Shown: piece by piece, positions 1 through 64,000 of the stretch
Layout: every line of letters starts with the position of its first letter
Numbering within the stretch: the stretch's first letter is position 1
Assembly: GCA_002011035.2 (NCBI GenBank)
Contig: MTLY02000003.1
Location: 224,001 to 288,000 of the forward strand
Length of the DNA stretch: 64,000 bases
Origin: Candidatus Hecatella orcuttiae
Lineage (GTDB): Archaea > Thermoproteota > Bathyarchaeia > Hecatellales > Hecatellaceae
Direction of reading: 5' to 3'
Notes under the pieces: model-generated
Databases searched by the model: none
What the model was told of the DNA's origin: nothing
The model's input: only the letters and a program-made list of their open reading frames with translations
Translations under genes and position numbers: made by a program

Positions 1-1
1 A

Positions 2-388
2 CGGAAGAAAACCCGGTGGAGCGACCGAGCTTACCGACGGAGGATGCTGGGCCTCGACATAAAGTCCGACCCTTTAGAAGGAGCCCCAATGGGCCGGGGT
101 ATCGTCCTGGAAAAGGTGGGCATTGAAAGCCGCCAGCCCAACAGCGCTGTGAGGAAATGCGTTCGAGTTCAACTCATCAAAAACGGCCATGTGGTTTCAG
201 CCTTCCTCCCCAGAGACGGAGCCCTCAACTTCATCGATGAACACGACGAGGTTATAATTACAGGAATAGGCGGCCCTAGGGGTAAAGCCTACGGAGACCT
301 GCCGGGAGTCCGCTATCAGGTTTTGACGGTGAACGGAGTAGCCCTCAAGGAGCTTATTTCCGGCAAAAAGCAGAAACCCTCTCGTTAA
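2..388 (+). CDS. rps12: 30S ribosomal protein S12 (uS12), 5' end outside window
   Basis: [30 protein letters not shown] and GDLPGVRY motifs of archaeal S12; frame is open from position 2. Confidence 0.97.
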
Positions 389-397
389 GAGAGACTT

Positions 398-982
398 TCA
401 CCGGGAAGCTAGGGCTATTCTCTCCTGCTCGTTTCTTTTGGCCACTGCGTAGCTGCGGCTGTCTTTTTGAGCTGCAAGGATTAGCTCTTCCGCCAAGCAT
501 TCATCTACTGTTCGAATGTTTCCCATGGCCGCTTTTCTAGCTCCCTCAGCTAAGAACCTTAGGGCTAGGTCTACCCTCCGCTGAGGGGACACGTCCACGG
601 CCACATGGTAGACGATGCCTCCGTAGCTTATCCGGGTGGTGTCCTCGCAGGGGGCTGCGTTTTCGACGGCTCGAACCAGAATCTCTATGGGATTTCTCCC
701 AGTCTTGAGGGCTATGATTTCGAAGGCGTTCTTAACTACTTGGATTATCCTAGCTTTTTTCCCAGCGTTTTTACCGGGGCGCATTAGGTGGTTTACAAGC
801 CTTTCTACGATGGAGATTTCTGATTTCTTGAAGCGTTGAGCCTCGTGTTTTCCGCTGGAGTGGGGGATGGTTACCGGCTTTAAATTAATGTATTTGCTGA
901 GGCCCATGTCCTCTACTTTGATGCCTTCGAAGCTCCATTTACCGAAGAGTTTTGCCTCCTGTACCGCTGTTTTCTCGCTCAA
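398..982 (-). CDS. rps7: 30S ribosomal protein S7 (uS7)
   Basis: KLFGKWS, IVERLVN, VDVSPQRRVDLALR and ERIALASR match archaeal S7. Confidence 0.97.
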   Translation of the reverse strand: MSEKTAVQEAKLFGKWSFEGIKVEDMGLSKYINLKPVTIPHSSGKHEAQRFKKSEISIVERLVNHLMRPGKNAGKKARIIQVVKNAFEIIALKTGRNPIEILVRAVENAAPCEDTTRISYGGIVYHVAVDVSPQRRVDLALRFLAEGARKAAMGNIRTVDECLAEELILAAQKDSRSYAVAKRNEQERIALASR

Positions 983-1187
983 CTGCCACCCACGCTTAGA
1001 GTTTTTCTCTTTTTGAAGGGATAGCTCCCAGATTTAAACGTTTTCCGGGCTGGAAGACAGAGTTCTCCCACGGGAGAGGGCGACCTCTGGAAGAAAAGCT
1101 TTATAAATGTATGGAAAAACTAGATGATTGCAATACGCATGGAGGAGTCTAGAGCACTCACGAAAAAGGAGAAATGGAGGAGTAATC

Positions 1188-2486
1188 ATGCCTGAGAAAC
1201 CACATCTCAACATGGTCATAGTTGGACATGTAGACCATGGGAAATCCACCTGCATGGGTCACATCCTGTACCTGAAAGGAGTAATCAGCGAAAGGGAAAT
1301 AAAAGAATACGCTGAAGAATCGCAGAAAACAGGAGCAGGCGACACCTTCAAATTCGCCTGGGTCATGGACCGCCTCAAAGAAGAACGGGAACGAGGGGTC
1401 ACCATCGACCTATACTACACCAAGTTCGAAACCGACAAATACTCCTTCACCATCATCGACGCCCCAGGCCACAGGGACTTCATCAAGAACATGATCACCG
1501 GAGCCAGCCAAGCGGACTGCGCCCTCCTAGTTTCCTCCGCCCGGAAGGGAGAGTTTGAAGTAGGAGTGGAAGCAGGAGGCCAGACTAGGGAGCACGCCTT
1601 CCTTCTCAGAACCCTAGGCATTACCCAGCTTACCGTGGCGGTGAACAAAATGGATGACGCTTCGGTTAACTGGAGTCAAACGAGGTTCGAAGAGTGCAAA
1701 AAGCAGCTGGAGTATCTGCTGAAGACCGTGGGCTTCGATGTTTCCAAAGTCCCCATCGTTCCGGTTTCAGGTTGGACTGGGGATAACCTCGACAAACTCA
1801 GCGATAAGATGCCTTGGTACAAGGGGCCCACGCTGGTGGAGACCTTCGACTACTTCGAGGTTCCGCCCAAACCTGTGGATAAGCCGTTGAGGATTCCGGT
1901 GCAGGATGTGTACACCATTACAGGCGTAGGCACCGTTCCCGTGGGCAGGGTGGAAACCGGTGTCCTTAAGGAAGGCGACACCATCGTGTTCATGCCGGCG
2001 AACGTGAAGGGAGAGGTCAGAACCATAGAAACCCACCATGTTAAGATTCCCCAAGCGCTTCCCGGCGACAACATCGGCTTTAACGTTCGAGGAATATCTA
2101 AAGGCGACATCAGGAGAGGGGAAGTAGGCGGACATCCGTCGAATCCTCCGAAGGTAGCCAAAGAATTCATAGGACAAATCATCGTAGTTTACCATCCCAC
2201 GTCCATAGCCCAAGGCTACACACCTGTCCTTCACGCCCACACAGCCCAGATAGCCTGTAAGTTCACAGAACTCATCAGGAAGATCAACCCCAGAACCGGG
2301 GAAACCGTCGAGGAGAAGCCGGCCTTCCTGAAAACCGGGGACGGAGCTCTGGTCAGGCTCACACCGGTTAAACCCGTCGCCTTGGAAGTCTACTCCGACA
2401 TACCGCAACTAGGCAGGTTTGCCATCAGAGACATGGGCACCACCATCGCAGCCGGCATCGTCAAAGAAATAACCCAAGCAGGCTAA
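1188..2486 (+). CDS. tuf: Translation elongation factor EF-1alpha
   Basis: KPHLN..GHVDHGKST, DAPGHRDF, NKMD, GRFAIRDMG; ATG 1188 follows a GGAGG SD. Confidence 0.98.
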   Translation: MPEKPHLNMVIVGHVDHGKSTCMGHILYLKGVISEREIKEYAEESQKTGAGDTFKFAWVMDRLKEERERGVTIDLYYTKFETDKYSFTIIDAPGHRDFIKNMITGASQADCALLVSSARKGEFEVGVEAGGQTREHAFLLRTLGITQLTVAVNKMDDASVNWSQTRFEECKKQLEYLLKTVGFDVSKVPIVPVSGWTGDNLDKLSDKMPWYKGPTLVETFDYFEVPPKPVDKPLRIPVQDVYTITGVGTVPVGRVETGVLKEGDTIVFMPANVKGEVRTIETHHVKIPQALPGDNIGFNVRGISKGDIRRGEVGGHPSNPPKVAKEFIGQIIVVYHPTSIAQGYTPVLHAHTAQIACKFTELIRKINPRTGETVEEKPAFLKTGDGALVRLTPVKPVALEVYSDIPQLGRFAIRDMGTTIAAGIVKEITQAG

Positions 2487-2514
2487 AATCAACTACAAGA
2501 CCGGCGTTACTCCG

Positions 2515-2826
2515 ATGGTCCAGAAAGCTAGGATCAGGCTTACAAGCGTCGACTGCCATAAACTTGATGGGGTATGCCGCGAGATCAAAGATATTTCCGG
2601 GAAGATCGGCATAAAGATCTCAGGCCCCATTCCTCTCCCCACCAAGAGGATCTTATGCCCAACTAGAAAGACCCCCTGCGGAGAAGGCACGGCCACCTGG
2701 GACAGGTGGGAGCTTCGAGTTCACAAACGCCTCATTGAAGTTGAAGCCAATGAAAGATTGATGAAGCGGATCATGCGGATTAAAGTTCCAGACGAGGTCT
2801 TTATCGAAATCAGCCTTGTATCTTGA
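2515..2826 (+). CDS. rps10: 30S ribosomal protein S10 (uS10)
   Basis: KARIRLTS, SGPIPLPTK, RKTPCGEGTATWDRWELRVHKRLI. Confidence 0.97.
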   Translation: MVQKARIRLTSVDCHKLDGVCREIKDISGKIGIKISGPIPLPTKRILCPTRKTPCGEGTATWDRWELRVHKRLIEVEANERLMKRIMRIKVPDEVFIEISLVS

Positions 2827-3132
2827 GGCTCTGCTTATTGCGGGAATAGATAAGCGATCTGAATAATGTTTAAATCTTCTTCTTTTTCACAACCTTTATT
2901 AACTGAATGACTACGGAATGTGAAGAATTTGCCGAGGCTCATAGCCTTCGTAGTTCTCGTTTCTGAAGAAAACCTACCCCAAGAAGAAAGCAGAGAACCT
3001 GAAATGGATTTGAAAAAAGCCCTTGAAAAAATAGACTCTCCCCTAAACTGGAAGCTGAGCTCCTGCCGTGTAGTGGAAAATAAAAACTGAACAGCCTAAC
3101 TGAATCGCTGTTAGAAGCGTCTCCTCACAGTT

Positions 3133-3483
3133 TCATATTTTGTCCAGGATTCTTTGGAGGTAGTTCTGAAGGAAGTCGGCGTGCTCACGGCGGGAGGCTT
3201 CGAGGACCTCGGCGAACCAGTTTGCTCCCCGCTCGGTTAGATAGAAGGTTTCCCTTCGGCCTTCCCTCCGCCGGCTGACGAGGCCCCGCGCCTCCATGGA
3301 GTGCAAAACAGGGTAGACGGTGCCGGGGCTGAGGAGGACGTGCAGTTTGCCGTGGATCTGGGCGATGATGTCGTAGCCCCAGGAAGGCCTCTCCGCCAGC
3401 ACAGAAGCCACAATGACATCCAAAAAACTCTTAACACAACGCTCCCTAACCAGCAACTCAGTCTGACCCTTCACCCCCTTCAC
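3133..3483 (-). CDS. PadR-family transcriptional regulator
   Basis: WGYDII..LSPGTVYPVLHSMEARGLV...FYLTERG winged-helix pattern. Confidence 0.88.
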   Translation of the reverse strand: MKGVKGQTELLVRERCVKSFLDVIVASVLAERPSWGYDIIAQIHGKLHVLLSPGTVYPVLHSMEARGLVSRRREGRRETFYLTERGANWFAEVLEASRREHADFLQNYLQRILDKI

Positions 3484-3532
3484 AAAAGATCACCCCCTTC
3501 AAAGGAAGCCCAGATGGCTGAGGTTTCGAATG

Positions 3533-4183
3533 TCATACCGCAGACCTAACCTCTCGGGAAGTTTTCTCGGAGCTGAGGGGGAGTGTTTTCTCGGGGAGGA
3601 AAGGTACTCCTGAGCTGGGATTTCCCTCTTTCCCCAGCCTCTGTGAGGATGCTGTTTTGGAGGTTTCCACCTCCCTGACGAATCGGAAGCTCTTGTAGAG
3701 TTCGCCGCCTTCTCCCCTTACCCAGCGGCTTTCAAACCTTCCTCCGTACTCTTCTTCGATTTTCTCCCTCGCCCTTACCAAACGCCGGTAGAGGGCGTTG
3801 TATTTTTTAGCTTGGCTTCCCCGAGAATCAAACCTCTGACCGAAAAAACGCTCTTGAATCTCGAAGATATTGTGCTCAAAATTAGGCTTGGAGGTTATGT
3901 AGAGGATCAGGTTTTTCTGCTGGGGGATCTTCTCCTTCAAATCGATTTCTTCCGAAGGCTCGGCTTCAGGTGGTGACGGGGGGCCTCCGCTTGGAAGACT
4001 CTCCACCAGATACTTTCCCCCCACCAGCCTCTTTATAACCTCGTTTATCTCGGGCGGTGTTCCGACGCATTCGAAGAAGACTCCCTTGACTTTAAATCGT
4101 AATTTGACCGTAAGCCGACACCCGCCTATTTGTTCGCATACATCGTATATAAATCTTTTGTACGATGTACATTCATACTTCAT
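3533..4183 (-). CDS. Hypothetical protein (start uncertain)
   Basis: 216-aa ORF co-oriented with padR; no recognised motif. Confidence 0.55.
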   Translation of the reverse strand: MKYECTSYKRFIYDVCEQIGGCRLTVKLRFKVKGVFFECVGTPPEINEVIKRLVGGKYLVESLPSGGPPSPPEAEPSEEIDLKEKIPQQKNLILYITSKPNFEHNIFEIQERFFGQRFDSRGSQAKKYNALYRRLVRAREKIEEEYGGRFESRWVRGEGGELYKSFRFVREVETSKTASSQRLGKEGNPSSGVPFLPEKTLPLSSEKTSREVRSAV

Positions 4184-4343
4184 AAAAAAGACAAATCCCC
4201 TAGAAAAAGTCCATTTTAAGCCTTTTTCACAGCATGTTTAGCCCTCTTTTTCTAAATGTTCATCGTATGAATTTCCAACATAGAAAACTGACGCTGGCCC
4301 TTCCGCGCTTGGAACTCCTTTTCTCGGAAAGACGTAAAAATGG

Positions 4344-4548
4344 TGGTCCCGCGGGTCGGATTTTCATGGGTGGCTCCCAATTTGAACTCGCCGAGGTGAA
4401 GGGTCGTCCTTCGCCTCCCCGACGACACTCCGGTTTCTGTGCGCCTGAAAGGCTGGCAGGCCTATCCAGAGGATAAACCCTACAGCATCTCCTCTTCAAG
4501 GCTTTCGCCGTGAAGATCGGAAGCTCTTCCAGGCTGAGCTACCGCGGG
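4344..4548 (-). tRNA. tRNA-Tyr(GTA) with four BHB introns (4487-4517, 4435-4479, 4387-4418, 4361-4380); CCA encoded
   Basis: Removing the four introns gives a perfect 77-nt cloverleaf: CCCGCGG TA GCTC AGCCTGGAA GAGC T TCCGG CT GTA GA CCGGA GTGTC GTCGG TTCAAAT CCGAC CCGCGGG A CCA. Each junction forms a 4-bp helix with 3-nt bulges. BRE/TATA-like AAAAGCTTATAA lies upstream. Confidence 0.93.
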
Positions 4549-4591
4549 ACAAGATCAGCAAACAGCCGGTAAACTTATAAGCTTTTAGCCT

Positions 4592-4822
4592 TCAGGCAGG
4601 CGAAGGGGAGCCCACCAGTTTTTCCATCAGAACGACGCAAACCCCTGCACTCGCCATCCGCTTCCTGAGCGCCGAGTCTTGAGGCAGAACCCTAAGGAGC
4701 GAATCAACCTCCCAGAGGTCCAAGGCCACAAAATATTCGGGTTTATGCCCTCTCAATCTTAGGATTTTCATATTTATGGTTGGATTATCCAACCATATAA
4801 ACCTTTCCATAACAAAACCCAA
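4592..4822 (-). CDS. Small hypothetical protein between the two tRNAs
   Basis: 76-aa ORF; no motif; start uncertain. Confidence 0.35.
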   Translation of the reverse strand: MGFVMERFIWLDNPTINMKILRLRGHKPEYFVALDLWEVDSLLRVLPQDSALRKRMASAGVCVVLMEKLVGSPSPA

Positions 4823-4879
4823 GGCAAGGCTTTTTCCCAGTAAAAATTATATGTTGCCGCTTTAACTTCTAAGGATGAC

Positions 4880-5025
4880 GCCCTGGTAGTATAGGCAGCC
4901 GTGATGCGGCTAGGGATACGCCGTATCCGGCTGGTAGAGTCCGGTCTAGTATGTGCGGCTGTTCCGTGGCTTTCCGGAGCCGAATCGCCCGTACGACCCG
5001 GGTTCAAATCCCGGCCAGGGCGCCA
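4880..5025 (+). tRNA. tRNA-Asp(GTC) with two introns (4895-4939 in the D-loop, 4962-4984 at 34/35); integration target
   Basis: Spliced: GCCCTGG TA GTAT AGTCCGGTCTA GTAT G TGCGG CT GTC GC CCGTA CGAC CCGGG TTCAAAT CCCGG CCAGGGC G CCA; the second intron has a clean BHB. Confidence 0.92.
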
Positions 5026-5027
5026 AA
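5010..5027 (+). repeat. attL (tRNA-Asp 3' end)
   Basis: CCCGGCCAGGGCGCCAAA, identical to 57500-57517. Confidence 0.92.
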
Positions 5028-5071
5028 CATTTAGTTTAAATCCCAAACATGTCCGATCTTCTATTAGGGCC

Positions 5072-6304
5072 TTGAAGCCGAGCAGACTCGATGTCTACGA
5101 CTACGACCGGCGGCTGGAGAGGTACTACGCCAACATCCACCGCCGCCCAGACCTGCTCCCCGCCCACAAGAGGGCCATCCTCGAGTTCGACCGCTGGCTG
5201 CAGGGCGGAGGCCTCAGCAAGCCCAGGCGGCTGAAGTACCTCCAGACCCTGCCCCAGGTCGCCAAGATGCTGGGCAAACCCTTCGAGGAGGCCGCCAGAG
5301 AGGACCTGAGGAGGGTCGTAGCCCAGCTCGACCGCAACGGCTACACCGGCGAAACCAAGGAGTCCTACAAGGCCGTCATCAAGAGGTTCTACCGTTGGCT
5401 GAGGCACGGCGACGACGAGGAGGCAGGCTACCCGCCGGAGGTCCGCTGGATAAAAATCAGGTCCGGCTACGGCGGCAACCGGCTTCCCGAAGACCTGCCC
5501 ACCGACGAAGAGGTCCGCGCCCTGGCCGAGGCGGCGGGAGGAGACCTCCGAGACCGAGCCTTCGTCGAGCTGCTGGACGACTTCGGAGGCCGCCCCGCGG
5601 AGCTGCTGACGCTGCGCCTCCGCCACGTGGTCTTCGACGAGTACGGGGCGGTGGTCTTGGTGGACGGGAAAACCGGCCAACGGCGGGTGCGGGTCATCCA
5701 GAGCGCCCCAGCCCTGGCCAACTGGGTCAGCCACCACCCCATGAAGGGCAGGCCTGAGGCGCCCCTGTGGCTGAAGAGGCGGCAGAACGGCGGGTACGGC
5801 GGGCCCCTGGACTACGTCGGCGCCAACGCCCTCCTCAAGCGGCTGTGCGAAAAAGCCCGCCTCAGGCGGAGGCTGCGCATGTACGACTTCCGCCACCGCC
5901 GGGCCACCAAGTACGCCAACATCCTCACCGAGGAGCAGATGGACGAATACTTCGGCTGGGTGAAGGGCAGCCGCCAGCCCCGCCGCTACGTCCACCTCTC
6001 AGGCCGAGACATCGACCCAGCCCTGCTCAGGGCCCACGGCTTCCAGGTTCCCGAAGGCGAAGCCGGCCGCCAGCAGCCGCCCCAGGAGTGCAGCCGCTGC
6101 CACGCCAGAAACTCGCCGCTGGCCCGGTTCTGCCACCGCTGCGGCCTGGCCCTGGACCTCCAAGCCGCCCTCGACCATGACAGGAAGACGCCGGGGGACC
6201 TCCAAACCCTGAAAGCCGAAGTATCCGCCCTCAAAGAAGAACTGGCCCGGCAGAAGGCCTTCGAGGAATACGTCCTCCAATGTCTGAAAGAAAAAGCCCA
6301 GTAA
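5072..6304 (+). CDS. Tyrosine integrase with C-terminal zinc ribbon (start uncertain; frame is open through attL)
   Basis: GGRPAELL (R), VDGKTG (K), YDFRH, FGW..GS..PRRYVHL (Y); CSRC..FCHRCG ribbon. Confidence 0.93.
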   Translation: MKPSRLDVYDYDRRLERYYANIHRRPDLLPAHKRAILEFDRWLQGGGLSKPRRLKYLQTLPQVAKMLGKPFEEAAREDLRRVVAQLDRNGYTGETKESYKAVIKRFYRWLRHGDDEEAGYPPEVRWIKIRSGYGGNRLPEDLPTDEEVRALAEAAGGDLRDRAFVELLDDFGGRPAELLTLRLRHVVFDEYGAVVLVDGKTGQRRVRVIQSAPALANWVSHHPMKGRPEAPLWLKRRQNGGYGGPLDYVGANALLKRLCEKARLRRRLRMYDFRHRRATKYANILTEEQMDEYFGWVKGSRQPRRYVHLSGRDIDPALLRAHGFQVPEGEAGRQQPPQECSRCHARNSPLARFCHRCGLALDLQAALDHDRKTPGDLQTLKAEVSALKEELARQKAFEEYVLQCLKEKAQ

Positions 6305-6365
6305 GGTGGCGGCGAAGAGGGCTATAAAGGCCAGAACCGGAGGCCCTGCGGTACTGGGTGGGGTT

Positions 6366-6689
6366 TTAGGGATTTGGGAGCTGGTTGGTGGTGCATTCTT
6401 CCGGGGGTTTGTCGAACCTAACCTTGACTAGTCGGGGTTCTCTAAGGCCGTCTTTGACTCGGCTGTGGTAGGCGACCTCCACCACTATCTTGGGCTGGAT
6501 GTAGACGTATTCGCGGTCTTCGCCGGTCTTCAGCAGAGGAATCAACTTTGTGATGATCTCTCTCACCTTCCTCTCCAAGCCGCTGGAAACCTTGGAGAGG
6601 GGCCTCAAATTCTTATCCTCGTACAAACCCACTAGGTAGCTGTTGAACGGCCCCCCACGCTTGGAGCCGGGCGTCTTAGCCGCGGCCAT
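6366..6689 (-). pseudogene. C-terminal OB-fold fragment of an ATP-dependent DNA ligase
   Basis: SYLVGLY..SKVSSGL..QPKIVVEVAY..LREPRLVKVRFDKPPEEC; no adenylation domain upstream. Confidence 0.75.
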
Positions 6690-6817
6690 GATGGCGGCCT
6701 TTGGTTAGGTCGACTACGTAAGCGGTTTGAGGGACGTGTCACTGGAGGCAGTCTTTCAGGCCGTAAAAGAGGGCTTGGTCTCGAAGCAACTGACCAAAGA
6801 GAAGGTCCTAGAAATCA

Positions 6818-7570
6818 TCAACCGGACTGAGGAAGACCCTCTATGTCCCTGCCCGATTTCTCACCAGCGAATAAAAGAAAGAGGCTCAGACAGCTGAGGC
6901 GGCGGATGTGTTCCACTAACCCAAGTAGTTTTTCAGCCTCGGTTCCCCGGTCTATGACAAAGGTTTCTTCGCCTGATTTGAGGGCTATCCTTCCAATGGG
7001 ATCCCTGAGGGAGGGCAGTTTTCCCCTGCCTTCCACTTCTACCTCAAGCTTCAAGGCTGTGAAGGGTGGGAGGTCGTAGTCTTCATCCCCAACAGAATTC
7101 TTGAGCTCCCATTTCACCCTCTCTCCGGTCTGCTGAGCTTCAATTCTGGCGAGGGGGAACAGCTCTTTTTCATAGAGGTACAGTTGGGCGGAAGGGATGT
7201 CAACATTGAAAAGCTGATACTTGGCATATCCCCCAATGCGCAGAATCTTCCGGGCGAAGCGGGAAAGCCTTCGACGGTCCGGGACCTCAACCTCTAACAC
7301 CGTCGACTTCTCCGGGTCCTGCAGTCTTACGTATTTCTGTTCGAACCTGTAGCCTGCAACCGATTTGCTGGCGGCTAGAACCGGAATGAGCTTTTTGAGG
7401 TCACATTCCCGGCCTGCAACGTAGACCTTTAGATTCCACCTGTCGACAAGCCTGACGCATCCCCCCTCCTTACGTTTTATCCAGAGAGTCATCTCACCGG
7501 GTTGGCTGGGATACAGGTCGATAAGCCAGCCTTCAACCCTTTTGGTCGATTCCACACTTGAGGAGTTCAT
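6818..7570 (-). pseudogene. N-terminal fragment of a PolB2-type family B DNA polymerase
   Basis: GWLIDLYP..MTLWIK, LFNVDIPSAQLYLYEKELFPLA; truncated before the polymerase core. Confidence 0.75.
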
Positions 7571-7808
7571 CCAGCTTAACCCGAAGATCTTTTAGCATTA
7601 TGTGGTGGGAGAGAAGGATGGACATGAGGAGGGCCTCCGTTATTACCGGCCTAGTGGCCGCGCCAGCAGCTGAGGCGTAAAAGCGGCAGGCGTTGACCAT
7701 GTCTTGAAAAAGCTCCCGGTCTTCCTTTCTTAGTGCCCTACCGAATCTCTCCCATTTTTTCAACTCTTCCTCTAAGGCTGTCCGGTGGGAGGGTACGGTT
7801 CTACCCGT
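7533..7808 (-). CDS. Small helical protein of the PolB2 operon (start codon appears to be ACG or mutated)
   Basis: GRTVPSHRTALEEELKKWERFGRALRKEDRELFQDM matches the small gene that typically precedes polB2. Confidence 0.7.
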   Translation of the reverse strand, partial: TGRTVPSHRTALEEELKKWERFGRALRKEDRELFQDMVNACRFYASAAGAATRPVITEALLMSILLSHHIMLKDLRVKLDELLKCGIDQKG

Positions 7809-7844
7809 TTTCCATCACCTCAACCGAACGCGGCGCTGAAGATG

Positions 7845-8828
7845 TTAAGTCTTTCTCCACTTAACCGACCTCCCTCTTTCAGGCTTCTCCAAGGTGGCCG
7901 TGTAGCCTGAGCCTTTCTCCGTGATGCGGACCGCGTAGTTGCTTCTCGATAGAAGGTAGGGAGTTAGGGGTATTCTCCGCTCTTGGGAAGGGTGAGGCAG
8001 GAGGGTGGCCACTACGACCGCTCTCTTCTCCCTAGCCAGCTGGAAGAGAAACCGGACTGTCTGGTTGAAGAGACTGTGAAGCTCCTCCTTACCCATATAA
8101 GGGTCGTAGAAGAGGTTGGCTGCGTCGGAGACGACGATGAGCTTCGCGGAGTGGCTGTCCAGTAGTAGGGGGAGCTTCTCCGTGACGAGAGATACCAGTT
8201 GATGGCAGGTGAAGGCCCGAGAAACCCAAACTCCCCTTAGTGCCTCCTGCGGATTTAAGTGAAGCTGGCGGGCAAACTCCGCGACCGCGTAGGGATTGAA
8301 AATGTTGCCTCCGTCAAGGAAGACGGCTGGCGATTCCAAGCCGCCTTCATCCTCTGGTAGCTGGGCCCTCACACACAGTAGCTCCGAAAGGGTATGGCAT
8401 AAGGTAGACCCGTGCAGGGCCGTCAGGCAGCCGGCAGGCAGTCTGCCGATCAGCCTATCTAAGGCCTCAACCCCGAAGCTCAGGGACATCCGCTCTCCCA
8501 TTAGCAGAGGCCCAGAACTTTCTGAGATATTTTTTGGAAGATCTTCTGAGGTGTAGGAATAGATAGGAGGCGGTATTTTTCTGCACCGGTCAAACCGGAT
8601 CCTCAGCCCCCCTCCTTCCAGCGGTAGAATTATCCTTGCCTTCTTCAGGTAAATGAGAGCCTTTTTCAAAATCTTCTCTAATGCTCGAATCCATTCCGTC
8701 GAGCCTCTGGCGTATCCAACTCCACATACGGTCTTTTTCATCTCTTCTAATCCATGGAAGTGACAATATCCAACGATAAGCCTAGTCAGTTTCTTTCTGA
8801 TGTAGAAACGGGAAATGGGATCGTCCAA
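7845..8828 (-). CDS. RadA/Rad51-like protein with degenerate Walker A (PolB2-associated); start uncertain
   Basis: LSFGVEALDRLIG, VFLDGGNIFNPY, VSRAFTCHQL. Confidence 0.8.
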   Translation of the reverse strand: MDDPISRFYIRKKLTRLIVGYCHFHGLEEMKKTVCGVGYARGSTEWIRALEKILKKALIYLKKARIILPLEGGGLRIRFDRCRKIPPPIYSYTSEDLPKNISESSGPLLMGERMSLSFGVEALDRLIGRLPAGCLTALHGSTLCHTLSELLCVRAQLPEDEGGLESPAVFLDGGNIFNPYAVAEFARQLHLNPQEALRGVWVSRAFTCHQLVSLVTEKLPLLLDSHSAKLIVVSDAANLFYDPYMGKEELHSLFNQTVRFLFQLAREKRAVVVATLLPHPSQERRIPLTPYLLSRSNYAVRITEKGSGYTATLEKPERGRSVKWRKT

Positions 8829-9123
8829 TCTGGTAAATAAACAGATGGGTGTCGCTACCTCTTAACCATGAGAGGTTAGCGAAAGTAAGGCGAAACATGT
8901 AGCTGGGCGTTCAAAGGCTGTCTAGTTTCACATGTCGAAGGGCTCTGAGAATTTGGTCGATGTCGGCGTAGTTTCTACGGGGGAGGTGTTCGAGCAAAGA
9001 GAAGGGTAAATTCTACGCCTATATCTACCAGCATAGAAGCTAACATTGGATGCTTTCACATTTTAAGTCATCTTTAAACATTTTTAGGTAGATAGACGAG
9101 TTATATCATGGGAGGTTACTTTT

Positions 9124-11067
9124 TTGGAAGAACTTTGGTTTTTAAAATTATGCGCTTTGTTGCATGATGTTGGTAAATTAAGGTGTTGGGCTAGAGGCAA
9201 AGACTGGTCTGAACATGTCCAGTTTACTTATGAGATGTTAAAAGACGTCCTTGATAAAGAGTTGGCTATTTCAGCCATGAGGCATCACGCTTCAAGGACG
9301 TATCATCAAGATTTTCATCCTAAAACCTCTATGGAACATATTGTCCATCTGGCTGATATGGCTGCCTCCGGGGCTGACAGGGTTGAGGAAGCTTATCGGC
9401 GGTCTCCGAGACCTAAACCCCCCATAGAACTTTCCTACATTCTATCCAAAGGTTTACGTCGGTTTAGTTTTAATGCAGAGGAGCTGGAAGAGGTTTCGGC
9501 TGAGGTTTTAAAAACTTTGGAGACAAACAAGGAATTACTACATTCAGACATCCAGGCCGGTTATAGAAGGCTGTTTGAGGAGCTTTGTAACGGTCGTCTT
9601 TCTCAAATACCGGCTTATACTCAACCTCCCATAAATGATACTGACCTTTTCAGCCACATGAAGCTTACGGCAGCCATAGCCACATGCATATTTCTTTCAG
9701 GCTTCCAGCCCGGAAAGGAATTAGAGAACTACGAATTTGTCTTAGTTAGGGGTGATGCGGACAGGGTTCAAAACTACCTCAATTCCTCCAAACGTCTGCC
9801 AGATTTGACGGCTGGAAGCAGAATTATAAAGGAGGCAACAGAGGCATCGGCCAACGTTTTCGAGGAGAGGCTTGGTCCCGACTGTGTTCTTTATCGAGGC
9901 GGGGGGAATTTTTTGGCTTTATCACCACCTTTGATAGCGGAGGGGCTTCGACGGAGTTCCGAGAAAGCTTTTGAGGATTTGTCCCATGGGCAGCTTTCTA
10001 TCACAATTATTTTAAAATCTTGTGTGGGCGCGGAGCTACAGAATTTCGGTAAAATTTGGGAGGACTCCTATTGGAGCTTACGAGAGAGAAAAACTGGTAG
10101 ACCACTTTTAGGGTTTAAACCCATCACCCCTCAGTCTGAGCCCTGCGCGGTCTGCGGAGTTGAGCTTGGAACTTTTTCAGGGAGATATAAAGCGGCTGTG
10201 GATTCCTATCCTAGATTGGAGTTTCTTTGTGAAAAGTGTCTTAAAAGAAGACAGCTTGGAGAGGAGCAGAGAGGTATAGACATTGACGGCTTGGTTAGGG
10301 CGGATGAGGAGAGTGGAGGGAAAGGATTTATCGGTATCCTGAAGATGGACGGAGACCATGTGGGTAAAGTGTTCTCTGGTAAAAAACTCAAAGAAGACTA
10401 TAGTAAAAATGCAACTCCTGCTAGGCTGGCTTCGTTTAGCAGGTTTCTTCACGGAACTTTTGAGTCTGAGTTGAGAGAGTTGGTTGAGAAGAGTGGGGGA
10501 AGAACTGTTTACGCTGGTGGAGACGATCTCTTAGCTATTCTACTCGGAGGTAAGGTTTTCGATGTAGCCTTGGAGGCTGAGAGGGTATTTAGAAGAAAGA
10601 CTGGTTTAACCTTATCTGCGGGTGTAGTTCTCGCTAAAAAGGGTTATCCGATCTACTTAGCTTTAGAAGCCGTTTCTAAGCTTTTAGACAATGCTAAGAC
10701 TGCAGGTAGGAGTCGGTTGGACTACGAAATAGTTTGGAGCATCAGCTACACGGAGCAGGACTTATCTTTAGAGGGTAGCAGTAAGAGGCGACTAAGGCTT
10801 TCAGGCAGACCTTACAGCTGGGAAGCTCTAACGGAAATGTTAGACTTGGTGAGAAGGTTAAGAGAGAAGACGCCTTCAACCCAGCTCAGGGAGTTAAGCC
10901 GTCTAATCCAAGCAGAGAAGACCTTTGCTAAGGACGCTGCAGAGTTCTATTTGAGAAGACAGTTTGCTCGGGAGGTAATTAGTTGGGAGGAAATGGGTTG
11001 GCTGAAAAGCTTGGTAGAGAGGAGTATGCTTTTGGATGTGCTTGAACTTTTAAAAGTTATAACATAG
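9124..11067 (+). CDS. cas10: Type III CRISPR large subunit Cas10 (HD + palm)
   Basis: LLHDVGK HD motif, ADMAASGADR, CAVC..CEKC, KMDGD, YAGGDDLL. Confidence 0.95.
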   Translation: MEELWFLKLCALLHDVGKLRCWARGKDWSEHVQFTYEMLKDVLDKELAISAMRHHASRTYHQDFHPKTSMEHIVHLADMAASGADRVEEAYRRSPRPKPPIELSYILSKGLRRFSFNAEELEEVSAEVLKTLETNKELLHSDIQAGYRRLFEELCNGRLSQIPAYTQPPINDTDLFSHMKLTAAIATCIFLSGFQPGKELENYEFVLVRGDADRVQNYLNSSKRLPDLTAGSRIIKEATEASANVFEERLGPDCVLYRGGGNFLALSPPLIAEGLRRSSEKAFEDLSHGQLSITIILKSCVGAELQNFGKIWEDSYWSLRERKTGRPLLGFKPITPQSEPCAVCGVELGTFSGRYKAAVDSYPRLEFLCEKCLKRRQLGEEQRGIDIDGLVRADEESGGKGFIGILKMDGDHVGKVFSGKKLKEDYSKNATPARLASFSRFLHGTFESELRELVEKSGGRTVYAGGDDLLAILLGGKVFDVALEAERVFRRKTGLTLSAGVVLAKKGYPIYLALEAVSKLLDNAKTAGRSRLDYEIVWSISYTEQDLSLEGSSKRRLRLSGRPYSWEALTEMLDLVRRLREKTPSTQLRELSRLIQAEKTFAKDAAEFYLRRQFAREVISWEEMGWLKSLVERSMLLDVLELLKVIT

Positions 11068-11103
11068 CTTAACATAGAGAATGGGGTGTGAGAAATTTCT
11101 GAG

Positions 11104-11631
11104 TTGAACATTTACCATGAAGCAAACAGGTTGGCTGAGGAAGCCGCGAAGTCTGATGTTAGGAAAGGGCAGCTGGAGCAGCTTGCACGTTATGCAGAGA
11201 CCCATGATAAGGAAGGCATTCTTTTCTGGATTAGGAAGCAGGTGACAAGGGAAAGTGGAGGGCGACCCTTACTCAGCTTGGACTTCGCTTCCAAGTTGGA
11301 AGACCTCTTAGGTAGGGCTGTCCCTCGTATTTTTTCTAAAATTGTCGGAGTAGCGGCGGATTATTTAGATTGGAAGCTTCGTGAGAAGGATATAGAAATT
11401 GTTGGGCGGCGTCGGGGAGAAATCGATAAAGTAGTGAGGGAGCAACTCAGCTTGAGGAGGCTTCGGTTTGGCGGGTCTAAGCTTTTCATGGACCGTGATG
11501 GGTTTAGGCTTAGTGTCAACGTTGAGGGTAGAGTTCCCGACAGGGGTAGGCTGGCTTCGGAAATAGTTGGCGAGGTAAAGCGGAGAGTTCCTGAATTGAG
11601 GTACGTAAACCTGAAAGTTTGGTTTGAATAA
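11104..11631 (+). CDS. Putative type III small subunit (Cas11/Csm2-like) with C-terminal extension
   Basis: Helical ORF between cas10 and csm3; GQLEQL..FWIRKQVTR. Confidence 0.6.
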   Translation: MNIYHEANRLAEEAAKSDVRKGQLEQLARYAETHDKEGILFWIRKQVTRESGGRPLLSLDFASKLEDLLGRAVPRIFSKIVGVAADYLDWKLREKDIEIVGRRRGEIDKVVREQLSLRRLRFGGSKLFMDRDGFRLSVNVEGRVPDRGRLASEIVGEVKRRVPELRYVNLKVWFE

Positions 11632-11656
11632 AAGAGAAAGGAGGTGAAAGGTTAGA

Positions 11657-12346
11657 TTGGTGTTTGAAAAACTGGATAAAAGACTGATCCTAGAGGGGGA
11701 AATCGAAGCCTTAACAGCGTTGCATGTAGGCTCGGGGAAGGCTGAGTTTGAGGAAACCGTGGACCTTCCGGTGTTGAAAGACCCTAAGGGAAACCCCTAC
11801 GTGCCGGGGTCTTCCTTGAAGGGTAGAGTTCGCTCTGAAGCTGAAAGGTTGGCTAGGTCTATGGGTTATGCAGTATGCGAAGCTCCAACTGTGGAGTCGA
11901 TGTGCGGGTCGAAAGCTAAGGGAGAGGAAAGTCTTTGTATAATTTGCAAAATCTTCGGTACGGCTGGTATGAAGGGTGGAGTTTCTAGGGCGAGTAAAGT
12001 GAAGTTTAGGGATGCCCATCTGGTTGGCGGCTTGGAGAATCTGCTTAGGAGGACAGGTATAGCCTTGGACAGAGAGACAGGCACCGTGAAGCCTGGGGCT
12101 CTGTATAGCTTGGAGGCTGTTCCGGCTGGTAGTCGTTTCAGCTTGGAAATTGTGGCTGAGAACTTGACCGATGAGGAGCTTGGGTTGTTGAAGGCTGCTT
12201 TGAGGTCGGTGGAGGATAGTGCTTTAGGCGGGCAGTCTTCTCGGGGGCTTGGTAAGGTTCGTATCCGGGTGGACAGGGCTAGGGTTAGGACTGCGGAGTT
12301 CTATGTAGGGAAGGCTTCGGAGGAAGTTGTTGAACCGTGGAAATAA
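11657..12346 (+). CDS. csm3: Cas7-group RAMP Csm3
   Basis: ALTALHVGSG, DLPVLKD..PYVPGSSLKGRVRS, CIICKIFG, LGGQSSRGLG. Confidence 0.93.
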   Translation: MVFEKLDKRLILEGEIEALTALHVGSGKAEFEETVDLPVLKDPKGNPYVPGSSLKGRVRSEAERLARSMGYAVCEAPTVESMCGSKAKGEESLCIICKIFGTAGMKGGVSRASKVKFRDAHLVGGLENLLRRTGIALDRETGTVKPGALYSLEAVPAGSRFSLEIVAENLTDEELGLLKAALRSVEDSALGGQSSRGLGKVRIRVDRARVRTAEFYVGKASEEVVEPWK

Positions 12347-13533
12347 GAGAACAGGCCTTGGGGTGCTTTGTGATTAGGGGTACGGTGAAAGCTCAGAGTC
12401 CTCTCCATTTGGGGGCTGAGCCGAGGCTTGGAGTGGTTAAGGGAACCAAGGTTTACATTCCGGGCTCAATGCTCAGGGGAGCAGTGGGTTTAGCTTTGGC
12501 TAGGGCTGTTTGCGTTAAACCTGAGTATGCTAAGAGGCATGAGGAATGTCCGAGTCGAGAGGATTGTGACTACTTCCAGCTTTTCCAGGATGAGGGGAAT
12601 AGGGCTTCAGAGGTTTTCTTCAGGAACGCCTATCCTAGGCATGAGGGTTGCGTTGGAGGTGGAATATACTACCCTACTCCGCGAACTTTCTTTGTCTGCG
12701 AGGATTGTGGGGAGACAAGGTTTAACGGCTTTAATCCTCCTAAAGAATGCCCAAAATGCAGGGGTGTCCTTAAGCCTTATGAGGGCTATATTTGCTCTGT
12801 TTGCGGACATATTGCAAGGGCTCCGGTAAACTTGGCACGGATCACGAGGACAGCTATAGACCGGCGTCGCTATGCCGCAGCTATGATTAGGTTGCCTGGT
12901 GAGGCTGAACCTTTTGGCACTCTTCACAGCCGAGATGTGGTTGCTCAAGGTACTTGTTTTGGTTTGGAGGTTGTGGTAGGCTCTAAGGCTGAACCCTGTT
13001 TAAAGGCTTTGACTTCAACTCTAGAGAAGGCTCTGCCCGACGAGGGTTTGGGGGGAGGTAGAAGCCGGGGGTTTGGCAGGGTTTCTGTTAAGATCAGCGA
13101 GGTTAGTCGTCTAGATGCGGGAAGGTTTGAGGATAGAGCTTCGAAGCTTAACTCAGCGGATTTCGCCATAAGGCTTGTTTCAGATGCTCTGCTGGAGGGG
13201 TTAGACTTGTCAGGTCAGACTTTGGTGGCTGCGGCTAGGAGGGCTTATACTTGGATTTTCAAGGAGGGCGCTCCTAGACTTCCCAGTGTTAAGCTGATAG
13301 ACCGAAGGGTAGGTGAAGGTAGATTTAGCGGTTGGAGGCTAAAGGAGGACAGGAGAAGAGAGGTTTTGCCCACTGTAGCGGCTGGAAGCGTCTTCAGGTA
13401 TAGATCTGATGGGGTTGAAGTGTTCAGTAAGGCTTTGGCGGCTTTAGAGGTCTTGGCTGTGGGAGGCTTTAAGCCCATGGGCCTAGGCCAGCTCAGGGTT
13501 AAAAATATGTCAGGAGACTCCTTAGAGGAGTAG
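12337..13533 (+). CDS. Two-RAMP-domain protein, Csx10-like, with Cys-rich inserts
   Basis: YIPGSMLRGA, LGGGRSRGFG, AAGSVF, and a second Gly-loop VGGFKPMGLGQ. Confidence 0.8.
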   Translation: MEIREQALGCFVIRGTVKAQSPLHLGAEPRLGVVKGTKVYIPGSMLRGAVGLALARAVCVKPEYAKRHEECPSREDCDYFQLFQDEGNRASEVFFRNAYPRHEGCVGGGIYYPTPRTFFVCEDCGETRFNGFNPPKECPKCRGVLKPYEGYICSVCGHIARAPVNLARITRTAIDRRRYAAAMIRLPGEAEPFGTLHSRDVVAQGTCFGLEVVVGSKAEPCLKALTSTLEKALPDEGLGGGRSRGFGRVSVKISEVSRLDAGRFEDRASKLNSADFAIRLVSDALLEGLDLSGQTLVAAARRAYTWIFKEGAPRLPSVKLIDRRVGEGRFSGWRLKEDRRREVLPTVAAGSVFRYRSDGVEVFSKALAALEVLAVGGFKPMGLGQLRVKNMSGDSLEE

Positions 13534-13818
13534 AGAGGAACTGAGTTCTAGGTGGAGGTGGTGAAGGGCGTAAAGGGCTGGGCTGCCAACCCGGCATCGC
13601 CATACTCAGTTAATAATTGGTGAAGATGCTTGGAAGGATGAAGGGTCAATATTTCTGAAGTCATGGAAAATGTAGGTCGATGATTCTTCTGTGGGAGAGG
13701 CGGGTGAAACTGTGAACAGCGTTAAATACCCTCTGCCGGTTTTCCGTCGTTCGCGAAGGCTTGATGTAAAGAGACTGTTCACCGAAGAGTAGAAAGAAAA
13801 CGCTGAAAAATACTCCCA
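13534..13818 (+). promoter_or_regulatory. Putative CRISPR leader
   Basis: Non-coding tract next to the first perfect repeat; the degenerate repeat is at the opposite end. Confidence 0.55.
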
Positions 13819-15397
13819 GTTTCAATGACTCAAAAGAAGAGGAGACTACAGAAACTTGGAAGATTTTTTCGCCTTGCTGTCTTTGCTGGTAGTTTCAATG
13901 ACTCAAAAGAAGAGGAGACTACAGAAACTAGGAATGAAATTTTCCATTTTAAAATTTGTAAATGTTTCAATGACTCAAAAGAAGAGGAGACTACAGAAAC
14001 ATCGGCGACCTGATACAGGACAGCGAAGGAAACTTCTGTTTCAATGACTCAAAAGAAGAGGAGACTACAGAAACAAGCCAATACGTGAAGGTAGCAACGA
14101 TTAACGCTAAAGTTTCAATGACTCAAAAGAAGAGGAGACTACAGAAACCGTGGAAAAACGCTACGCCCTACCTGCGGGCAGAGGCAGTTTCAATGACTCA
14201 AAAGAAGAGGAGACTACAGAAACGCAAAAGCCAAAATAGTTCCATCTACTGGAAATTTAGTTTCAATGACTCAAAAGAAGAGGAGACTACAGAAACGAGC
14301 AGTCATAAGAATTTCCTCGACTGCATTATTAAGGGTTTCAATGACTCAAAAGAAGAGGAGACTACAGAAACTCAAGTTTTTTTAAGATTAAATGTTCTTT
14401 CAAATCCAGTTTCAATGACTCAAAAGAAGAGGAGACTACAGAAACAGTGAATCACAAGCGTGAACCCATACTTTACAAACATGTTTCAATGACTCAAAAG
14501 AAGAGGAGACTACAGAAACACCATAACCAAGAAGAATTAAAAAAATTATATGTGTGTTTCAATGACTCAAAAGAAGAGGAGACTACAGAAACCTATACCA
14601 TAATTAGCCGCTTCGAGCATAAAATCATGTTTCAATGACTCAAAAGAAGAGGAGACTACAGAAACATCACTTCCCCGAATTTTTCGGCCTGGCGGGTGGA
14701 AGGTTTCAATGACTCAAAAGAAGAGGAGACTACAGAAACTTTTGTCATCTTTCCTTCCCATTTTTATTTTATAGTTGTTTCAATGACTCAAAAGAAGAGG
14801 AGACTACAGAAACTAAAGGATACGGCTACAGAATTAACCAGTCTAGTCGTTTCAATGACTCAAAAGAAGAGGAGACTACAGAAACCATGGGAGAGAGGGG
14901 GGGAATTTCATTCTTTCCACCTGTTTCAATGACTCAAAAGAAGAGGAGACTACAGAAACCCGTGATCCTTACTCGGATGTCGAAGGGTTTGTTTGGTTTC
15001 AATGACTCAAAAGAAGAGGAGACTACAGAAACTTATCTCTCTTTGCTGAACCCGTTTATAGTAATCATGTTTCAATGACTCAAAAGAAGAGGAGACTACA
15101 GAAACCCCAAAAAGGCATCTTCCGTATCCCATTCGGCGCCACGTTTCAATGACTCAAAAGAAGAGGAGACTACAGAAACTTTTTTCGCTTCGGTTAAGTT
15201 TTCTGCCGAACCGAGTTTCAATGACTCAAAAGAAGAGGAGACTACAGAAACTTACAGTAGGGCGTTTGTATAACCCAGCATAGGCCGGTTTCAATGACTC
15301 AAAAGAAGAGGAGACTACAGAAACTCTTAGTGGGCTTTAAGAATGTCTTTTGTCTCAGCTAAGTTTCAATGGCTCAAGAAGGAAAAAAATGGAAAAC
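13819..15397 (+). CRISPR. CRISPR array: 21 perfect 37-bp repeats plus 1 degenerate repeat, 21 spacers of ~35-38 bp
   Basis: Repeat GTTTCAATGACTCAAAAGAAGAGGAGACTACAGAAAC; degenerate terminal copy at 15363-15397. Confidence 0.99.
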
Positions 15398-15529
15398 GTG
15401 CTGCTCGAAGAAAAAAGGACGATAGTATTCGCTGATAGGTCTCACCTGTCTTATTGTCAGTTTCGTTAATTCCAAGAAACTTTTTTAGCATATTATGAGG
15501 CGTTATCTTCACAAGAAGGTCGTAAACCT

Positions 15530-16720
15530 ATGAAAAAAGCACTTATAATTCCGATTGGCACCGGCGCCAAGCCAACCTCAGAAGCTGTGGAAAGTCTAGC
15601 TCACGGAATAACCTACAGCATCCAAGCAAGTCACCCAGATATGGTCTACTTCATAGTAACCCGGGAAAGCAAGAAGCTTACCCTACCCCATATCCTCCAG
15701 AAAATAGGCGCTCAAAATTATGAAACCATAGAAATCGAAGACCCGGATAACATTCAAAACATCTACGAAACCTTAAACCAAAAATTCAGAGAAATCAGAC
15801 AAACCTACCCAATCCTCTCCGTGGATTATACTTCAGGAACAAAGGCTATGACAGGGGCACTAATCATACTTGGAACCTTCCATGAGGCTGACAGCTTAAA
15901 CTACGTGACAGGCAAACGAGTAGGAGGAATAGTCCAAAAAGGAACCGAAAGAATAAACCACATCAGACCCTACTTTGCTATCTTAGAAAAGAAACTATCC
16001 ACAGCAAAAAAATTCTTCAACCAATGTCAATATGACGCCGTGCTAACCATAATCCAAGAAATAGAAAAGGCTACCGCGGACCCCCGAATCCACCAATCCA
16101 TAACCGACCTAAAAGCCCTAGCCAACTCCTACTCGGCATGGGATAAGTTCGACCACTCCACAGCCTTCAACCACCTAAAAACCGTGAAAGACCCCCTCTG
16201 CAACCAGAACAAAAGCTTCCTCGGAAGATTACTCCACACTCAAGAAAACGAACCCTACCTCATTGCAGATCTCATAAACAACGCAAGAAGGAGAGGGGAT
16301 ATAGAAAAGAAATACGACGACGCCGTCGCCAGACTATACCGAACCCTAGAATTTCTAACCCAATACGAACTAAAAAGAAGATACTCCCTCAACGCTGGTA
16401 ATCTACCCATAGAAGAGGTGCCTCAAGACCTGAGAAAGGAATGGGGGGTGCAAGGTCGGGAACAAAAAATCAAGATAGGACTCAACAAAACCTGCCAACT
16501 CCTAGCCGAGAAACGAAATCATTTTGGAAAACAACTCACCGAAGATAAGGAGCTACTTAACCTCCTTTCCAAGAGAAACAACTCCATCCTGGCCCATGGA
16601 ACTGAACCCGTTGACCAGAAAACCTACCTAAAACTTCTTCAAAAAACCATACACTATGCTTCTCAAGTCATACCAAACCTAGAAAACCTAATCCAAGACT
16701 CCACCTTCAACCGGCTTTAA
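15530..16720 (+). CDS. CARF-HEPN ancillary ribonuclease (Csm6/Csx1-like, TIGR02710-type)
   Basis: VDYTSGTKAMT CARF motif, YDDAVARLYR, RNNSILAHG HEPN motif. Confidence 0.9.
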   Translation: MKKALIIPIGTGAKPTSEAVESLAHGITYSIQASHPDMVYFIVTRESKKLTLPHILQKIGAQNYETIEIEDPDNIQNIYETLNQKFREIRQTYPILSVDYTSGTKAMTGALIILGTFHEADSLNYVTGKRVGGIVQKGTERINHIRPYFAILEKKLSTAKKFFNQCQYDAVLTIIQEIEKATADPRIHQSITDLKALANSYSAWDKFDHSTAFNHLKTVKDPLCNQNKSFLGRLLHTQENEPYLIADLINNARRRGDIEKKYDDAVARLYRTLEFLTQYELKRRYSLNAGNLPIEEVPQDLRKEWGVQGREQKIKIGLNKTCQLLAEKRNHFGKQLTEDKELLNLLSKRNNSILAHGTEPVDQKTYLKLLQKTIHYASQVIPNLENLIQDSTFNRL

Positions 16721-16979
16721 GGGAATAATCAGCCTAACCGCCCATCTAGCAAGGAAGAAGCTCCGCGAGGTCTACCACCACGTAGTCTACGATGCAACCC
16801 CTAACCCGACTACGCGAAGAGTTTTTCCCCTCAATCGTTTACTAATTTTTTAATATCAAGGGAATAGTAGAAATCTCACCCTCCCCTGACAACTCCTGTT
16901 TCGTGCAACAGACCGGCGATGGTTTCGTTACGACTCTGAAAACGTCTCAGTTGAAAAGCTACCCGATATAAGACTAGAT

Positions 16980-17241
16980 CGACCTAGGGGAGGCCGCGGA
17001 GGACCGGAGGCGGAAGCTGGTCAGGCCGCTGACCTCCGGCAGCGAGGGCAGCCTCTTCGCCGACATGAAGGGGAAAATCTACCGCGACTATCAGCCCAGC
17101 CGACTGGAGGCCTGGCTGGAGAAGGCCGCTGAAAGGGCGAAGCAGGAAGGCGGCAGCCTGAAAATCAGGGTGGGCCCCGAGGAGCTTCCCCCCGAAGACT
17201 TCTCCTACCGGTACTTCACAGAATGGGTTAGGGAGGGCTGA
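16980..17241 (+). pseudogene. GC-rich 3' gene remnant without a start
   Basis: Open frame DLGEAAEDRRRKLVRP...YRYFTEWVREG* that begins at an abrupt AT-to-GC transition. Confidence 0.4.
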
Positions 17242-17308
17242 GCAATAAAAAGAGAAAGAAAGAACCAAAGAAAGAGAAAAACAACCAACCCAGCAATAGT
17301 TCCCAGCC

Positions 17309-17378
17309 TTCACCACACTAGAATATTCAAAACGGGGTTGTGTATTTTTCACCACACTAGTAGTACTAGTGTGGTGAA
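17309..17378. repeat. 15-bp perfect inverted repeat plus an upstream direct half-site
   Basis: TTCACCACACTAGTA-G-TACTAGTGTGGTGAA at 17348-17378; TTCACCACACTAG repeated at 17309-17321. Confidence 0.9.
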
Positions 17379-17416
17379 CATTAGATACTTGTTATTGAAT
17401 TATCTCGTACTTCTAG

Positions 17417-17974
17417 GTGGTTTTAATGCCGTACTTCTTCAATAAACCTCTTACCCGTGCTTTGATGTTGCTCGGCGCCAAACTGGGCGGGTTGACATTG
17501 TGGGAACTGGTCCCCCTGGTCCTCAAGCAACGGCTGGTGCAGGAGGGGTTTCTCCTACCAGAAGAGGACTGTCTTCACGAAAACGTGTATGAAACCCAGC
17601 ATAGTAGGGTGAAAAAAATCGTCTGCCTGGACTGCGCTCAGGAATTCGCCTCCGAGGCTGTTTGGCGTCAGGCTAAGGAGGAGGCTCGGGAGCGTCTGCT
17701 GCCGCCCTTACCGGAGGACTTTCCCTTAACCAAAGGCCACAGGTGGGACATGAAAGCCAAACGGTGCACCGTCTGCGGCTTGGAGTGGGAAAACTACGAC
17801 ACTGCCGCTCCCAAGGAGGACCCTTACCGCTATGTATGCCCGCCCTGGCGCCGGGTCTTGGAGCGCATGGACGCCCGGAAGAGGGCTGAGAAGGGGCGGT
17901 CGGAGCCGCAGGAGCCGAAGGTCAAAGTCTACGGTAAACCGCCTCCGGTGGACGAATTCTTGGAGGGCGAGTGA
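17417..17974 (+). CDS. Hypothetical Cys/His-rich (putative Zn-binding) protein
   Basis: CLH..CLDC and H..CTVC..C clusters. Confidence 0.6.
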   Translation: MVLMPYFFNKPLTRALMLLGAKLGGLTLWELVPLVLKQRLVQEGFLLPEEDCLHENVYETQHSRVKKIVCLDCAQEFASEAVWRQAKEEARERLLPPLPEDFPLTKGHRWDMKAKRCTVCGLEWENYDTAAPKEDPYRYVCPPWRRVLERMDARKRAEKGRSEPQEPKVKVYGKPPPVDEFLEGE

Positions 17975-17980
17975 CCCCCT

Positions 17981-18151
17981 ATGGCCCCGCTGACCGTGGC
18001 AGACCTGACCGTTCTCCCCTGGACCCGGGAAGCCAGAGACTACGTGGCCGGGAGAGGCTACACCCTCCAAGACTTCGCCTCCCCAAAGCTCGCCCCCATC
18101 CTTCAGCGCGCAGCCCAGAAGGTCAGAGAAGCCTCCGACTTCAACAAGTAA
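17981..18151 (+). CDS. 56-aa ORF resembling the N-terminus of primase large subunit PriL
   Basis: DLTVLPWTREARDYVAGRGYTLQDFASPKLAPILQRAAQKVREA resembles PriL starts (YPF..EAR.YV....L.DL....IL.RA..RV). Confidence 0.5.
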   Translation: MAPLTVADLTVLPWTREARDYVAGRGYTLQDFASPKLAPILQRAAQKVREASDFNK

Positions 18152-18433
18152 CTCATTCGCTACTTGAAAAATCGGGTCCTTCTAGCCTGGTTAGGATTCA
18201 GTACTCTTTGTTAAGATTAGCCTGCTATCTTCTGCTAGGAAGACGAGTATATCTCCCTCTTTCAGAGCGAATCTTTCCCTGACCCTCTTTGGGAGGGTAA
18301 GTTGGAATTTGTAAGTGAGCTTGCTCATCCCCAAAATTTCTTTCCTTACATTCTTGGACAATAAGTGATCCCCTTGAGAAAAAGGAAACGAGGATGAGAG
18401 TCATAAGATGAGCCAAGGAAAATACATAAATTC

Positions 18434-18865
18434 TTGGAAAGTAAGGAATGTAATATGAAAAACAAAGAAAGCAAGCCTCAATATTCAAAAATCTCGCTCA
18501 AAGTTATTAAGCGTCTGAGAAAGTTTGGCCACCCTAAAGCTGAACAGGTTCTAAAAGCTCTCGGATTTAAAATAACCTATGAAAAAGACATTAGCTCAAA
18601 ACCTTACGACTTCATAGCGGAGAAAAATGGTGCAACCTACTATATCGACGCCAAAGTTCCATTGAAACGTTGTAGCATCAGCATCTCAGAACTAAAGGGG
18701 ATGGACCAGATTAGCCGGCGGGGAATACCCCTCTATCTGTTCATACTGCCTGACAGCAGTTATTTACTTTTTAAACTTGAAGCCTCGACGAGTATGGCCA
18801 AGGCGTCACGAAGTAAACAAAAAATAAATAAGTTTAACTCTTCAGCCTCGGCCGCCTCCGCTTGA
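18434..18865 (+). CDS. Small PD-(D/E)XK nuclease
   Basis: AEQVLKALGF..PYDFIAEKNGATYYIDAK. Confidence 0.7.
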   Translation: MESKECNMKNKESKPQYSKISLKVIKRLRKFGHPKAEQVLKALGFKITYEKDISSKPYDFIAEKNGATYYIDAKVPLKRCSISISELKGMDQISRRGIPLYLFILPDSSYLLFKLEASTSMAKASRSKQKINKFNSSASAASA

Positions 18866-19139
18866 CCTGCAAGACGCCCTGCACGTAGCCTGCTCCATGC
18901 ACGTACTTGACCTTCCGACCCTCCCTTGCCCACGTCCGCCTGTCTATGCTGTCAATCTTCAGCCACCGCTCCGTGCACCGGCCGCACAGCCCCCGCTCCA
19001 GCAGCCCTCCGCACCGCCGGGCCAGCCTAGCCCACCAGTCGCCCCAGTGCCGCTCCTGCTTGTAGGCTACGCCGCAGACCTCGCAGACCAGCTGCACGAC
19101 GACCGCTCCTCCGAATCCTGCCGTTGCCATGCCTGCCAT
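18834..19139 (-). CDS. Small Zn-binding hypothetical protein, divergent from the array
   Basis: CEVC..CGRC; lies downstream of the leftward TATA box; start uncertain. Confidence 0.45.
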   Translation of the reverse strand: MAGMATAGFGGAVVVQLVCEVCGVAYKQERHWGDWWARLARRCGGLLERGLCGRCTERWLKIDSIDRRTWAREGRKVKYVHGAGYVQGVLQVKRRRPRLKS

Positions 19140-19152
19140 CTCCGAATAAGGC

Positions 19153-19268
19153 TTTGCTGAGAACATATTTAAACTTCCTACCACCTTAAGCCTTCTTTTT
19201 CAAAAACAGGCCTTAATAAAGGCCCTAGAGCCAAAAGAAACGGTATATTTAAATATCTTCTCAGCAAA
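19153..19268. promoter_or_regulatory. Divergent twin promoter boxes forming a 21-bp inverted repeat
   Basis: TTTAAATAT[G/C]TTCTCAGCAAA at 19153-19173 (minus) and 19248-19268 (plus), 20/21 identical, each starting with a TATA-like TTTAAATA. Confidence 0.7.
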
Positions 19269-19411
19269 ACCCTTTTTGAAGAAGGTCTCAAAGGGGGTGT
19301 TTTTGTGCGTTTCAAGGCGGCAGCGGAGCGGCTTTTCGAAGCCCTAGGCGGCGACGAGTGGGCCGCGGAGCAGGTGCGCATCTGGCTGGCCCTCAGGAAC
19401 GGGCGGAACTA

Positions 19412-19930
19412 GGCCGGGCAGCCCCCGGCTTAGCCGCAGTCCGGCGTGAAGAGGCCGGAGAAGGAATGACCACCCGGAGAAGCCTGACCGGCAGGGGGGC
19501 TCAGGTTCCGGGTGCAACCGTGCCCTTGAGAGGCACAGGCCGGGTGGGGCGACCCCCGGGGCTGAGCTGAAAAGGCTGTGAACCCGGGGGCGGAAGTACA
19601 GGGAACCTTGAAGCCTCCCCGGAGGCCCGAGGCCGGCGGTAGAGCCGACGGCCTGTGAGCGGCTGAGGGGAGGCTGGGTTAGAACCCTAGAGCCGCAGGC
19701 GGTGAGGACCGCCAAGCTCCGAGCCTGCGGTCGCGGGGGCTGCCCCGAAGGGCCCCTGCGGGTAACTCGAGCATGTCAATCCCCAACATGCTTAGCCCCG
19801 CGTCTGAGGCGGTGTCTCGTAGGCCCCAAGGGGGGCTAGCGAGGTCTGTCCCCGGGCAGGCTTGGGCGACCAAGCCAATAGCCCAGCCTCCCAGGCGACT
19901 GGGAGGCGTGTCCACGGCGGGGCGAGGGTT
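19412..19930 (+). ncRNA. Putative large structured RNA (~520 nt), family unrecognised
   Basis: Long-range helices GGGCAGCCCCC/GGGGGCTGCCC and GCCCCGC/GCGGGGC enclose more than 10 hairpins, two with GCGA tetraloops; no credible ORF. Confidence 0.65.
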
Positions 19931-19933
19931 TGC

Positions 19934-20149
19934 ATGGCCAAACCCCAACGTCACCCTGACTACCCGGATGCACAGGCCCTTGTCGGGGTGAAGGCCTTGC
20001 AGGTTGTTCGAGTAGTGGAGGAGCTGCAGCCCGACAGCTTCACGCCAGACTTCACCTGGTGCCGGGTGGAGGTGCAGCTTCCAGACGGCTCCAGGGCGGT
20101 TTGGACGTTGCTGCTGTCGCCGGCCGAGCTCCGAAAATACGGACGTTAG
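19934..20149 (+). CDS. Hypothetical protein, first ORF after the structured RNA
   Basis: MAKPQRHPDYPD...; GC3-rich codon usage. Confidence 0.55.
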   Translation: MAKPQRHPDYPDAQALVGVKALQVVRVVEELQPDSFTPDFTWCRVEVQLPDGSRAVWTLLLSPAELRKYGR

Positions 20150-20190
20150 TCCAAACCCCTCCTTTTTTGGCTCAATTCTCGGGGACAGCC

Positions 20191-20442
20191 ATGGAAGCCT
20201 TCACGGTGCCCAAATTCGACCTGCACATCCACGGAGGCCTGGTCCTCCGGCTCCGCGGCGGAGTGACCTTCCAGCGGCAGGGCGGCGGGTCGGCCGTCCT
20301 CATCCGCAACCACGCCTACACGGCCAGGCTCATCCGCCTGGGCGACTGCCCTTATCCGCTGCTGGTGGACGAAGACGGCGTGGTGGGCGTCGTCCCCAGG
20401 CTGCCGGCTAAGATAAGGCGGTGGCTGGGGGCGTTCCACTAG
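20191..20442 (+). CDS. Hypothetical protein (motif-preceded)
   Basis: TTCTCGGGGACAGCCATG; MEAFTVPKFDLHIHGG... Confidence 0.6.
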   Translation: MEAFTVPKFDLHIHGGLVLRLRGGVTFQRQGGGSAVLIRNHAYTARLIRLGDCPYPLLVDEDGVVGVVPRLPAKIRRWLGAFH

Positions 20443-20796
20443 GCCGACCCCGTGGGCCTCCCTTTTTCTGCCTCGGGGGGACCACCGCATGGAGCGCTGT
20501 CCCAGGTGCGGCTACGCCTTCAACCCCAGGCCCAACTGGATGCTGACCGTCTGCCCGAAGTGCGGCGAAACCCTGGTGAGGGTTAAAGCCGGAGAAGACC
20601 GACTGGTGAAGGCTTTCGACTGAGCCCTTTTTTCGGGGAAGGGGTTAGCGTGGTTTCATGGGTTGAGGTGGACGACCTAGCCCAGGATGTGGCTGAGAAG
20701 GCCGGGGACGACCTGGCTTCGAGGGTGAAGGAGCTGGCGGTGCGGCTGGCCGAAGAGGGCCTGACTGCCGAGTAGGCCCCTTTTCGGGGATTTTCG

Positions 20797-21525
20797 ATGG
20801 CTAAGGCTAAGGGTAAAGTCGTCGAGCAGGTGCTCGTTCAGGCCGCCAAGCCCGGTCAAAGACGGCAGGTGGCCGAGGAGCTGAAGAAGGCGGAGGCGGA
20901 GGGCCGGCGGTTCCACGGCTTCAAAGCCGACCTCAGGTACACCAGCCCCGAGTTCACCGTCACAACGCCCATCCGCTACGAGAAGCTCACCGCCAAGGAC
21001 GTGGAGGCCCGCATGAAGATCGTGCACCGCCACGTCAGCGGCGTCGAAGTCTCCCTCCGGCCGACACCCTACCACTGGGCGTACATGGACGCGGAGGGCC
21101 GGGAGTACCCGGAGGCCGAGGTCCGCCACTACCAGCTGCTCCCCGACGGCCGGGAGGTGGAGGTGCAACCGTTCCCCAGGACCAAGGTCTTGGAGGTCAA
21201 GAAGCTGCTGCCAGCCACCAGCCTCAGCGAGTTCCTCGTCGAAGGCCTCTACGAGGTCTGGTCCGACGCCCCAGGGCAGCTGCTGGAGTTCGCCGAATAC
21301 CTCCAACGCAAGGACGCCATGGCCGTGAGCAAGCTGAGCTTCGGCCGGGGCTTCAAGGAAAGCTACGCCCTCATCTACCCCATCTTCCAGGACGGCCGCT
21401 TCATCCTGGTGATGGCCCTGACCCAGAAGCGCGTCGAATACCGCCACTGGATGCCGGTGGAGGCTCAGGAGGCGAAGCCGAGGGAGGCTGTGCCCGTGGC
21501 CCAGTCGGTCTTGGAGGAAATCTAA
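20797..21525 (+). CDS. Divergent Ku-like (NHEJ end-binding) protein
   Basis: TTPIRYEKL, GREYPEAEVRHYQLLPDG, RTKVLEVKKLLP..LYEVW and AMAVSKLSFGRGFKESYALIYP follow the prokaryotic Ku core order. Confidence 0.6.
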   Translation: MAKAKGKVVEQVLVQAAKPGQRRQVAEELKKAEAEGRRFHGFKADLRYTSPEFTVTTPIRYEKLTAKDVEARMKIVHRHVSGVEVSLRPTPYHWAYMDAEGREYPEAEVRHYQLLPDGREVEVQPFPRTKVLEVKKLLPATSLSEFLVEGLYEVWSDAPGQLLEFAEYLQRKDAMAVSKLSFGRGFKESYALIYPIFQDGRFILVMALTQKRVEYRHWMPVEAQEAKPREAVPVAQSVLEEI

Positions 21526-21549
21526 GCCTCCAACCTTTCGGGGACAGGG

Positions 21550-21741
21550 TTGTCCTTATGTGTGGGCGTGAAGAGGAATCCGACGCTTGCAGTGGCCGGT
21601 GAGGGCGTGGAAAAGATGAGCAGAGACGAGCTGCTGGAGCTGGCGGGCGAATACCTGGAAACGGTCTGCTTTCTCCCGGCGAGGGTTATCAGGCGTGGGA
21701 AGCGGGCTGTCATCGTCTTGGAGCCTGAAAGCTACCCGTAG
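21550..21741 (+). CDS. 63-aa hypothetical protein, paralog of 22715-22906
   Basis: Shared VGVKR.PTL.VAGEGV.KM...ELA.EYLETV.F.PARVI.R...AVIVLEPESYP. Confidence 0.7.
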   Translation: MSLCVGVKRNPTLAVAGEGVEKMSRDELLELAGEYLETVCFLPARVIRRGKRAVIVLEPESYP

Positions 21742-22128
21742 CCGCCCTTTTTCGGGGGGGCCTCATGGGATTCTGCTGTGAGCACCTCAAAGCCCAATCA
21801 GCCATGCTACCGGCTGATGTTCCTCTACTGGCTGTGCGAAGCCTGCTACAAGGCTCTCAAGGAAGGAAGCTTGGACGTGAAAATATACAGGCTGTCCTGA
21901 GCTCCCAGGGGCTTTTCGGGGAGTCTGGACGTGGCTGGGAAACGGAAGCTTAAGGAGTATGTAGTGGACCTCGAAAGCTTCACCGTGGAAGCCCGAGACC
22001 ACGATGAAGCCGTGGAGGCAACGCAGCGAAAACTCAAGCAGATGATGGCGGAGGGAAAGGTTGGCATCGACGCCGTGGTGGAGCTGAGCGACGGATGAGG
22101 CGGACACGCCTATTTTTCGGGGAACGAA

Positions 22129-22659
22129 TTGGAAAAGCTCTTCACCGACCTAGCCTTCGCGCTATCCCCCACCATCATCACCCACCAAGGCGGTTGGGGA
22201 GACACCGTTCCAGAGTGGCTGGTCGCAGAGATAAAGCTACAGAGGCTCGCCGAGAACCTGAGGAGGCTGAAGGGTGAAGCCGTCGAGGAGGCCGGCGACG
22301 CCGAGGCTCTGGCCTACCTGTACACGGCCTTCCTGAGCGTGCCGCCCTCCGAGAAGTGGACGAGAATCTACTCCTACCTCCTCGGTAAGGTTGCCCGCGG
22401 CAGGCTCCGGGTTCCCTCAGAAATCGAGGTCAAGGAGCTCTCAGATTACGAGCAGGAGAAGCTCCGGGAGCTGAAGCGGTGGATTTACAGGAAGCGGGCT
22501 GAAAGGGAAAGGCAGCGGCGCGGAGAGGAAGGCCTCGGAGTGCTTCAGCCCCCAAACCGGGCTTCAGCCAGCCTCAGAGCCCGCAGGGCGTGGGTTAAAA
22601 TCTACCGGAGGCGAGGCCAAGAGGATAAGGCCAAGGCTTTGGAGGAAGCCTTAGCCTAA
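22129..22659 (+). CDS. Hypothetical protein with AWVKI tail
   Basis: Motif-preceded 176-aa ORF; GGWGDTVPEWL, DAEALAYLYTA. Confidence 0.7.
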   Translation: MEKLFTDLAFALSPTIITHQGGWGDTVPEWLVAEIKLQRLAENLRRLKGEAVEEAGDAEALAYLYTAFLSVPPSEKWTRIYSYLLGKVARGRLRVPSEIEVKELSDYEQEKLRELKRWIYRKRAERERQRRGEEGLGVLQPPNRASASLRARRAWVKIYRRRGQEDKAKALEEALA

Positions 22660-22714
22660 ATTTCGGGCAGCGGGCGGAAACCCCGTTTATCCCCGTTCTC
22701 GGGGGCAGACCGAC

Positions 22715-22906
22715 ATGGTTTTCCGCGTCGGCGTCAAGAGGAAGCCTACGCTTCTGGTGGCAGGCGAAGGCGTCGACAAGATGGGCAGCGCCGCCCTCAT
22801 GGAGCTGGCCAGCGAGTACCTGGAAACAGTCCGCTTTGAGCCTGCCAGGGTCATAAAGCGCAGAGGCTGCGCCGTCATCGTCCTCGAGCCGGAAAGCTAC
22901 CCTTAA
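22715..22906 (+). CDS. 63-aa hypothetical protein, paralog of 21550-21741
   Basis: Collinear similarity to 21550-21741. Confidence 0.7.
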   Translation: MVFRVGVKRKPTLLVAGEGVDKMGSAALMELASEYLETVRFEPARVIKRRGCAVIVLEPESYP

Positions 22907-23059
22907 CCGAGGGGGTCTTTTTTCGGGGGAAGAGGGGGCCAGCCTTTGGGAAAATGCGTCGACTGCGGCAGAGAAACCGTGAGCCAGCCTGCCCGTCGTG
23001 CAGCACAACAGTCAACCTGGAAGAGGAGGAATAGTCGCCCTTATTTTCGGGGAGCAACC

Positions 23060-23374
23060 GTGGGCAGGAAGCGTTACGACTTTTTCAGGACGAGGTTCGT
23101 CGTCCAGCCCAAGAATTCGATTTTGTACGGGTCCGCCTCGAAGGTTAAAGCTCACCTCCTTGCACTCAACAGCATCTACGGTATCGGCGTCTCCGTCAAG
23201 GAGGTTCCAGGCGGAAACCTTGAAATCGTTACGAGGACTGGTCTGCCGGAGACGGCTAAAATGGACAGAAACTTCGTCCGCTACGTTCTGCAACACCATG
23301 CATATATTGTGGAGGAGGTCTTCGAAGGGCGGAGGTTTCGAGGCAGGAGGGAAATATGGGAGCCCGCGGAGTAG
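23060..23374 (+). CDS. Hypothetical protein (motif-preceded)
   Basis: TTTTCGGGGAGCAACCGTG start; open to TAG 23374. Confidence 0.55.
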   Translation: MGRKRYDFFRTRFVVQPKNSILYGSASKVKAHLLALNSIYGIGVSVKEVPGGNLEIVTRTGLPETAKMDRNFVRYVLQHHAYIVEEVFEGRRFRGRREIWEPAE

Positions 23375-23403
23375 GCGAGAGCTCCCGTTTTTCGGGGAAG
23401 ACC

Positions 23404-23574
23404 ATGCCTCTGGTAGCCGTGTTTGTGAAGGAGAAGACGACGCCTGGAACTGTCCGCTACCGGGAGGAGGCCGGCGAAAACCCGACGACTCTGCGAACGG
23501 TGTACATCGAAAAATGGGCCGTGCAGAAATACGGCCTCGGAGACCGGATAAAGGTAACCGTGGAGCCGGCGTAG
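23404..23574 (+). CDS. Small beta-rich protein
   Basis: MPLVAVFVKEKTTPGTVRYRE..TVYIEKWA..IKVTVE; motif-preceded. Confidence 0.6.
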   Translation: MPLVAVFVKEKTTPGTVRYREEAGENPTTLRTVYIEKWAVQKYGLGDRIKVTVEPA

Positions 23575-24151
23575 CCCCCCGGTGCTCTTTCGGGGTTCGA
23601 CGTGAGGAGGGCTAGAACCGTCAGGGGGCTCCTCCGACAGCTGAGCCGCTGCCCGGAGTGCAGGGGAAGCCCTGCTGTGTTCTTCGGCAACGGCCTCTCC
23701 ATGTGCCAAGCCCACTGGGAAGCCTACGCGGAGGCCTTCGACTACGAGGACGGAAAATTCAAGCCCAGCGTTTTCGGGGGCGAGGATGGCGGAAAAGCGG
23801 CTGCTCAGGTCCTTCATAGCCGACCTCGAGCGGGTTAAAGACCTGCTCGAAGCCTACAACCTGGGCGAAGCCCGGCTGGCGGACGCCTGGGACTTCATCA
23901 GCCTCAGGCTTGACCAGTACAGGCTCCTGCTCAACCCACCCAAGAAACACACCGCATACCGCCGCAAAATCTGCGGCGGAACCTTCACCACGGCGGACGG
24001 AAGGGAAGGATGCACATGGCCACGCACGGCTACTCCTTGAAGGGGGCTGTGAAAAAGGGATACGCGGAGAAACTGAAGGAGCAAGTTTCCGCCCGGCCTT
24101 TCGGGGTTGATTGGCCGTACCCTAGTGCCCCGGACTACCGAGGTGGTTTAG

Positions 24152-24385
24152 ATGTCTATGGGACCTCCTAAATGTCCTGAATGCGGTGAACCCCTTAACG
24201 GAGTCTACTTTGATACCAGCGAATACTACGTCTTCGACCCGTCTGCCGGAACCTACCTTTCAGACGAAAAATCTGGCGAAGGCTACACAAAATGTCCCAA
24301 ATGCGACGCAGACCTTTTCGACCTATTCCCCAACGGCCCCATAAACTTCAAACCCAAACCCAGCACAAAGGGAGCGACCCGATGA
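24152..24385 (+). CDS. Small zinc-ribbon protein
   Basis: CPECG and CPKCD pairs. Confidence 0.65.
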   Translation: MSMGPPKCPECGEPLNGVYFDTSEYYVFDPSAGTYLSDEKSGEGYTKCPKCDADLFDLFPNGPINFKPKPSTKGATR

Positions 24386-24456
24386 TAACTCTAGGCTGTG
24401 CGACACTCTGGTGCACCATTCCTCTGGAGGTCATCCTTTCGGGGACAGCCGTGAGC

Positions 24457-25453
24457 ATGGAAGTGGCTGAGCTTAAACCCAAACTGAAGGCTCTGCGAAG
24501 TCTCAGGGAAGTCCCGTTTACAGGCGACACGTGGCTTCAGGTGAAAGCCGACGGAGAGCTGGCCTTGGTGAAGTTTGAGGGCGGAGAGGCCGAGGCGGTG
24601 AACCGCTGGGGCACCGTCCACAGGGGGCTGCCCTGCCTCCGAGAGTTCGCCGAGGCCCTCAAGGCCAAGAGGCTTCGAAGCTTGGAGGCCTTGGCCGAGC
24701 TGTACGCGGAGGGCCTCCGCCTGCCGGAGTTCAGAAAGACCCTGACCCGGAAGCCCGAGGCGGTGAAGCTAGGCTTCTTCACCCTCCTGGCGGTCAACGG
24801 CGCCGGGGTCAAGAACGACTGGCCCTGGCAGATGGGGGAGGCTGGAGTCTTGGCTTGCAGCCAGCCGCCTGGCGGGGCCTCTGCCCTACCGGCGGGTGGT
24901 CGGCCTGCAGGAGGCGGAAGCCTTCTGGAAGGAGTGGGTGGAGGGCCGCGGCTACGAGGGCGTCGTAGCCCGGACGCCCCGGGGAGGCTTCAAAGTCAAG
25001 CCGGAGCTCACCGTGGACGCCGCGGTGGTGGGCGTCAAAAAGACCGAGCGGCTGAGGGTGGGAAGCGTGGTGACAAGCCTCCGCCTGGCCTTGATGAGCC
25101 CGGAGGGCGACCTGGTCCATGTGGGCGATGTCTCCAGCGGCATCGACCCGGAGACCGGGCGGAGGCTCCACGCCTTGGTCAAGCACTTCGCGGTGGGCGA
25201 AGACCGGGAAGCCTACCACGTCAGGCCGGTGCTCGTAGCCGAGGTGAGGTGCTTCGACGTATACCCCGGCCTGCGGCAGGTCTGGCGCTGGGACGGCCGC
25301 CGGTACGCAGCCCGGCAGCCCAGAAGCTTCTTCAGCCTCAAGTCTCCGGTGTTGGTCAGGTTCAGGGAGGACAAGCAGCTGAGGCCTGAAGACCTAGCCT
25401 TGGAGCAGATTCCCGAAGCAGGCCCTTTCTCTTTCGGGGAGGGGGAACCGTGA
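24457..25453 (+). pseudogene. ATP-dependent DNA ligase, frameshifted in a G5 run (24834-24838)
   Basis: QVKADG (motif I), NRWG, AELY, then in the other frame GYEGVVAR, FKVKP, VAEVR, PVLVRFREDK; deleting one G joins them (QMGRLESWL). Confidence 0.82.
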
Positions 25454-25722
25454 AGCTCTGCCCTCGCTGCTCCAACGCCATCCTGGACATGCGGCAGGAG
25501 CTAGACCCCATGGGGCGGCCTGTCCAGTTTTGGCACTGCTCCCGCTGCAACCACCGGTGGACGGAGACGTAAGCTTCCAGTTTCGGGGAAACCGGGTCCC
25601 CTGTAAGTCCACGCCTACCCCGCTTCAACCAGCGACTAAGGTAGGCTGAAAAGTGGCGTGGGGTTTAGGGCGGTTTCAGCCCACCGGCCCCAAAGGCTGG
25701 CTCCATTTTTTTCGGGGATTTT

Positions 25723-25941
25723 ATGCCCATCTTAGGCTCGGCTGACTGCTACGAGTGCGAGGGGGAGAAAACCGTCCGGCTGGTCGTCGACGGCCGAGGA
25801 GTCTGGAGCCGGTGCTTCCGGTGCGGCTTCACCGAGTGGGAGTGGGCCCTGGGCGACAACCCCGCCTACCTGGACTGCCTGGCGGAAAAATACCGCGTCG
25901 ACAAAGAAGCCATCGTAGACGCCCTCGAAGAGGCGGGGTGA
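25723..25941 (+). CDS. Small zinc-ribbon protein
   Basis: CYEC..CFRC; motif-preceded. Confidence 0.6.
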   Translation: MPILGSADCYECEGEKTVRLVVDGRGVWSRCFRCGFTEWEWALGDNPAYLDCLAEKYRVDKEAIVDALEEAG

Positions 25942-26236
25942 CCCTGAAACAGTCAGCTATTTTGAGGTCGTCAACCCTAAGCTGGCGTCCTATAAAATCT
26001 TCTTCCCCGCGGACATATCCTGCTGGACTTGGAGAGGCGGCGAGCCCTTCCCCGACTTCATCCACCGGGTTGTCGTCGTCGCCTCCAGAGGCTGCCATCA
26101 GTGGACTTTGGATGAACTGGAAAAGCTCAGCATGGAAGCTCCTGAAAGGGAGCGGCGACGGCGGGCTGCCAGACGGGCGGCCTTGAGGCGAAGGCTGAGG
26201 CCGACCTGACCCCGGTTTTTCCTTTCGGGGACCACC

Positions 26237-27360
26237 ATGGAAGGCCGAAGTTTAACCCCAAGCCAGCAAGCCTACCTGAAGAAGCTGGGTGTCTCCGACC
26301 CCGGCCGGTTGACCGCCGGGCAGAAGGCCTACCTCACCATCCTGGGCCGTAGGGAAGGCGTCGAGCCTCCCAAGCCCGTCAAAGCCTCAGCGTACCAGCC
26401 TCTGGGCCCCGAGGAGCTGGCGGCCAGGGGTGTGGGAAGCCTCAGGTTCGACCGGGCCGCCGACCTGACCTGGGAGCGCTACGGCATCGTGGAGGTGCCC
26501 ATAGCCTACGGAGGCCAGCCCTCCGGCTACAAGGCCGTCATCCGCAAAGGCCAGCTGGTTCAGATAGCCGGCCGGGGCTACCGCCTCCTGCCCAACGAGG
26601 AGGTTGTCCAGCTGGCGGACGAGACCGCTGAAGCCCTGGGGGCCAAGCCCTTCACCGAGTTCCGAGGCCGCTGGTTCGCCCCCATGGGCAACCACGTCAT
26701 CTACAACCGGGCTGAGACGCAGGTTCACGCCCTCTACGCCTTCGACGAGCCGGTGAAGGTGGAGGGCGTCGACACGGTGCACCTGGGCTTCGCCGTGCAC
26801 AACAGCATAGACGGCAGCTGCGGCTTCGGTGTTGGCGCCTTCACGTTCCGACAGTCTTAACAGTCGCCCGGAAGTGGGTGGAAGTCTTAAAAAGGGCGGC
26901 TGTAAGACCGGAAAACGCCTGCGCCAACATGGTGCTGATGGGCCTCCGCGGCTACTCCATGCCCTTCGACGAGCGGCGGGTGCTGGCCTGGGTCTACCAG
27001 CGCCACACCTCCAGGCTCAGGGTGGACAGGCCCAGCCTCCAGGACACCATCCTCAGGGTGGTGGACCGGGGGCGGGAGGTCCTGGAAGCCTACCGGCGGA
27101 TGGCCCTCGAACGGCTCAGCGAACCCGTAGCCCGCCGGATAGCCGAGTCGGAGCTGCCCCTCCGGGTGCTGCCCGACTTCATCGAAGTCGAAACCCTCGA
27201 AGACGGCCGCAGGGCGCTGAAGGGGTTCAGCCCCCAGGCAACCCTCTGGGACGCCTACAATTCCGTCAGCGCCGCCATCTGGCACAACGCCAAGTCGGAC
27301 ATCTCCACCAAGCTCGACCAGTTCAACGTCCTCCACGCAGCCCTGCCCCTGGCACGGTGA
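26237..27360 (+). CDS. DUF932-like protein, join(26237-26852, 26915-27360), 353 aa, interrupted by a BHB intron
   Basis: GRGYRLLPNEEV and HNSIDGSCGFGVGAFTFR|HACANM (family-like NSxDGS...R..C.N), TLWDAYN; splicing restores the frame. Confidence 0.8.
26853..26914 (+). other. 62-nt BHB-type mRNA intron
   Basis: [TCCG] AC|A GTCTT..ACAGTCGCCC...GGGCGGCTGT AAGAC [CGGA] AA|A. Confidence 0.8.
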
Positions 27361-27389
27361 ACCGTGCCGCCTGTTTCGGGGGAACCTGC

Positions 27390-27617
27390 GTGAGAAACCC
27401 GGCCTCGGTTGAGCCTACGCTTGACCACGTGCCCAATCCCTTCCAAATCCTCAACGCCTGGACCTATCTGCGAGCCGTGCAAAACGCCCATCGACGCTTC
27501 CTCCTACGCCTCCTCAGCAGCCGGAGGCTCAGAAGCAGGGAGCTGGAGAGAGCGGTTCTGTGGGACGTCTACGAAGCCCTTAAAACCGAAATCGTGTTCG
27601 CCCTCCCTAAGCCTTAG
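27390..27617 (+). CDS. Hypothetical protein (motif-preceded)
   Basis: GTG after TTTCGGGGG; open to TAG 27617. Confidence 0.5.
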   Translation: MRNPASVEPTLDHVPNPFQILNAWTYLRAVQNAHRRFLLRLLSSRRLRSRELERAVLWDVYEALKTEIVFALPKP

Positions 27618-28061
27618 CCTCGCCGTTTCGGGGAGCGCCCATGGTCACAGCCCGAACGGAGCTCTGCGACCTTCAAAAAATCTTCTGGGACATCTACAAC
27701 GTAACCAGGAAAGGAAGAGGACTGAAACCTCTGCCTTACCCCAAAAAGAGGACCTGACCTGCCCTGTGCGCTGAACCCTTTTTTTCGGGGGGACGGATGC
27801 GTCCCCAGGAGGCTCGGTGATGGCTCAGACGGATTTTCCCCAGGAACTCATCGAACCCATCAAGGCTTTAGCCAACCGAACACGCCGGAAGCCCGTAACT
27901 TCGGTATCGACGCCCCTGGAACGCCCCACGACTCTCATTATGCGCTGTCAAACTTTGGGCGCAGATTACTGAAAAGCCTCATCCAGATGCTGGAGCCTGA
28001 AACGGCGTCCGCGACGAGCTGAAGCTCCTTTAGCCCTCGGCGTTTTTCGGGGAGAATCAAA

Positions 28062-28298
28062 ATGCAGGTTCAGGTTAAGACGCCTCCCGGCGTCGAGCTG
28101 AAAGACCGTCGGTCTTGCACCCGCTGCGCCCACCTCAACATCTGCGCCGTCTTCAGGGCCGTCGCCCCGCTGCTGGAAAGCTTCAAGGGCAAGGACGGAC
28201 AGGGCAAGCCGCCCTTCGACGCCAGGAGGCTGGCGGAGGTCTGCGATGAGTATCTCCCCGGCTACCGGGTGATGGAGGAGCCGAAGATCGAGCCGTGA
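28062..28298 (+). CDS. Small Cys-cluster protein
   Basis: CTRCAHLNIC..CDEY; motif-preceded. Confidence 0.65.
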   Translation: MQVQVKTPPGVELKDRRSCTRCAHLNICAVFRAVAPLLESFKGKDGQGKPPFDARRLAEVCDEYLPGYRVMEEPKIEP

Positions 28299-28522
28299 AG
28301 GCGGCCCTTTCGGGGATGACCGTGGCCGACACCATCACCGTCTACCATCCGAAGACAGGGAGGAGGCTGAGGCTGGAAAGAACGGGCTCAGACCGGAAGC
28401 TGGGCATCTGCTACTACGCTGACAGGAAGCAGGGCGTCTACGTCGAAGACCGGTCTTCCTTTGACCAGGAAAACGAAATCGAAATCATCTTTCACTAGCC
28501 CCGCAATTTCCGGGGAACCGTC

Positions 28523-28804
28523 TTGAAATGTGCGGCTAAAAGCCTCGTCGAAGACAGGGGTCTGAGGCTGTGCCCGCACGGGCACTCCCTCGAAACCGTG
28601 GACAGGCCCTCCCGGCGGCTGTGCGGAGGCTGCGAGTTTCTGAAGCCCTCCAGGTTCGCCGTGGTCACCGAGGTTGGAGGGCGGAGGCTGACGGCGGCCT
28701 ACTACGACAGCTTGGAGGAAGCGGAGAGGGCGGCTGCGGCCCTGACCGAGGGCAGCATGAGCAACCCTCGGGCTGGATGCGTCTACAGAGTGGAGGAAGC
28801 TTAG
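28523..28804 (+). CDS. Small Cys-containing hypothetical protein
   Basis: CPHG..CGGCEF; motif variant upstream. Confidence 0.55.
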   Translation: MKCAAKSLVEDRGLRLCPHGHSLETVDRPSRRLCGGCEFLKPSRFAVVTEVGGRRLTAAYYDSLEEAERAAAALTEGSMSNPRAGCVYRVEEA

Positions 28805-29072
28805 GGAAGGCGGCCGCCTGACCTTTCGGGGTTAGGAAAGTTCCACACCGTCGGGGGTAGTCTTGAGCTTCAAAAAATATGAAGCCCAGTTCACCGCTTT
28901 AGCTAAACTCTTCAGGTCCTACGCCGACAGAAGGCACGTCGAGAGGCTGAAAACTTCCATTCGGAAGAAAATAGCGTGTTCTCCGAAAGAGTACGAACAG
29001 TTTGTGAGGAAAGCGAGTGAAAGTATCACAGAAACATCATAAACTATATATCTAAGGATATTATATTATACT

Positions 29073-29255
29073 TTGAGAGGCTCAAGGGTATTGAAAAGAG
29101 TCTTAGTCTGCTTACCTGAGGGTGTTTGGGAAGTCATAGAAAAGGAGTTTAAAGGTAAGCTTGGAGGAAAAAGTTCTGAAATTTTAAGAAACATAATAAT
29201 GGCTTACCTTTCAGAAAAAGGTATTCTCGAGAAGGTTAGGGAGGTCAAAGCTTGA
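29073..29255 (+). CDS. Ribbon-helix-helix regulator upstream of the methyltransferase
   Basis: KRVLVCLPEGVWEVI..SSEILRNIIMAYL. Confidence 0.7.
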   Translation: MRGSRVLKRVLVCLPEGVWEVIEKEFKGKLGGKSSEILRNIIMAYLSEKGILEKVREVKA

Positions 29256-29296
29256 GCAAGAGAAGAAACTCCCTTAGAGAGCTAGATTAAGAGAAA

Positions 29297-30253
29297 TTGA
29301 ATAATGGGGAAAATAGTATGTGGAAAGTTTATCTTGCGGATTGTTTTGAATGGATGAAGAAATGTGAACCTAACGAGTTTATAGCCATAGTTACTGATCC
29401 ACCCTACAGTCTAGAAGAGTTTAAACGTGAAAACTTAGAGAAAATGAAACGTGGGAGCGGAGGGGTATGGCGTATACCACCTAAAATAGGGGGGGTTGAG
29501 AGGAATCCATTACCTCGCTTTACAGTTTTCTCGGCAGAACATCATAAAATTATGTTTAACTTCTTTCACAATTGGGCTAAACTGGCTTATAGGGTGCTTG
29601 TACCTGGCGGGCATCTTGTAATAGCCTCAACACCAATTTTTCTTCCTACGGTTGCACATGCCATCATAGAAGGGGGGTTTGAGCCTAGAGGCGTAATAGT
29701 CAGACTTGTTCAAACGTTAAGGGGAGGATTTAGACCCAAAAATGCAGAAGAAGAATTTAAGGAATTGTCTACGATACCTAGAGCACATTGGGAGCCTTGG
29801 GCGATATTCCGAAAACCTATCGAGAAAGGGTCAACAGTGGCGGAGAACTTGAAAAAATGGAAGTCCGGGGCCTTAAAAAGAGAACCCGACGGAAGACCGT
29901 TCCCTGACGTTATACCGAGTGAAAGAACCCCCAAAGAGGAGGAGGCTATAGCACCCCACCCTACACTTAAACCCCAAAGTTTTATGCGTAGAATAATACG
30001 AGCAGTAGTGCCACTTAATGAAGGAAAAGTGCTTGATCCATTTTGTGGAGCTGGTTCAACCATAGCGGCTATCGAAGCCCTAGGTTTTGACGGTATTGGC
30101 ATAGAGGTTAACCCTGAATATTATGAAATGGCCCTTAAAGCTATTCCTCAATTAGCGAGGGTAAATGTTGACCCATGGCTCTTTGAAAGGAGAATAAATA
30201 AAGGGAGTAAAATGTTAGTGTTAACAGAATTTCTGTTAAAAGAAGGATGCTAA
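29297..30253 (+). CDS. N4/N6 DNA methyltransferase, beta class
   Basis: IVTDPPY, HPTLKP, VLDPFCGAGST. Confidence 0.93.
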   Translation: MNNGENSMWKVYLADCFEWMKKCEPNEFIAIVTDPPYSLEEFKRENLEKMKRGSGGVWRIPPKIGGVERNPLPRFTVFSAEHHKIMFNFFHNWAKLAYRVLVPGGHLVIASTPIFLPTVAHAIIEGGFEPRGVIVRLVQTLRGGFRPKNAEEEFKELSTIPRAHWEPWAIFRKPIEKGSTVAENLKKWKSGALKREPDGRPFPDVIPSERTPKEEEAIAPHPTLKPQSFMRRIIRAVVPLNEGKVLDPFCGAGSTIAAIEALGFDGIGIEVNPEYYEMALKAIPQLARVNVDPWLFERRINKGSKMLVLTEFLLKEGC

Positions 30254-30814
30254 GTTACTTTTCCCAAGATTACGTTCAAAGACTTTTTTCATCTTTTTAT
30301 CCCAAGATTTTTTCTCAACAGAAGCCGTTATCGTCCTCTTGCTTTCATCGCTTCTTCCACGCCATATGAAGTCGTCTTCAGATAATTCTCCAAGCCAAAC
30401 TACTCTAAAACTTGGTAGTCCTCTATCATCTGTGTCATATTCAGCTACAAGAAACCAACCGCTTGTAACGTTATGTCCTACAGTACTCCAAGGGCTTCTC
30501 ATCGTAGCTTTAACTTCGATTCCTACGCCAGTAGTCGGATTCTTCAGGTCTGGAAAAGCCGTATTTGGAAGTTTTTTAAACCCGCTTAACCTATCTAGCA
30601 ACCTTGTCATAAAATCGCTAACTAAGCCACTATATTGATTATGTCTAATTAATTGAGCAAGAGGTGGAATGTCATGAGTTGCTGAGCCATCATTTATTGC
30701 CTTAAATATTTTCTTAACTTCTAACAGTGTTTTCTCTAAATGTTCTATTGTAAGTCCTTTAGGCATAGGTACATCATAGAAAATGCCATCAAGCATTTCT
30801 GACCTCTTATTCAT
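30236..30814 (-). CDS. Putative type II restriction endonuclease
   Basis: FPDL..GIEVKAT PD-(D/E)XK motif; convergent with the MTase. Confidence 0.75.
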   Translation of the reverse strand: MNKRSEMLDGIFYDVPMPKGLTIEHLEKTLLEVKKIFKAINDGSATHDIPPLAQLIRHNQYSGLVSDFMTRLLDRLSGFKKLPNTAFPDLKNPTTGVGIEVKATMRSPWSTVGHNVTSGWFLVAEYDTDDRGLPSFRVVWLGELSEDDFIWRGRSDESKRTITASVEKKSWDKKMKKVFERNLGKSNLASFF

Positions 30815-30985
30815 TTATCATCTCCTTTAATTAATAACGGTAGCAAAATATTTAAGTCATCATGACAAAGTTCACAGAACCGCCTTAAAGAATCTATAAC
30901 TTCCTTTCGGGGATCGAGGAAAGTGCTGGAATGGGTGAAAGCTTAAACAGAGCGACCCAACCCTTTTTTCGGGGGATGAAACAGG

Positions 30986-31420
30986 TTGGTGCATTTTCTG
31001 GAGAGAGATGAAAGCGAGGAGGTCCACAGCTACGACCTGCCGTTGGGCTACCAGTCCTTCAAAGACGCCAAGAGCCTGTATGTGAGGGAGAAGATCAAAA
31101 AAGCCGAGTGGAAGGACCGCTGGTACATCGTCGACCTGCTGTGGCTTGAGGCCTGCGTCCTAGACCCCCCGCGCTCGTGGGCCTATGGCATGAAGTGCGA
31201 CCACCTCATCCAGAGGTACTTCGACGACTGGCTGGCCATCCTCCAGGAGCTGAGACCCAAAGACTGGCGGAAGTTCGTGGAAGAAGAGAAAAAGTGGAAC
31301 CCCCACCTCTTCGAGTCTGAGGAAGAGCGCAGGCGGAAGCTGGAACGGCAGCGCGAAGAAGAGCGGCGGGAGACTGAGAGAATCAAGCGGAGCTGGATAG
31401 AGCTCGGCGGTAGGGAATAA
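30986..31420 (+). CDS. Hypothetical protein
   Basis: Motif-preceded 144-aa ORF with a charged tail. Confidence 0.6.
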   Translation: MVHFLERDESEEVHSYDLPLGYQSFKDAKSLYVREKIKKAEWKDRWYIVDLLWLEACVLDPPRSWAYGMKCDHLIQRYFDDWLAILQELRPKDWRKFVEEEKKWNPHLFESEEERRRKLERQREEERRETERIKRSWIELGGRE

Positions 31421-31922
31421 GCTCCCTGGGCACCGGACCCTCCCCCTCAGGAGGAGATATACTGGTTTCGCTCACCGGCTCCGTCCAGAAAGCCGGCACC
31501 TTTTCTCCCACCGCCGCCTCGTTGTATTCCCTCAGAGCCTTCTCCAGCTCCTTGCCTACGCCGTCGTTCGGATAGTCGTAGAAGACCACCGTTATTACCG
31601 TGTTCCCTTCGACGTCGCGCCTCCACTTCCCTACGCTGTCCCACTGTGTGTAGGCCTTCAGGAACTCAAAGAGCTTCTCCTTATGCTTGGGAACCACTAC
31701 GGTAAGCCTTTCGGGCTTCGTTTTAAACTCGTCCTTTACGAAGAGGAAGCTGAAGATTTTTTTCCTAGCCTCCAAAGCCTTCGGGGAAAGCCTGTCGAAG
31801 GAAGGTGGGGCCGCAGCCTTCTTCAACAGCCCGTGCTTTACCAGAAACTTTCCCCCAGCCTTCCGCCGGGGCGCAAGCTCTCTGAAACTTTTTCTGAGCC
31901 GCTCGGAGAAGGTTCTGCCCAC
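31383..31922 (-). CDS. Hypothetical protein, antisense to the array
   Basis: 179-aa ORF with a canonical AGGTGA SD. Confidence 0.6.
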   Translation of the reverse strand: MGRTFSERLRKSFRELAPRRKAGGKFLVKHGLLKKAAAPPSFDRLSPKALEARKKIFSFLFVKDEFKTKPERLTVVVPKHKEKLFEFLKAYTQWDSVGKWRRDVEGNTVITVVFYDYPNDGVGKELEKALREYNEAAVGEKVPAFWTEPVSETSISPPEGEGPVPRELIPYRRALSSSA

Positions 31923-31954
31923 GGCTGCTCACCTGAAAAATTCGGGGATGCGCC

Positions 31955-32369
31955 GTGTTCGAGGAGCTGGGCGACGAGGAGCTGAAGAGCCGCTACCTCA
32001 GCCTCTACGAGGCCGTGTTCGTGGTTGAGTGTTTCGGCAGCCACGACGTCTACGAGCTCATGGCTTTGGAGGACGAGCTGGCGAGGAGAGGCTACAGGGT
32101 AAGGGAAAGCCTTCCGGAGGTCGTGAAGGTGGAGGAGGAAGAGGTTGAAGGTTGAAGAGGTGGGGAAAGGCGTTTACAGGGTTTTCCCCGACAAGGACGA
32201 CTACCTGATAATCTACACCAGCCGCGGAGCCGTGGACATCGACCTCAAAACCCTCACCATCGACCTGAACCCGGACGCCACGGCCAGCTTCAAGGTTACC
32301 GGCTACGACAGGAAGCTGAGAGCCCTCACCCTTCACAAGCCCGAGCGGGCCTCTTTCGGGGTAGGGTGA
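31955..32369 (+). CDS. Two overlapping small hypothetical ORFs (31955-32155, 32145-32369)
   Basis: The first is motif-preceded; the second overlaps its stop. Confidence 0.55.
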
Positions 32370-32558
32370 TGTGGGATAAGAGGATATGTGCCTCTTGCCT
32401 CAGAAGACGAGGCTGCGCTTTGAAGAACACGCCCCTAAGGATGGCGTGGGTATGCTTCGAGCAGGACCCTGACCAGCCGCCGCCCGATAAGCGAGCAGGG
32501 CTGCTGGAGGCGGATGTCTAAGGCTCCCGGAGCTGAGGGCGGCTCTTCGGGGATACCC

Positions 32559-34436
32559 ATGGACAGCTCTAAGACAGACCAACCGACCAAGCAGGCTAAA
32601 GGGCGACTCCGAGTCGACGGCCCCTTCCTCAAAGGCCTCATCGCCTGGATGCAGCGGGTGGCCGGAGAGGCCACCATCACCCTCGACGCCGAAGGCCTCC
32701 GGTTCGCCTACATGGACCCCAGCCATGTGGCCATGGCCGCGGGCAGGCTGACGCCCCAGGCCTTCGCCGAATACGCGGTGGCCCAGGCCGGCTGCTTCGC
32801 CGTGGACCTGGCAGACCTGGCGAAGGCGCTCAAAGGCGTCAAGAAAGGCGTGGAGGTCGGCGTCTCCGTGGACGAGAAACATGTGGCGGTAAGCTTCGAC
32901 GGCGAAACCGTCCGCCTGCCGGTGCTGCCGCCCAGCGACGAGGCAGACCCACCCGAGCCCAAGCTGGCCCACGAGGCTCGGCTGAGGCTGATGCGCGGAG
33001 CCCTGCTGGACGCGGTGCGGAAGGCGGGGCAGGTGAGCGACCAGCTGGTCCTGAAGGCCACGCCCAACGCCCTCCTGGTCAGGGCGTTCAGCGAAACAGG
33101 CGACTACGAGAAAACCCTAGACCGCCACGGCGCATACATGCTGGACTTCCACAGCCCCTCCAACCGAACCGTCAAAGCCCTCTACGGAGCCTCGTTCCTC
33201 GAAGACCTCCTCACCTTCCCCGCGGAGCTGGTCACCGTCGAATTCTCCACCGAAAAGCCCGTGGCCCTCACCTTCGAGGACTACGCCTGGACGGTTCGAG
33301 GGTGGCTGGCTCCGAGGATCGGAGGCGAATACGAGCCCCGGGTCACGGTCAGGCTCTTGGAGGGCCACCCGGGAGTCTACGACGAGGACGGCCAGTTCCA
33401 CGGAGCCCAAGGCTTCAAGGCCGGTGAAATCGCCACCCTCCCCCGGTCTGCCGCGGCCAGGCTGCTGGAAGACGGCAGAGCCGCCCTGAAGCTGACCCCG
33501 GACCCGGCTGAGGGCGTGGAGCCCCTGCCCCTGGGGGCGGTGAAGCTGAAAAGGCGGAGCAAGGGCAAAGGGTGGCTGCTCAGCCGCAGCGGAGACACGG
33601 CCAAGGACGACGCCGAGCAGCTGGCAGGGAGGCTGCTGAAAGCCCTGGAGGCGGCGGAGGGGGACTACCCCGGCAGGCTGCTGGCCGCCGAGAAACCCTA
33701 CACCGGGCAGGAGGCCACCCTCTACGTCATGGCGGAGCGCAGCCGGAAAAGCTACGCCCACGCCGGCCGCTACGGGCTGCCGGTGGTGAAGGTTCTGGAA
33801 GTCGCCGAGGAACCCTTCGGCGAGCACCCGTCCTACGGCTACACCGACTGGAAGCCGCTGGAGGCGGAAGGCGAAGAAGCTGAGCAGGCTGCCAAGGCCG
33901 CTGCCGCCGAGCAGGCGGAGGAGGCGGAGGCTGGCGAGGAAGAAGGCGGAGGCTGCGAGTGGAGCCGCAGCGAGGAGGCTGACCGATACAGGGAGGAAAT
34001 GCGCCGTCTGGACGAGGAGCTGAGGAAACTCGGCCTCCTGGAGGAGCTGCGAGGCCTTGAAACCCTCAAAGTCAGAGAGCTGGCCGAGAGGGTGAAAGCC
34101 CAACCCGGCGAAGCCGTCCTCGCCACCCTAGACCGGGCCCTAGCCGTCCACGAGGAGTTCTACCGCAAACTCTACGCAGCCTACGGATGGAAACTCGAAG
34201 ACCTAAAGGAAGGACAGGCCCCCGAGGTCTCCGACATTTTAAAGATGAGGCGATGGCTCACGGGATTCCTGAAGCGGAAAGCCGAAAAACCCGAGCCCAA
34301 GCCCGAAGGCACAAGGCGGGCTAAGAAGGCGTGGGTGAAGATTTGGCTGAAGCGAGGCCGGAGGGACCGAGCCGAGCAGCTGGCCGACGAGCTGGGCATC
34401 AGCCTGGAGGCTGTGGAAAAGGAGCTGGAAGGCTAA
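32559..34436 (+). CDS. PCNA-like sliding clamp fused to a GINS-B-like domain and a helical/acidic tail
   Basis: EATITLDAEGLRFAYMDPSHVAM, FSTEKPVALTF..GWLAPRI (PCNA); VTVRLLE..GVYDEDGQFHG..FKAGEIATLPRSAAARLLEDGRA (GINS B-domain-like). Confidence 0.82.
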   Translation: MDSSKTDQPTKQAKGRLRVDGPFLKGLIAWMQRVAGEATITLDAEGLRFAYMDPSHVAMAAGRLTPQAFAEYAVAQAGCFAVDLADLAKALKGVKKGVEVGVSVDEKHVAVSFDGETVRLPVLPPSDEADPPEPKLAHEARLRLMRGALLDAVRKAGQVSDQLVLKATPNALLVRAFSETGDYEKTLDRHGAYMLDFHSPSNRTVKALYGASFLEDLLTFPAELVTVEFSTEKPVALTFEDYAWTVRGWLAPRIGGEYEPRVTVRLLEGHPGVYDEDGQFHGAQGFKAGEIATLPRSAAARLLEDGRAALKLTPDPAEGVEPLPLGAVKLKRRSKGKGWLLSRSGDTAKDDAEQLAGRLLKALEAAEGDYPGRLLAAEKPYTGQEATLYVMAERSRKSYAHAGRYGLPVVKVLEVAEEPFGEHPSYGYTDWKPLEAEGEEAEQAAKAAAAEQAEEAEAGEEEGGGCEWSRSEEADRYREEMRRLDEELRKLGLLEELRGLETLKVRELAERVKAQPGEAVLATLDRALAVHEEFYRKLYAAYGWKLEDLKEGQAPEVSDILKMRRWLTGFLKRKAEKPEPKPEGTRRAKKAWVKIWLKRGRRDRAEQLADELGISLEAVEKELEG

Positions 34437-34680
34437 CCCCAGCCTCCCCATTTTTCGGGGGACGTTTCGGGGATACACCGTGCAGTATCTCAGGCTCTAT
34501 GCGGTGGTCAAGGACGCTCAGGTGGACGCTGAAGGGCAGGTGTGGCTGTGCCTAGCCCGCGTGCAGAGGGCTGTCGCCGAGCTCAACGTCAAAGCCCTCC
34601 GCGACATCCGAGGCAAACCCATAATTTTGACCGTGGATGTCTGACAGGTTTATATGCGAAAACAGGGGAAGTGTTCATGG

Positions 34681-35268
34681 ATGACAGCCCGAAGGTTCAA
34701 ACAGTCCCCGCTTGGGAGAAGCTTCAGAGACGTGGTCTCCGCCGCCTTGGAGCTCCTGGAGAGAAGCGGGCTGAGCTACGCCTTGACGGGGGGAGCTGCG
34801 CTGCCCTACTTTGGAAGGGCCAGGGCGACGGCGGACGTGGACCTGGTGGTGGAACACGACGAGGAGAAGCTGAGAAGATTCGTCGAGGAGCTGAACAGAG
34901 GCGGCTTCACCGTCCCTTGGGAGTGGGTGGAGCGGTCCTTGGAGGAGAAAACCCACTTCACCGTCCAGGACACGCTCTCCCCCTACCGGCTGGACGTCAA
35001 AGTCCTGCAGCCGGGAGAGGGTTTGGGGCGGACCGTGGAGGCGGTGGTGGACGGCAGGCCGATGCGCCTCACCGCCCCGGAGGAGCTGGTCGCCCTCAAG
35101 CTCCGCCTCGGCAGCGACCTAGACCTGGAGGACGCCCGGAGCATCGTAGCCCGGCAGGGAAGCCGCCTCGACGTGCAGTATCTGCTCAGAAAGGCGGAGG
35201 AGCAGGGAGTCAGGGAAAAGGCCGTTAAGCTTCTCGAAGAGGAGGGAGTTGAAGTTGGAGAGGCGTGA
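34681..35268 (+). CDS. Nucleotidyltransferase-fold protein (putative toxin-antitoxin component)
   Basis: YALTGGAAL..GRARATADVDLVV, PEELVALKL..DLEDA. Confidence 0.8.
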   Translation: MTARRFKQSPLGRSFRDVVSAALELLERSGLSYALTGGAALPYFGRARATADVDLVVEHDEEKLRRFVEELNRGGFTVPWEWVERSLEEKTHFTVQDTLSPYRLDVKVLQPGEGLGRTVEAVVDGRPMRLTAPEELVALKLRLGSDLDLEDARSIVARQGSRLDVQYLLRKAEEQGVREKAVKLLEEEGVEVGEA

Positions 35269-35524
35269 AGAGAGACGGCGGGCCGCCAAGGCCTCCGCGG
35301 AGGCTCTGAAAGGCTACGACCCGCTCCAAGTGGTCAGCGACCTCAGCGACTACGCCCTCAGCCTCGCCGAGGCCGGGATAAGGCAGCAGAACCCTAACAT
35401 GTCCGAAGAGCAGGTCAGGGAGGAGCTCCGCCGCCTGGCCGAGTGGAGCAGCCCCTCAGCCTGGCGGGGAAAGGCAGGGCAAGCCCGCCGCGGGGGCCAG
35501 TTTTCTTTCGGGGACCAGCCGTGA
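35249..35524 (+). CDS. Small partner of the nucleotidyltransferase
   Basis: LAEAGIRQQNPNMSEEQVREEL; overlaps the upstream gene. Confidence 0.6.
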   Translation: MKLERREERRRAAKASAEALKGYDPLQVVSDLSDYALSLAEAGIRQQNPNMSEEQVREELRRLAEWSSPSAWRGKAGQARRGGQFSFGDQP

Positions 35525-35838
35525 AGTTCAGCGTCCGCCTTTTTTTCCACCTCCGCTCCCCGGACCCTTACCTCGACGCGAAAAGGGCAGCTCAGGCCGC
35601 CGCAGCCCGGCATGGAGCCGTCTTCGAAGGCGTGGACGACACCCTCAACGGCCTCTACGCCTCCCTGGAGCCGGGGGCCAAAGAGGTCATGGCCGCCTTC
35701 ACCGTTGAACAGCCCACGGTGGAGGAAGCCCGCGAAGCGGCTGAGAGGCTTTACCGCCGCCTCCAAGGCCGACTGCGCCTGGGGTTCATGGAGCTGCCCA
35801 ACCCGGAGGACAGGGTGGTTGTGGAGCGGAGTAAATGA
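35521..35838 (+). CDS. Hypothetical protein (motif-preceded)
   Basis: TTTCGGGGACCAGCCGTG start. Confidence 0.6.
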   Translation: MKFSVRLFFHLRSPDPYLDAKRAAQAAAARHGAVFEGVDDTLNGLYASLEPGAKEVMAAFTVEQPTVEEAREAAERLYRRLQGRLRLGFMELPNPEDRVVVERSK

Positions 35839-36144
35839 AGTGCGCCTTGTTTTTTCTTCGGTATGGCGTTGTTCGGCGTAGGTGTTGCCACGATAGTTTA
35901 CTTGCTGGGGGCTGGACTGGGCCATGTACTACTCACTGGCACCTCCAGCCAACCTAATAACCCCAATCAGCACAGCCATGTAAAAACCATGGAAACTTTT
36001 GCGTCCCGAGGTGAAACCGCCTCTATCCTTCAGCGAGCCAAAACAGTTTTCAGGGGGCAGTAATCACAGTAAGTGTTGCTACAGTTGAATGTCGGAGTCA
36101 CTAAGTTGCCTTTTCCAGAAGGTTTTTAAAAAGCCACATATACA

Positions 36145-36402
36145 ATGAAAAACCGGAAGGTGGTGGGTGTGAGTGAAGAAAATAATGCAAAAAATTTGGC
36201 CCGTCGATATTTTGAAAACAAATTCGGAACAAGGATAGTAAAATTAACAATCGGCGAAGCTGTCAAGGGAGCCGAATCTGAACCAGATGTATGGTATGTC
36301 AACTTTGAGTTAGAGGTTACGGGGGAAAACCCGGTGGCCGGCGCCGTCCCAGTGAACGTAAGAATGGGCACCATAAAAGAGCCATCAGAAGGATGGTTCT
36401 AG
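36145..36402 (+). CDS. Hypothetical protein of AT-rich insert
   Basis: 85-aa ORF. Confidence 0.55.
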   Translation: MKNRKVVGVSEENNAKNLARRYFENKFGTRIVKLTIGEAVKGAESEPDVWYVNFELEVTGENPVAGAVPVNVRMGTIKEPSEGWF

Positions 36403-36506
36403 CGGTGAAAAAAGCTGGAAAGTGGTAGAATGCAACAGTATAATCTCGCTGCCATATTAAGAAATCGTTAGGAGCGGAGAGAAAAACGAAGATAAAGTCT
36501 CTCTAT

Positions 36507-37520
36507 ATGCCTGATACATGTCTTCAGGGTGACGAATTTCCAGCACATATAATCTGGGATAAGTTAGACAAAGTTGAGATATCCATCAGATACCCAGAAA
36601 CAATAGAGGTCAAGGCGATTTATAATGTTCCAACAGATGGGATTGAAATCTCTGATGAGCGTTCTATTAAAATCACCGATTTCGAAGTAAACGGATATTT
36701 AGGAATCCTCTTCTGTTCTAGAATATTAGTCGACTTCAGAAAGCGTGAACGCGTACAATTCGAAATTTTAGATCTGCGAAACTCTTCTATAGAACGATTC
36801 ACGAGAGAAATTGATCTATTTAGGCCAGCCCTAAAACTTGAAAGCGTCCCCCCTAGACTCAACATAAAATATGATTCTTCTACCCGCTCCTATAAGATTG
36901 GTGACAAGATTCGCATAAGGAATCTAGGTGATGGAACTGCGCTTATTAGTGTTGGAGTAGGTGAGGGGGACTTCCAAAGACATTATCCCCAAGGAATTGA
37001 CGATTTTGCAAAGGCATTTGTGTGCGACTTGGAAATCAAATTAAACGTTATCAGGTCCGAATATCCCGAACACTCTTCGCTAATTGACAAATTCTTGTCT
37101 TTATTGAAACAGCCTATTACTCTTGACGGTAAAACGAAAGCAATAATTCAATCAGTTTTTAATGGTCTCGCAAGGGCGTTCGAGGAAAGCGAAGGCTTTT
37201 ATAACAACTTCGTCTCAGCGGTTGCGATTTCATATCTAAAGAATATCCAATTGATAACTGAGCTGAAAACCTTCATGGAGTATTTAAATTCAATAGGTGA
37301 GGGAAGAATCATTCTCGTAAATTCGGTGGATGTACTGAAAGCCAAAAGAACTTCAGGACGAATGCATCTAGTCATTCAAATTACTGATCTCGCCTACAAT
37401 GACTATCCCCCTATTGAACTCCCTTCTATCCCGGTAACATGCGAAGGTAGTGATGAAGTGCCGATTCACATGCTATTTGATTGGAAAGCGGGTCCCTTAA
37501 GGAGGGAAGAAGATGGTTGA
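36507..37520 (+). CDS. Hypothetical protein of AT-rich insert
   Basis: 337-aa ORF, no recognised motif. Confidence 0.75.
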   Translation: MPDTCLQGDEFPAHIIWDKLDKVEISIRYPETIEVKAIYNVPTDGIEISDERSIKITDFEVNGYLGILFCSRILVDFRKRERVQFEILDLRNSSIERFTREIDLFRPALKLESVPPRLNIKYDSSTRSYKIGDKIRIRNLGDGTALISVGVGEGDFQRHYPQGIDDFAKAFVCDLEIKLNVIRSEYPEHSSLIDKFLSLLKQPITLDGKTKAIIQSVFNGLARAFEESEGFYNNFVSAVAISYLKNIQLITELKTFMEYLNSIGEGRIILVNSVDVLKAKRTSGRMHLVIQITDLAYNDYPPIELPSIPVTCEGSDEVPIHMLFDWKAGPLRREEDG

Positions 37521-38487
37521 AATTGGTGAAATTGGAGCAATTATTGGAACATGTTCTGCTCTAGCGGAAAAAGGCGTTGGGGAAATAATCAAGACTGCGT
37601 CGAAAATATACGAAACAATTAAAGGCTCCTACAAAGTCCTAAACCAAGAGATCGTGGTGCTCTGCCCTGAATCAGTCCAACACTTTTCTATCGCTTTCGA
37701 GGCCACAGGTGGATTCTTGAGTCAAAAGATTAAGTTTCCTTTTGGGAAACCACTTAGGGTGAGGCTTAGACCCTTGAGGTCATTGCAAGACCTATCCGAG
37801 GCAATCTTTCTTACTGAAGAAGGTTTTGAGATTAATACTCGGGGCATGCAAGCGGAGGACACTTTTCTATTAGATGTTGATTATAGGATTACAGACCCAA
37901 AATTCGTAGATGCTCTTGTCCAAAGAAATCACGCAAGAGAGTTACCGAAAGACAGAGAGAGCGAATACTGGATGCATGCTCAATTGAAACATCCTAAAGT
38001 CTTTCAGACAAAGTATGGTCGATTAGATCTCCGCGACGTAGATTTTAGCGTTAACGTTGGGATTAGTGAAGACATAAAAATGTCCATCCCTTCTGCGTTT
38101 AGAAGAGAACTAGAAGCTGGTGTGAAGCTTCTTATGGAACGGGACCCGCATAGGAAGTATATGCTCGGAAGAGAACATGTAAAGGCTATGAGAGCACGAG
38201 GCAAAGGAAAAAGTGTAATCGAACTTCTCGGAGATCTTCAAGATCTTTTCTTTCCAAGAACTTTCCGCAAGTTTGTTGAGGTGAAAAAAGACTTCCGTTA
38301 TTCTGAGTGCCACAGGGGGAGCGATTTCTATGAGACAGTACCTTTTCCAACATGGCCGAAGACTATGAAAGTCATATCTAGAACTGATCTTGGACTTGAA
38401 CGATACGCCGCAGAAGGAATTCTCGTGTATAAAAAGGCAGACTTTCTTGAACAGGTAAGCAAAATACTTGGCGTGAAGCTGAAGTAA
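37513..38487 (+). CDS. Hypothetical protein of AT-rich insert
   Basis: 324-aa ORF overlapping the upstream stop. Confidence 0.75.
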   Translation: MVEIGEIGAIIGTCSALAEKGVGEIIKTASKIYETIKGSYKVLNQEIVVLCPESVQHFSIAFEATGGFLSQKIKFPFGKPLRVRLRPLRSLQDLSEAIFLTEEGFEINTRGMQAEDTFLLDVDYRITDPKFVDALVQRNHARELPKDRESEYWMHAQLKHPKVFQTKYGRLDLRDVDFSVNVGISEDIKMSIPSAFRRELEAGVKLLMERDPHRKYMLGREHVKAMRARGKGKSVIELLGDLQDLFFPRTFRKFVEVKKDFRYSECHRGSDFYETVPFPTWPKTMKVISRTDLGLERYAAEGILVYKKADFLEQVSKILGVKLK

Positions 38488-38830
38488 TCAAAACACCAAT
38501 AGTAGTTATTATGTTTTAACGTTTTTATAATAGTTTTGACTAGCTGAGGGGACTTTAAAGTCGGAGCATAGATAAAGGGATAAAAGAATTAGAGATTACT
38601 TTGGTTCCGCTTTTCCTTCATATTTTTTGCGTAAGTTTCTCATATTCTTCGCTAACCCATCTGCTGTCTTCCTCGAAATCTTTGAGTATGCCTAGTTTTC
38701 GGTGCACTCCAGCCCCATGTCTGAGGTGGTTGGGGGTGCTCCTCGAACCTTGTAGGGGCCTCGGCGGAAAAGAGCCGGCGGCTTCTTAGAGCCACCATAT
38801 TTAAGGGCGCTGATTCTTTCGGGGATTACC

Positions 38831-39595
38831 GTGGAAAGCGCCTTAGGCTTGCTGTCGAAGATTTTTCTAGCGGTGCCCCTGTTGGCTGCGAAGCGCATGT
38901 ACCATGAGGCCCGGGACACCTGGAATCCGTATGTCGGCTGCCTGCACGACTGCCTCTACTGCAAGAAATCCTTCCAACGCCAAGTGGCCAGGGTCGGCCG
39001 CATCTTCGGCTGCGAGGGCTGCATCCGCTACCAGCCCCACTTCCACCCTGAGAGGCTGAGCCGCCGGCTGCCCAGGACAGGCCCCGGGCAGTTTATCTTC
39101 GCCTGCGACTGCGGAGACTGGACGTTCGCCCGCCCCGAGTGGAGGGCCGCCGTCCTCCGCCGCATAGCCGAGCTTCCCGACCGTACTTTTCTCATCCAGT
39201 CCAAGAATCCCGCCTGCTTCCAGAAGGACAGCTTCCCCCCCAACGTCATCCTGGGAACGACCATCGAAACCAACCGGGACGAGCTGGGCAGGGCGATCTC
39301 CAAGGCCCCGCCTCCCTCAGCCCGCTACGCCGCGATGGCCACCCTCCGGTGGCCGAGGAAGATGGTCACCGTGGAGCCCATCATGGACTTCGACCCCGAC
39401 ACCCTCCTGCGGTGGGTGAAGGACATCAGCCCCCTCTGCGTCTACGTGGGCTACGACAGCCGCCTCACCGGGCTGCCGGAGCCGCCCCGGGCAAAGACCG
39501 AAGCCTTCATGGCGGCCGTGGAGGAAGCGGGCATCCCGGTGAGGCGGAAGCTCATCAGAGAAGCCCAACCCAGCCGCCCCGGGTTGCGAGGCTAG
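38831..39595 (+). CDS. DUF5131 / phage Gp37-Gp68-like radical-SAM-related protein
   Basis: TWNPYVGCLHDCLYC, FLIQSKNP, NVILGTTIET, VTVEPI. Confidence 0.8.
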   Translation: MESALGLLSKIFLAVPLLAAKRMYHEARDTWNPYVGCLHDCLYCKKSFQRQVARVGRIFGCEGCIRYQPHFHPERLSRRLPRTGPGQFIFACDCGDWTFARPEWRAAVLRRIAELPDRTFLIQSKNPACFQKDSFPPNVILGTTIETNRDELGRAISKAPPPSARYAAMATLRWPRKMVTVEPIMDFDPDTLLRWVKDISPLCVYVGYDSRLTGLPEPPRAKTEAFMAAVEEAGIPVRRKLIREAQPSRPGLRG

Positions 39596-39897
39596 GGTCG
39601 CTTCTTTTTTCGGGGGAGCGGTTTGGCTAAGCTGTTCTTGGTCACGGAGGACAAGGAGCAGACATGGTTTCTGGTCGAAGCTGACTCTGTGGCCAGCTCT
39701 CTAAGGTGGCTGAAGGGAAGGCTTACCGATGCGTAAAGTCTTTACATCAGTGGCAATCTTAACAGTCTTTTTTTAACATGGGGGTCTTCTTTAGCATCGA
39801 TCACCATAAAAGCTAGGGAAATTGCAATTTCAGTGACTTCTTCTTCGGTTAGCTTTAAATTTTTCTCGTTTCCCAACAAGATAAATCCCCTAGGATT

Positions 39898-42456
39898 TTA
39901 ATTAGCTTGATTTAGGGTTATTGCAGGTGTGAAGGTTATATTACTGTTGCCGCCTTCGCTTTTCACTAGAATTCGATGGACTTTACTTGCGTCGATTCCT
40001 TCCAGTTGCGTATGAGTTATTAAAAAGATCTGTCTAAATGACTGATCCTGGATGAGGCTATTCATTACGCTTGGACGGCGCATGTAATCCAAGCTGGCGA
40101 GTGGTTCATCCATAATGAGGCAGTTGATTATCGGTGCTCTCAGTTTTTCTGTTTTGAATGGTCTAACTCTAGCCATCAGTCGGGAGATGGCCATTCGGAG
40201 GGCCAGGCCTAGTGCGACCTTATCGCCGCCACTCAGGTTTCCTCGAAACTTCTGAAAACCATCCATTAGGTCATTTAAAGTTAGGTCTACACCTATAGTT
40301 TCACGTCCACCCCTGACTACATGGGATGTTGAGTATATCTCTTGAACCTGATATCTGCCCGTCGTGAAAGCGAAAAGATAATTGTTGGTAGCATCTTTTA
40401 AAGCGCTGAAGAGGCGTGTCTGAATAATGTACTCTGATATGAAGCCGCCGACGGTTGTCCGAAGGTATCTAACATGTTTAAGTCTTTCTTCTTTCTTTTT
40501 CTTCTCCTTCTCTTTTTGGTTCAGCTGACTGATGGTCTCTTTTAAATATTTTAGCTCTTCCATCTGCTTTTTGACTTCCGCTTTAAGCTCTTTAACTCTC
40601 TCCGCATTATTCTGATAGTCTCTTTCTAATGCAATCCTTAAGTCTCTGAGGCTTTCAAGACTGTCTACTGCAAAGTCCTTTAATATCACCTCAACACTTG
40701 CGTATTTCAAGTCAGCCAGAATATTGTCAAGTTTTGATGTAGCTTCTTTCTTCGCTCTAATTAATTTGTTCCTTTTTCCCAGGTCTCCTTTGATTTCAGT
40801 GGCCGCCTTCTCTATCGCTTTTTGCTCTTTACCTATCTTCTTAGGAATCTCTTTCAAATCTCCCTCAAGTCGTTTTATTTCACTTTCGAGTAGAGCTCTC
40901 ACTGAAATTAGTTCATCAATATTCTGGATCTGATAAGTCTCCAAAAATTTCTCTAAGGATGGAAATCCGATGGATCCAAGTTTGTGTGTGAAGGAATTAT
41001 TTTCTTTTATTAACCTATTACATATCCCTTCGAGTCTCCTAAAGATTGAGAACAGATCGCGTAATGCTTTGCATTCTTTGTTTAGGTCTTTAAGTTTCTT
41101 ATCTGACCGTACTTTCTTTTCCGACATCTCGGCAACCGTTTGTTCAATACCTTTGAGCCGCTTTTCCAGCCTAGAGAGGATGTATTTCCTTTCATCATCT
41201 GAGACCACCGGTCTAAGACATGAGGGGCACTCGCCTTCTTTTTCAAGCCTCTCTGCACTTAATTCTTTAAATTTGACCTCTGCCTTGAGGAGAGCCATGT
41301 TATCTTTAAGCTTCTCTAGTTCTTTCTCAACTTCTTCCAGTTGGGCTTCTCTTTCCTGAAGCTGTTTCTCTACCGTTGGAGTCTCGTCTTTAACCCTGTG
41401 TGGGTGTTCCTCAGGCTTAAAATTTAGTGCTAAGTTCTCGTCTTTTACAAGTTCCTTTATCTGGCTCTGAAGCTCAACAATCTTTTCATGATGCCTATTG
41501 ATCTCCTTTATTTTATCTAGGGTCGGTATGTTCCCTAATTTTTCCGTGGCTCTTCGTAAATCCGCTTCTGCTTTTTCTTTATTTTCTTGTAGAGTTCTTA
41601 GCTCTTTTTCATGCTCGGCTTTTTCATCGGTGGATCGTCTGATCTTCTCCTCTAAATGTCCTAGTTCCTTCTCAGCTTGAGCGACATTATCCAATAGCTC
41701 TTTGATACTAGATATGGTGTCTTTTTCTGGAATTCTTTTAAGCTCAACCTCAATCTCGCGTTGGCTCTTTTCCAGCCGCTTCTTGTGTTCCTCAAGTTCA
41801 GATATCTTCTCTTCAAGTCGTTCCTTATCCCTTTCTTTATCGGGTAGCTTTGCCGTTTCTCGTTCGATCTCATGGATCTCCCTCTCTAAAGCTTTTTCAT
41901 CCTGCAGAAGTATATCGGAGTGTATCTGATCCAATTCGTCGAGGTTGAACAATGTGCTGATAATACTTCGGAGCAGTGTAGGTGGTGCGGTAGCTAGGGA
42001 ATCAACTTCCCCCTGTCGGATGAAGACAGTGTGCAATGCGTTCTCTCTCGATATGCCCATTAATTCTTCAAGCTTAGATTCTACACGTCCGCTACCCTCT
42101 TCCATTACTACGAATTTATCGCCAGAACGTCTGCTCAAAACCGCATCAGCACCTGTCTTTCCCCGCATGTATCTTCTGATAACCTGATATTCCTCACCAC
42201 CCACTTCAAATTCTAATGTTACCTTACATTCAGAGTGTTTCTTTTTCACAAGCTGGTCTTGTTTCTCAACCGGAACCGCAAGTGTTCCCCATAGAGCCCA
42301 TAAAATTGCCTCTATTAGACTGGTCTTGCCGCTCGAGTTTAAGCCTTCAACAACGAAGAGACCTTCAGGAAGACTCTGAGCGAAATCCCCAGAAGGTAGC
42401 TCAATCTTATCGAAAGGCTTAAACCGTTCGGCGATAAGCCTTAAAACCTTCATCAC
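39898..42456 (-). CDS. rad50: Rad50/SbcC-like SMC ATPase
   Basis: GLNSSGKTS, FIRQGE, CPSC zinc hook, LSGGD, MDEP, ITH. Confidence 0.92.
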   Translation of the reverse strand: MMKVLRLIAERFKPFDKIELPSGDFAQSLPEGLFVVEGLNSSGKTSLIEAILWALWGTLAVPVEKQDQLVKKKHSECKVTLEFEVGGEEYQVIRRYMRGKTGADAVLSRRSGDKFVVMEEGSGRVESKLEELMGISRENALHTVFIRQGEVDSLATAPPTLLRSIISTLFNLDELDQIHSDILLQDEKALEREIHEIERETAKLPDKERDKERLEEKISELEEHKKRLEKSQREIEVELKRIPEKDTISSIKELLDNVAQAEKELGHLEEKIRRSTDEKAEHEKELRTLQENKEKAEADLRRATEKLGNIPTLDKIKEINRHHEKIVELQSQIKELVKDENLALNFKPEEHPHRVKDETPTVEKQLQEREAQLEEVEKELEKLKDNMALLKAEVKFKELSAERLEKEGECPSCLRPVVSDDERKYILSRLEKRLKGIEQTVAEMSEKKVRSDKKLKDLNKECKALRDLFSIFRRLEGICNRLIKENNSFTHKLGSIGFPSLEKFLETYQIQNIDELISVRALLESEIKRLEGDLKEIPKKIGKEQKAIEKAATEIKGDLGKRNKLIRAKKEATSKLDNILADLKYASVEVILKDFAVDSLESLRDLRIALERDYQNNAERVKELKAEVKKQMEELKYLKETISQLNQKEKEKKKKEERLKHVRYLRTTVGGFISEYIIQTRLFSALKDATNNYLFAFTTGRYQVQEIYSTSHVVRGGRETIGVDLTLNDLMDGFQKFRGNLSGGDKVALGLALRMAISRLMARVRPFKTEKLRAPIINCLIMDEPLASLDYMRRPSVMNSLIQDQSFRQIFLITHTQLEGIDASKVHRILVKSEGGNSNITFTPAITLNQAN

Positions 42457-43708
42457 TTTTCCTCCATTTTTTCATTGCCTCGACGAAGAGTTCAGTCAGC
42501 AGATTTAGGTTGTACTCCTTGGGAATGAGGTTCTTTTTCCTCTTTTCTTCTATGTAGTTTTTGAAGTCCTTCGCGGGATCTTCTATCAGATACTCTATGT
42601 CCACATAACTGATGCTGGGTGGTAAGGTTGAAGCCTTTATGGGTGGTCGGCCAATTTTTAGTTGAATTATATTCAGGTTCCTGTCTGAAAGCCCTTTATT
42701 ATATGCATAGTCGATTGCCTCAGAAATTTGGGTCACATTTCTACCAGATATTTCCCCTTCTAATGCTATCCTTACCCGCGCGGCCGTTTCGTAATCGTAC
42801 GGTTTTCTAAAGCCCAGATTATCCAGTAGGTTAAAGATTCTCTTTACGATATCATGGGAAGAATCGTCAAGCTGAACTTGAACCGTTTCATTTACCATAG
42901 GTCTTGGCAGAGTTAAATGGACTTGTCTAATATCCGGTGCTTTATCCTTGTCTGCTTGAACGATGAGAAAACCTTTCTTATGGTCTTTCTCGTCGAATTT
43001 CCATCTCTCCGTCGAGCCAGAAAACCATGCCTTTTCTGTGACGCGACGCATACAGTGTTCATGTCCAAGGGCAATATAGTCGAATTCCATATTTAGAATA
43101 GTTTGGTCAAGAGTTCCATCAATTGGAGAGCCGTGGGCTATCGCTATATTAATTTTGTCTTTGTCTAGTTTTATGCTCTTGAGCCACTGCTGGTACTCTT
43201 CATACAAACCTATGGTTTCAAGAGTTGATGGTTCAATGTATGGAAACGCATAAACTCTAACTTCATCTTTTATATCAGCATATAATGGTTGCTTTTCACG
43301 GAATGTCTCTCTGAAACTCCAGTAAGTAAAAGCTCGTGTGTTATCGAAGGCGATAGCATACTCGTCCAATGTAGAATGCTTATATTCGACGTAACGACCA
43401 TGATTTCCGTCGATGATTACAATGGGTATGTTTGCTGATTGGAGGTCTCTAAATGCTTTTGCAACAATTTTTCTAGCCATCTCTGGCGGAGGATAGGGAT
43501 TGTATGACCATGGAGAATCGAATAAGTCTCCAGAGTGAATAACGAGGTCAATCTCATCTTTCCGGTCAACAATCTCTTTTACAGTCATTTCCAATGCCTT
43601 GTAGAAGTCGTCCTCAACAGGACGAACTTCTTGCCCTATTGTTCCAGGTCTCACATCATCGGGTCTATGGCCCAGATGGGTATCGGAAACATGAGCTATG
43701 ACTACCAA
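42419..43708 (-). CDS. mre11: Mre11/SbcD-like nuclease
   Basis: HVSDTHLG, HSGDLFD, DGNH, ALGHEH, SGSTER. Confidence 0.92.
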   Translation of the reverse strand: MVVIAHVSDTHLGHRPDDVRPGTIGQEVRPVEDDFYKALEMTVKEIVDRKDEIDLVIHSGDLFDSPWSYNPYPPPEMARKIVAKAFRDLQSANIPIVIIDGNHGRYVEYKHSTLDEYAIAFDNTRAFTYWSFRETFREKQPLYADIKDEVRVYAFPYIEPSTLETIGLYEEYQQWLKSIKLDKDKINIAIAHGSPIDGTLDQTILNMEFDYIALGHEHCMRRVTEKAWFSGSTERWKFDEKDHKKGFLIVQADKDKAPDIRQVHLTLPRPMVNETVQVQLDDSSHDIVKRIFNLLDNLGFRKPYDYETAARVRIALEGEISGRNVTQISEAIDYAYNKGLSDRNLNIIQLKIGRPPIKASTLPPSISYVDIEYLIEDPAKDFKNYIEEKRKKNLIPKEYNLNLLTELFVEAMKKWRKSDEGFKAYRRTV

Positions 43709-43729
43709 AATTTATACCTCCCTAATTAG

Positions 43730-45499
43730 TTATAACACGGTTTTTGACCTTACCGGAGTTCCAGCCTTTGTCTGATACAGGGTCCTAGTCTTTTCATAGA
43801 GCGAGTCGAAAAGGGGTGTATAGATGACTAGTGGAGTATCTCGGTAACTTGCTGTTAGAATGATTTCACCTTTACCCAGAACTTTAAATTCGTTTTCAAA
43901 GCCGGTAATATCTTTGCTTGCATTAGAGATTGCTGCCCTTATCTCGTCTGCACTTGTTAAAGACATATTGAACTGTGTATTAATGCAGGATAAGATAATG
44001 TTATCCAGGGCTGTAACCTGCTGACTAATAACCGCCAAACCTAGCCGAAACTTTCGGCCCTGTCGGGCTATATCCTTGTATATGTTTTCAAACCTCATTA
44101 TACGAGGTGTCAGAACCGATGGGGCTTCTTCTACCGTTATCAGAATGGGAGGCAACTCGTCTATTCTCCTCATTTCTTGTTCATCTTTGGAGTAATATTT
44201 CTTGGCTATGGACTGCCCTTTATTTCCGACAAAGTGTTCCCTAAACGTTCGTGGAATTCTTCTCTTCAGAATTTGGGCTTTAAATTCGCTCCAATTTGTT
44301 GACGATTTGACAGCCTTTCTTAATTCAAAAATGGTCCTTGCGATTACTGTTGTGGAGAGGAATTGTTCTAAATCCGAAAGGAGGCTGGTGTTGAATATAA
44401 GAATTCTGCCCTGCTCCAAGGCTTCAATTATCTTTATTAAAGTTGATTGTTCTGGGTTATCTACAAAGATGGCTGAACGTCTCACGAATTCCAGCCGCCT
44501 TTCTACGGCATTTATTGTTACATCAGGATATCGACCGCTAAAGTCTTCACCTATTTGGGTAATCCAATTTTCGTGGAAGTGTGCATACAGAGCGTTCATG
44601 TAACTGACCATTTGGTCGCTGACTTCCATGATTGAGGTGATGTCCAGCGGTAATATTTCTTGGTAGGCAATTCTTACATCTAATGACAACCTTCGAACGG
44701 CCTCAGCTGCCGTTTCACGGTGGGGTGTAAGGTAATAAAAGTCTTTGAAGAGTTCTCTTTTCGCTTCATCAGGCATTGAGTCTACAATAGACTGTATCCC
44801 ATATTTTCTGATTCCCAAAGCAAACTCATCGTGGGGGTCTATGGCCAGCATTGAAGCTCTCTTACTATCACCACTCTGCCAAGACTTGAAGTTAAAGTCT
44901 ACCACCGATTTTAGGAAAACTAGGAGGAAATTTGACTTTCCAGCGCCCGTAGTTCCAAAGATCCCTATATGTGTTGAGATGTGTTCTAACGGCAGATTTA
45001 CTCTGACATTTAACACCTCTTCGCCTGCTAACAGGCTTCCTACAAAGATCTCTCCTTTCAGTTGACTGGATAGGATCTGTTCGATGGGTCTGTCACTTTT
45101 GTTAGGAATAGGCCGATAAATTATGGCAAAGTGTTCTGGAAGACGCCTAGGCATTTTAAAGTCCCATGAATGAGAACCTTCACCGCCAGCTTCAGCATAT
45201 CCGAGTAGTTTCCCTGTAAGGTAAAGAAGTTTCTCTTTCTCAGCGCTGGCTAGATAGGCATCTCCCTCTACCACAAGAGTATCTGCGACCTTGCTTAACT
45301 CCCTTATCCGTCTTAGAATATTTATACAATCCATAGCGCGAAACAGAAAGATTCTCTTTCGACCTCCTCGTGTTGAGGGGATGAGGAACAATTCGCCTAC
45401 GGCAACATCTTCATTTTTGGCTGATAAAGCCAATTCTGTGACTGAGCTCTCTGCTAATCTACCAAATCCTTCTGCCCATTTATCTATATCAAAACTCAT
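43730..45499 (-). CDS. herA: HerA-family ATPase/helicase
   Basis: HIGIFGTTGAGKS, IDPHDE, VEEAP, ARQGRKFRLG..SQQ. Confidence 0.92.
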   Translation of the reverse strand: MSFDIDKWAEGFGRLAESSVTELALSAKNEDVAVGELFLIPSTRGGRKRIFLFRAMDCINILRRIRELSKVADTLVVEGDAYLASAEKEKLLYLTGKLLGYAEAGGEGSHSWDFKMPRRLPEHFAIIYRPIPNKSDRPIEQILSSQLKGEIFVGSLLAGEEVLNVRVNLPLEHISTHIGIFGTTGAGKSNFLLVFLKSVVDFNFKSWQSGDSKRASMLAIDPHDEFALGIRKYGIQSIVDSMPDEAKRELFKDFYYLTPHRETAAEAVRRLSLDVRIAYQEILPLDITSIMEVSDQMVSYMNALYAHFHENWITQIGEDFSGRYPDVTINAVERRLEFVRRSAIFVDNPEQSTLIKIIEALEQGRILIFNTSLLSDLEQFLSTTVIARTIFELRKAVKSSTNWSEFKAQILKRRIPRTFREHFVGNKGQSIAKKYYSKDEQEMRRIDELPPILITVEEAPSVLTPRIMRFENIYKDIARQGRKFRLGLAVISQQVTALDNIILSCINTQFNMSLTSADEIRAAISNASKDITGFENEFKVLGKGEIILTASYRDTPLVIYTPLFDSLYEKTRTLYQTKAGTPVRSKTVL

Positions 45500-45501
45500 T
45501 T

Positions 45502-46770
45502 TTATTCAAGTCCTATTCTTCGTCTAGGATTTAAGAGGGATTCCTCAGAAAAACCCTCTTCTTTACCTATTTCGATAACTCTCTCATAGAATAGATCTCT
45601 GTCCTCTCTAGTTAGGCTGCAGGATAGATGTGCAAAAGCTGGAGGACAAGGATAACCATACCATCTTGCGTCATGGGACATGAAGTCTATCTCTCGGAAA
45701 ATATTGATTTCATTCATTCGCATCTTTTCCGCGTTATTATCATAAATCTTTGACTCCCACCACCTACGGTCAAAGTCCACCCTAAACGCGGGCATTGAGC
45801 TGGTGAAGCTGAAAAGATACGTTACACCTAATTCGGGGGGTATGCGTCGCTTCCGACATATTTTCAACTTTCCACCAGGGTCATCATTTCCGGGAATCCT
45901 ACAAAACCAGTGAGCGTCGGGTCCATACTTCCTTCTCGCAAGTTGGATTATTTTCTCACCACCTGGGATCGTATGAGACTTACTGAGAGCCATAACAATT
46001 ACGCCTTCTTTTCGAGCCCTGAAGCACAAATCCCTCAACATATAATCATGGAGAAGGTGAGGGTAATCATATCTGGCCGGGAAGAGAAGAGTAAGAGTTG
46101 TGTCCAGTATCACGTATTTTAGGTTAAGGTTCGAGTCTAACGCCCTCTTTGCCATCGAAATTTCCGCAGACCACCTAAGCATGTCAAGTATTCTCTCAGG
46201 AAGATGAACTGGTGGACTGATAACGAAGTCGCTTATGTCTGATTTTCCATATTTCCTTAAAATTTTGTCAACCGAATCTAACTTACCCTTTGTATAGTCG
46301 ATGAAGTATGGGACCAACAAGTTATTCAAGTCATTGATCAGATAGACACGTTTCACATAATCAACAAAGTTTTGCCATAGAACATCCTCATCAAAAGACG
46401 ACCAGAAGGCCACGGTTAACCTTCCACCATCAGGAATATACCCTTGGTTCCTTAACTCTTTCAGCTCCATTATTCGACCATCATTTGTTCCCGTATTGTG
46501 AACCGTTAACCCCACAGTTATTAGATACAGGAAGACATCCTCATATTGAACTACTGGAGCCATACCACTTCCATCAACAGCCCCTATCAGAAAATCATTT
46601 TCAAATTTGTACCCTGATGGAAAGGGCTTAAAACTAACTAAAAGCTCTTCAATCCTCTGAAGATCGCTGTCAAATAGATTTGCCTGAGCTATGTCACGAT
46701 TCTTAATTTGGCGATAAGCAGACCGAACTTCATTTTCAAAGTCGGACGCGAAAGCCCGATCTGAAATCAT
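45502..46770 (-). CDS. nurA: NurA-family nuclease
   Basis: GAVDGS, AEI..VILD, ALSKS, GYPCPPAFAH. Confidence 0.85.
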   Translation of the reverse strand: MISDRAFASDFENEVRSAYRQIKNRDIAQANLFDSDLQRIEELLVSFKPFPSGYKFENDFLIGAVDGSGMAPVVQYEDVFLYLITVGLTVHNTGTNDGRIMELKELRNQGYIPDGGRLTVAFWSSFDEDVLWQNFVDYVKRVYLINDLNNLLVPYFIDYTKGKLDSVDKILRKYGKSDISDFVISPPVHLPERILDMLRWSAEISMAKRALDSNLNLKYVILDTTLTLLFPARYDYPHLLHDYMLRDLCFRARKEGVIVMALSKSHTIPGGEKIIQLARRKYGPDAHWFCRIPGNDDPGGKLKICRKRRIPPELGVTYLFSFTSSMPAFRVDFDRRWWESKIYDNNAEKMRMNEINIFREIDFMSHDARWYGYPCPPAFAHLSCSLTREDRDLFYERVIEIGKEEGFSEESLLNPRRRIGLE

Positions 46771-46860
46771 TAAAGGAACCCTTCTTCTAAGGCTTGACCC
46801 ATAGATATATTAAGTTTTGATGATATTTATAATTAAAGGTACCATAGATTGGTGCTATCT

Positions 46861-47064
46861 ATGGTTAGCAAATACGAAAAAATAATCTATGAGATGCTTA
46901 GCTCAGAGCCAATAACCCCTAATGAAATTGCCCAAAAACTAAAAATAACGTATAAGACTGCTCAGAGAGCACTATTACATCTAGCGCTTACAAAGGAAGA
47001 TATTGGATACAGAAACTCGGGGCGCATACACATTTTCTGGAAGAAAGACTTAGCAGAAGACTAA
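46861..47064 (+). CDS. Small winged-HTH regulator
   Basis: PITPNEIAQKLKITYKTAQRALLHL. Confidence 0.8.
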   Translation: MVSKYEKIIYEMLSSEPITPNEIAQKLKITYKTAQRALLHLALTKEDIGYRNSGRIHIFWKKDLAED

Positions 47065-47088
47065 ATTGAAGGTGAGGTTGAGCCCATC

Positions 47089-50000
47089 TTGGAAATTTTA
47101 GATAGACTTAAGAACAACATTTTTGAAGATGCATTATCATTTGACCTTCGTACCCAGGCAGAGTATTTATCTCTTACTCGAGATGTTGATTATCCTTTCT
47201 CGGCGTTAACCTCAAAGGCAAAACTATTGCCTCATCAAGTTGGAGTTGCCCATAAGGTCTTGAGCAGTATCAGGTCCGGCAGCCTATTGGCGGATGAAGT
47301 AGGGCTTGGAAAAACGATCGAGGCCGGCATGATTCTTAAGGAGTACTTATGTCGAAAGCAGATTAAGAAGATTCTAATACTAACTCCGGCGTCACTCACA
47401 ACTCAGTGGCGTGACGAATTGAAATCGAAATTTGACGAAGGTTTCGTCATATATGATCAAGAAACGAGGAAAAATCTAGAGAGACGGCATGAAAACATTT
47501 GGAAAGCATATGACAAGGTTATTTGCTCAATAGATACAGCTAAACAACAACGTTACCGGAAGGATATAGTAACCGTCAACTGGGATATTATAATAGTTGA
47601 TGAGGCTCATAAATTAAAGAACAGGAAAACCGAGAACTATAAGCTCTTAGAGGACTTACCTAAAAACCGCGTCTTTTTTCTGACCGCAACTCCGCTTCAA
47701 AATAAGCTAGAAGAGTTATATAATCTAATTAGCCTAATAGATGAGAAACTACTTGGAACGTATGACTCTTTCTCGATGAGATTTGTTGACGATACAAAAG
47801 GCTTGGTTCCTAATAATTTTGATGATTTGAAGCAACGTCTCCAAAAAGTAATGATTAGAAACAGGAGAAAAGATGTTTTTGGTGTAAGGTTCACGCAACG
47901 TTTTGGTGAAACAATTCCGTTTGAGTTGACTCCGGAAGAAAGAAGGCTGTACGACGAAGTGACAAAGTATGTCAAACAAGAATACTTGAAGGCTATGGAG
48001 CAGAACAAAGCTGGAAGAGGGTTTCTGCTCATTATCATGCAAAGAATGGTCTGTAGTAGTAGCTTCGCCATAAGAGATTCGTTAGGGCGTCGAATTCAAC
48101 GTCTGGTAAAGATCTCTAAAGAGTATGACATAGTGCCTAAGCAACCTTCTCTGACGAGCATCAGCCACCCATATTTTGAGGCTTTAGGCGTAAATCATAC
48201 TGCCACTAAAGATGAGATAAAAGCTGCTTATCGAACTTTGGCAAAGGAATACCATCCAGATATTTCGCCGCTACCTAAAGATGTTGCAGAGGAAAAGTTT
48301 AAGGAAATATCAGAGGCCTATGAGACGCTGACCGACGACAACAAAAGGAAGCGACTTATTGAGGAGCATGAGGATGCCGATATAAGTGATATCGCAAAAA
48401 ATTTCACTCTGCTTCAGATGGAGCTAGAAAAACTTAATCAACTTTATGAATTAGCAAGCAAAATCACCAAGAACAGCAAAGGCGAAAAACTTATTGAGGC
48501 CCTCGAAGCGTTGAAGCGAGAAGAGCCAAACGAGAAAGTTCTTATATATACCGAATTCAGGTCAACACAAAGGTACCTTTATGAGCTTTTGACCTCAAAA
48601 GGCTATGAAGTCGCAATATTCAACGGCTCAATGAGTGTAGAAGAAAAGGATGAAGCAGTTAAGCAATGGCGTGAGAACAAACAGATAATGGTCTCAACTG
48701 AATGTGGAGGAGAAGGAAGGAACTTTCAGTTCTGCCACATAATGTTTAACTACGACCTTCCTTGGAATCCTATGAGAGTGGAACAGAGGATAGGTAGAAT
48801 TCATCGGATAGGACAGGAGAAGAATGTGAAAATATTCAACTTCTCAACTAAAGAAACCATCGAAGAGTATGTGTTAGAATTACTCGAGACAAAGATTCAA
48901 CTGTTCAAGGAAGTTATCGGTGAGCTTGATCTAATACTAGGCGATATAGTCGAGGATGCCAATCTTGAGAGGGTGATAATGGAAATCTTAGTTAAGGCTA
49001 AGACTTCCCAAGAGTTGAAGGAGAACTTCGAAGAGCTTGGCAGAAAGATACAGATAGCAAGAGAAGAGTTTAAGAAGGGTCTTAAAGACCTCGATGAAAG
49101 GGTTTATGCCGGGTTTGACCTCTCAGTTTATCGCCGAGTGATGGGAACTGAGCTTGAAAATCTAGTAATGAAAGAGAGAATAGTCATAAAACGTTTTTTC
49201 CTAAACTATTTAAAGAGTAAAAATTTAGACTTTAGATATCTAGAGCCGGAAGAAGCAGTTATATTCCAGATACCAGAGGAGTTTAAAAATATTATAAGTG
49301 ATTTTGCGCAGAAGCAACGTCAATTTTACCTTAGAGAGCGAGATAGATTTTATGAATTGCTGGAAAAACCGCTTGAAATAGCTAAAGATATTCATGGGTT
49401 TATAGAGGATTGCGTGTGTAAGCTATGTAGTGGTCATACGATAAAATCCTGTTTCAATTGTTCAATTCATACGTATTTAGAGAATGTTGCCTTCCATGCG
49501 AATGCAGGATTTACTTCTATTCTGAAAAATGACCTTGACTATGTAACTTCTAATCGCTTTCGAGAGGATGTAGAAGGAAGAATTCTCAGAGGCAAGATCA
49601 AGGCTAGAGCTACATTTTCACCTGAAGTTGCACAGCAAGAAAACATTGAGTTGATCACTATTGGAAACAGGTTAGTCGAAAATGCGATTGAGGAATGCAA
49701 AAAGAAAGGACTGACCACCAAAAAACTGATAGACCTAAGCAAACATACGCTTAGAGGGTTTGAAAAATACAGTGGATTAAGAGGAATATTATTTAATTTT
49801 AAGGTTTCTTTCGAATCCTTCGATAAGAAAGAAGAGTTAATTCCAATTGTGATCGATTTAGACCATATGAAATATGAAGAAGAACTCTCAGGTGAGGTTA
49901 ATTGGCTTTATAGCACCGAGCTTTTAGACCAAATTGCCATTAAATCAGATGAAGTCGACGAGGCCTATCAATTGGCGGTAAACGAGTTAAACACTAAGGT

Positions 50001-50364
50001 AAAAACTGAACTCGAAAAGATAAGAGGGAAGAATAAGATGTATTTCGAGGATGAGCTAAACAAGATTGAAACATACTACGACGATATTAGACACACCATG
50101 ATTTTGAAGGAACGTGAATTGGAGGATAAATACGTAGACCTGATAGGCAGAATAAGGAACAGCCGTGAATTTGAAGCCAGAGAAAAATACAGAGAAGAAC
50201 AGAGGAAAATTGAGATTCAACTAACGAAGTTGAGAAACGAAAATAACAGATTCTGGGAGGAGATGGTTAATAAAAGAGCTAAAGAGCTGAAAAAGCTTGA
50301 AGAACAAAATACAATAAAAACTAAGATAGAATTAATTAATTCAGCCCTCATTAAAATCAGTTGA
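47089..50364 (+). CDS. SNF2-family helicase with an inserted DnaJ J-domain
   Basis: [45 protein letters not shown]; J-domain with HPD at ~48170-48355. Confidence 0.93.
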
Positions 50365-50377
50365 GGGTCCCCGACTG

Positions 50378-53300
50378 ATGCGGAAGGAACAGGCTGAAGA
50401 AAAAATCCGCGAGTTGGTTGAGAGATATGACTCAATAATTAGAGAAGGAAAGAAAAGTTCTTTCAGCGAGCAGGATGTTAATAGGGTTTTCATAATTCCA
50501 TTTATCAGAGCCTTAGGCTGGGATACTGACAATATTGATGAAGTGAAGGAGCAACGAAGAACGTTAACAGGTCCAGCTGATTACTCGCTTAATGTGGAGA
50601 AGAGACCCAAGATAGTTCTGGAGTTAAAGAAATTCGTGGAAGATCTTGATACCCGACGGGTCATAAAGGGAGGCAGGGAGGAAAGCTACCCTGAACAGGC
50701 TATGCGGTATGCTTGCTATTTAAAAACAGATTGGGTTGTCCTAACCAATTTCGAGGAAATACGACTTTACTACGCTTGGGAGATAAAGCCCGAAGACGGC
50801 TTGATCTTTAAACTGAAATATCATGAGTATTTAGATAATTTTAATAGATGGCTGTGGCTGCTTTCCAAAGAAAGTGTTACTTTAGGTGTTCTTGACCAAT
50901 ACCAAAAGAGAAGGATACGGAAAGATATAGATGTAGAAGTTCTTGAAGACCTGCTTGACTGCAGGAGATATCTTATAGACAACATCAGCAAAAATAACCC
51001 AGCTTTAACGAGAGAGAACCTTAAGGACAGCGTTCAGCGAATCCTCAATAGGCTTGTCGTTATTCGTGTTGCTGAGGATAGGAACATTATAGGTGCAGAC
51101 AGCTTATGGAAGGAGCTTGATGCGTGGAAAACTAGAGGGCTTCCTACATCTTTCATGCGAAGCTTAAAAGGCCTCTTCCGAGACTTCGACGACATCTACA
51201 ACAGCAAACTGTTTGAAAAACACGAATGCGAAGACTTGAAGATAGACAATGAAACACTAGAAAAAGTCATTGAAATACTTTATAAATACAATTTTGACTT
51301 GATTTCTGCTGATGTGTTAGGGGCGATCTATGAAGACTATATTGGGCACATACTTCAAGAGGCAGAAAAAGGCATAGACATCGTGGAAAGCCGTGAAACA
51401 AGAAAAAAGGCCGGGATCTTTTATACTCCGACACATGTTGTTGAATACATTAGGAGAGCTATTAAAAGGCAAAAATCCTGAGGAAGTTTCTAAGATAAAA
51501 GTTTTAGACCCGGCATGCGGCTCGGGATCATTCTTAATTAAAGCTTTTGACGCTCTGAAAGAATATTACGATTGGTATAATAAAACTATTGAGAAAAAAG
51601 CCTTAGGCTCAATCGCTGAATATGGCAACCTGATTCAAGATGTAGAAAAGAGAATTGTTATTGAAAATCTTTTTGGTGTTGATCTAGACCCCCAGGCTGC
51701 AGAGATAGCAGCAGTAAACCTTATGTTAAAGGCACTAAAAAAGGGTGAAAGGTTGCCATTGATTCTTGGAGACAACATAAAATGCGGCAATTCTCTAATA
51801 TCGGGATCAGAAAAGCTAAGAGAATACTTCGGAGATGATTGGAGTTTAGAGAGGCCTTTTAATTGGGAGAAAGAATATGTTGAAGTGTTTAAAGAGGGGG
51901 GTTTTGATGTAGTTGTTGGCAATCCACCTCATGGAGCCAAACTTTCACAACAAGAGAGGGATTTCTTCTTTGACGTTTATCAAGTAGCAAAAGGTTACAA
52001 GAATTCAGCTTCTCTGTTCATTGAACGCGCCACTCAGTTGCTAAAACCTCTAGGGACAATGGGACTTGTTATCCCTAAATCGTTAACGTTCTCGGAAAAA
52101 TGGAAGGCGACGAGAGAATTTATTCTCCAAAACCTCAGATTGATCGAGATCGTTGATATCAGTAAAGCCTTTCCGGGTGTTCTTCTTGAACAAATAATAA
52201 TCATTTGCCGAAAGGATCCAATGCAAAGCTCTAGTTATAAGGGAACAAGCTTAACATGGGAAAGAATCCTTGAAACTTATACAATACCTCTCTCCCTATG
52301 CAAAGAACTAGATATTTTTCCTATACATGTCGACCAGCACTCTCTCACTATATATAAAAAGGTTATGAAGAAATCTTTCCAACTCAAGGAAATATCCAAA
52401 ACTTTCAGAGGACTACCGGTACAAAGTAAAGCTACAATCATTCAGGGAGAGAACTCAGAACCTCTGTTGAGAGGTGATGATATCAAGCGATACTATCACG
52501 CAACTCCACAAACATTCATCGACCGAGATGCCTTAAAAGAGGATAGCAAGAAAATAACTGATATGAGAAAGCCGAAGATTATTTCCCAAAGAATCATTGC
52601 CCATGTCTTAAAGCCTAAGGATAGAATTATAATAATGTCAACTATAGATGAAGAAGGTTTACTCAATGTTGATACTGTTGAAAATACGATTTTGACGGAT
52701 CCTCAATATGACCTCAAATATATCCTCGCATTCTTAAACTCAAAACTTGTTTCTTGGTTCACGTACACGTTCATATTTAACAAGGCGGTTAGAACGATGG
52801 ACTTCGATGATTACTATGTAGGAAAGATACCAATCTATCCGGCCACACCTGATCAGCAGAAACTAATAACAGAAGTAGTCCAAAAAATGTTAACACTCAC
52901 CTCACGCATTAAGGAAATAGATACAGACTTCCAGAAGCGCGTTAACAGTATACCACGGGAGAAAGATACCACTTTCAAAGATTACTATCTAAAATATAGT
53001 AGTGACAGAACGCCTCTAATACCATCTAATGTGAAAGGACAAATTAAGTCTCTTAAAGTTGAAGAACAGGGGCACCAGTTAGTCATAAAAGTTGACTACA
53101 TAGAGAAGGACGGGAACAGGGAAAAGCAACACAGTGATGTAGAAGTTTTTAGATGCGAAATCGAGAATGAGCCGATTAGAAAATTCCTTTTCTATTCTGT
53201 CTCAAATTATGGAAAAACTCTTGGGAGTGGAAACATCTGGTACAAGATTCAGAACATTCCCCTGGCTAAATTCCACAAAAATGAGGGGCAAAATGAAAAA

Positions 53301-53492
53301 GTTGTGGTTAAACTTATTAATGATTACTTGAGAGCAATTAATAACCGAAGACTGTTGCAACAAGAAATTCAAGCCACGGATAAAATACTAGATGAAAAAA
53401 TCTATAAACTCTACGATCTAAATCAGGATGAAATATCCTTAATAGAGAGTTCTATACAGCGATATTTTGTTGAGGAATCCTTTTACATCTAA
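50378..53492 (+). pseudogene. Type IIG-like fused restriction-modification enzyme split by a frameshift near 51444-51451
   Basis: HsdR-N-like nuclease (ADY..LELK), GIFYTP | VLDPACGSGSFL, VVGNPPH, TaqI-like C-terminus; two overlapping ORFs. Confidence 0.85.
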
Positions 53493-53649
53493 AGAATTAC
53501 CCTACCAAACTAAGGCTTTCATCACTTTCCATGGGAAGATGCATGTTTAAAGACTTATCATGGTGGCTGCCATGGATGTTGATTACTTCATTGAGTATTA
53601 TTAGGTTAATGCATAATTCGTTTTTCTTCCTTTTATTCTTTGGCGTCTG

Positions 53650-54490
53650 ATGAGTCGTCTCCTAACCCTTAGGCGTCTCTCCGCAAAGGTCGATTTGGCT
53701 TCTCTGGCTGGGGTTGAGGTTTCCTACTCCGGGCTTGGGCCTAGGCATTACCCTGTGAGGGCTAGTTCCTTGCTTTGGTTTTGATGCACCTTCTGGCTGT
53801 GCCTTCGGAGACCATGCTGGCCGGGTATCTCTCGGCTCACAGGGATGTGGCTGAGGCCTGCGGCTTCAACCGAAACCCTAAGAGCCATAGGGGGGCTCCC
53901 AGCCAGTCGGCTCTGAACAGGTTCAAGCACAGGGTCGGAGTTGAAGGCTTCCAAAGTGTCTTCGAGGAGCTGGCCCAAGGCCTCATGAAGGCTGGTGTGG
54001 CCAAGGGCCGATGGGTTGCCGTGGACTCCTCGGCTGTGAAGGCCTACTTCCGCGGCGACCCAGATGCGCGGTGGGGCTATACAGATGTGGATAAGCCCTT
54101 CTTCGGCTATAAGCTCCATATCCTCATCGACGTTAAGACCGAGCTGCCCGTAGCCTTCAGAATCACCCCGGGCAACGTCCACGACAGTCAAGAGTACCTA
54201 AACCTCTTGGAGGATGCGGAGGAGGCCGACCCTGAGCATGCTTACGGGGATGCTGCCTACGACTCCGAAGCCCTCAGGGAGACATCCAGAAGCCTCTACA
54301 ACCTAGAGCTCCACACACCCAGAAACCCGAGACGTAAGGGTGGAAGGCCCGAAACAGCAAGACCCTGAAGCGCATGCTGTCAGCAGTGGAACGGAGCTTC
54401 TCCCGGCTGAAGCTCTTCCGCCTCAAAGACCTCAAGGTGAAGGGCTTCACATCCACAGCCATCCACATCCTCCTCGCCCTAGTAACCATG
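53650..54490 (+). mobile_element. Degraded IS transposase (DDE, IS4/IS5/IS1182-like) with several frameshifts
   Basis: VAVDSS, DPDARWG, FGYKLHIL, TPGNVHDS, GDAAYDS, AVERSFSRLK spread across frames. Confidence 0.82.
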
Positions 54491-54633
54491 CCCCAGACCT
54501 GGCTAAGCTGAAGGGGAGGGAAAACTATTACAGGCTCAGAGTCGGCGACGTCAGGGTCGTGTTCAAGATAGACAAGCCTGCAAAGACCATATACGTCGAA
54601 AAGATAGGCTACAGAGAAGCAGTCTACAGATAA
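54490..54633 (+). pseudogene. RelE/ParE toxin C-terminal remnant
   Basis: KLKGRENYYRLRVGDVRVVFKID..KIGYREAVY; N-terminus replaced by the IS. Confidence 0.75.
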
Positions 54634-55096
54634 CGTTGCAGCATCGTCGAAGCCGGAAGGCTACCTTTTCTTCGGCCTCAGCCTGACCTCGTCGCCCGCA
54701 CGCTCAAACTCCAATTCTTTGTCGACTAGGTCGCTTACGTCGAAATCTGCGGGGAACTCATTATCCATTACCTGCATAAAATCTCCTCCTAATCTTTAAA
54801 ATCATTCCATCGCCCAGCTCATTCCACGGTTCCGTTACAACCTCAAAATCAAGCTCAGTTTCAAAAGCACTCATTTTTCCTCCTCGCCTTGACGTATTAA
54901 AGCCCCTTTTATCTAGAACGTTTTTAGCTAAAAAACTCTACGACTACGTCTCACAAGGTGACTGGTAAATAGTTTTTCAGAGTAGATGGCATTTTACAGG
55001 CGGCTGGATTTGAACCCTCAATTTACCCTCTCAGCCCCAGTACCACTTCGCTGGGCGTCGGGGTTGCAAAGCGGCGTGCTGGCACTCCAAACCCCG

Positions 55097-56029
55097 TCAC
55101 CTAACAGGGCGTTCAGGTCCGTAAGGGGATAGGTAGGGCTCTGCTTTCAGGTAGGCCCGTTCCAGCTCCGGCCGCGGCGGAATGAAGTAGGCGACCCTCA
55201 GCCGGCCTAGGCTGTGGCCCATCATGTATTCGACCACGGCCTCGTTGACTCCCGCCAGCTTGGCCATGGTGTTGAACCACTTCCGGAGTGAGTGGCAGGT
55301 TATCTGACCGTCGACTCCGGCTTCGGCGGCCAGCCCTGTGACCAGCCGGCGGGCTGTGCGGTCGCTGATGGGGAAGACCCTCTCTTCTGCGCTCGGTTTC
55401 CCGTCCTCTTGGAAGTAGGCTTGGAGGGCGCTGCAGGCGTCCCGGCCTAGGAAGGTTTCAAACCACCCTTGGGTTTTCTGCCTCCGCAGCCGCAGGTAGA
55501 CAGGCCGTTTTCCAGCCTCCAGCTCGGTTTTGACGGCGCCGTAGGTGAGGGCCAGCAGGTCCGCCTCGGAGAGGCCGCTCTGAGCCTGGCAGAGCACGTA
55601 GGCCCGCCCGCGGGGGTCCGCCAGGTCGCACATGGCCCTGAGCTCCTCCCGGCTGGGCACCCGGCTGGCGGTCTCCGTCCAGCTCTGCGGAGCCTTCACC
55701 TTGAGGGGGAGGTAGTTGGCCGTGAAGAAGCTGCGCACCGCGGCGTGGGCGAACGCGGCGGAGCTCCGGCGGAGGCCCTCCCTGCGCTGGAGGTGGTTGA
55801 ACCAGGCTGTGAGCCGCTCCTCCATCCTCCGCCGGACGGCCTCATCCTTCGCCTCCAGCTCCCGGCGCCGCCGCTCCACCAGCTCATCGGGGGACATTTT
55901 GACGAACCCGCAGAACCTTCGCAGCCAGAGCCCGTAGGCCCGCCGGGTGTTGGGGCTGCCGGAGTGTTCCCCGGCCAGCCTCTCGAACCACCGCTCCACC
56001 GCTTCGCCGCCCGGCTCCTGAGGGCCCAC
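55097..56029 (-). CDS. Second tyrosine recombinase
   Basis: SGLSEADLL, RQKT, HSLRK, MMGHS..AY; N-terminal SPNTRRAY. Confidence 0.88.
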   Translation of the reverse strand: MGPQEPGGEAVERWFERLAGEHSGSPNTRRAYGLWLRRFCGFVKMSPDELVERRRRELEAKDEAVRRRMEERLTAWFNHLQRREGLRRSSAAFAHAAVRSFFTANYLPLKVKAPQSWTETASRVPSREELRAMCDLADPRGRAYVLCQAQSGLSEADLLALTYGAVKTELEAGKRPVYLRLRRQKTQGWFETFLGRDACSALQAYFQEDGKPSAEERVFPISDRTARRLVTGLAAEAGVDGQITCHSLRKWFNTMAKLAGVNEAVVEYMMGHSLGRLRVAYFIPPRPELERAYLKAEPYLSPYGPERPVR

Positions 56030-56311
56030 TTAACCCACCTGAGAGAAAAATTGTCCGATTTTCTTACGCAGCCCTTTTTTTGTGGGTGGAAGTGTTGCGC
56101 AGAAGATTCGCCGTGGAAAGGGGGCGCAGGTTCAGGGAGCCTGTGCGAAGAATTCCGCCGCGCCAGTTGACGCCCTCCATCAGGAAGATGCTGGTGGGCG
56201 ACGCTAGGGACGCAGCCGTCTTTCGCGTTGTCCACGAAGGTTTGAAGCACGGCGCAGACATCACCCCCTGCTCTTTTATGTAGGCCTTCAATTCGCGTTC
56301 CACTTTTTCGG

Positions 56312-56494
56312 GTGAAGGCCGCAGGTGTGACACCCACCGAGGAGCAGGTGAAGGAAATCCTGGATGAAGTGACATACGGCGCCGATGTCCACGGCTTGGT
56401 CGAATCGGTGCTTGAGCAAGCCCTCAAAGCAGATTTGGGAGAGAAAATCAGCAGAAAAGTCGAAGTCGACGTTAAAATCGAAAGACAGGGCTGA
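56312..56494 (+). CDS. Small hypothetical protein or remnant
   Basis: 60-aa ORF after a TTTTTCGGG variant. Confidence 0.4.
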   Translation: MKAAGVTPTEEQVKEILDEVTYGADVHGLVESVLEQALKADLGEKISRKVEVDVKIERQG

Positions 56495-56801
56495 ATCCGC
56501 CGGGCTGCCTTTATTTTTCAGCGGAAATTCAAATTTTAAAAAAAATTGTAGGATAACCCACATTTTTTGACCGATTACAATAAATAATCGGACACCCCGT
56601 TTTTAGGCCTGTTTTGGGCTTTTTTCTGCCTGCTGAGGCTGTTTCAGGGCTTTTCCCCGAGGCCCCTCAGGCCGGCCTCTGTGGGATAGGAGGGGGTATA
56701 GTTCTATAAAATTATAAAATCATATTAGCTTATCAAGGACGACCCCCCGGGCCAGACTTGTCGTACAGTCACACTGTCACACATTTTTCGGTTGAAGGGC
56801 C

Positions 56802-57248
56802 ATGGGAGACTACACCAAGATGACTCTATACCTTGGAAAGGCGGAAGTAGGGGAAAAACTCGAAGCAGCCGTGAAGGCGCTGGGCTACCGGAGCATCAGC
56901 CACTGGGCCTCGGAGCAGGCCAGGAGGGCCATAGCCGAAGCCGAAGGCAGCCGGGGTCAGGGTCACCCCCGCCCCTCCGGCCGAGACAGGGAGGCCCTCC
57001 TAGCCGAGCTGGTCTCCGTCCGCGAAAGGGCGCAGCGGCTGAGGGCCAAGCTGGGCGGGGAGCTGCCCGCCCTCAGAAAACTCTACGCCCAGCTGGGCGG
57101 CGACGAGAAGGAGCTGAGCAACCTGGACGAGGCCCTGCCCCGGGTCTACGCCCACTACCGGGGGCCGCTGGAGAAGGCCGTGGTCTTCGAGCAGTACGCC
57201 CGGCTGAGCAGGCGGGTCTTCGAGCTGCGGCGGCAGCTGGGAATATAG
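56802..57248 (+). CDS. Hypothetical protein with possible RHH-like N-terminus
   Basis: TKMTLYL..KLEAAVKALGYRSISHWA. Confidence 0.6.
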   Translation: MGDYTKMTLYLGKAEVGEKLEAAVKALGYRSISHWASEQARRAIAEAEGSRGQGHPRPSGRDREALLAELVSVRERAQRLRAKLGGELPALRKLYAQLGGDEKELSNLDEALPRVYAHYRGPLEKAVVFEQYARLSRRVFELRRQLGI

Positions 57249-57499
57249 CCCGCCCGCTTTTTTCTCCCGAGAAAACCTTGGCCGGCAGGACGCCCAAGCC
57301 GTTGCTCCGCATCTGGCTGGCCTTCACCACGGCCGGCGGAGAGCTCAGACGCTGGAGCCTCCTCGTCTTCAGGGCCCCGCCCAGCACCCTGAGGTCTGAG
57401 ACTCGCCAAGCGTCAGCCTGTTCGACAGTCGAAAAGGCCATAAAGGGTAGAGGAGAGTGAAACTGTTACCCGGCTGGGATTTTAACAAAAAGTCAGAAG

Positions 57500-57517
57500 C
57501 CCGGCCAGGGCGCCAAA
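57500..57517 (+). repeat. attR
   Basis: CCCGGCCAGGGCGCCAAA duplicate of the tRNA-Asp 3' end. Confidence 0.92.
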
Positions 57518-57731
57518 TCATTTCTCCCTAATTTAGTCCCTCCGACTGTAGCAGACTGGCGGCTCATAGTTGGCAAGAGATAAAAGAAAAAGATAGGGTT
57601 AAGTATGCGCAGGAAGTGAGTATGTTAATGAGTGTTAAATATTCTTGAAAGAAAAATCTAGCGTTACAAAAGTGGATGGGTGTGGAGGTAGACGGAGGGA
57701 GTTTGAACAGCCGTAAAAGGAGAGATAATGT

Positions 57732-58763
57732 ATGACGTCAGACAGATTGACACAGATGGCGGAGCTGCATGGGTGTAACTGTAAACTTGGAGAGCGGGAC
57801 TTGAAGTCCTTGCTTGAAGCCTCTGGGATGTTCGTCCCCGAGTCAGGAAGCCTTCTCTTGGGGCCTGGTGACGATGCGGGGTCTATACGGGTTCGCGGCG
57901 ATCTCGCCTATGTGACCCACTTGGACTTTTTCACTCCCATTGTGGATGACCCTTACCTCTACGGGAAGATTGCCGCCTGCAATGCGGCCAGTGATGTTTA
58001 TGTGAAGGGTGCTGTTCAAAACGTCGGGCTGCTGGTTATAATGGGGTTCCCCTTGGAGGTTTCCAGAGAAACCATGCAAAAGGCCCTTGGGGGAATACGG
58101 GATTTCTGCTCGGAGACAGGCGCCCAAATATTGGGGGGTCATACCATAATAAATCCCTGGCCTCTCCTAGGAGCTGCTGTTACGGCGACGGCTTCCCCCA
58201 GTCAGATAATCCGTAACTCCACCGCTAAACCGGGAGACCTTCTCTTCCTGACTAAGCCCCTCGGCACCCAGCCGGCTATGGGGGCTGTGAGGAGTCTGGC
58301 GCAGATGAAGGAAGAAATAACCTCCGTCTTGTCGGAGGATGAGGTTTTAGCCGTGGGAGACTTCGCAGCGGAGCTCATGTCCACTCCCAATAAGGGAGCG
58401 GCGGAGGCCATGCTGGAAGTGGGGGTTAACGCAGCGACGGATATCACTGGCTTCGGCCTTTTAGGCCAAGCAAAGACCATGGCGAAACGGAGTGGGGTGG
58501 ACATTCTGATCAGCCGAATACCGGTCATCAAAGGAACGTTAGAGCTCTCTCGGCTCTTCGGCTACGGTTTAGAAAAAGGAGAGGCGGCGGAAACTTCGGG
58601 AGGGGTTTTGGTTTCTGTTTCACGAAGTCGGAGAGAGCTGTTCGTTCGCAGTCTTGAAAAGCGGGGTATCCCCGCCTACCAAGTCGGCGTGGTTGAAGAG
58701 GGGAAAGGCACGGCGGCCGTAGAAAAGGATATTGAATTAATCGAGGTCCCTCCCCCTCGCTGA
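57732..58763 (+). CDS. selD: Selenide, water dikinase (Cys form)
   Basis: HGCNCKL, GDDAG, DFFTPIVDDPY, ATDITGFGLLG, ETSGG. Confidence 0.93.
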   Translation: MTSDRLTQMAELHGCNCKLGERDLKSLLEASGMFVPESGSLLLGPGDDAGSIRVRGDLAYVTHLDFFTPIVDDPYLYGKIAACNAASDVYVKGAVQNVGLLVIMGFPLEVSRETMQKALGGIRDFCSETGAQILGGHTIINPWPLLGAAVTATASPSQIIRNSTAKPGDLLFLTKPLGTQPAMGAVRSLAQMKEEITSVLSEDEVLAVGDFAAELMSTPNKGAAEAMLEVGVNAATDITGFGLLGQAKTMAKRSGVDILISRIPVIKGTLELSRLFGYGLEKGEAAETSGGVLVSVSRSRRELFVRSLEKRGIPAYQVGVVEEGKGTAAVEKDIELIEVPPPR

Positions 58764-58788
58764 GGGGTCTGAAAACATATTGGATGTG

Positions 58789-59493
58789 TTATCTTTTCCC
58801 GCCAGTAGCCGGTTTCCGCTTCAGCGTGCTTGAATCCCTAGATGATTCTGGGGCGGCGTTTCCCTTTTTCTTGGCCTCCATAAGGAAGGAGAGAAAGTAG
58901 AGTTTACGGCCGGAGACGTTTTCCACGAAGGATTCTTCCCGGGTTTCCAGTATTCGGAAGTGCTTGGAGAAGTATCCTCTGATGTCGCTTACCTTAAAGT
59001 GGTTCCAAGCCGGGCCGTTCCGCCAGCTGAAACAAGTCATGAAATATCGGCCCCCCTCCGCGAGCACCCGGTGGAGACCTTTGATGAACCTCTCTCTACG
59101 CTGAGGTCTGATGTGGTGGAAGCACCCTCGGTCGAAGATGAAGGTGAAGAAACCGTCTGGGTACTTTAGGTTCGCAGCGTCCCCGGCGGTAAGATGGCAG
59201 ACAGCTCCCTTCTTTCTACATCTCTGTTTCGCCATGTCGACGGCGGTGGGGGAGATGTCTATTCCGTAGACTTCGAAGCCTTGGACTGCTAAGTATATGG
59301 TTTGGGTTCCTAAGCCGGAGCAAATGTCGAGGACGCGTCCTCTGGCTATTTTTCCCTTTTCCACAAGCTCTACTAGATTGCTGTCTGGCTTGCCGGTTTC
59401 CCAAGGCAGCCTGTCGGGGGCGTATTTTCTGTAGAAGCTCTCCCACCCCCACTTGACATCCTCAGAAGAGCCGCTCATGACGGTCACATCCAT
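58789..59493 (-). CDS. Class I SAM-dependent methyltransferase
   Basis: LPWETG, VLDICSGLG, GIDISPTA, FDRGCFHH. Confidence 0.88.
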   Translation of the reverse strand: MDVTVMSGSSEDVKWGWESFYRKYAPDRLPWETGKPDSNLVELVEKGKIARGRVLDICSGLGTQTIYLAVQGFEVYGIDISPTAVDMAKQRCRKKGAVCHLTAGDAANLKYPDGFFTFIFDRGCFHHIRPQRRERFIKGLHRVLAEGGRYFMTCFSWRNGPAWNHFKVSDIRGYFSKHFRILETREESFVENVSGRKLYFLSFLMEAKKKGNAAPESSRDSSTLKRKPATGGKR

Positions 59494-59621
59494 TTCAAGG
59501 TTTTTGGGAGGTATACGGGATTTCTTTTAAAAGTTTCCGCTTCGGCTTCTCTGCGGCGTGGAGGCTCTGTTGAAGGTAGGTTAATATCGGATGCAGGGAA
59601 TAGCCTTGTTGGGATGGTTTT

Positions 59622-59981
59622 ATGGAAGCTGTTTGGGAGAAGCCTGTGATAGTGTTCTTCAGGGAGAAACTCAGCAAGCCTGAAACTGAGCCCTTCGCCG
59701 TGGTTAAAGCTCGAAGGCTGACGGTGAATCGAAGCGATAAAACCGGCGCGTACAAGGGGAAGATAACCGATTTCTTCACCTACATGGGTGATGTGGACGT
59801 TATCTCGCCGGCTAAGAGCCCCTATGTGCTGTGCTGGATGGATGACAGGGAAGACGACTTCGGGAAGGCTTGGAGGCGCTTAACCGGAGTGACTTTCCCC
59901 CGGGGGTTGAGCTTCAAGGTTAAAGCTGGCAAACGCACCTATCAAGCAGCGTTTGAGGCTAAACATGCAAAACTGGAGTAG
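59622..59981 (+). CDS. Hypothetical protein
   Basis: 119-aa ORF. Confidence 0.65.
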   Translation: MEAVWEKPVIVFFREKLSKPETEPFAVVKARRLTVNRSDKTGAYKGKITDFFTYMGDVDVISPAKSPYVLCWMDDREDDFGKAWRRLTGVTFPRGLSFKVKAGKRTYQAAFEAKHAKLE

Positions 59982-60078
59982 ACTCCCAGTCATCGGCCAA
60001 GTAGGCAGCCGGTTTAGAGCTCCCGGCTGTGCTCTGCATGTTTTCTAGCATTCATCTGGTTTAGAGAGGTAGGCTAAC

Positions 60079-62157
60079 TTGTCCTCTGAGAGAGGGGAAG
60101 ATGACGGGAAAAGGACTCCCAATGCCTTGATAAGGGAGAAGAGCCCCTACCTGCTCCAGCATGCTTACAACCCTGTAAACTGGCAAGCGTGGAATGAGGG
60201 GGCTTTAAAACGCGCCAAGCTGGAGGATAAACCCATCTTCTTAAGCATCGGCTACTCCGCATGCCACTGGTGTCATGTCATGGAGAGGGAGTCCTTTGAA
60301 AACCTGGAAACAGCCAGAATCCTCAACGAAAACTTCGTCAGCATAAAGGTAGACCGAGAAGAGCGGCCAGATTTGGACGAAGTCTACATGAAGGCTGTTC
60401 AGCTGATGACAGGCTCCGGAGGTTGGCCTCTCAATGTCTTCCTCACACCAGACCTGAAGCCCATCTTCGGCGGAACCTACTTCCCCCCGGAGCCGAGGCA
60501 TGGTTTACCCCCCTTCAAGGAGGTGCTTCTGAGCGTGGCGAGGCTTTGGCGGGTGCAACGGTCGCAGATTGAAAGCCGCGCGGAGCGGATGTTTCAAGCT
60601 TTGCAGGGATTGTATCTGCAAAAACCGGGGAAGGAGACACCTTCCGAGGGCCTTCTAGACGGCGCCTACGAGCAGCTGGTACTTCAATACGATTCAACCT
60701 ACGGAGGGTTCAGCCGGGCTCCCAAGTTTCCCATGCCCAGCCATCTTTCCTTTCTCCTCCGATACCACTTCAGAAGACGGGAAAGCCTAGCCTTGAGCAT
60801 GGCGGCCAAGACCCTCAGAGCCATGGCGAGGGGCGGCATCTACGACCAACTGGCAGGAGGCTTCCACCGCTACTCCACCGACCGGTTTTGGCTGCCCCAC
60901 TTCGAAAAAATGCTCTATGACAACGCCCTGTTGGCGAAGGTCTACTTGGAGGTCTTCCAAGCCACCGGCGAGGCCTTCTTCGCCCAAGTCGCCCGGGAGA
61001 CGCTGGAGTGGGTGCTGCGGGAAATGACCAGCCCTCAGGGAGGCTTCTATTCCGCCATAGACGCTGACACCGAGGGCGTAGAAGGCGCCTTCTACCTGTG
61101 GACTGTGGAAGAAATGAAGGCGGTGCTAGGTGAGCGGGAGGGAGAAGCAGCTTGCCGCTATTACGGCGTCACCCAGCATGGAAACTTTGAAGGCAAAAAC
61201 ATCCTCTACTTGGCCGGCCGAGCTGACGATGAGGAAACCTCCGAGGAGATGCATAAGATTCGGTTGAAGCTTCTGGAAGCCAGAAACCGGCGGACCCGTC
61301 CGGCTGTGGACGACAAGGTCATCACCGGGTGGAACGGCCTCATGATAGCCGCCATGGCTTACGGGTACCAAGTGCTCCGGGAGCAGCGTTTCCTCCAAGC
61401 CTCTGCCTCCGCTGCAGATTTCATCTTAAATAACCTCCAAAAACAGGGACGGCTGCGGAGGCGTTACTGCGCCGGTGAAGCGGCTGTGGAGGGAATGCTG
61501 GAGGATTACGCCTGCCTCATCCTCGGGCTGCTTGACCTTTACGAGGCTGACTTCAACCCTCGATGGCTTCGAGAAGCCCTCAGGCTCAACGAGGTCATGG
61601 TGGAGGTTTTCTCAGACCGGGGAGGGGGAGGATTCTTCCTGAGAAGCGAGGAGAATGTAGGGTTGAAGCTGCCGGTGAAGGACGCCTACGACGGCCCCAT
61701 GCCCTCCGGTAACTCCTTGGCCGCCTCAAACCTTCTAAGACTTGCTGCCTTGACGGGGAGGGAGGACCTTCGAACCCTAGCCGGAAACGTGTTCAAGGCC
61801 TTCTCCACGCAGCTGGAAGAAAACCCCACAGCGCACACGCAAATGCTCTGCGCCCTAGACTTCTACTTAAGCAACCCTATGCAGATCGTGCTCGTAAGTC
61901 CCCGCGGCGCAACCGGGGGTGAAGAATTCGCCGCGGAGATCAGCCGCCACTACCTGCCCCACAAGGTTGTAGTCTCCGTTCCTGAAGAAGATGCCGGCCG
62001 GGAGCTTGTGGAAATGATTCCTCTCCTAGAGAGCAAGAGGTCTCTTTCCGGAAAGCCCACCGTCTACATCTGCGAGGCCTTCACCTGCCGGGTTCCCGTC
62101 ACCGACTTAGAGGCCTTGCGCCGGGAAATGGCCTCCTTGGCTGCGGGGGCTAGATGA
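60079..62157 (+). CDS. YyaL/SPATA20-like thioredoxin-domain protein
   Basis: [43 protein letters not shown]. Confidence 0.95.
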
Positions 62158-62941
62158 GGCTTTTGATGAATCCGCCGTCCACTTGGATCACAGCCCCGGT
62201 TACGTAGCTGGCTCTTTCCGAGGCTAGGAAGACGACCACGTCGGCTATTTCTCGAGGCTGCGCCATCCGCCCCAGGGGGATGCCTGCCTCCCAGCCTCGG
62301 AGAACCTCCTTGTAGGGTCTACCTGTTTCCTCGGCTTGCGCCTTGGCCAGCTGCTGAACTCTTTCCGTCAGTGTCCACCCCGGGCAGACACTGTTCACCG
62401 TGATGCCGTAGGGAGCCAGCTCGTTGGAGAGGGTTTTGGTCAAGCCGAGGATCCCTGCCCTGACCGCGTTGGACGTGACCAGCCGCTCGGCAGGCTGCTT
62501 GGCGGCGAAGGAAGCCATGTTGACGATCCGCCCCCATCGCTGCTTCTGCATGCGAGGAATCACCTTATGGCAGATGTGGACGACGCTCATCAGCAAGGAG
62601 TTCACAGCGTTTCTCCAAGCTGTTTCCGTGGTTTCTGAAAACGTGGAGGGAGGAGGCCCCCCGGTGTTGTTGACCAAGATGTCCACGCTGCCGAATTTCT
62701 TCACCGTCTCAGCCACCAGCCTTTCTATGTCGCCGCGGTTATTCAGATCGGCCTGAACCGCCAAAACCGAGGCCTCAGCGGCGGAGCGAAGCTCCTCGGC
62801 GGCCTCCCTCAGCTGAGCCTCGTTTCTAGCGCAGATGGAAACATTCACTCCTTCTTGGGCTAGGCCTAGGGCTATGGCTTTTCCGATGCCTCTGCTGGAC
62901 CCTGTCACTAGAGCTGTGCGCCCTTTCAATCCCAGCTCCAA
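62150..62941 (-). CDS. SDR family oxidoreductase
   Basis: [26 protein letters not shown]. Confidence 0.93.
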
Positions 62942-62954
62942 AACCTCAGCCTCC

Positions 62955-63194
62955 TCACATGCGGTGGACGTGTCTGACTTTCCCCAGCCCCGCGGGCTCC
63001 ATGTTGAAGATGATGGTTTTCAGGTAGGTCATTTCTTCAATGCTGTAGCCTATGCCTTCTCTCCCCACTCCTAAGTCTTTCCACTTCACCCCGCTGAATA
63101 TCCTGAGCAGGGAAATGCCTTCGGCGCCCCGTTTCAGCAAGGGGTCGGGGAAGCTGTCTAGGCTGATGTTTAGATCGAATTTTTCAGAACCCAA
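62955..63194 (-). CDS. Hypothetical protein
   Basis: 79-aa ORF with a GGAGG SD. Confidence 0.45.
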
Positions 63195-63326
63195 CTAAAC
63201 CTCCTCCTTGTAAGAGATCTGAAAAGGCGGGAAGTTTATATGTAGATCTAGGGTCAGCTGTCTTTCCATGCTTCCGGCGGTGGGAACACTCCAGAGATTT
63301 TCACCTATTCTGAGGGATGATCCAGC

Positions 63327-64000
63327 CTAAAGGCCTGAGGCCAGTTCTAAGAGGGCGATGACGGCTACACCTAGGATCACCATCAAGACCACCTGAACGT
63401 TGAGAACCCTGTGAGCCTCGGGTAGAAGCTCCCCTGCGCCAATATAAAGGAACTCTCCCGCCACGAAGGCGATGATAAGCCCGTAAACCTCCTCGGGAAG
63501 GAGAACCGAAAGGGAGGCGCCCGCTGGGTAGAGCATCGCCGCGACGCCTAGGACAGTGAGAATTTTCACCGAACTGTAGCCTTCGCTCTTCATGACCACG
63601 GTGGTGGTTAAGCCTTGGGGCACCTCGTGGACCACCACAGCCAAGGCTATGAACAGCCCTAAGAGGGGGTTGGTGAAAAAACCCACGGCTATGGCTACCC
63701 CGTCGACGAGGTTGTCTAGGGTGATTCCCAGCAGCGCCGGCAGTCCTATGCGCTCGATTCTGCATTCTTTTTCTCCGCAGGTGTGGATGGTGACGGCCAT
63801 TTCGATGAGGTAGAAGGAGAAGAAGCCCAGCCCTATGATAAGCCAGTTACCGGCGGGGTTGGCGGCGGGGATCATCTCGAAGAGGGCTGTGCCTATGACG
63901 ATGCCTGAAGCAAAGCCGACCACGTACCTGAGGTTGAACTTCACCCTCGGATGGAGGGGGAGAAGCCCGCTGAGAATGGTGGCGGCGCCGGCGATGCCTG
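63327..64000 (-). CDS. ZIP-family metal transporter (start outside window)
   Basis: DNLVDGVAI, VHEVPQG, AGEFLYIGAGELLPEAH; multiple TM segments. Confidence 0.9.
   Translation of the reverse strand, partial: GIAGAATILSGLLPLHPRVKFNLRYVVGFASGIVIGTALFEMIPAANPAGNWLIIGLGFFSFYLIEMAVTIHTCGEKECRIERIGLPALLGITLDNLVDGVAIAVGFFTNPLLGLFIALAVVVHEVPQGLTTTVVMKSEGYSSVKILTVLGVAAMLYPAGASLSVLLPEEVYGLIIAFVAGEFLYIGAGELLPEAHRVLNVQVVLMVILGVAVIALLELASGL

Follow-up and report, generated by a model that had tools for sequence, protein, structure and literature searches.

The question raised by this locus is whether a 205-nt segment of the 64,000-nt window (the whole stretch of DNA that was analysed) can be one working tRNA gene when 128 of its nucleotides would have to be removed in four pieces, and how such a gene would be processed. 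An earlier note on this DNA had proposed a tRNA-Tyr with four bulge-helix-bulge introns at 4344–4548 and had given no strand. The coordinates are right and the strand is minus, with tRNA position 1 at 4548 and the last A of an encoded CCA at 4344. The evidence set out below makes it very probable that this is a single, functional, four-intron tRNA-Tyr(GUA) gene of a Bathyarchaeia-labelled archaeon, spliced by an EndA pair and RtcB.

The intron positions and lengths given in that note are exact by three routes, the cloverleaf, a motif test and a combinatorial solver, with introns of 31, 45, 32 and 20 nt making up the intronic total (Table 1). The positions follow standard tRNA numbering, and because there is one extra nucleotide in the D loop the cuts fall after precursor bases 31, 69, 130 and 168. 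Reading them as plain base counts was rejected, as this gives a U-C mismatch in the anticodon stem where standard numbering gives a perfect cloverleaf. Splicing in silico yields the predicted 77-nt product with all stems paired (acceptor 7 bp, D 4 bp, anticodon 5 bp, T 5 bp), and with 21 of 21 pairs and 12 of 12 conserved bases of the archaeal tRNA-Tyr cloverleaf. ARAGORN calls this product tRNA-Tyr(gta), and its drawing contains the GUA anticodon, a C1-G72 first pair and A73; we take C1-G72 and A73 to be the archaeal tRNA-Tyr identity elements. The gene is neither split nor permuted, the five exons being colinear on one strand within the 205 nt. Two flanking elements were recognised by eye and are included in Table 1; the reading of the upstream one as a TATA box assumes the archaeal promoter consensus.

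Table 1. Features of the tRNA-Tyr(GUA) locus and contigs of other public runs that cover it (window coordinates).
Feature	Position	Strand	Basis or remark
Whole tRNA-Tyr(GUA) gene, 205 nt, five exons, four introns, CCA encoded	4344..4548	-	ARAGORN on product, solver
Exon 1, 31 nt, positions 1-30: acceptor 5' strand, D arm, anticodon-stem 27-30	4518..4548	-	Identical or near-identical among relatives
Intron 1, 31 nt, site 30/31	4487..4517	-	Strict motif
Exon 2, 7-nt micro-exon, positions 31-37 including GUA anticodon	4480..4486	-	
Intron 2, 45 nt, canonical site 37/38	4435..4479	-	Relaxed motif
Exon 3, 16 nt, positions 38-53	4419..4434	-	
Intron 3, 32 nt, site 53/54	4387..4418	-	Relaxed motif
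Exon 4, 6-nt micro-exon UUCAAA, T-loop positions 54-59	4381..4386	-	
Intron 4, 20 nt, site 59/60	4361..4380	-	Strict motif after removal of intron 3
Exon 5, 17 nt, positions 60-73 and encoded CCA	4344..4360	-	
TTATAA about 30 nt upstream of tRNA position 1, A-rich stretch before it; likely TATA box	4575..4580	-	By eye
Five-T run immediately 3' of CCA; likely transcription stop	4339..4343	-	By eye
Run X4, record 1	4250-5025		No difference
Run X6, record 17	4250-4803		No difference
Run X7, record 25	4250-4582		No difference
Run X5, record 9	4257-4544		No difference

The splicing motifs were tested at the boundaries fixed by the cloverleaf, against the standard geometry in which each strand has a 3-nt bulge next to a central helix of 4 bp and is cut behind the second nucleotide of the bulge. 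All four introns have 4 of 4 central pairs and the right register, and the 4-bp helix and two 3-nt bulges are those that the earlier note had described. Intron 1 has the central helix CUUC/GGAG with one G-U pair, bulges CG|A and AU|G, an outer helix of 2 bp and an inner helix of 6 bp. Intron 2 has the central helix CUGU/ACAG and bulges AG|G and AA|A; its inner helix is 2 bp (G-C plus U-G), and its outer helix is 1 bp, rising to the 6 bp of the anticodon stem only with intron 1 removed. Intron 3 has CGUC/GGCG (one G-U pair), bulges GG|G and AG|U and a 4-bp inner helix, and it has no exon-side outer helix whatever the context. Intron 4 has UUCA/UGAA, bulges AA|U and AA|U and a 4-bp inner helix, and its outer helix grows from 1 bp to the 5 bp of the T stem once intron 3 is removed. 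A strict bulge-helix-bulge motif has been defined as one in which both outer helices have at least two Watson-Crick pairs (PMC7714728); intron 1 is strict by this definition, intron 4 becomes so after removal of intron 3, and introns 2 and 3 are relaxed. None of the four introns has a paralogue elsewhere in the genome or contains C/D-box motifs.

Whether such a model could arise by chance was tested with a homologue-free solver that combines strict motif candidates with a cloverleaf score. For the 202-nt precursor there are 48 candidates and 142 compatible subsets, and the four-intron model is the single best solution with 54 points, followed by a runner-up at 48. A genome-wide control used 515 seeds (7-bp terminal complementarity, U8, C61 and CCA), most of which score 39–40. 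Nine of them reach 54, each with a cloverleaf and a sense anticodon, and the tRNA-Tyr is the only four-intron gene among the nine; the long spurious seeds reach at most 50 and have few conserved bases. This census is partial, since CCA is encoded in 11 of 17 confident tRNA genes and the candidate rule misses introns shorter than about 17 nt, and of 21 multi-intron relatives there are only 2 for which the strict solver arrives at the homology-based model. One doubt at this point is that the gene has fewer introns (for example three), different boundaries or a long variable arm. The solver does return three-intron alternatives at 48 points, and a first spliced alignment was tied with one that placed the T-loop cuts elsewhere. 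However, the alternatives lose two or three stem pairs or alter the anticodon, and the tie, which was broken by a small bonus for 4-bp central helices, falls the same way in the homologue-free solver. Moreover, because some relatives are without one or more of the introns, the boundaries are defined independently of any motif (for example, there are two introns in L003, three in L002 and a single one in L006). We therefore regard a different gene model as very improbable and retain the four-intron one.

The earlier note had proposed that an intact tRNA-Tyr elsewhere in the genome, together with a lack of spliced product from this locus, would refute its reading. No other tRNA-Tyr was found by ARAGORN, RF00005 or spliced alignment. 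ARAGORN with introns allowed reports 40 genes in the whole genome, none of them for Tyr, and with RF00005 there are 36 matches whose E is no greater than 1, 28 of them over cut-off, with none at this locus and none Tyr-like elsewhere. Spliced alignment of the mature sequence with GUA forced, on both strands of the three contigs, scores 120 at the locus; the next independent match, at 64, equals the maximum on the reversed genome, and a series of scores from 106 to 60 at 300-base steps downstream are shadows that masking left of this alignment. With the assembly at 97% completeness and 4% contamination, a second tRNA-Tyr might possibly lie in a gap. The unspliced gene is missed by both ARAGORN and Rfam/Infernal, as had been anticipated, and at permissive thresholds Rfam gives only chance-level matches around the locus.

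Homologous precursors are common in relatives. The precursor was matched in 36 of 41 related genomes searched, the source genome (G000) included, and a pattern of the D arm and anticodon stem is present at no fewer than 120 loci in public contigs. Among the matches listed, the homologue set comprises 140 loci, of which 138 have the pattern and 133 a 7-bp acceptor stem, corresponding to 125 distinct precursors; the two without the pattern (L014 and L015) have one intron each, and five loci with bad or truncated models (L023, L027, L031, L033 and L049) were left out. In these relatives the gene has between one and five introns, which occupy the sites seen here, and a near-constant mature sequence; the acceptor and T stems vary by paired substitutions. 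Among the matches listed, C1-G72 is kept in all 133 modelled homologues that pass the cloverleaf filter. The 125 distinct precursors among these matches have one, two, three, four and five introns in 5, 2, 5, 3 and 1 cases in the related genomes, in 8, 21, 7, 15 and 0 cases in contigs titled Bathyarchaeia or Bathyarchaeota, and in 49, 7, 0, 2 and 0 cases under other titles (mostly Nitrososphaeria); four or more introns at these sites, with a valid cloverleaf, are present in 21 of the 125 listed. Two public contigs (L079 and L135) have another four-intron set, at 30/31, 37/38, 44/45 and 59/60.

The motifs are conserved together with the sites. Among the matches listed, site 30/31 is filled in 59 of the 125 homologues (4 of 4 central pairs in 58 of the 59), site 37/38 in 124 (122 with 4 of 4), site 53/54 in 22 (12 with 4 of 4 and 10 with 3 of 4) and site 59/60 in 33 (27 with 4 of 4), counts that lean slightly towards the motif because the aligner favoured 4-bp central helices by a small bonus. 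The inner helices of introns 1, 3 and 4 are 91–100% paired at most positions (95–100% for the intron 3 pairs), with several pair types and covariation, and at many positions the pairing is above that of every one of 500 partner shuffles. For intron 2 the inner helix is not conserved, its pairing among the homologues listed being no better than shuffled. The canonical intron (4435–4479 and its 124 homologues) does contain a semi-conserved CAGCCU followed after a few bases by CAGGC, mostly starting 21 nt from the intron 3' end (63 of 124 by a strict pattern) and present in contigs titled Bathyarchaeia and in those titled Nitrososphaeria. A small hairpin is possible within this element, and its first half is complementary to tRNA positions 30–34.

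To see how far the two T-arm introns extend we used a class-wide sample and a pattern running from exon 3 through intron 3, the UUCAAA micro-exon and intron 4 into the beginning of exon 5. Both introns are present in at least 55 of 401 class genomes, the source genome included, a lower bound since exact matches were needed; the reversed-pattern control gave none. Apart from the source genome, matches were found in 25 of 59 genomes of family f26, 10 of 16 of f16, 10 of 25 of f11, 2 of 104 of f8, 2 of 2 of f23, 2 of 18 of f29 and 1 of 1 of f19, and in 0 of 13 of f1, the source genome's own family. Public contigs with the four-intron layout are titled Bathyarchaeia. The 55 were modelled with an alignment query built per locus in the final models, and comprise 40 four-intron genes, 11 five-intron genes, two three-intron genes that are without intron 1, and two in which the match lies in a 5'-truncated second copy. 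The 40 four-intron genes have a perfect cloverleaf in 38 instances and one T-stem mismatch in the other two.

The fifth intron is at 9/10 and is 23–29 nt long in the 11 genes; acceptor positions 4–7 pair with its 3' end (4 of 4 pairs in 10 of the 11), and it has a covarying inner helix of 4–5 bp. The loci are L004 and L170–L179, in genomes G032, G190, G090, G172, G271, G277, G169, G238, G078, G086 and G094, and 10 of these 11 genomes belong to one family. In the two genomes with a truncated copy (L195, G312 C4:140600-141980; L196, G274), whose sequences share 95% identity in this region, a minus-strand ORF of 276 aa (L195 239..1069) with two LAGLIDADG-like motifs comes after a complete three-intron tRNA-Tyr, and the 5'-truncated second tRNA-Tyr copy with introns 3 and 4 is about 1 kb downstream. 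A homing-endonuclease or integration event may have left this arrangement behind.

The genome also encodes the enzymes that such a gene would need. There are two matches to PF01974, the EndA catalytic domain (99.1 and 81.6 bits), and one RtcB (PF01139, 589.8 bits), so that endonuclease and ligase are present together. The EndA paralogues lie at G000 C2:15570-16124 and C2:374733-375302, and RtcB in the region of C3:330994-332304. The 184-aa EndA is closest to the Aeropyrum pernix catalytic chain 3P1Z_B (E 1.2e-46) and keeps its Tyr, His and Lys positions, presumably the catalytic residues. The 189-aa paralogue has Pro aligned to the catalytic His, as would be expected of a structural subunit. 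In the crenarchaeal loop of the 184-aa protein, K40 and K42 are aligned to K44 and R46. PMC3241643 shows that the ability to cut non-canonical and relaxed motifs comes from this loop, and from K44 especially. At the level of sequence, then, a catalytic chain, a non-catalytic paralogue and a loop with two basic residues point to a two-subunit EndA of broad specificity. Introns 2 and 3 have relaxed motifs, and their removal would therefore depend on a broad-specificity enzyme such as homology suggests here.

From these components we infer a route of transcription, cleavage and ligation. One precursor of about 205 nt would be transcribed from the TATA-type promoter, and each intron would lie within a bulge-helix-bulge motif built partly of exon sequence. 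The two-subunit EndA (catalytic chain with crenarchaeal loop plus the His-less paralogue) would cut two nucleotides into each 3-nt bulge, and RtcB would join the exon ends. The central helix of intron 1 borrows tRNA positions 25–28 and the intron splits the anticodon stem; that of intron 3 borrows positions 48–51, and the intron lies between the T stem and the T loop. Because introns 1 and 3 disrupt these stems, the outer helices of introns 2 and 4 need their prior removal and rejoining. The predicted order is thus intron 1 before intron 2 and intron 3 before intron 4, which would also prevent the 7-nt and 6-nt micro-exons from escaping as free oligonucleotides. tRNAscan-SE assumes ordered intron removal for archaeal genes, according to PMC8450103.

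Folding backs an ordered route only in part. For intron 4 the central helix reaches a probability of 0.41–0.45, and its bulges an unpaired probability of 0.94, only with intron 3 gone; for intron 3 the central-helix probability is 0.01 at 37 C and 0.66 at 70 C. The motif is not favoured by folding for intron 1 (central helix 0.10–0.20) or for intron 2 (about 0 in every context).

These folding results bear on a further alternative, that the locus is a decaying pseudogene, a former tRNA-Tyr gene that has filled with insertions and gives no working tRNA. The disfavouring of two of the four motifs by folding, together with the failure of ARAGORN and Rfam/Infernal to recognise the gene, would fit such a view; among the sequencing runs found to contain this DNA, none is recorded as RNA. 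But decay is hard to reconcile with the sole tRNA-Tyr candidate of a 97%-complete genome, with the 21 stem pairs and 12 conserved bases all intact once spliced, with insertions whose places coincide exactly with possible 4-bp helices flanked by 3-nt bulges, and with introns at the same four sites in 40 of the 401 genomes sampled, the intron helices covarying. We consider a pseudogene highly unlikely, and proceed with a functional four-intron gene. That the contig is instead a chimera of several strains' tRNA-Tyr genes is scarcely credible, for while the genome was assembled from a metagenome and other tRNA-Tyr variants co-occur in some runs (with 30 replaced letters, X6 and X7), contigs of four further public runs cover the locus with zero differences (Table 1) and the same architecture is present in dozens of independent assemblies. 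A second organism in the samples of X6 and X7 has contigs that agree with this gene in exon 1 and exon 3 alone (4518–4548 and 4423–4456), with 30 other letters between them; it is a co-occurring relative, and the introns of its tRNA-Tyr form another set.

There are signs of interruption in other tRNA genes of this genome. One is a second interrupted tRNA gene at 4880–5025 on the plus strand, 331 nt from the tRNA-Tyr and divergent from it, with an intact T arm, the acceptor GCCCUGG/CCAGGGC and an encoded CCA. Its anticodon is probably GUC (Asp). ARAGORN reports it with an odd anticodon, or as Gly with a 59-nt intron when introns are allowed; the solver finds three introns (21 pairs) or two (20 pairs), the latter giving an ARAGORN call of tRNA-Asp, and a motif-free enumeration gives 55,029 near-equal models. 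A second example, outside the window, is a tRNA-Lys(UUU) (G000 C3:675973-676126) that three introns interrupt, one at 9/10, one at 37/38 and one within the variable region, the third of which was probably cut too short by the strict rule. Across the genome there are several implausible ARAGORN anticodons and only 28 RF00005 matches over cut-off, and many of its tRNA genes seem to be interrupted.

The tRNA-Tyr gene is a real, conserved and apparently undescribed example of a known mechanism, and we infer its splicing from these features; bulge-helix-bulge splicing is not itself new. On a broader scale, we think it likely that extreme fragmentation of tRNA genes has a second, undescribed centre beyond Asgard in the Bathyarchaeia, in which tRNA-Tyr keeps four introns (five in one family) at fixed sites across families and the 6- and 7-nt micro-exons survive only through a motif-enforced order. 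If true, this would be a natural test case for ordered, structure-gated tRNA splicing and for site-by-site intron gain. The nested motifs and 6–7-nt micro-exons yield a concrete, testable prediction of splicing order, and the relatives, whose introns at these sites number from one to five, are a natural series for intron gain and loss. There are also consequences for annotation in this widespread and uncultured class. With ARAGORN and Rfam/Infernal, an essential tRNA of such genomes can go unannotated, which lowers the apparent tRNA counts and quality scores of metagenome assemblies.

The earlier note had named three introns per tRNA as the usually quoted archaeal maximum, and the literature bears this out. 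A 2014 review (PMC4033280) gives 'a maximum of three introns' per archaeal tRNA gene, and the 2021 tRNAscan-SE 2.0 paper (PMC8450103) writes that tRNA genes of archaea may have as many as three. The earlier note's suggestion that four would be at or beyond the maximum holds insofar as the four here, and the five in close relatives, exceed the published three; it does not hold as a record, since five are present in those relatives and a bioRxiv preprint of October 2026 (10.64898/2026.10.13.758758) reports as many as five intervening sequences in one tRNA gene for Asgard families. A limited literature search for tRNA introns of Bathyarchaeota or Bathyarchaeia and for four- or five-intron archaeal tRNAs returned no matching description.

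Among known systems, the three-intron nuclear tRNA genes of Cyanidioschyzon merolae (PMC3728597) are alike in that a single gene is interrupted in its D stem, at 37/38 and in its T loop. This red alga is a eukaryote with three introns at most, and the evidence there is experimental: RT-PCR showed the flanking introns leaving before the canonical one, whereas here the order is predicted only. Closer to the host is the pre-tRNA-Tyr of Cenarchaeum symbiosum, from the sister class, whose canonical-site intron is in a bulge-helix-loop form cut only by a broad-specificity EndA, according to PMC3241643. Intron 2 and its 124 homologues are likewise without a conserved intron-side helix and fit that form. 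The C. symbiosum gene is described there with one intron, compared with four here.

The Thermoproteales (Pyrobaculum, Thermofilum and others; Sugahara et al. 2008, via PMC4033280 and PMC8450103) are alike in several respects. They have several short non-canonical introns per gene, each in a strict or relaxed bulge-helix-bulge motif, and neighbouring introns have to be removed in sequence (PMC8450103); a two-subunit EndA with the crenarchaeal loop is a further likeness. They belong to a different class from the host, and the maximum of three per gene given in those papers contrasts with four here and five in relatives. Intron transposition between tRNA genes is also described for them (PMC4033280), in contrast to the lack of intron paralogues here. 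Asgard archaea (the preprint above and PMC11291895) are alike in that most tRNA genes are interrupted, with multiple introns in over half of the tRNA genes of three genomes (PMC11291895), many introns are non-canonical, standard annotation misses some, and there are up to five intervening sequences per gene. They are of another phylum, and in the Bathyarchaeia it is one gene that holds the same four sites across several families.

Follow-up and report, generated by a model that had tools for sequence, protein, structure and literature searches.

A recurrent box in a GC-rich mobile-element module of an archaeal genome that looks like an element-specific translation signal

Gene content of the island

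The window analysed here is a 64-kb stretch of the genome of Candidatus Hecatella orcuttiae (Bathyarchaeia). It contains an array of ca 20 kb with about 40 mostly small genes, and a short sequence, called the box below, recurs between them. The island has a GC content of 63%, compared to 52% for the genome, and this foreign, GC-rich region is a module of a mobile element. Its features are as follows.

18834..19139, minus: GC-rich divergent gene encoding a ~100-aa Cys-rich (CxxC...CxxC) protein, likely start ATG 19139 or 19130
19153..19173, minus: putative promoter box of the divergent gene, reverse complement GTTTAAATATGTTCTCAGCAAA
19248..19268, plus: putative array promoter, TATA box and downstream box, TTTAAATATCTTCTCAGCAAA
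19305..19412, plus: leader ORF of 35 aa, SD-like GGGGGTG upstream
19413..19934, plus: conserved structured non-coding RNA of ~520 nt (fold and covariation)
20178..39615, plus: box array, 38 sites (pyrimidine tract, T(1-7), CGGGG)
20191..20442, plus: first array gene, 83 aa, family-specific, 59% identical to an ORF of the relatives L015/L016
20797..21525, plus: Ku-like protein of 242 aa (lead only)
24451..25453, plus: ATP-dependent DNA ligase in two pieces, with a one-base change of frame in a G-run near 24833-24846
26237..27360, plus: DUF932 gene in two pieces, with a 62-nt insert between them at ~26852-26913
28850..30900: low-GC insert between two boxes (GC profile)
29297-30253: N6/N4 DNA methylase in this insert (Pfam)
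30236-30814, minus: ORF in the same insert
31383..31922, minus: antisense gene without a box
32559..34436, plus: PCNA-like N-terminal domain (PCNA_N, phrog_947) with an unknown C-terminal part of ~370 aa
34654..35268, plus: nucleotidyltransferase-like protein without a box, weak AbiEii and DUF2204 matches
35850..38800: second low-GC insert (GC profile), with ORFans at 36507-37520 and 37513-38487
38831..39595, plus: DUF5131 (phage Gp37/Gp68-like) protein, box upstream

The related elements, called L014 to L017 below, are rare and metagenomic; those that keep the box and its spacing have a GC content of 40-50% and protein identities of 54-57%, and the genes that follow the box are partly different. 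Of the cargo proposed in a first-pass annotation of this DNA, the ligase and DUF932 genes (both through intact homologues) and the PCNA fusion are confirmed, but the Ku-like protein stands as a lead only. The latter has 5 homologues among 5.8 billion proteins, an Atlas feature score of 0.92 to Ku clusters, a weak match to bacterial Ku among PDB profiles (E = 0.21) and a poor AF2 model (pLDDT 43.6); its gene adjoins the ligase gene in L014, with one small ORF between the two in L017. The ligase carries DNA_ligase_A_C in its second frame, with DNA_ligase_A_M found in the L014 and L017 homologues, and the contigs of other sequencing runs are identical at the frame-change site. Both pieces of the DUF932 gene align to the intact 397-aa homologue in L015, which has the DUF932 domain, and the predicted fold of the 62-nt insert resembles a bulge-helix-bulge intron. 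Over residues 18-276, the PCNA fusion shares 26-37% identity with PCNAs of the host type from 39 of 41 genomes, with one additional weak match confined to residues 152-257; the fused form was not seen in the 41 genomes compared.

The 83-aa protein has just 4 matches among 1.84 billion representative proteins and belongs to no Pfam family. Neither does the Cys-rich protein, which we infer to be a candidate regulator. No Pfam or PADLOC family was found for the antisense gene, nor any PADLOC match for the first low-GC insert.

At the head of the array, the minus-strand box, which we take to be a promoter from the archaeal TATA consensus, matches the plus-strand one at 20 of 21 positions, and the array promoter is nearly identical in L016 (ATATATTTAAATATCTTTTCAGCAAA). 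Pure A/T 8-mers are few in the GC-rich stretches scanned: three lie in 19100-19300, and only 3 each in 20200-28820 and 30900-35850. This internal scarcity, when the TATA boxes at the head are strong and conserved, argues for a single operon. The leader ORF has a 44-aa counterpart in L016 at 54-57% identity, with differences of the synonymous type and GGAGGTG upstream in the latter.

The large structured RNA proposed earlier for the head of the array is well borne out. The predicted fold of 19412-19934 has a minimum free energy of -296.8 kcal/mol (z = -4.6), and in the comparison with L016, the sole relative covering this region, both partners have changed in 25 of 118 consensus pairs, with no pair broken, compared to 0-3 in slid controls. 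Gaps in this alignment are mostly not multiples of three. The RNA is single-copy in the genome, and no Rfam family was found for either the island or the L016 copy.

The box and its distribution

The core of the box is TTTCGGGG(A), preceded by a pyrimidine tract. In the whole window TTCGGGG has 40 matches, while shuffles of the window give 15.9 on average and 26 at most. Thirty-four are plus-strand copies in the island, spanning 20632 to 39615; the others are one plus copy at 45832 and five minus copies (8471, 14673, 16082, 17190 and 19743). Between 20000 and 39740 the counts are thus 34 plus and 0 minus, compared to Markov-1 expectations of 2.5 and 3.4 (highest count in 500 simulations, 10), and TTTCGGGG occurs 31 times, with 0.64 expected. 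Four one-base YYCGGGG variants have the identical layout (CTCGGGG at 20178, 20472 and 22698; TCCGGGG at 28509), which brings the array to 38 sites, all on the sense strand, close to the ca 37 copies first reported:

Sites 1-13, plus: 20178, 20472, 20632, 20783, 21537, 21751, 21915, 22116, 22698, 22922, 23046, 23391, 23589
Sites 14-26, plus: 23773, 24100, 24438, 25433, 25582, 25711, 26224, 27375, 27627, 27784, 28046, 28309, 28509
Sites 27-38, plus: 28825, 30906, 30968, 31780, 31941, 32355, 32546, 34454, 34466, 35507, 38818, 39609

The tandem or empty copies described earlier are real (34454/34466, 30906/30968 and 22662, which reads TTCGGGC, with 22698), and 7 of the 34 exact boxes have no ORF, or just a mini-ORF, downstream (24100, 25582, 27784, 28825, 30906, 31780 and 34454).

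Across the whole genome, TTCGGGG numbers 173 copies on the plus strand and 157 on the minus strand, and the only dense 10-kb bins are those of the island. The stricter pattern TTTCGGGGR-N5-6-RTG matches 13 times in the island and twice in the remaining 1.73 Mb. The array is absent from all 400 other genomes of the class that were searched, with at most 5 copies on one strand.

The relatives bear out the conservation of the box. It is exact ahead of 3 of 3 genes in L014 and 5 of 6 in L015 (the sixth has GTCGGGG), at a spacing of 6-9 nt with spacers that are themselves not conserved; taking L015 and L016 as one, only two independent relatives have the exact box. The more distant L017 has TTTTCGGAGGG at this position, which includes a canonical GGAGG. 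Gene content between conserved genes varies among the relatives with a box at every junction, and the leader RNA is retained in L016. In L015, for example, the 83-aa and Ku-like genes flank a homologue of island gene 23404-23574, a place taken in the island by two other small genes, and DUF932 directly follows Ku, compared to 13 genes further on in the island.

Position relative to start codons and host signals

A start codon 4-11 nt 3' of TTCGGGG, opening an ORF of at least 40 aa, is found for 24 of the 34 island copies compared to 33 of 296 elsewhere, in line with the reported position just before ORF starts. In a curated set of 42 plus-strand genes, 31 have a box at most 34 nt upstream; it ends 6 nt before the start in 11 of these and 7 nt before it in 10. 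Where this spacing is 10-11 nt, a second G-run lies closer to the start (e.g. 20632, 25433). The distance from the upstream stop to the box, in contrast, varies from -66 to more than 500 nt. The fixed start spacing, the variable stop spacing, the G-run at the ribosome-binding position and the L017 GGAGG variant together speak for a signal of translation start rather than a site of DNA recombination.

Plus-strand genes without a box have a canonical GGAGG or GAGGTG (24152, 27817, 32145, 35249, 37513), which suggests that the box substitutes for the Shine-Dalgarno sequence (SD). The box-less antisense gene likewise has, as noted previously, a canonical SD, AGGTGAG, 5 nt before its GTG.

As had been argued from the window, the box is not the SD of the host but a common signal specific to the island. 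An unusual 16S anti-SD was also considered, and the tail was found to be canonical, both rRNA copies in the assembly reading CCTCCT-ACGAAACC. The preferred SD of host genes is AGGTG/GGAGG. Upstream of 1220 long host ORFs, AGGGG and GGGGA are enriched 3.1- and 2.2-fold, which means that the host tolerates G-runs as SD, but TTCGG (1.0-fold) and TCGGG (1.26-fold) are not enriched. The predicted duplex with the mature 16S tail is on average -8.2 kcal/mol for 30 island starts, -6.9 kcal/mol for the 1220 host starts and -5.5 kcal/mol for random sequence; GGGG(A) alone gives about -5.7 kcal/mol.

Proposed mechanism and alternatives

We read the box, with moderate confidence, as a start-associated signal for translation that acts at the level of RNA within a single long operon, and the mechanism proposed here is deduced from the sequence. 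Most likely, transcription would start from the conserved TATA promoter at ~19248 and yield one long plus-strand transcript carrying the 35-aa leader ORF, the ~520-nt structured RNA and then about 40 genes, with the box (pyrimidine tract, T-run, CGGGG) at the ribosome-binding position of nearly every cistron. The G-run would then most likely act as a wobble SD, GGGG pairing with CCUC(C) in the canonical tail of the 16S rRNA. Neither the invariant TTTC nor the pyrimidine tract can pair with the mature tail, and both would probably be read by a putative second factor, which could be a protein of the element, an RNA-binding protein of the host or the leader RNA. With such a factor, the element would gain a private, co-regulated translation-start signal. 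As the only sequence common to the gene junctions, the boxes would also favour cassette-like gene shuffling as a by-product.

It is important to point out that the box is most strongly conserved at TTTC, that is, at the positions that the SD model leaves unexplained, and these would fit a DNA-binding or RNA-cleaving reader equally well. One alternative, which we consider unlikely, is a stoperator-like operator array on the DNA: an element repressor, for instance the Cys-rich protein of the divergent gene or any of the numerous Zn-ribbon proteins, would bind the asymmetric box at each junction, block elongating RNA polymerase and keep the integrated element silent. This would account for the TTTC that rRNA pairing does not explain and for a host-rare box. 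Stoperators, as published in PMC9283540, with a contrast in PMC3203893, are short, asymmetric, multi-copy sites in one orientation relative to transcription and in short intergenic spaces, and the island boxes have this layout. However, an operator needs no fixed 6-7 nt spacing to the start, seen here in 21 of 31 genes; the promoter region 19153-19300, where a true operator would be expected, has no exact box or one-base variant; box-less genes have a canonical SD, as though the two were alternatives; GGGG is replaced by GGAGG in L017; and the domain searches of island proteins recognised no repressor family. Somewhat more doubtful is cleavage of the polycistronic RNA by an endoribonuclease at or beside each box, giving short-leader monocistronic mRNAs or inactivating the message by cutting. 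T4 RegB inactivates mRNA in the latter way, cutting at GGAG. A single box per cistron just before the start, the lack of internal promoters in a long operon and empty boxes that could flank non-coding pieces (e.g. 25582, 24100) would suit such a scheme, and the upstream C-rich tract pairs with the G-run somewhat more than in random island sequence (0.79 vs 0.67, p = 0.003). Yet G-run pairing is nearly the same with the upstream part shuffled (0.77 vs 0.74), with no conserved hairpin, and the scans of island proteins recognised no nuclease.

The suggestion in the first-pass annotation that the box may instead be a cassette recombination site appears improbable to us. A crossover point, integron-like or by micro-homology, with start proximity being secondary, would agree with the reordering of shared genes among other neighbours in the relatives with a box kept per junction, with scar-like tandem or empty boxes (e.g. 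34454/34466) and with the position of both low-GC inserts between boxes. But scans of 24 ORFs from 15.5 to 42.5 kb yielded no recombinase or integrase, the box is 9-12 nt long without an inverted repeat, recombination requires neither the strict start spacing nor a G-run at the SD position, and contigs of four other sequencing runs show neither gain nor loss of a cassette. No sign of leader-body logic was seen; the sole anti-motif in the leader is not conserved. We have also considered, as slightly less probable still, that the T-runs are archaeal oligo-T terminators and that the leader RNA gives put-like read-through of its own polymerase, such that the array is expressed solely by transcription from the element's own promoter. 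This ties the conserved head RNA to a T-run at each junction, and the T-runs of L014 and L015 are 4-8 nt. In the island, however, they measure just 3 nt at 16 of 38 boxes and reach 5 nt or more at 11 of 38, too short for oligo-T termination in its usual description, and CGGGG and the start spacing are left without an account. Finally, that the box is chance or an ordinary SD of the host or a donor lineage, possibly with UUUCG pairing with CGAAA after CCUCCU, is very improbable and already largely refuted. Both rRNA copies do read CCTCCT-ACGAAACC, and adding the 16S trailer strengthens the consensus-box duplex from -5.7 to -8.4 kcal/mol, but the trailer is not conserved, as CGAAA follows 16S at only 3 of 10 rRNA loci from this genome and related ones. 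The low frequency before non-island ORFs, the lack of enrichment before host genes, the lack of excess in the 400 class genomes and the retention of the box in elements that have a GC content of 40-50% and presumably belong to other hosts also speak against it.

The start-associated translation signal, our preferred reading, looks like a so far undescribed one in archaea. The earlier statement that the box matches no described system appears to hold for archaea but has to be amended for phages: Start-Associated Sequences, whose function is unproven, are reported in Cluster K mycobacteriophages (PMC3203893), and the island box resembles an archaeal analogue of these bacteriophage sequences.

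The box and its position before start codons

The window contains 40 copies of TTCGGGG, while dinucleotide shuffles of the whole window give a mean of 15.9 and a maximum of 26. Thirty-four of them lie on the plus strand at 20632–39615, and elsewhere there are only one plus-strand and five minus-strand copies. In 20000–39740, the GC-rich plus-strand gene array called the island below, the counts are thus 34 and 0 on the two strands, to be compared with first-order Markov expectations of 2.5 and 3.4, and the highest count over 500 simulated sequences of this region is 10. The 8-mer TTTCGGGG is found 31 times in the island, with 0.64 expected. Four one-base variants with the same layout (20178, 20472, 22698 and 28509) bring the total to 38 sites, all on the plus strand, with none on the minus strand in 20.0–39.7 kb. 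These results confirm the observation of the first-pass annotation, which had put the number of copies at about 37 and described them as confined to the plus strand in this region: the array is real and its enrichment is highly non-random.

When the sites are aligned, T-T-T-C-G-G-G-G is near-invariant (the T at positions −1, 0 and +1 and the C at position +2 occur in 34–38 of the 38 sites) and is preceded by C/T-rich positions, while the base after GGGG is A in 24 sites and G in 10. The box is 9–12 nt long and has no inverted repeat. Over the 1.75-Mb assembly, the only motif-dense 10-kb bins are the two that span the island. The strict pattern TTTCGGGGR-N5-6-RTG has 13 matches in the island and 2 in the remaining genome, and none of 400 other genomes of the class exceeds 5 matches on one strand.

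The box is tied to start codons and not to stops. Of the 34 exact copies in the island, 24 have an ATG, GTG or TTG 4–11 nt downstream that opens an ORF of at least 40 aa; outside the island, this holds for 33 of 296 copies in the same genome. Among the 42 curated plus-strand genes, 31, i.e. about three quarters, have a box at most 34 nt upstream. Measured from the end of the box, the start is 6 nt away in 11 genes and 7 nt away in 10 genes (21 of the 31 together), and the whole range is 5–11 nt, plus one case at 26 nt. The distance to the previous stop, on the other hand, runs from −66, where the box is within the upstream gene, to several hundred nucleotides. Where the box is 10–11 nt from the start, an extra G-run is present closer to it.

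We now turn to the relation between the box and the ribosome-binding sites of the host. Both 16S copies of the assembly end in the canonical GGATCACCTCCT, and the same end is found in eight rRNA loci from seven relatives. The host genes, represented by 1220 long ORFs, use AGGTG, AGGAG and GGAGG; in their upstream regions AGGTG is enriched 3.7-fold, AGGAG 3.2-fold, AGGGG 3.1-fold and GGTGA 2.7-fold, while TTCGG (1.0-fold) and TCGGG (1.26-fold) show no enrichment. The GGGG of the box is predicted to pair with the 16S tail through wobble at −5.7 kcal/mol, and the predicted duplex energies with the tail average −8.2 kcal/mol for the island, −6.9 for host genes and −5.5 for random sequence. The conserved TTTC positions have no pairing partner in the mature tail GGAUCACCUCCU. 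This profile, in which AGGGG is enriched and TTCGG is not, indicates that the G-run can serve as a wobble Shine-Dalgarno (SD) sequence while TTTC is foreign to the host. We have also considered pairing of UUUCG with a complementary stretch in the 16S trailer, but CGAAA occurs in just 3 of 10 rRNA loci, those of relatives included.

The first-pass annotation had argued, from the genes that lack it, that the box is not just the host SD, and this argument stands. The box-less plus-strand genes at 24152, 27817, 32145, 35249 and 37513 carry a canonical GGAGG or GAGGTG instead, and the antisense gene at 31383–31922 has AGGTGAG upstream and no box. Together with the canonical 16S tail, the absence of TTCGG enrichment in the host and the small fraction of outside copies before ORFs, this means that the box is not merely a host SD: it is unused by host genes and fits that class in its G-run part only.

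It can be added that the assembly has two differing 16S sequences, one at C2:464353–466521 and a partial one at C3:4–640 (C2 and C3 being contigs of this assembly). The former has an insert of ca 690 nt and a 3′ region like that of two genomes of another family (G015 and G022), while the latter resembles same-family relatives. They could be two operons, or one could be on a foreign contig; the reported contamination is 4.25%.

Related elements

The 242-aa island protein encoded at 20797–21525 has five homologues in 5.8 billion proteins, and a scan of metagenome contigs with the alignment of these homologues gave five short contigs, L014–L018. In L014 (40% GC), TTTTCGGGG is found 7 nt upstream of all three genes. 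L015 and L016 (49–50% GC) are near-identical over their overlap and count as one; here, the box is 6–9 nt before five of six genes and the sixth has the variant GTCGGGG. L017 is more distant (44% identity); at the equivalent positions it has TTTTATGGGAAGG as well as TTTTCGGAGGG, the latter with a canonical GGAGG in it. L018 has no box, and its gene is fragmented.

The protein identity between the island and L014, L015 and L016 is only 54–57%, the box-to-start spacers are not conserved, and some of the box-preceded downstream genes in the relatives have no island homologue. That the box is nevertheless kept argues that selection acts on the box itself. The conservation in related islands that the first-pass annotation had proposed as a check is seen, and the comparison makes a strong but thin case for keeping of the box within a rare element family, the exact box being present in only two independent relatives.

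Other searches for relatives were also made. The PCNA fusion, a 312-aa ORF, the query alignment A1 and a leader hairpin pattern have no match in viral_contigs, A1 has none in genome_contigs, and neither the phage nor the plasmid collection contains one; the Ku-like query has no relative in the phage collection. The first array protein (83 aa) has only 4 matches in 1.84 billion representative proteins. The hairpin pattern has 4 matches in genome_contigs, about the chance expectation for 19 bases, and they were dismissed as relatives since the similarity is confined to ca 28 nt around the pattern. A double-box pattern is found at 81 loci in viral_contigs. Five of the six inspected have tandem or dispersed repeats and the sixth (L080) is unrelated; the 15 top-ranked loci have at most 2 copies each upstream of an ORF. 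Two viral contigs have tandem 15–21-nt repeats that contain TTTTCGGGG (L028 at ca 750–920 and L038 at ca 80–240). These are not start-associated, and the contigs have no homology to the island.

Head of the array, cargo and flanks

The array is headed by the following features.

19153–19173, minus strand: mirrored promoter box, identical to the plus-strand box at 20 of 21 positions, before a divergent Cys-rich gene
19248–19268, plus strand: array promoter box TTTAAATATCTTCTCAGCAAA, near-identical in L016
19305–19412, plus strand: leader ORF of 35 aa, downstream of the plus-strand promoter box, with an SD of canonical type and protein-level conservation in L016
19413–19934, plus strand: leader RNA of ca 520 nt

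The two 21-nt promoter boxes contain TATA elements, are divergent and lie ca 75 nt apart, an arrangement suggesting that the element is headed by bidirectional promoters under common regulation. Pure A/T 8-mers are nearly absent downstream: the GC-rich blocks have 3 over 8.6 kb and 3 over 5 kb, and the economical reading of this is one long transcript that begins at the head promoter.

The leader RNA region has no conserved reading frame, is unique in the genome and folds with z = −4.6. No Rfam 15 family matches the window at the gathering score; at E ≤ 1, the leader RNA of the island has only chance-level matches and its L016 copy none. Between island and L016, 25 of 118 consensus pairs are changed on both sides and none is broken, compared with 0–3 two-sided changes when the partners are slid by 1–3 columns and 12.7 ± 2.6 in shuffles, the compensatory counts being inflated because it is from this pair of sequences that the consensus structure comes. 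The large structured RNA that had been proposed at the head of the array is thus supported, and it is a previously unclassified one, coupled to the box array. Two conserved hairpin loops in the island–L016 alignment, at ca 19779–19785 and 19851–19854, contain UCCC(C) and could pair with GGGG(A) of the box over 4–5 nt, which we regard as a lead only. There is no sense copy of the box in 19270–20170. An antisense CCCCGAA at 19743 was discarded as an anti-motif: it is within a hairpin and reads CCTGAAG in L016.

The main features of the cargo are listed here.

20797–21525, plus strand: Ku-like protein, 242 aa (Atlas feature score 0.92, 179 shared features)
24451–25453, plus strand: ATP-dependent DNA ligase, with the domain found in the second frame of the island gene and in the L014 and L017 homologues
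26237–27360, plus strand: DUF932 protein, whose intact 397-aa homologue in L015 has DUF932
ca 28.85–30.9 kb: low-GC insert between boxes, with an N6/N4 methylase
35.85–38.8 kb: second low-GC insert between boxes
PCNA-like fusion: PCNA domain and a 370-aa C-terminal part without known family
Other cargo: a DUF5131 protein, a nucleotidyltransferase with weak AbiEii matches, and many Zn-ribbon mini-proteins

The first-pass annotation had likened the cargo to establishment or host-takeover genes; to regard it as the establishment module of a mobile element is reasonable but not proven. The ligase, the DUF932 protein and the PCNA fusion are confirmed. The Ku-like assignment is a lead: the PDB profile match to bacterial Ku has E = 0.21, and the fold model (pLDDT 43.6) is too poor to use. 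The C-terminal part of the PCNA fusion has no usable Atlas match, 8 of 10 island proteins have no PHROGs family, and the island proteins scanned include no recognisable integrase, capsid or replication initiator. A paralogous pair of 63-aa genes (21550–21741 and 22715–22906; …VGVKR.PTL.VAGEGV.KM…VIVLEPESYP), each with its own box, points to cassette duplication as judged from the sequences.

Two of the genes are broken. In the ligase gene, one extra base in a G-rich run at ca 24833–24846 changes the frame (WQMGE | LESWL, compared with L014). The contigs of the other runs are identical here, so that the frameshift is real or else results from a homopolymer error common to all of them. Of 9 sequencing runs considered, eight DNA runs contain the stretch and no RNA run does. 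Over 19800–39799, contigs from four DNA runs have the same sequence: neither broken gene shows an indel, and no cassette has been gained or lost. The two joints noted in this comparison come from contigs of low likeness. In the DUF932 gene, a 62-nt insert at 26852–26913 is missing from the L015 homologue, and its removal restores FTFR-NACANMVLM, compared with FTFR-FGCGNLVIM in L015; symmetric cuts would do so. The archaeal bulge-helix-bulge motif has two 3-nt bulges on opposite strands with a 4-bp helix between them. The predicted fold of the insert has a long helix, a 3-nt ACA bulge, a helix of 4–5 bp (UUCCG/CGGAA) and AAA opposite, with a weak outer helix, and this makes it a candidate bulge-helix-bulge intron in a protein gene of a mobile element. 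Known introns of this kind in pre-mRNA include those in cbf5 genes of Crenarchaeota (PMC2738675).

To the left of the island there is a type III CRISPR-Cas locus at 9124–16720, with the following parts, and the assembly has a second array.

9124–11067: Cas10
12337–13533: Cmr3-like protein
ca 13818–15324: CRISPR array, 21 repeats of 37 nt
15530–16720: Csm6
C3:699569–703989: second CRISPR array

None of the 80 spacers of the two arrays aligns with the island or L014–L018 over more than 19 nt. The right end of the island is directly adjoined by minus-strand genes at 39898–46770 for a Rad50/SMC-like protein, an Mre11-like phosphoesterase, a HerA helicase and a 422-aa ORF without Pfam match. These are followed by a low-GC block at 47089–53492, probably a defence locus, which has an SNF2 helicase with an internal DnaJ domain (1091 aa) and after it two ORFs that jointly match a type IIG restriction-methyltransferase, split or frameshifted. 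At 4939–5025, ARAGORN reports an 87-nt tRNA-like gene without a called anticodon, which may be an intron-containing or atypical tRNA.

Mechanism and comparison with known systems

The reading that we favour, to which we give about an even chance, is that the box is an RNA-level, start-associated translation signal. It is based on the G-run at SD distance, which GGAGG replaces in the box-less genes and in L017, on the duplication of the G-run nearer the start when the box is 10–11 nt away, and on 16S-tail duplex energies that at least match those of host genes. An SD does not explain TTTC and the pyrimidine tract, although they vary no more than the G-run does, and from this we infer a second reader. 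One long polycistronic transcript would start at the head promoter, the G-run would act as a wobble SD with CCUCC of the 16S tail, and TTTC with the pyrimidine tract would be read by a second factor, protein or RNA. An SD-masking hairpin was also considered, but the pairing of the G-run is 0.77, compared with 0.74 in composition-matched shuffles; its pairing with the upstream tracts is in modest excess (0.79 vs 0.67 for random island sequence).

A bolder proposal, which we consider rather unlikely, is that the leader RNA and the ca 38 identical boxes, each a U-run with CGGGG, work together as a system dedicated to gene expression in a family of archaeal mobile elements not seen before. The RNA, through its C-rich loops or as an RNP, would license or collectively shut off translation of the 20-kb message, giving a private ribosome-binding code uncoupled from host SD rules, and the boxes would double as junctions for cassette exchange.

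Other functions of the box are less probable. It could be a DNA operator array like the stoperators of Cluster A mycobacteriophages, which are likewise many short asymmetric sites in short intergenic spaces, oriented with transcription (PMC9283540). Stoperators are, however, repressor-binding sites that include the operator of the early promoter, whereas here the spacing to the start is fixed, the promoter region 19153–19300 has no exact or one-base-variant box, and no repressor family was recognised among the scanned ORFs. The boxes might also be RNA cleavage sites. A terminator role of the T-runs was dismissed, as they are mostly 3 nt and too short for this at most island sites. Finally, the box could be a recombination site: the island, L014 and L015 differ in gene order while each junction has a box, which is a cassette-like mosaicism. 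But Pfam scans of 24 ORFs at 15.5–42.5 kb gave no integrase or recombinase, and with a site of 9–12 nt the mosaicism is better read as a result of repeated micro-homology than as the function of the box. The first-pass annotation had left the shared signal between RNA and DNA level. Its interpretation is partly supported, with a translation-start signal favoured over a cassette recombination site, also because the box tracks starts.

Integron cassette arrays are similar in having co-oriented, mostly promoterless small genes, a repeated site and a content that varies between relatives. The box is, however, at a fixed distance before starts and not at the cassette 3′ end, and lacks the imperfect inverted repeat of attC, which is tens of bases long; no attI was found, the same Pfam scans gave no IntI tyrosine recombinase, and the repeat search gave no inverted repeat pairs of at least 24 nt. 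In these defining features the island does not fit an integron. The promoter-stem-loop cassettes of T4 are a further known arrangement for comparison.

Compared with a canonical SD, the box is likewise a G-rich element 5–9 nt before the start that pairs with CCUCC and is interchangeable with GGAGG in the island. It differs in that TTTC and the pyrimidine tract are outside the pairing, in a far higher information content and in being missing from host genes. Transcription-regulating sequences of nidoviruses and gene-start/gene-end signals of mononegaviruses are polymerase signals of RNA viruses, with a sense copy in the leader. They resemble the box as one short conserved signal per junction in a co-oriented array behind a leader, but the island is a DNA genome, and a leader-body signal is rejected as 19270–20170 has no conserved copy, the sole antisense copy (19743) being lost in L016. 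For the leader RNA, RNAIII and RsaE of S. aureus can be compared, which mask G-rich ribosome-binding sites with C-rich loops. The conserved UCCC(C) loops could act in this way, but the leader RNA is far larger and is in cis with its putative targets.

The closest described system is that of the Start-Associated Sequences (SAS) of Cluster K mycobacteriophages. These are 13-bp asymmetric boxes in 11–19 copies, 3–7 bp before starts, in a single orientation in the non-structural half of the genome; they have AGGAG together with conserved positions that lack a 16S partner, are essentially absent from the host and are conserved before genes of differing families (PMC3203893). Their role still awaits experimental verification according to a 2025 survey (PMC12699233). 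On these descriptions, all the functional characteristics of SAS are found in the island box: it is short and asymmetric, has a dozen or more copies in one orientation a few bases before starts, in the non-structural part of the genome and at the position of a ribosome-binding site, combines an SD-like core with positions unpaired with 16S, is rare in the host, and is kept across related elements before genes of differing families. The function of both is putative. The differences are the sequence (TTTCGGGG after a pyrimidine tract, compared with GGGATAGGAGCCC), the host (an archaeon instead of a mycobacterium), the core (a wobble G-run instead of AGGAG) and the higher density, some three quarters of the genes being preceded by one of the 38 sites. 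The 17-bp inverted-repeat extension of SAS (ESAS) is not seen for the island box, and the island array, unlike SAS as described there, has a conserved leader ORF and a structured RNA of ca 520 nt at its head. Since the consensus differs and neither the sequence nor the proteins are homologous to those of Cluster K phages, the box appears to work in the manner of SAS without belonging to that family.

Searches of main texts by motif string, SAS and stoperator found no archaeal start-associated box, the full-text motif-string search giving primers and unrelated sequences only. Start-associated boxes are known from one bacteriophage group, with a function unsettled 15 years after their description. 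The archaeal case is independent, denser and of different sequence, yet follows the same logic, and by this analogy it suggests that marking and co-regulating early genes through start boxes may be a general strategy of mobile elements. It also adds a conserved structured RNA at the operon head as a handle, has relatives of very different GC content that isolate the selected nucleotides, bears on archaeal ribosome initiation at internal cistrons, and offers the candidate intron. With the box, a type of signal that is known but unexplained gains an archaeal form, here together with an unclassified leader RNA.
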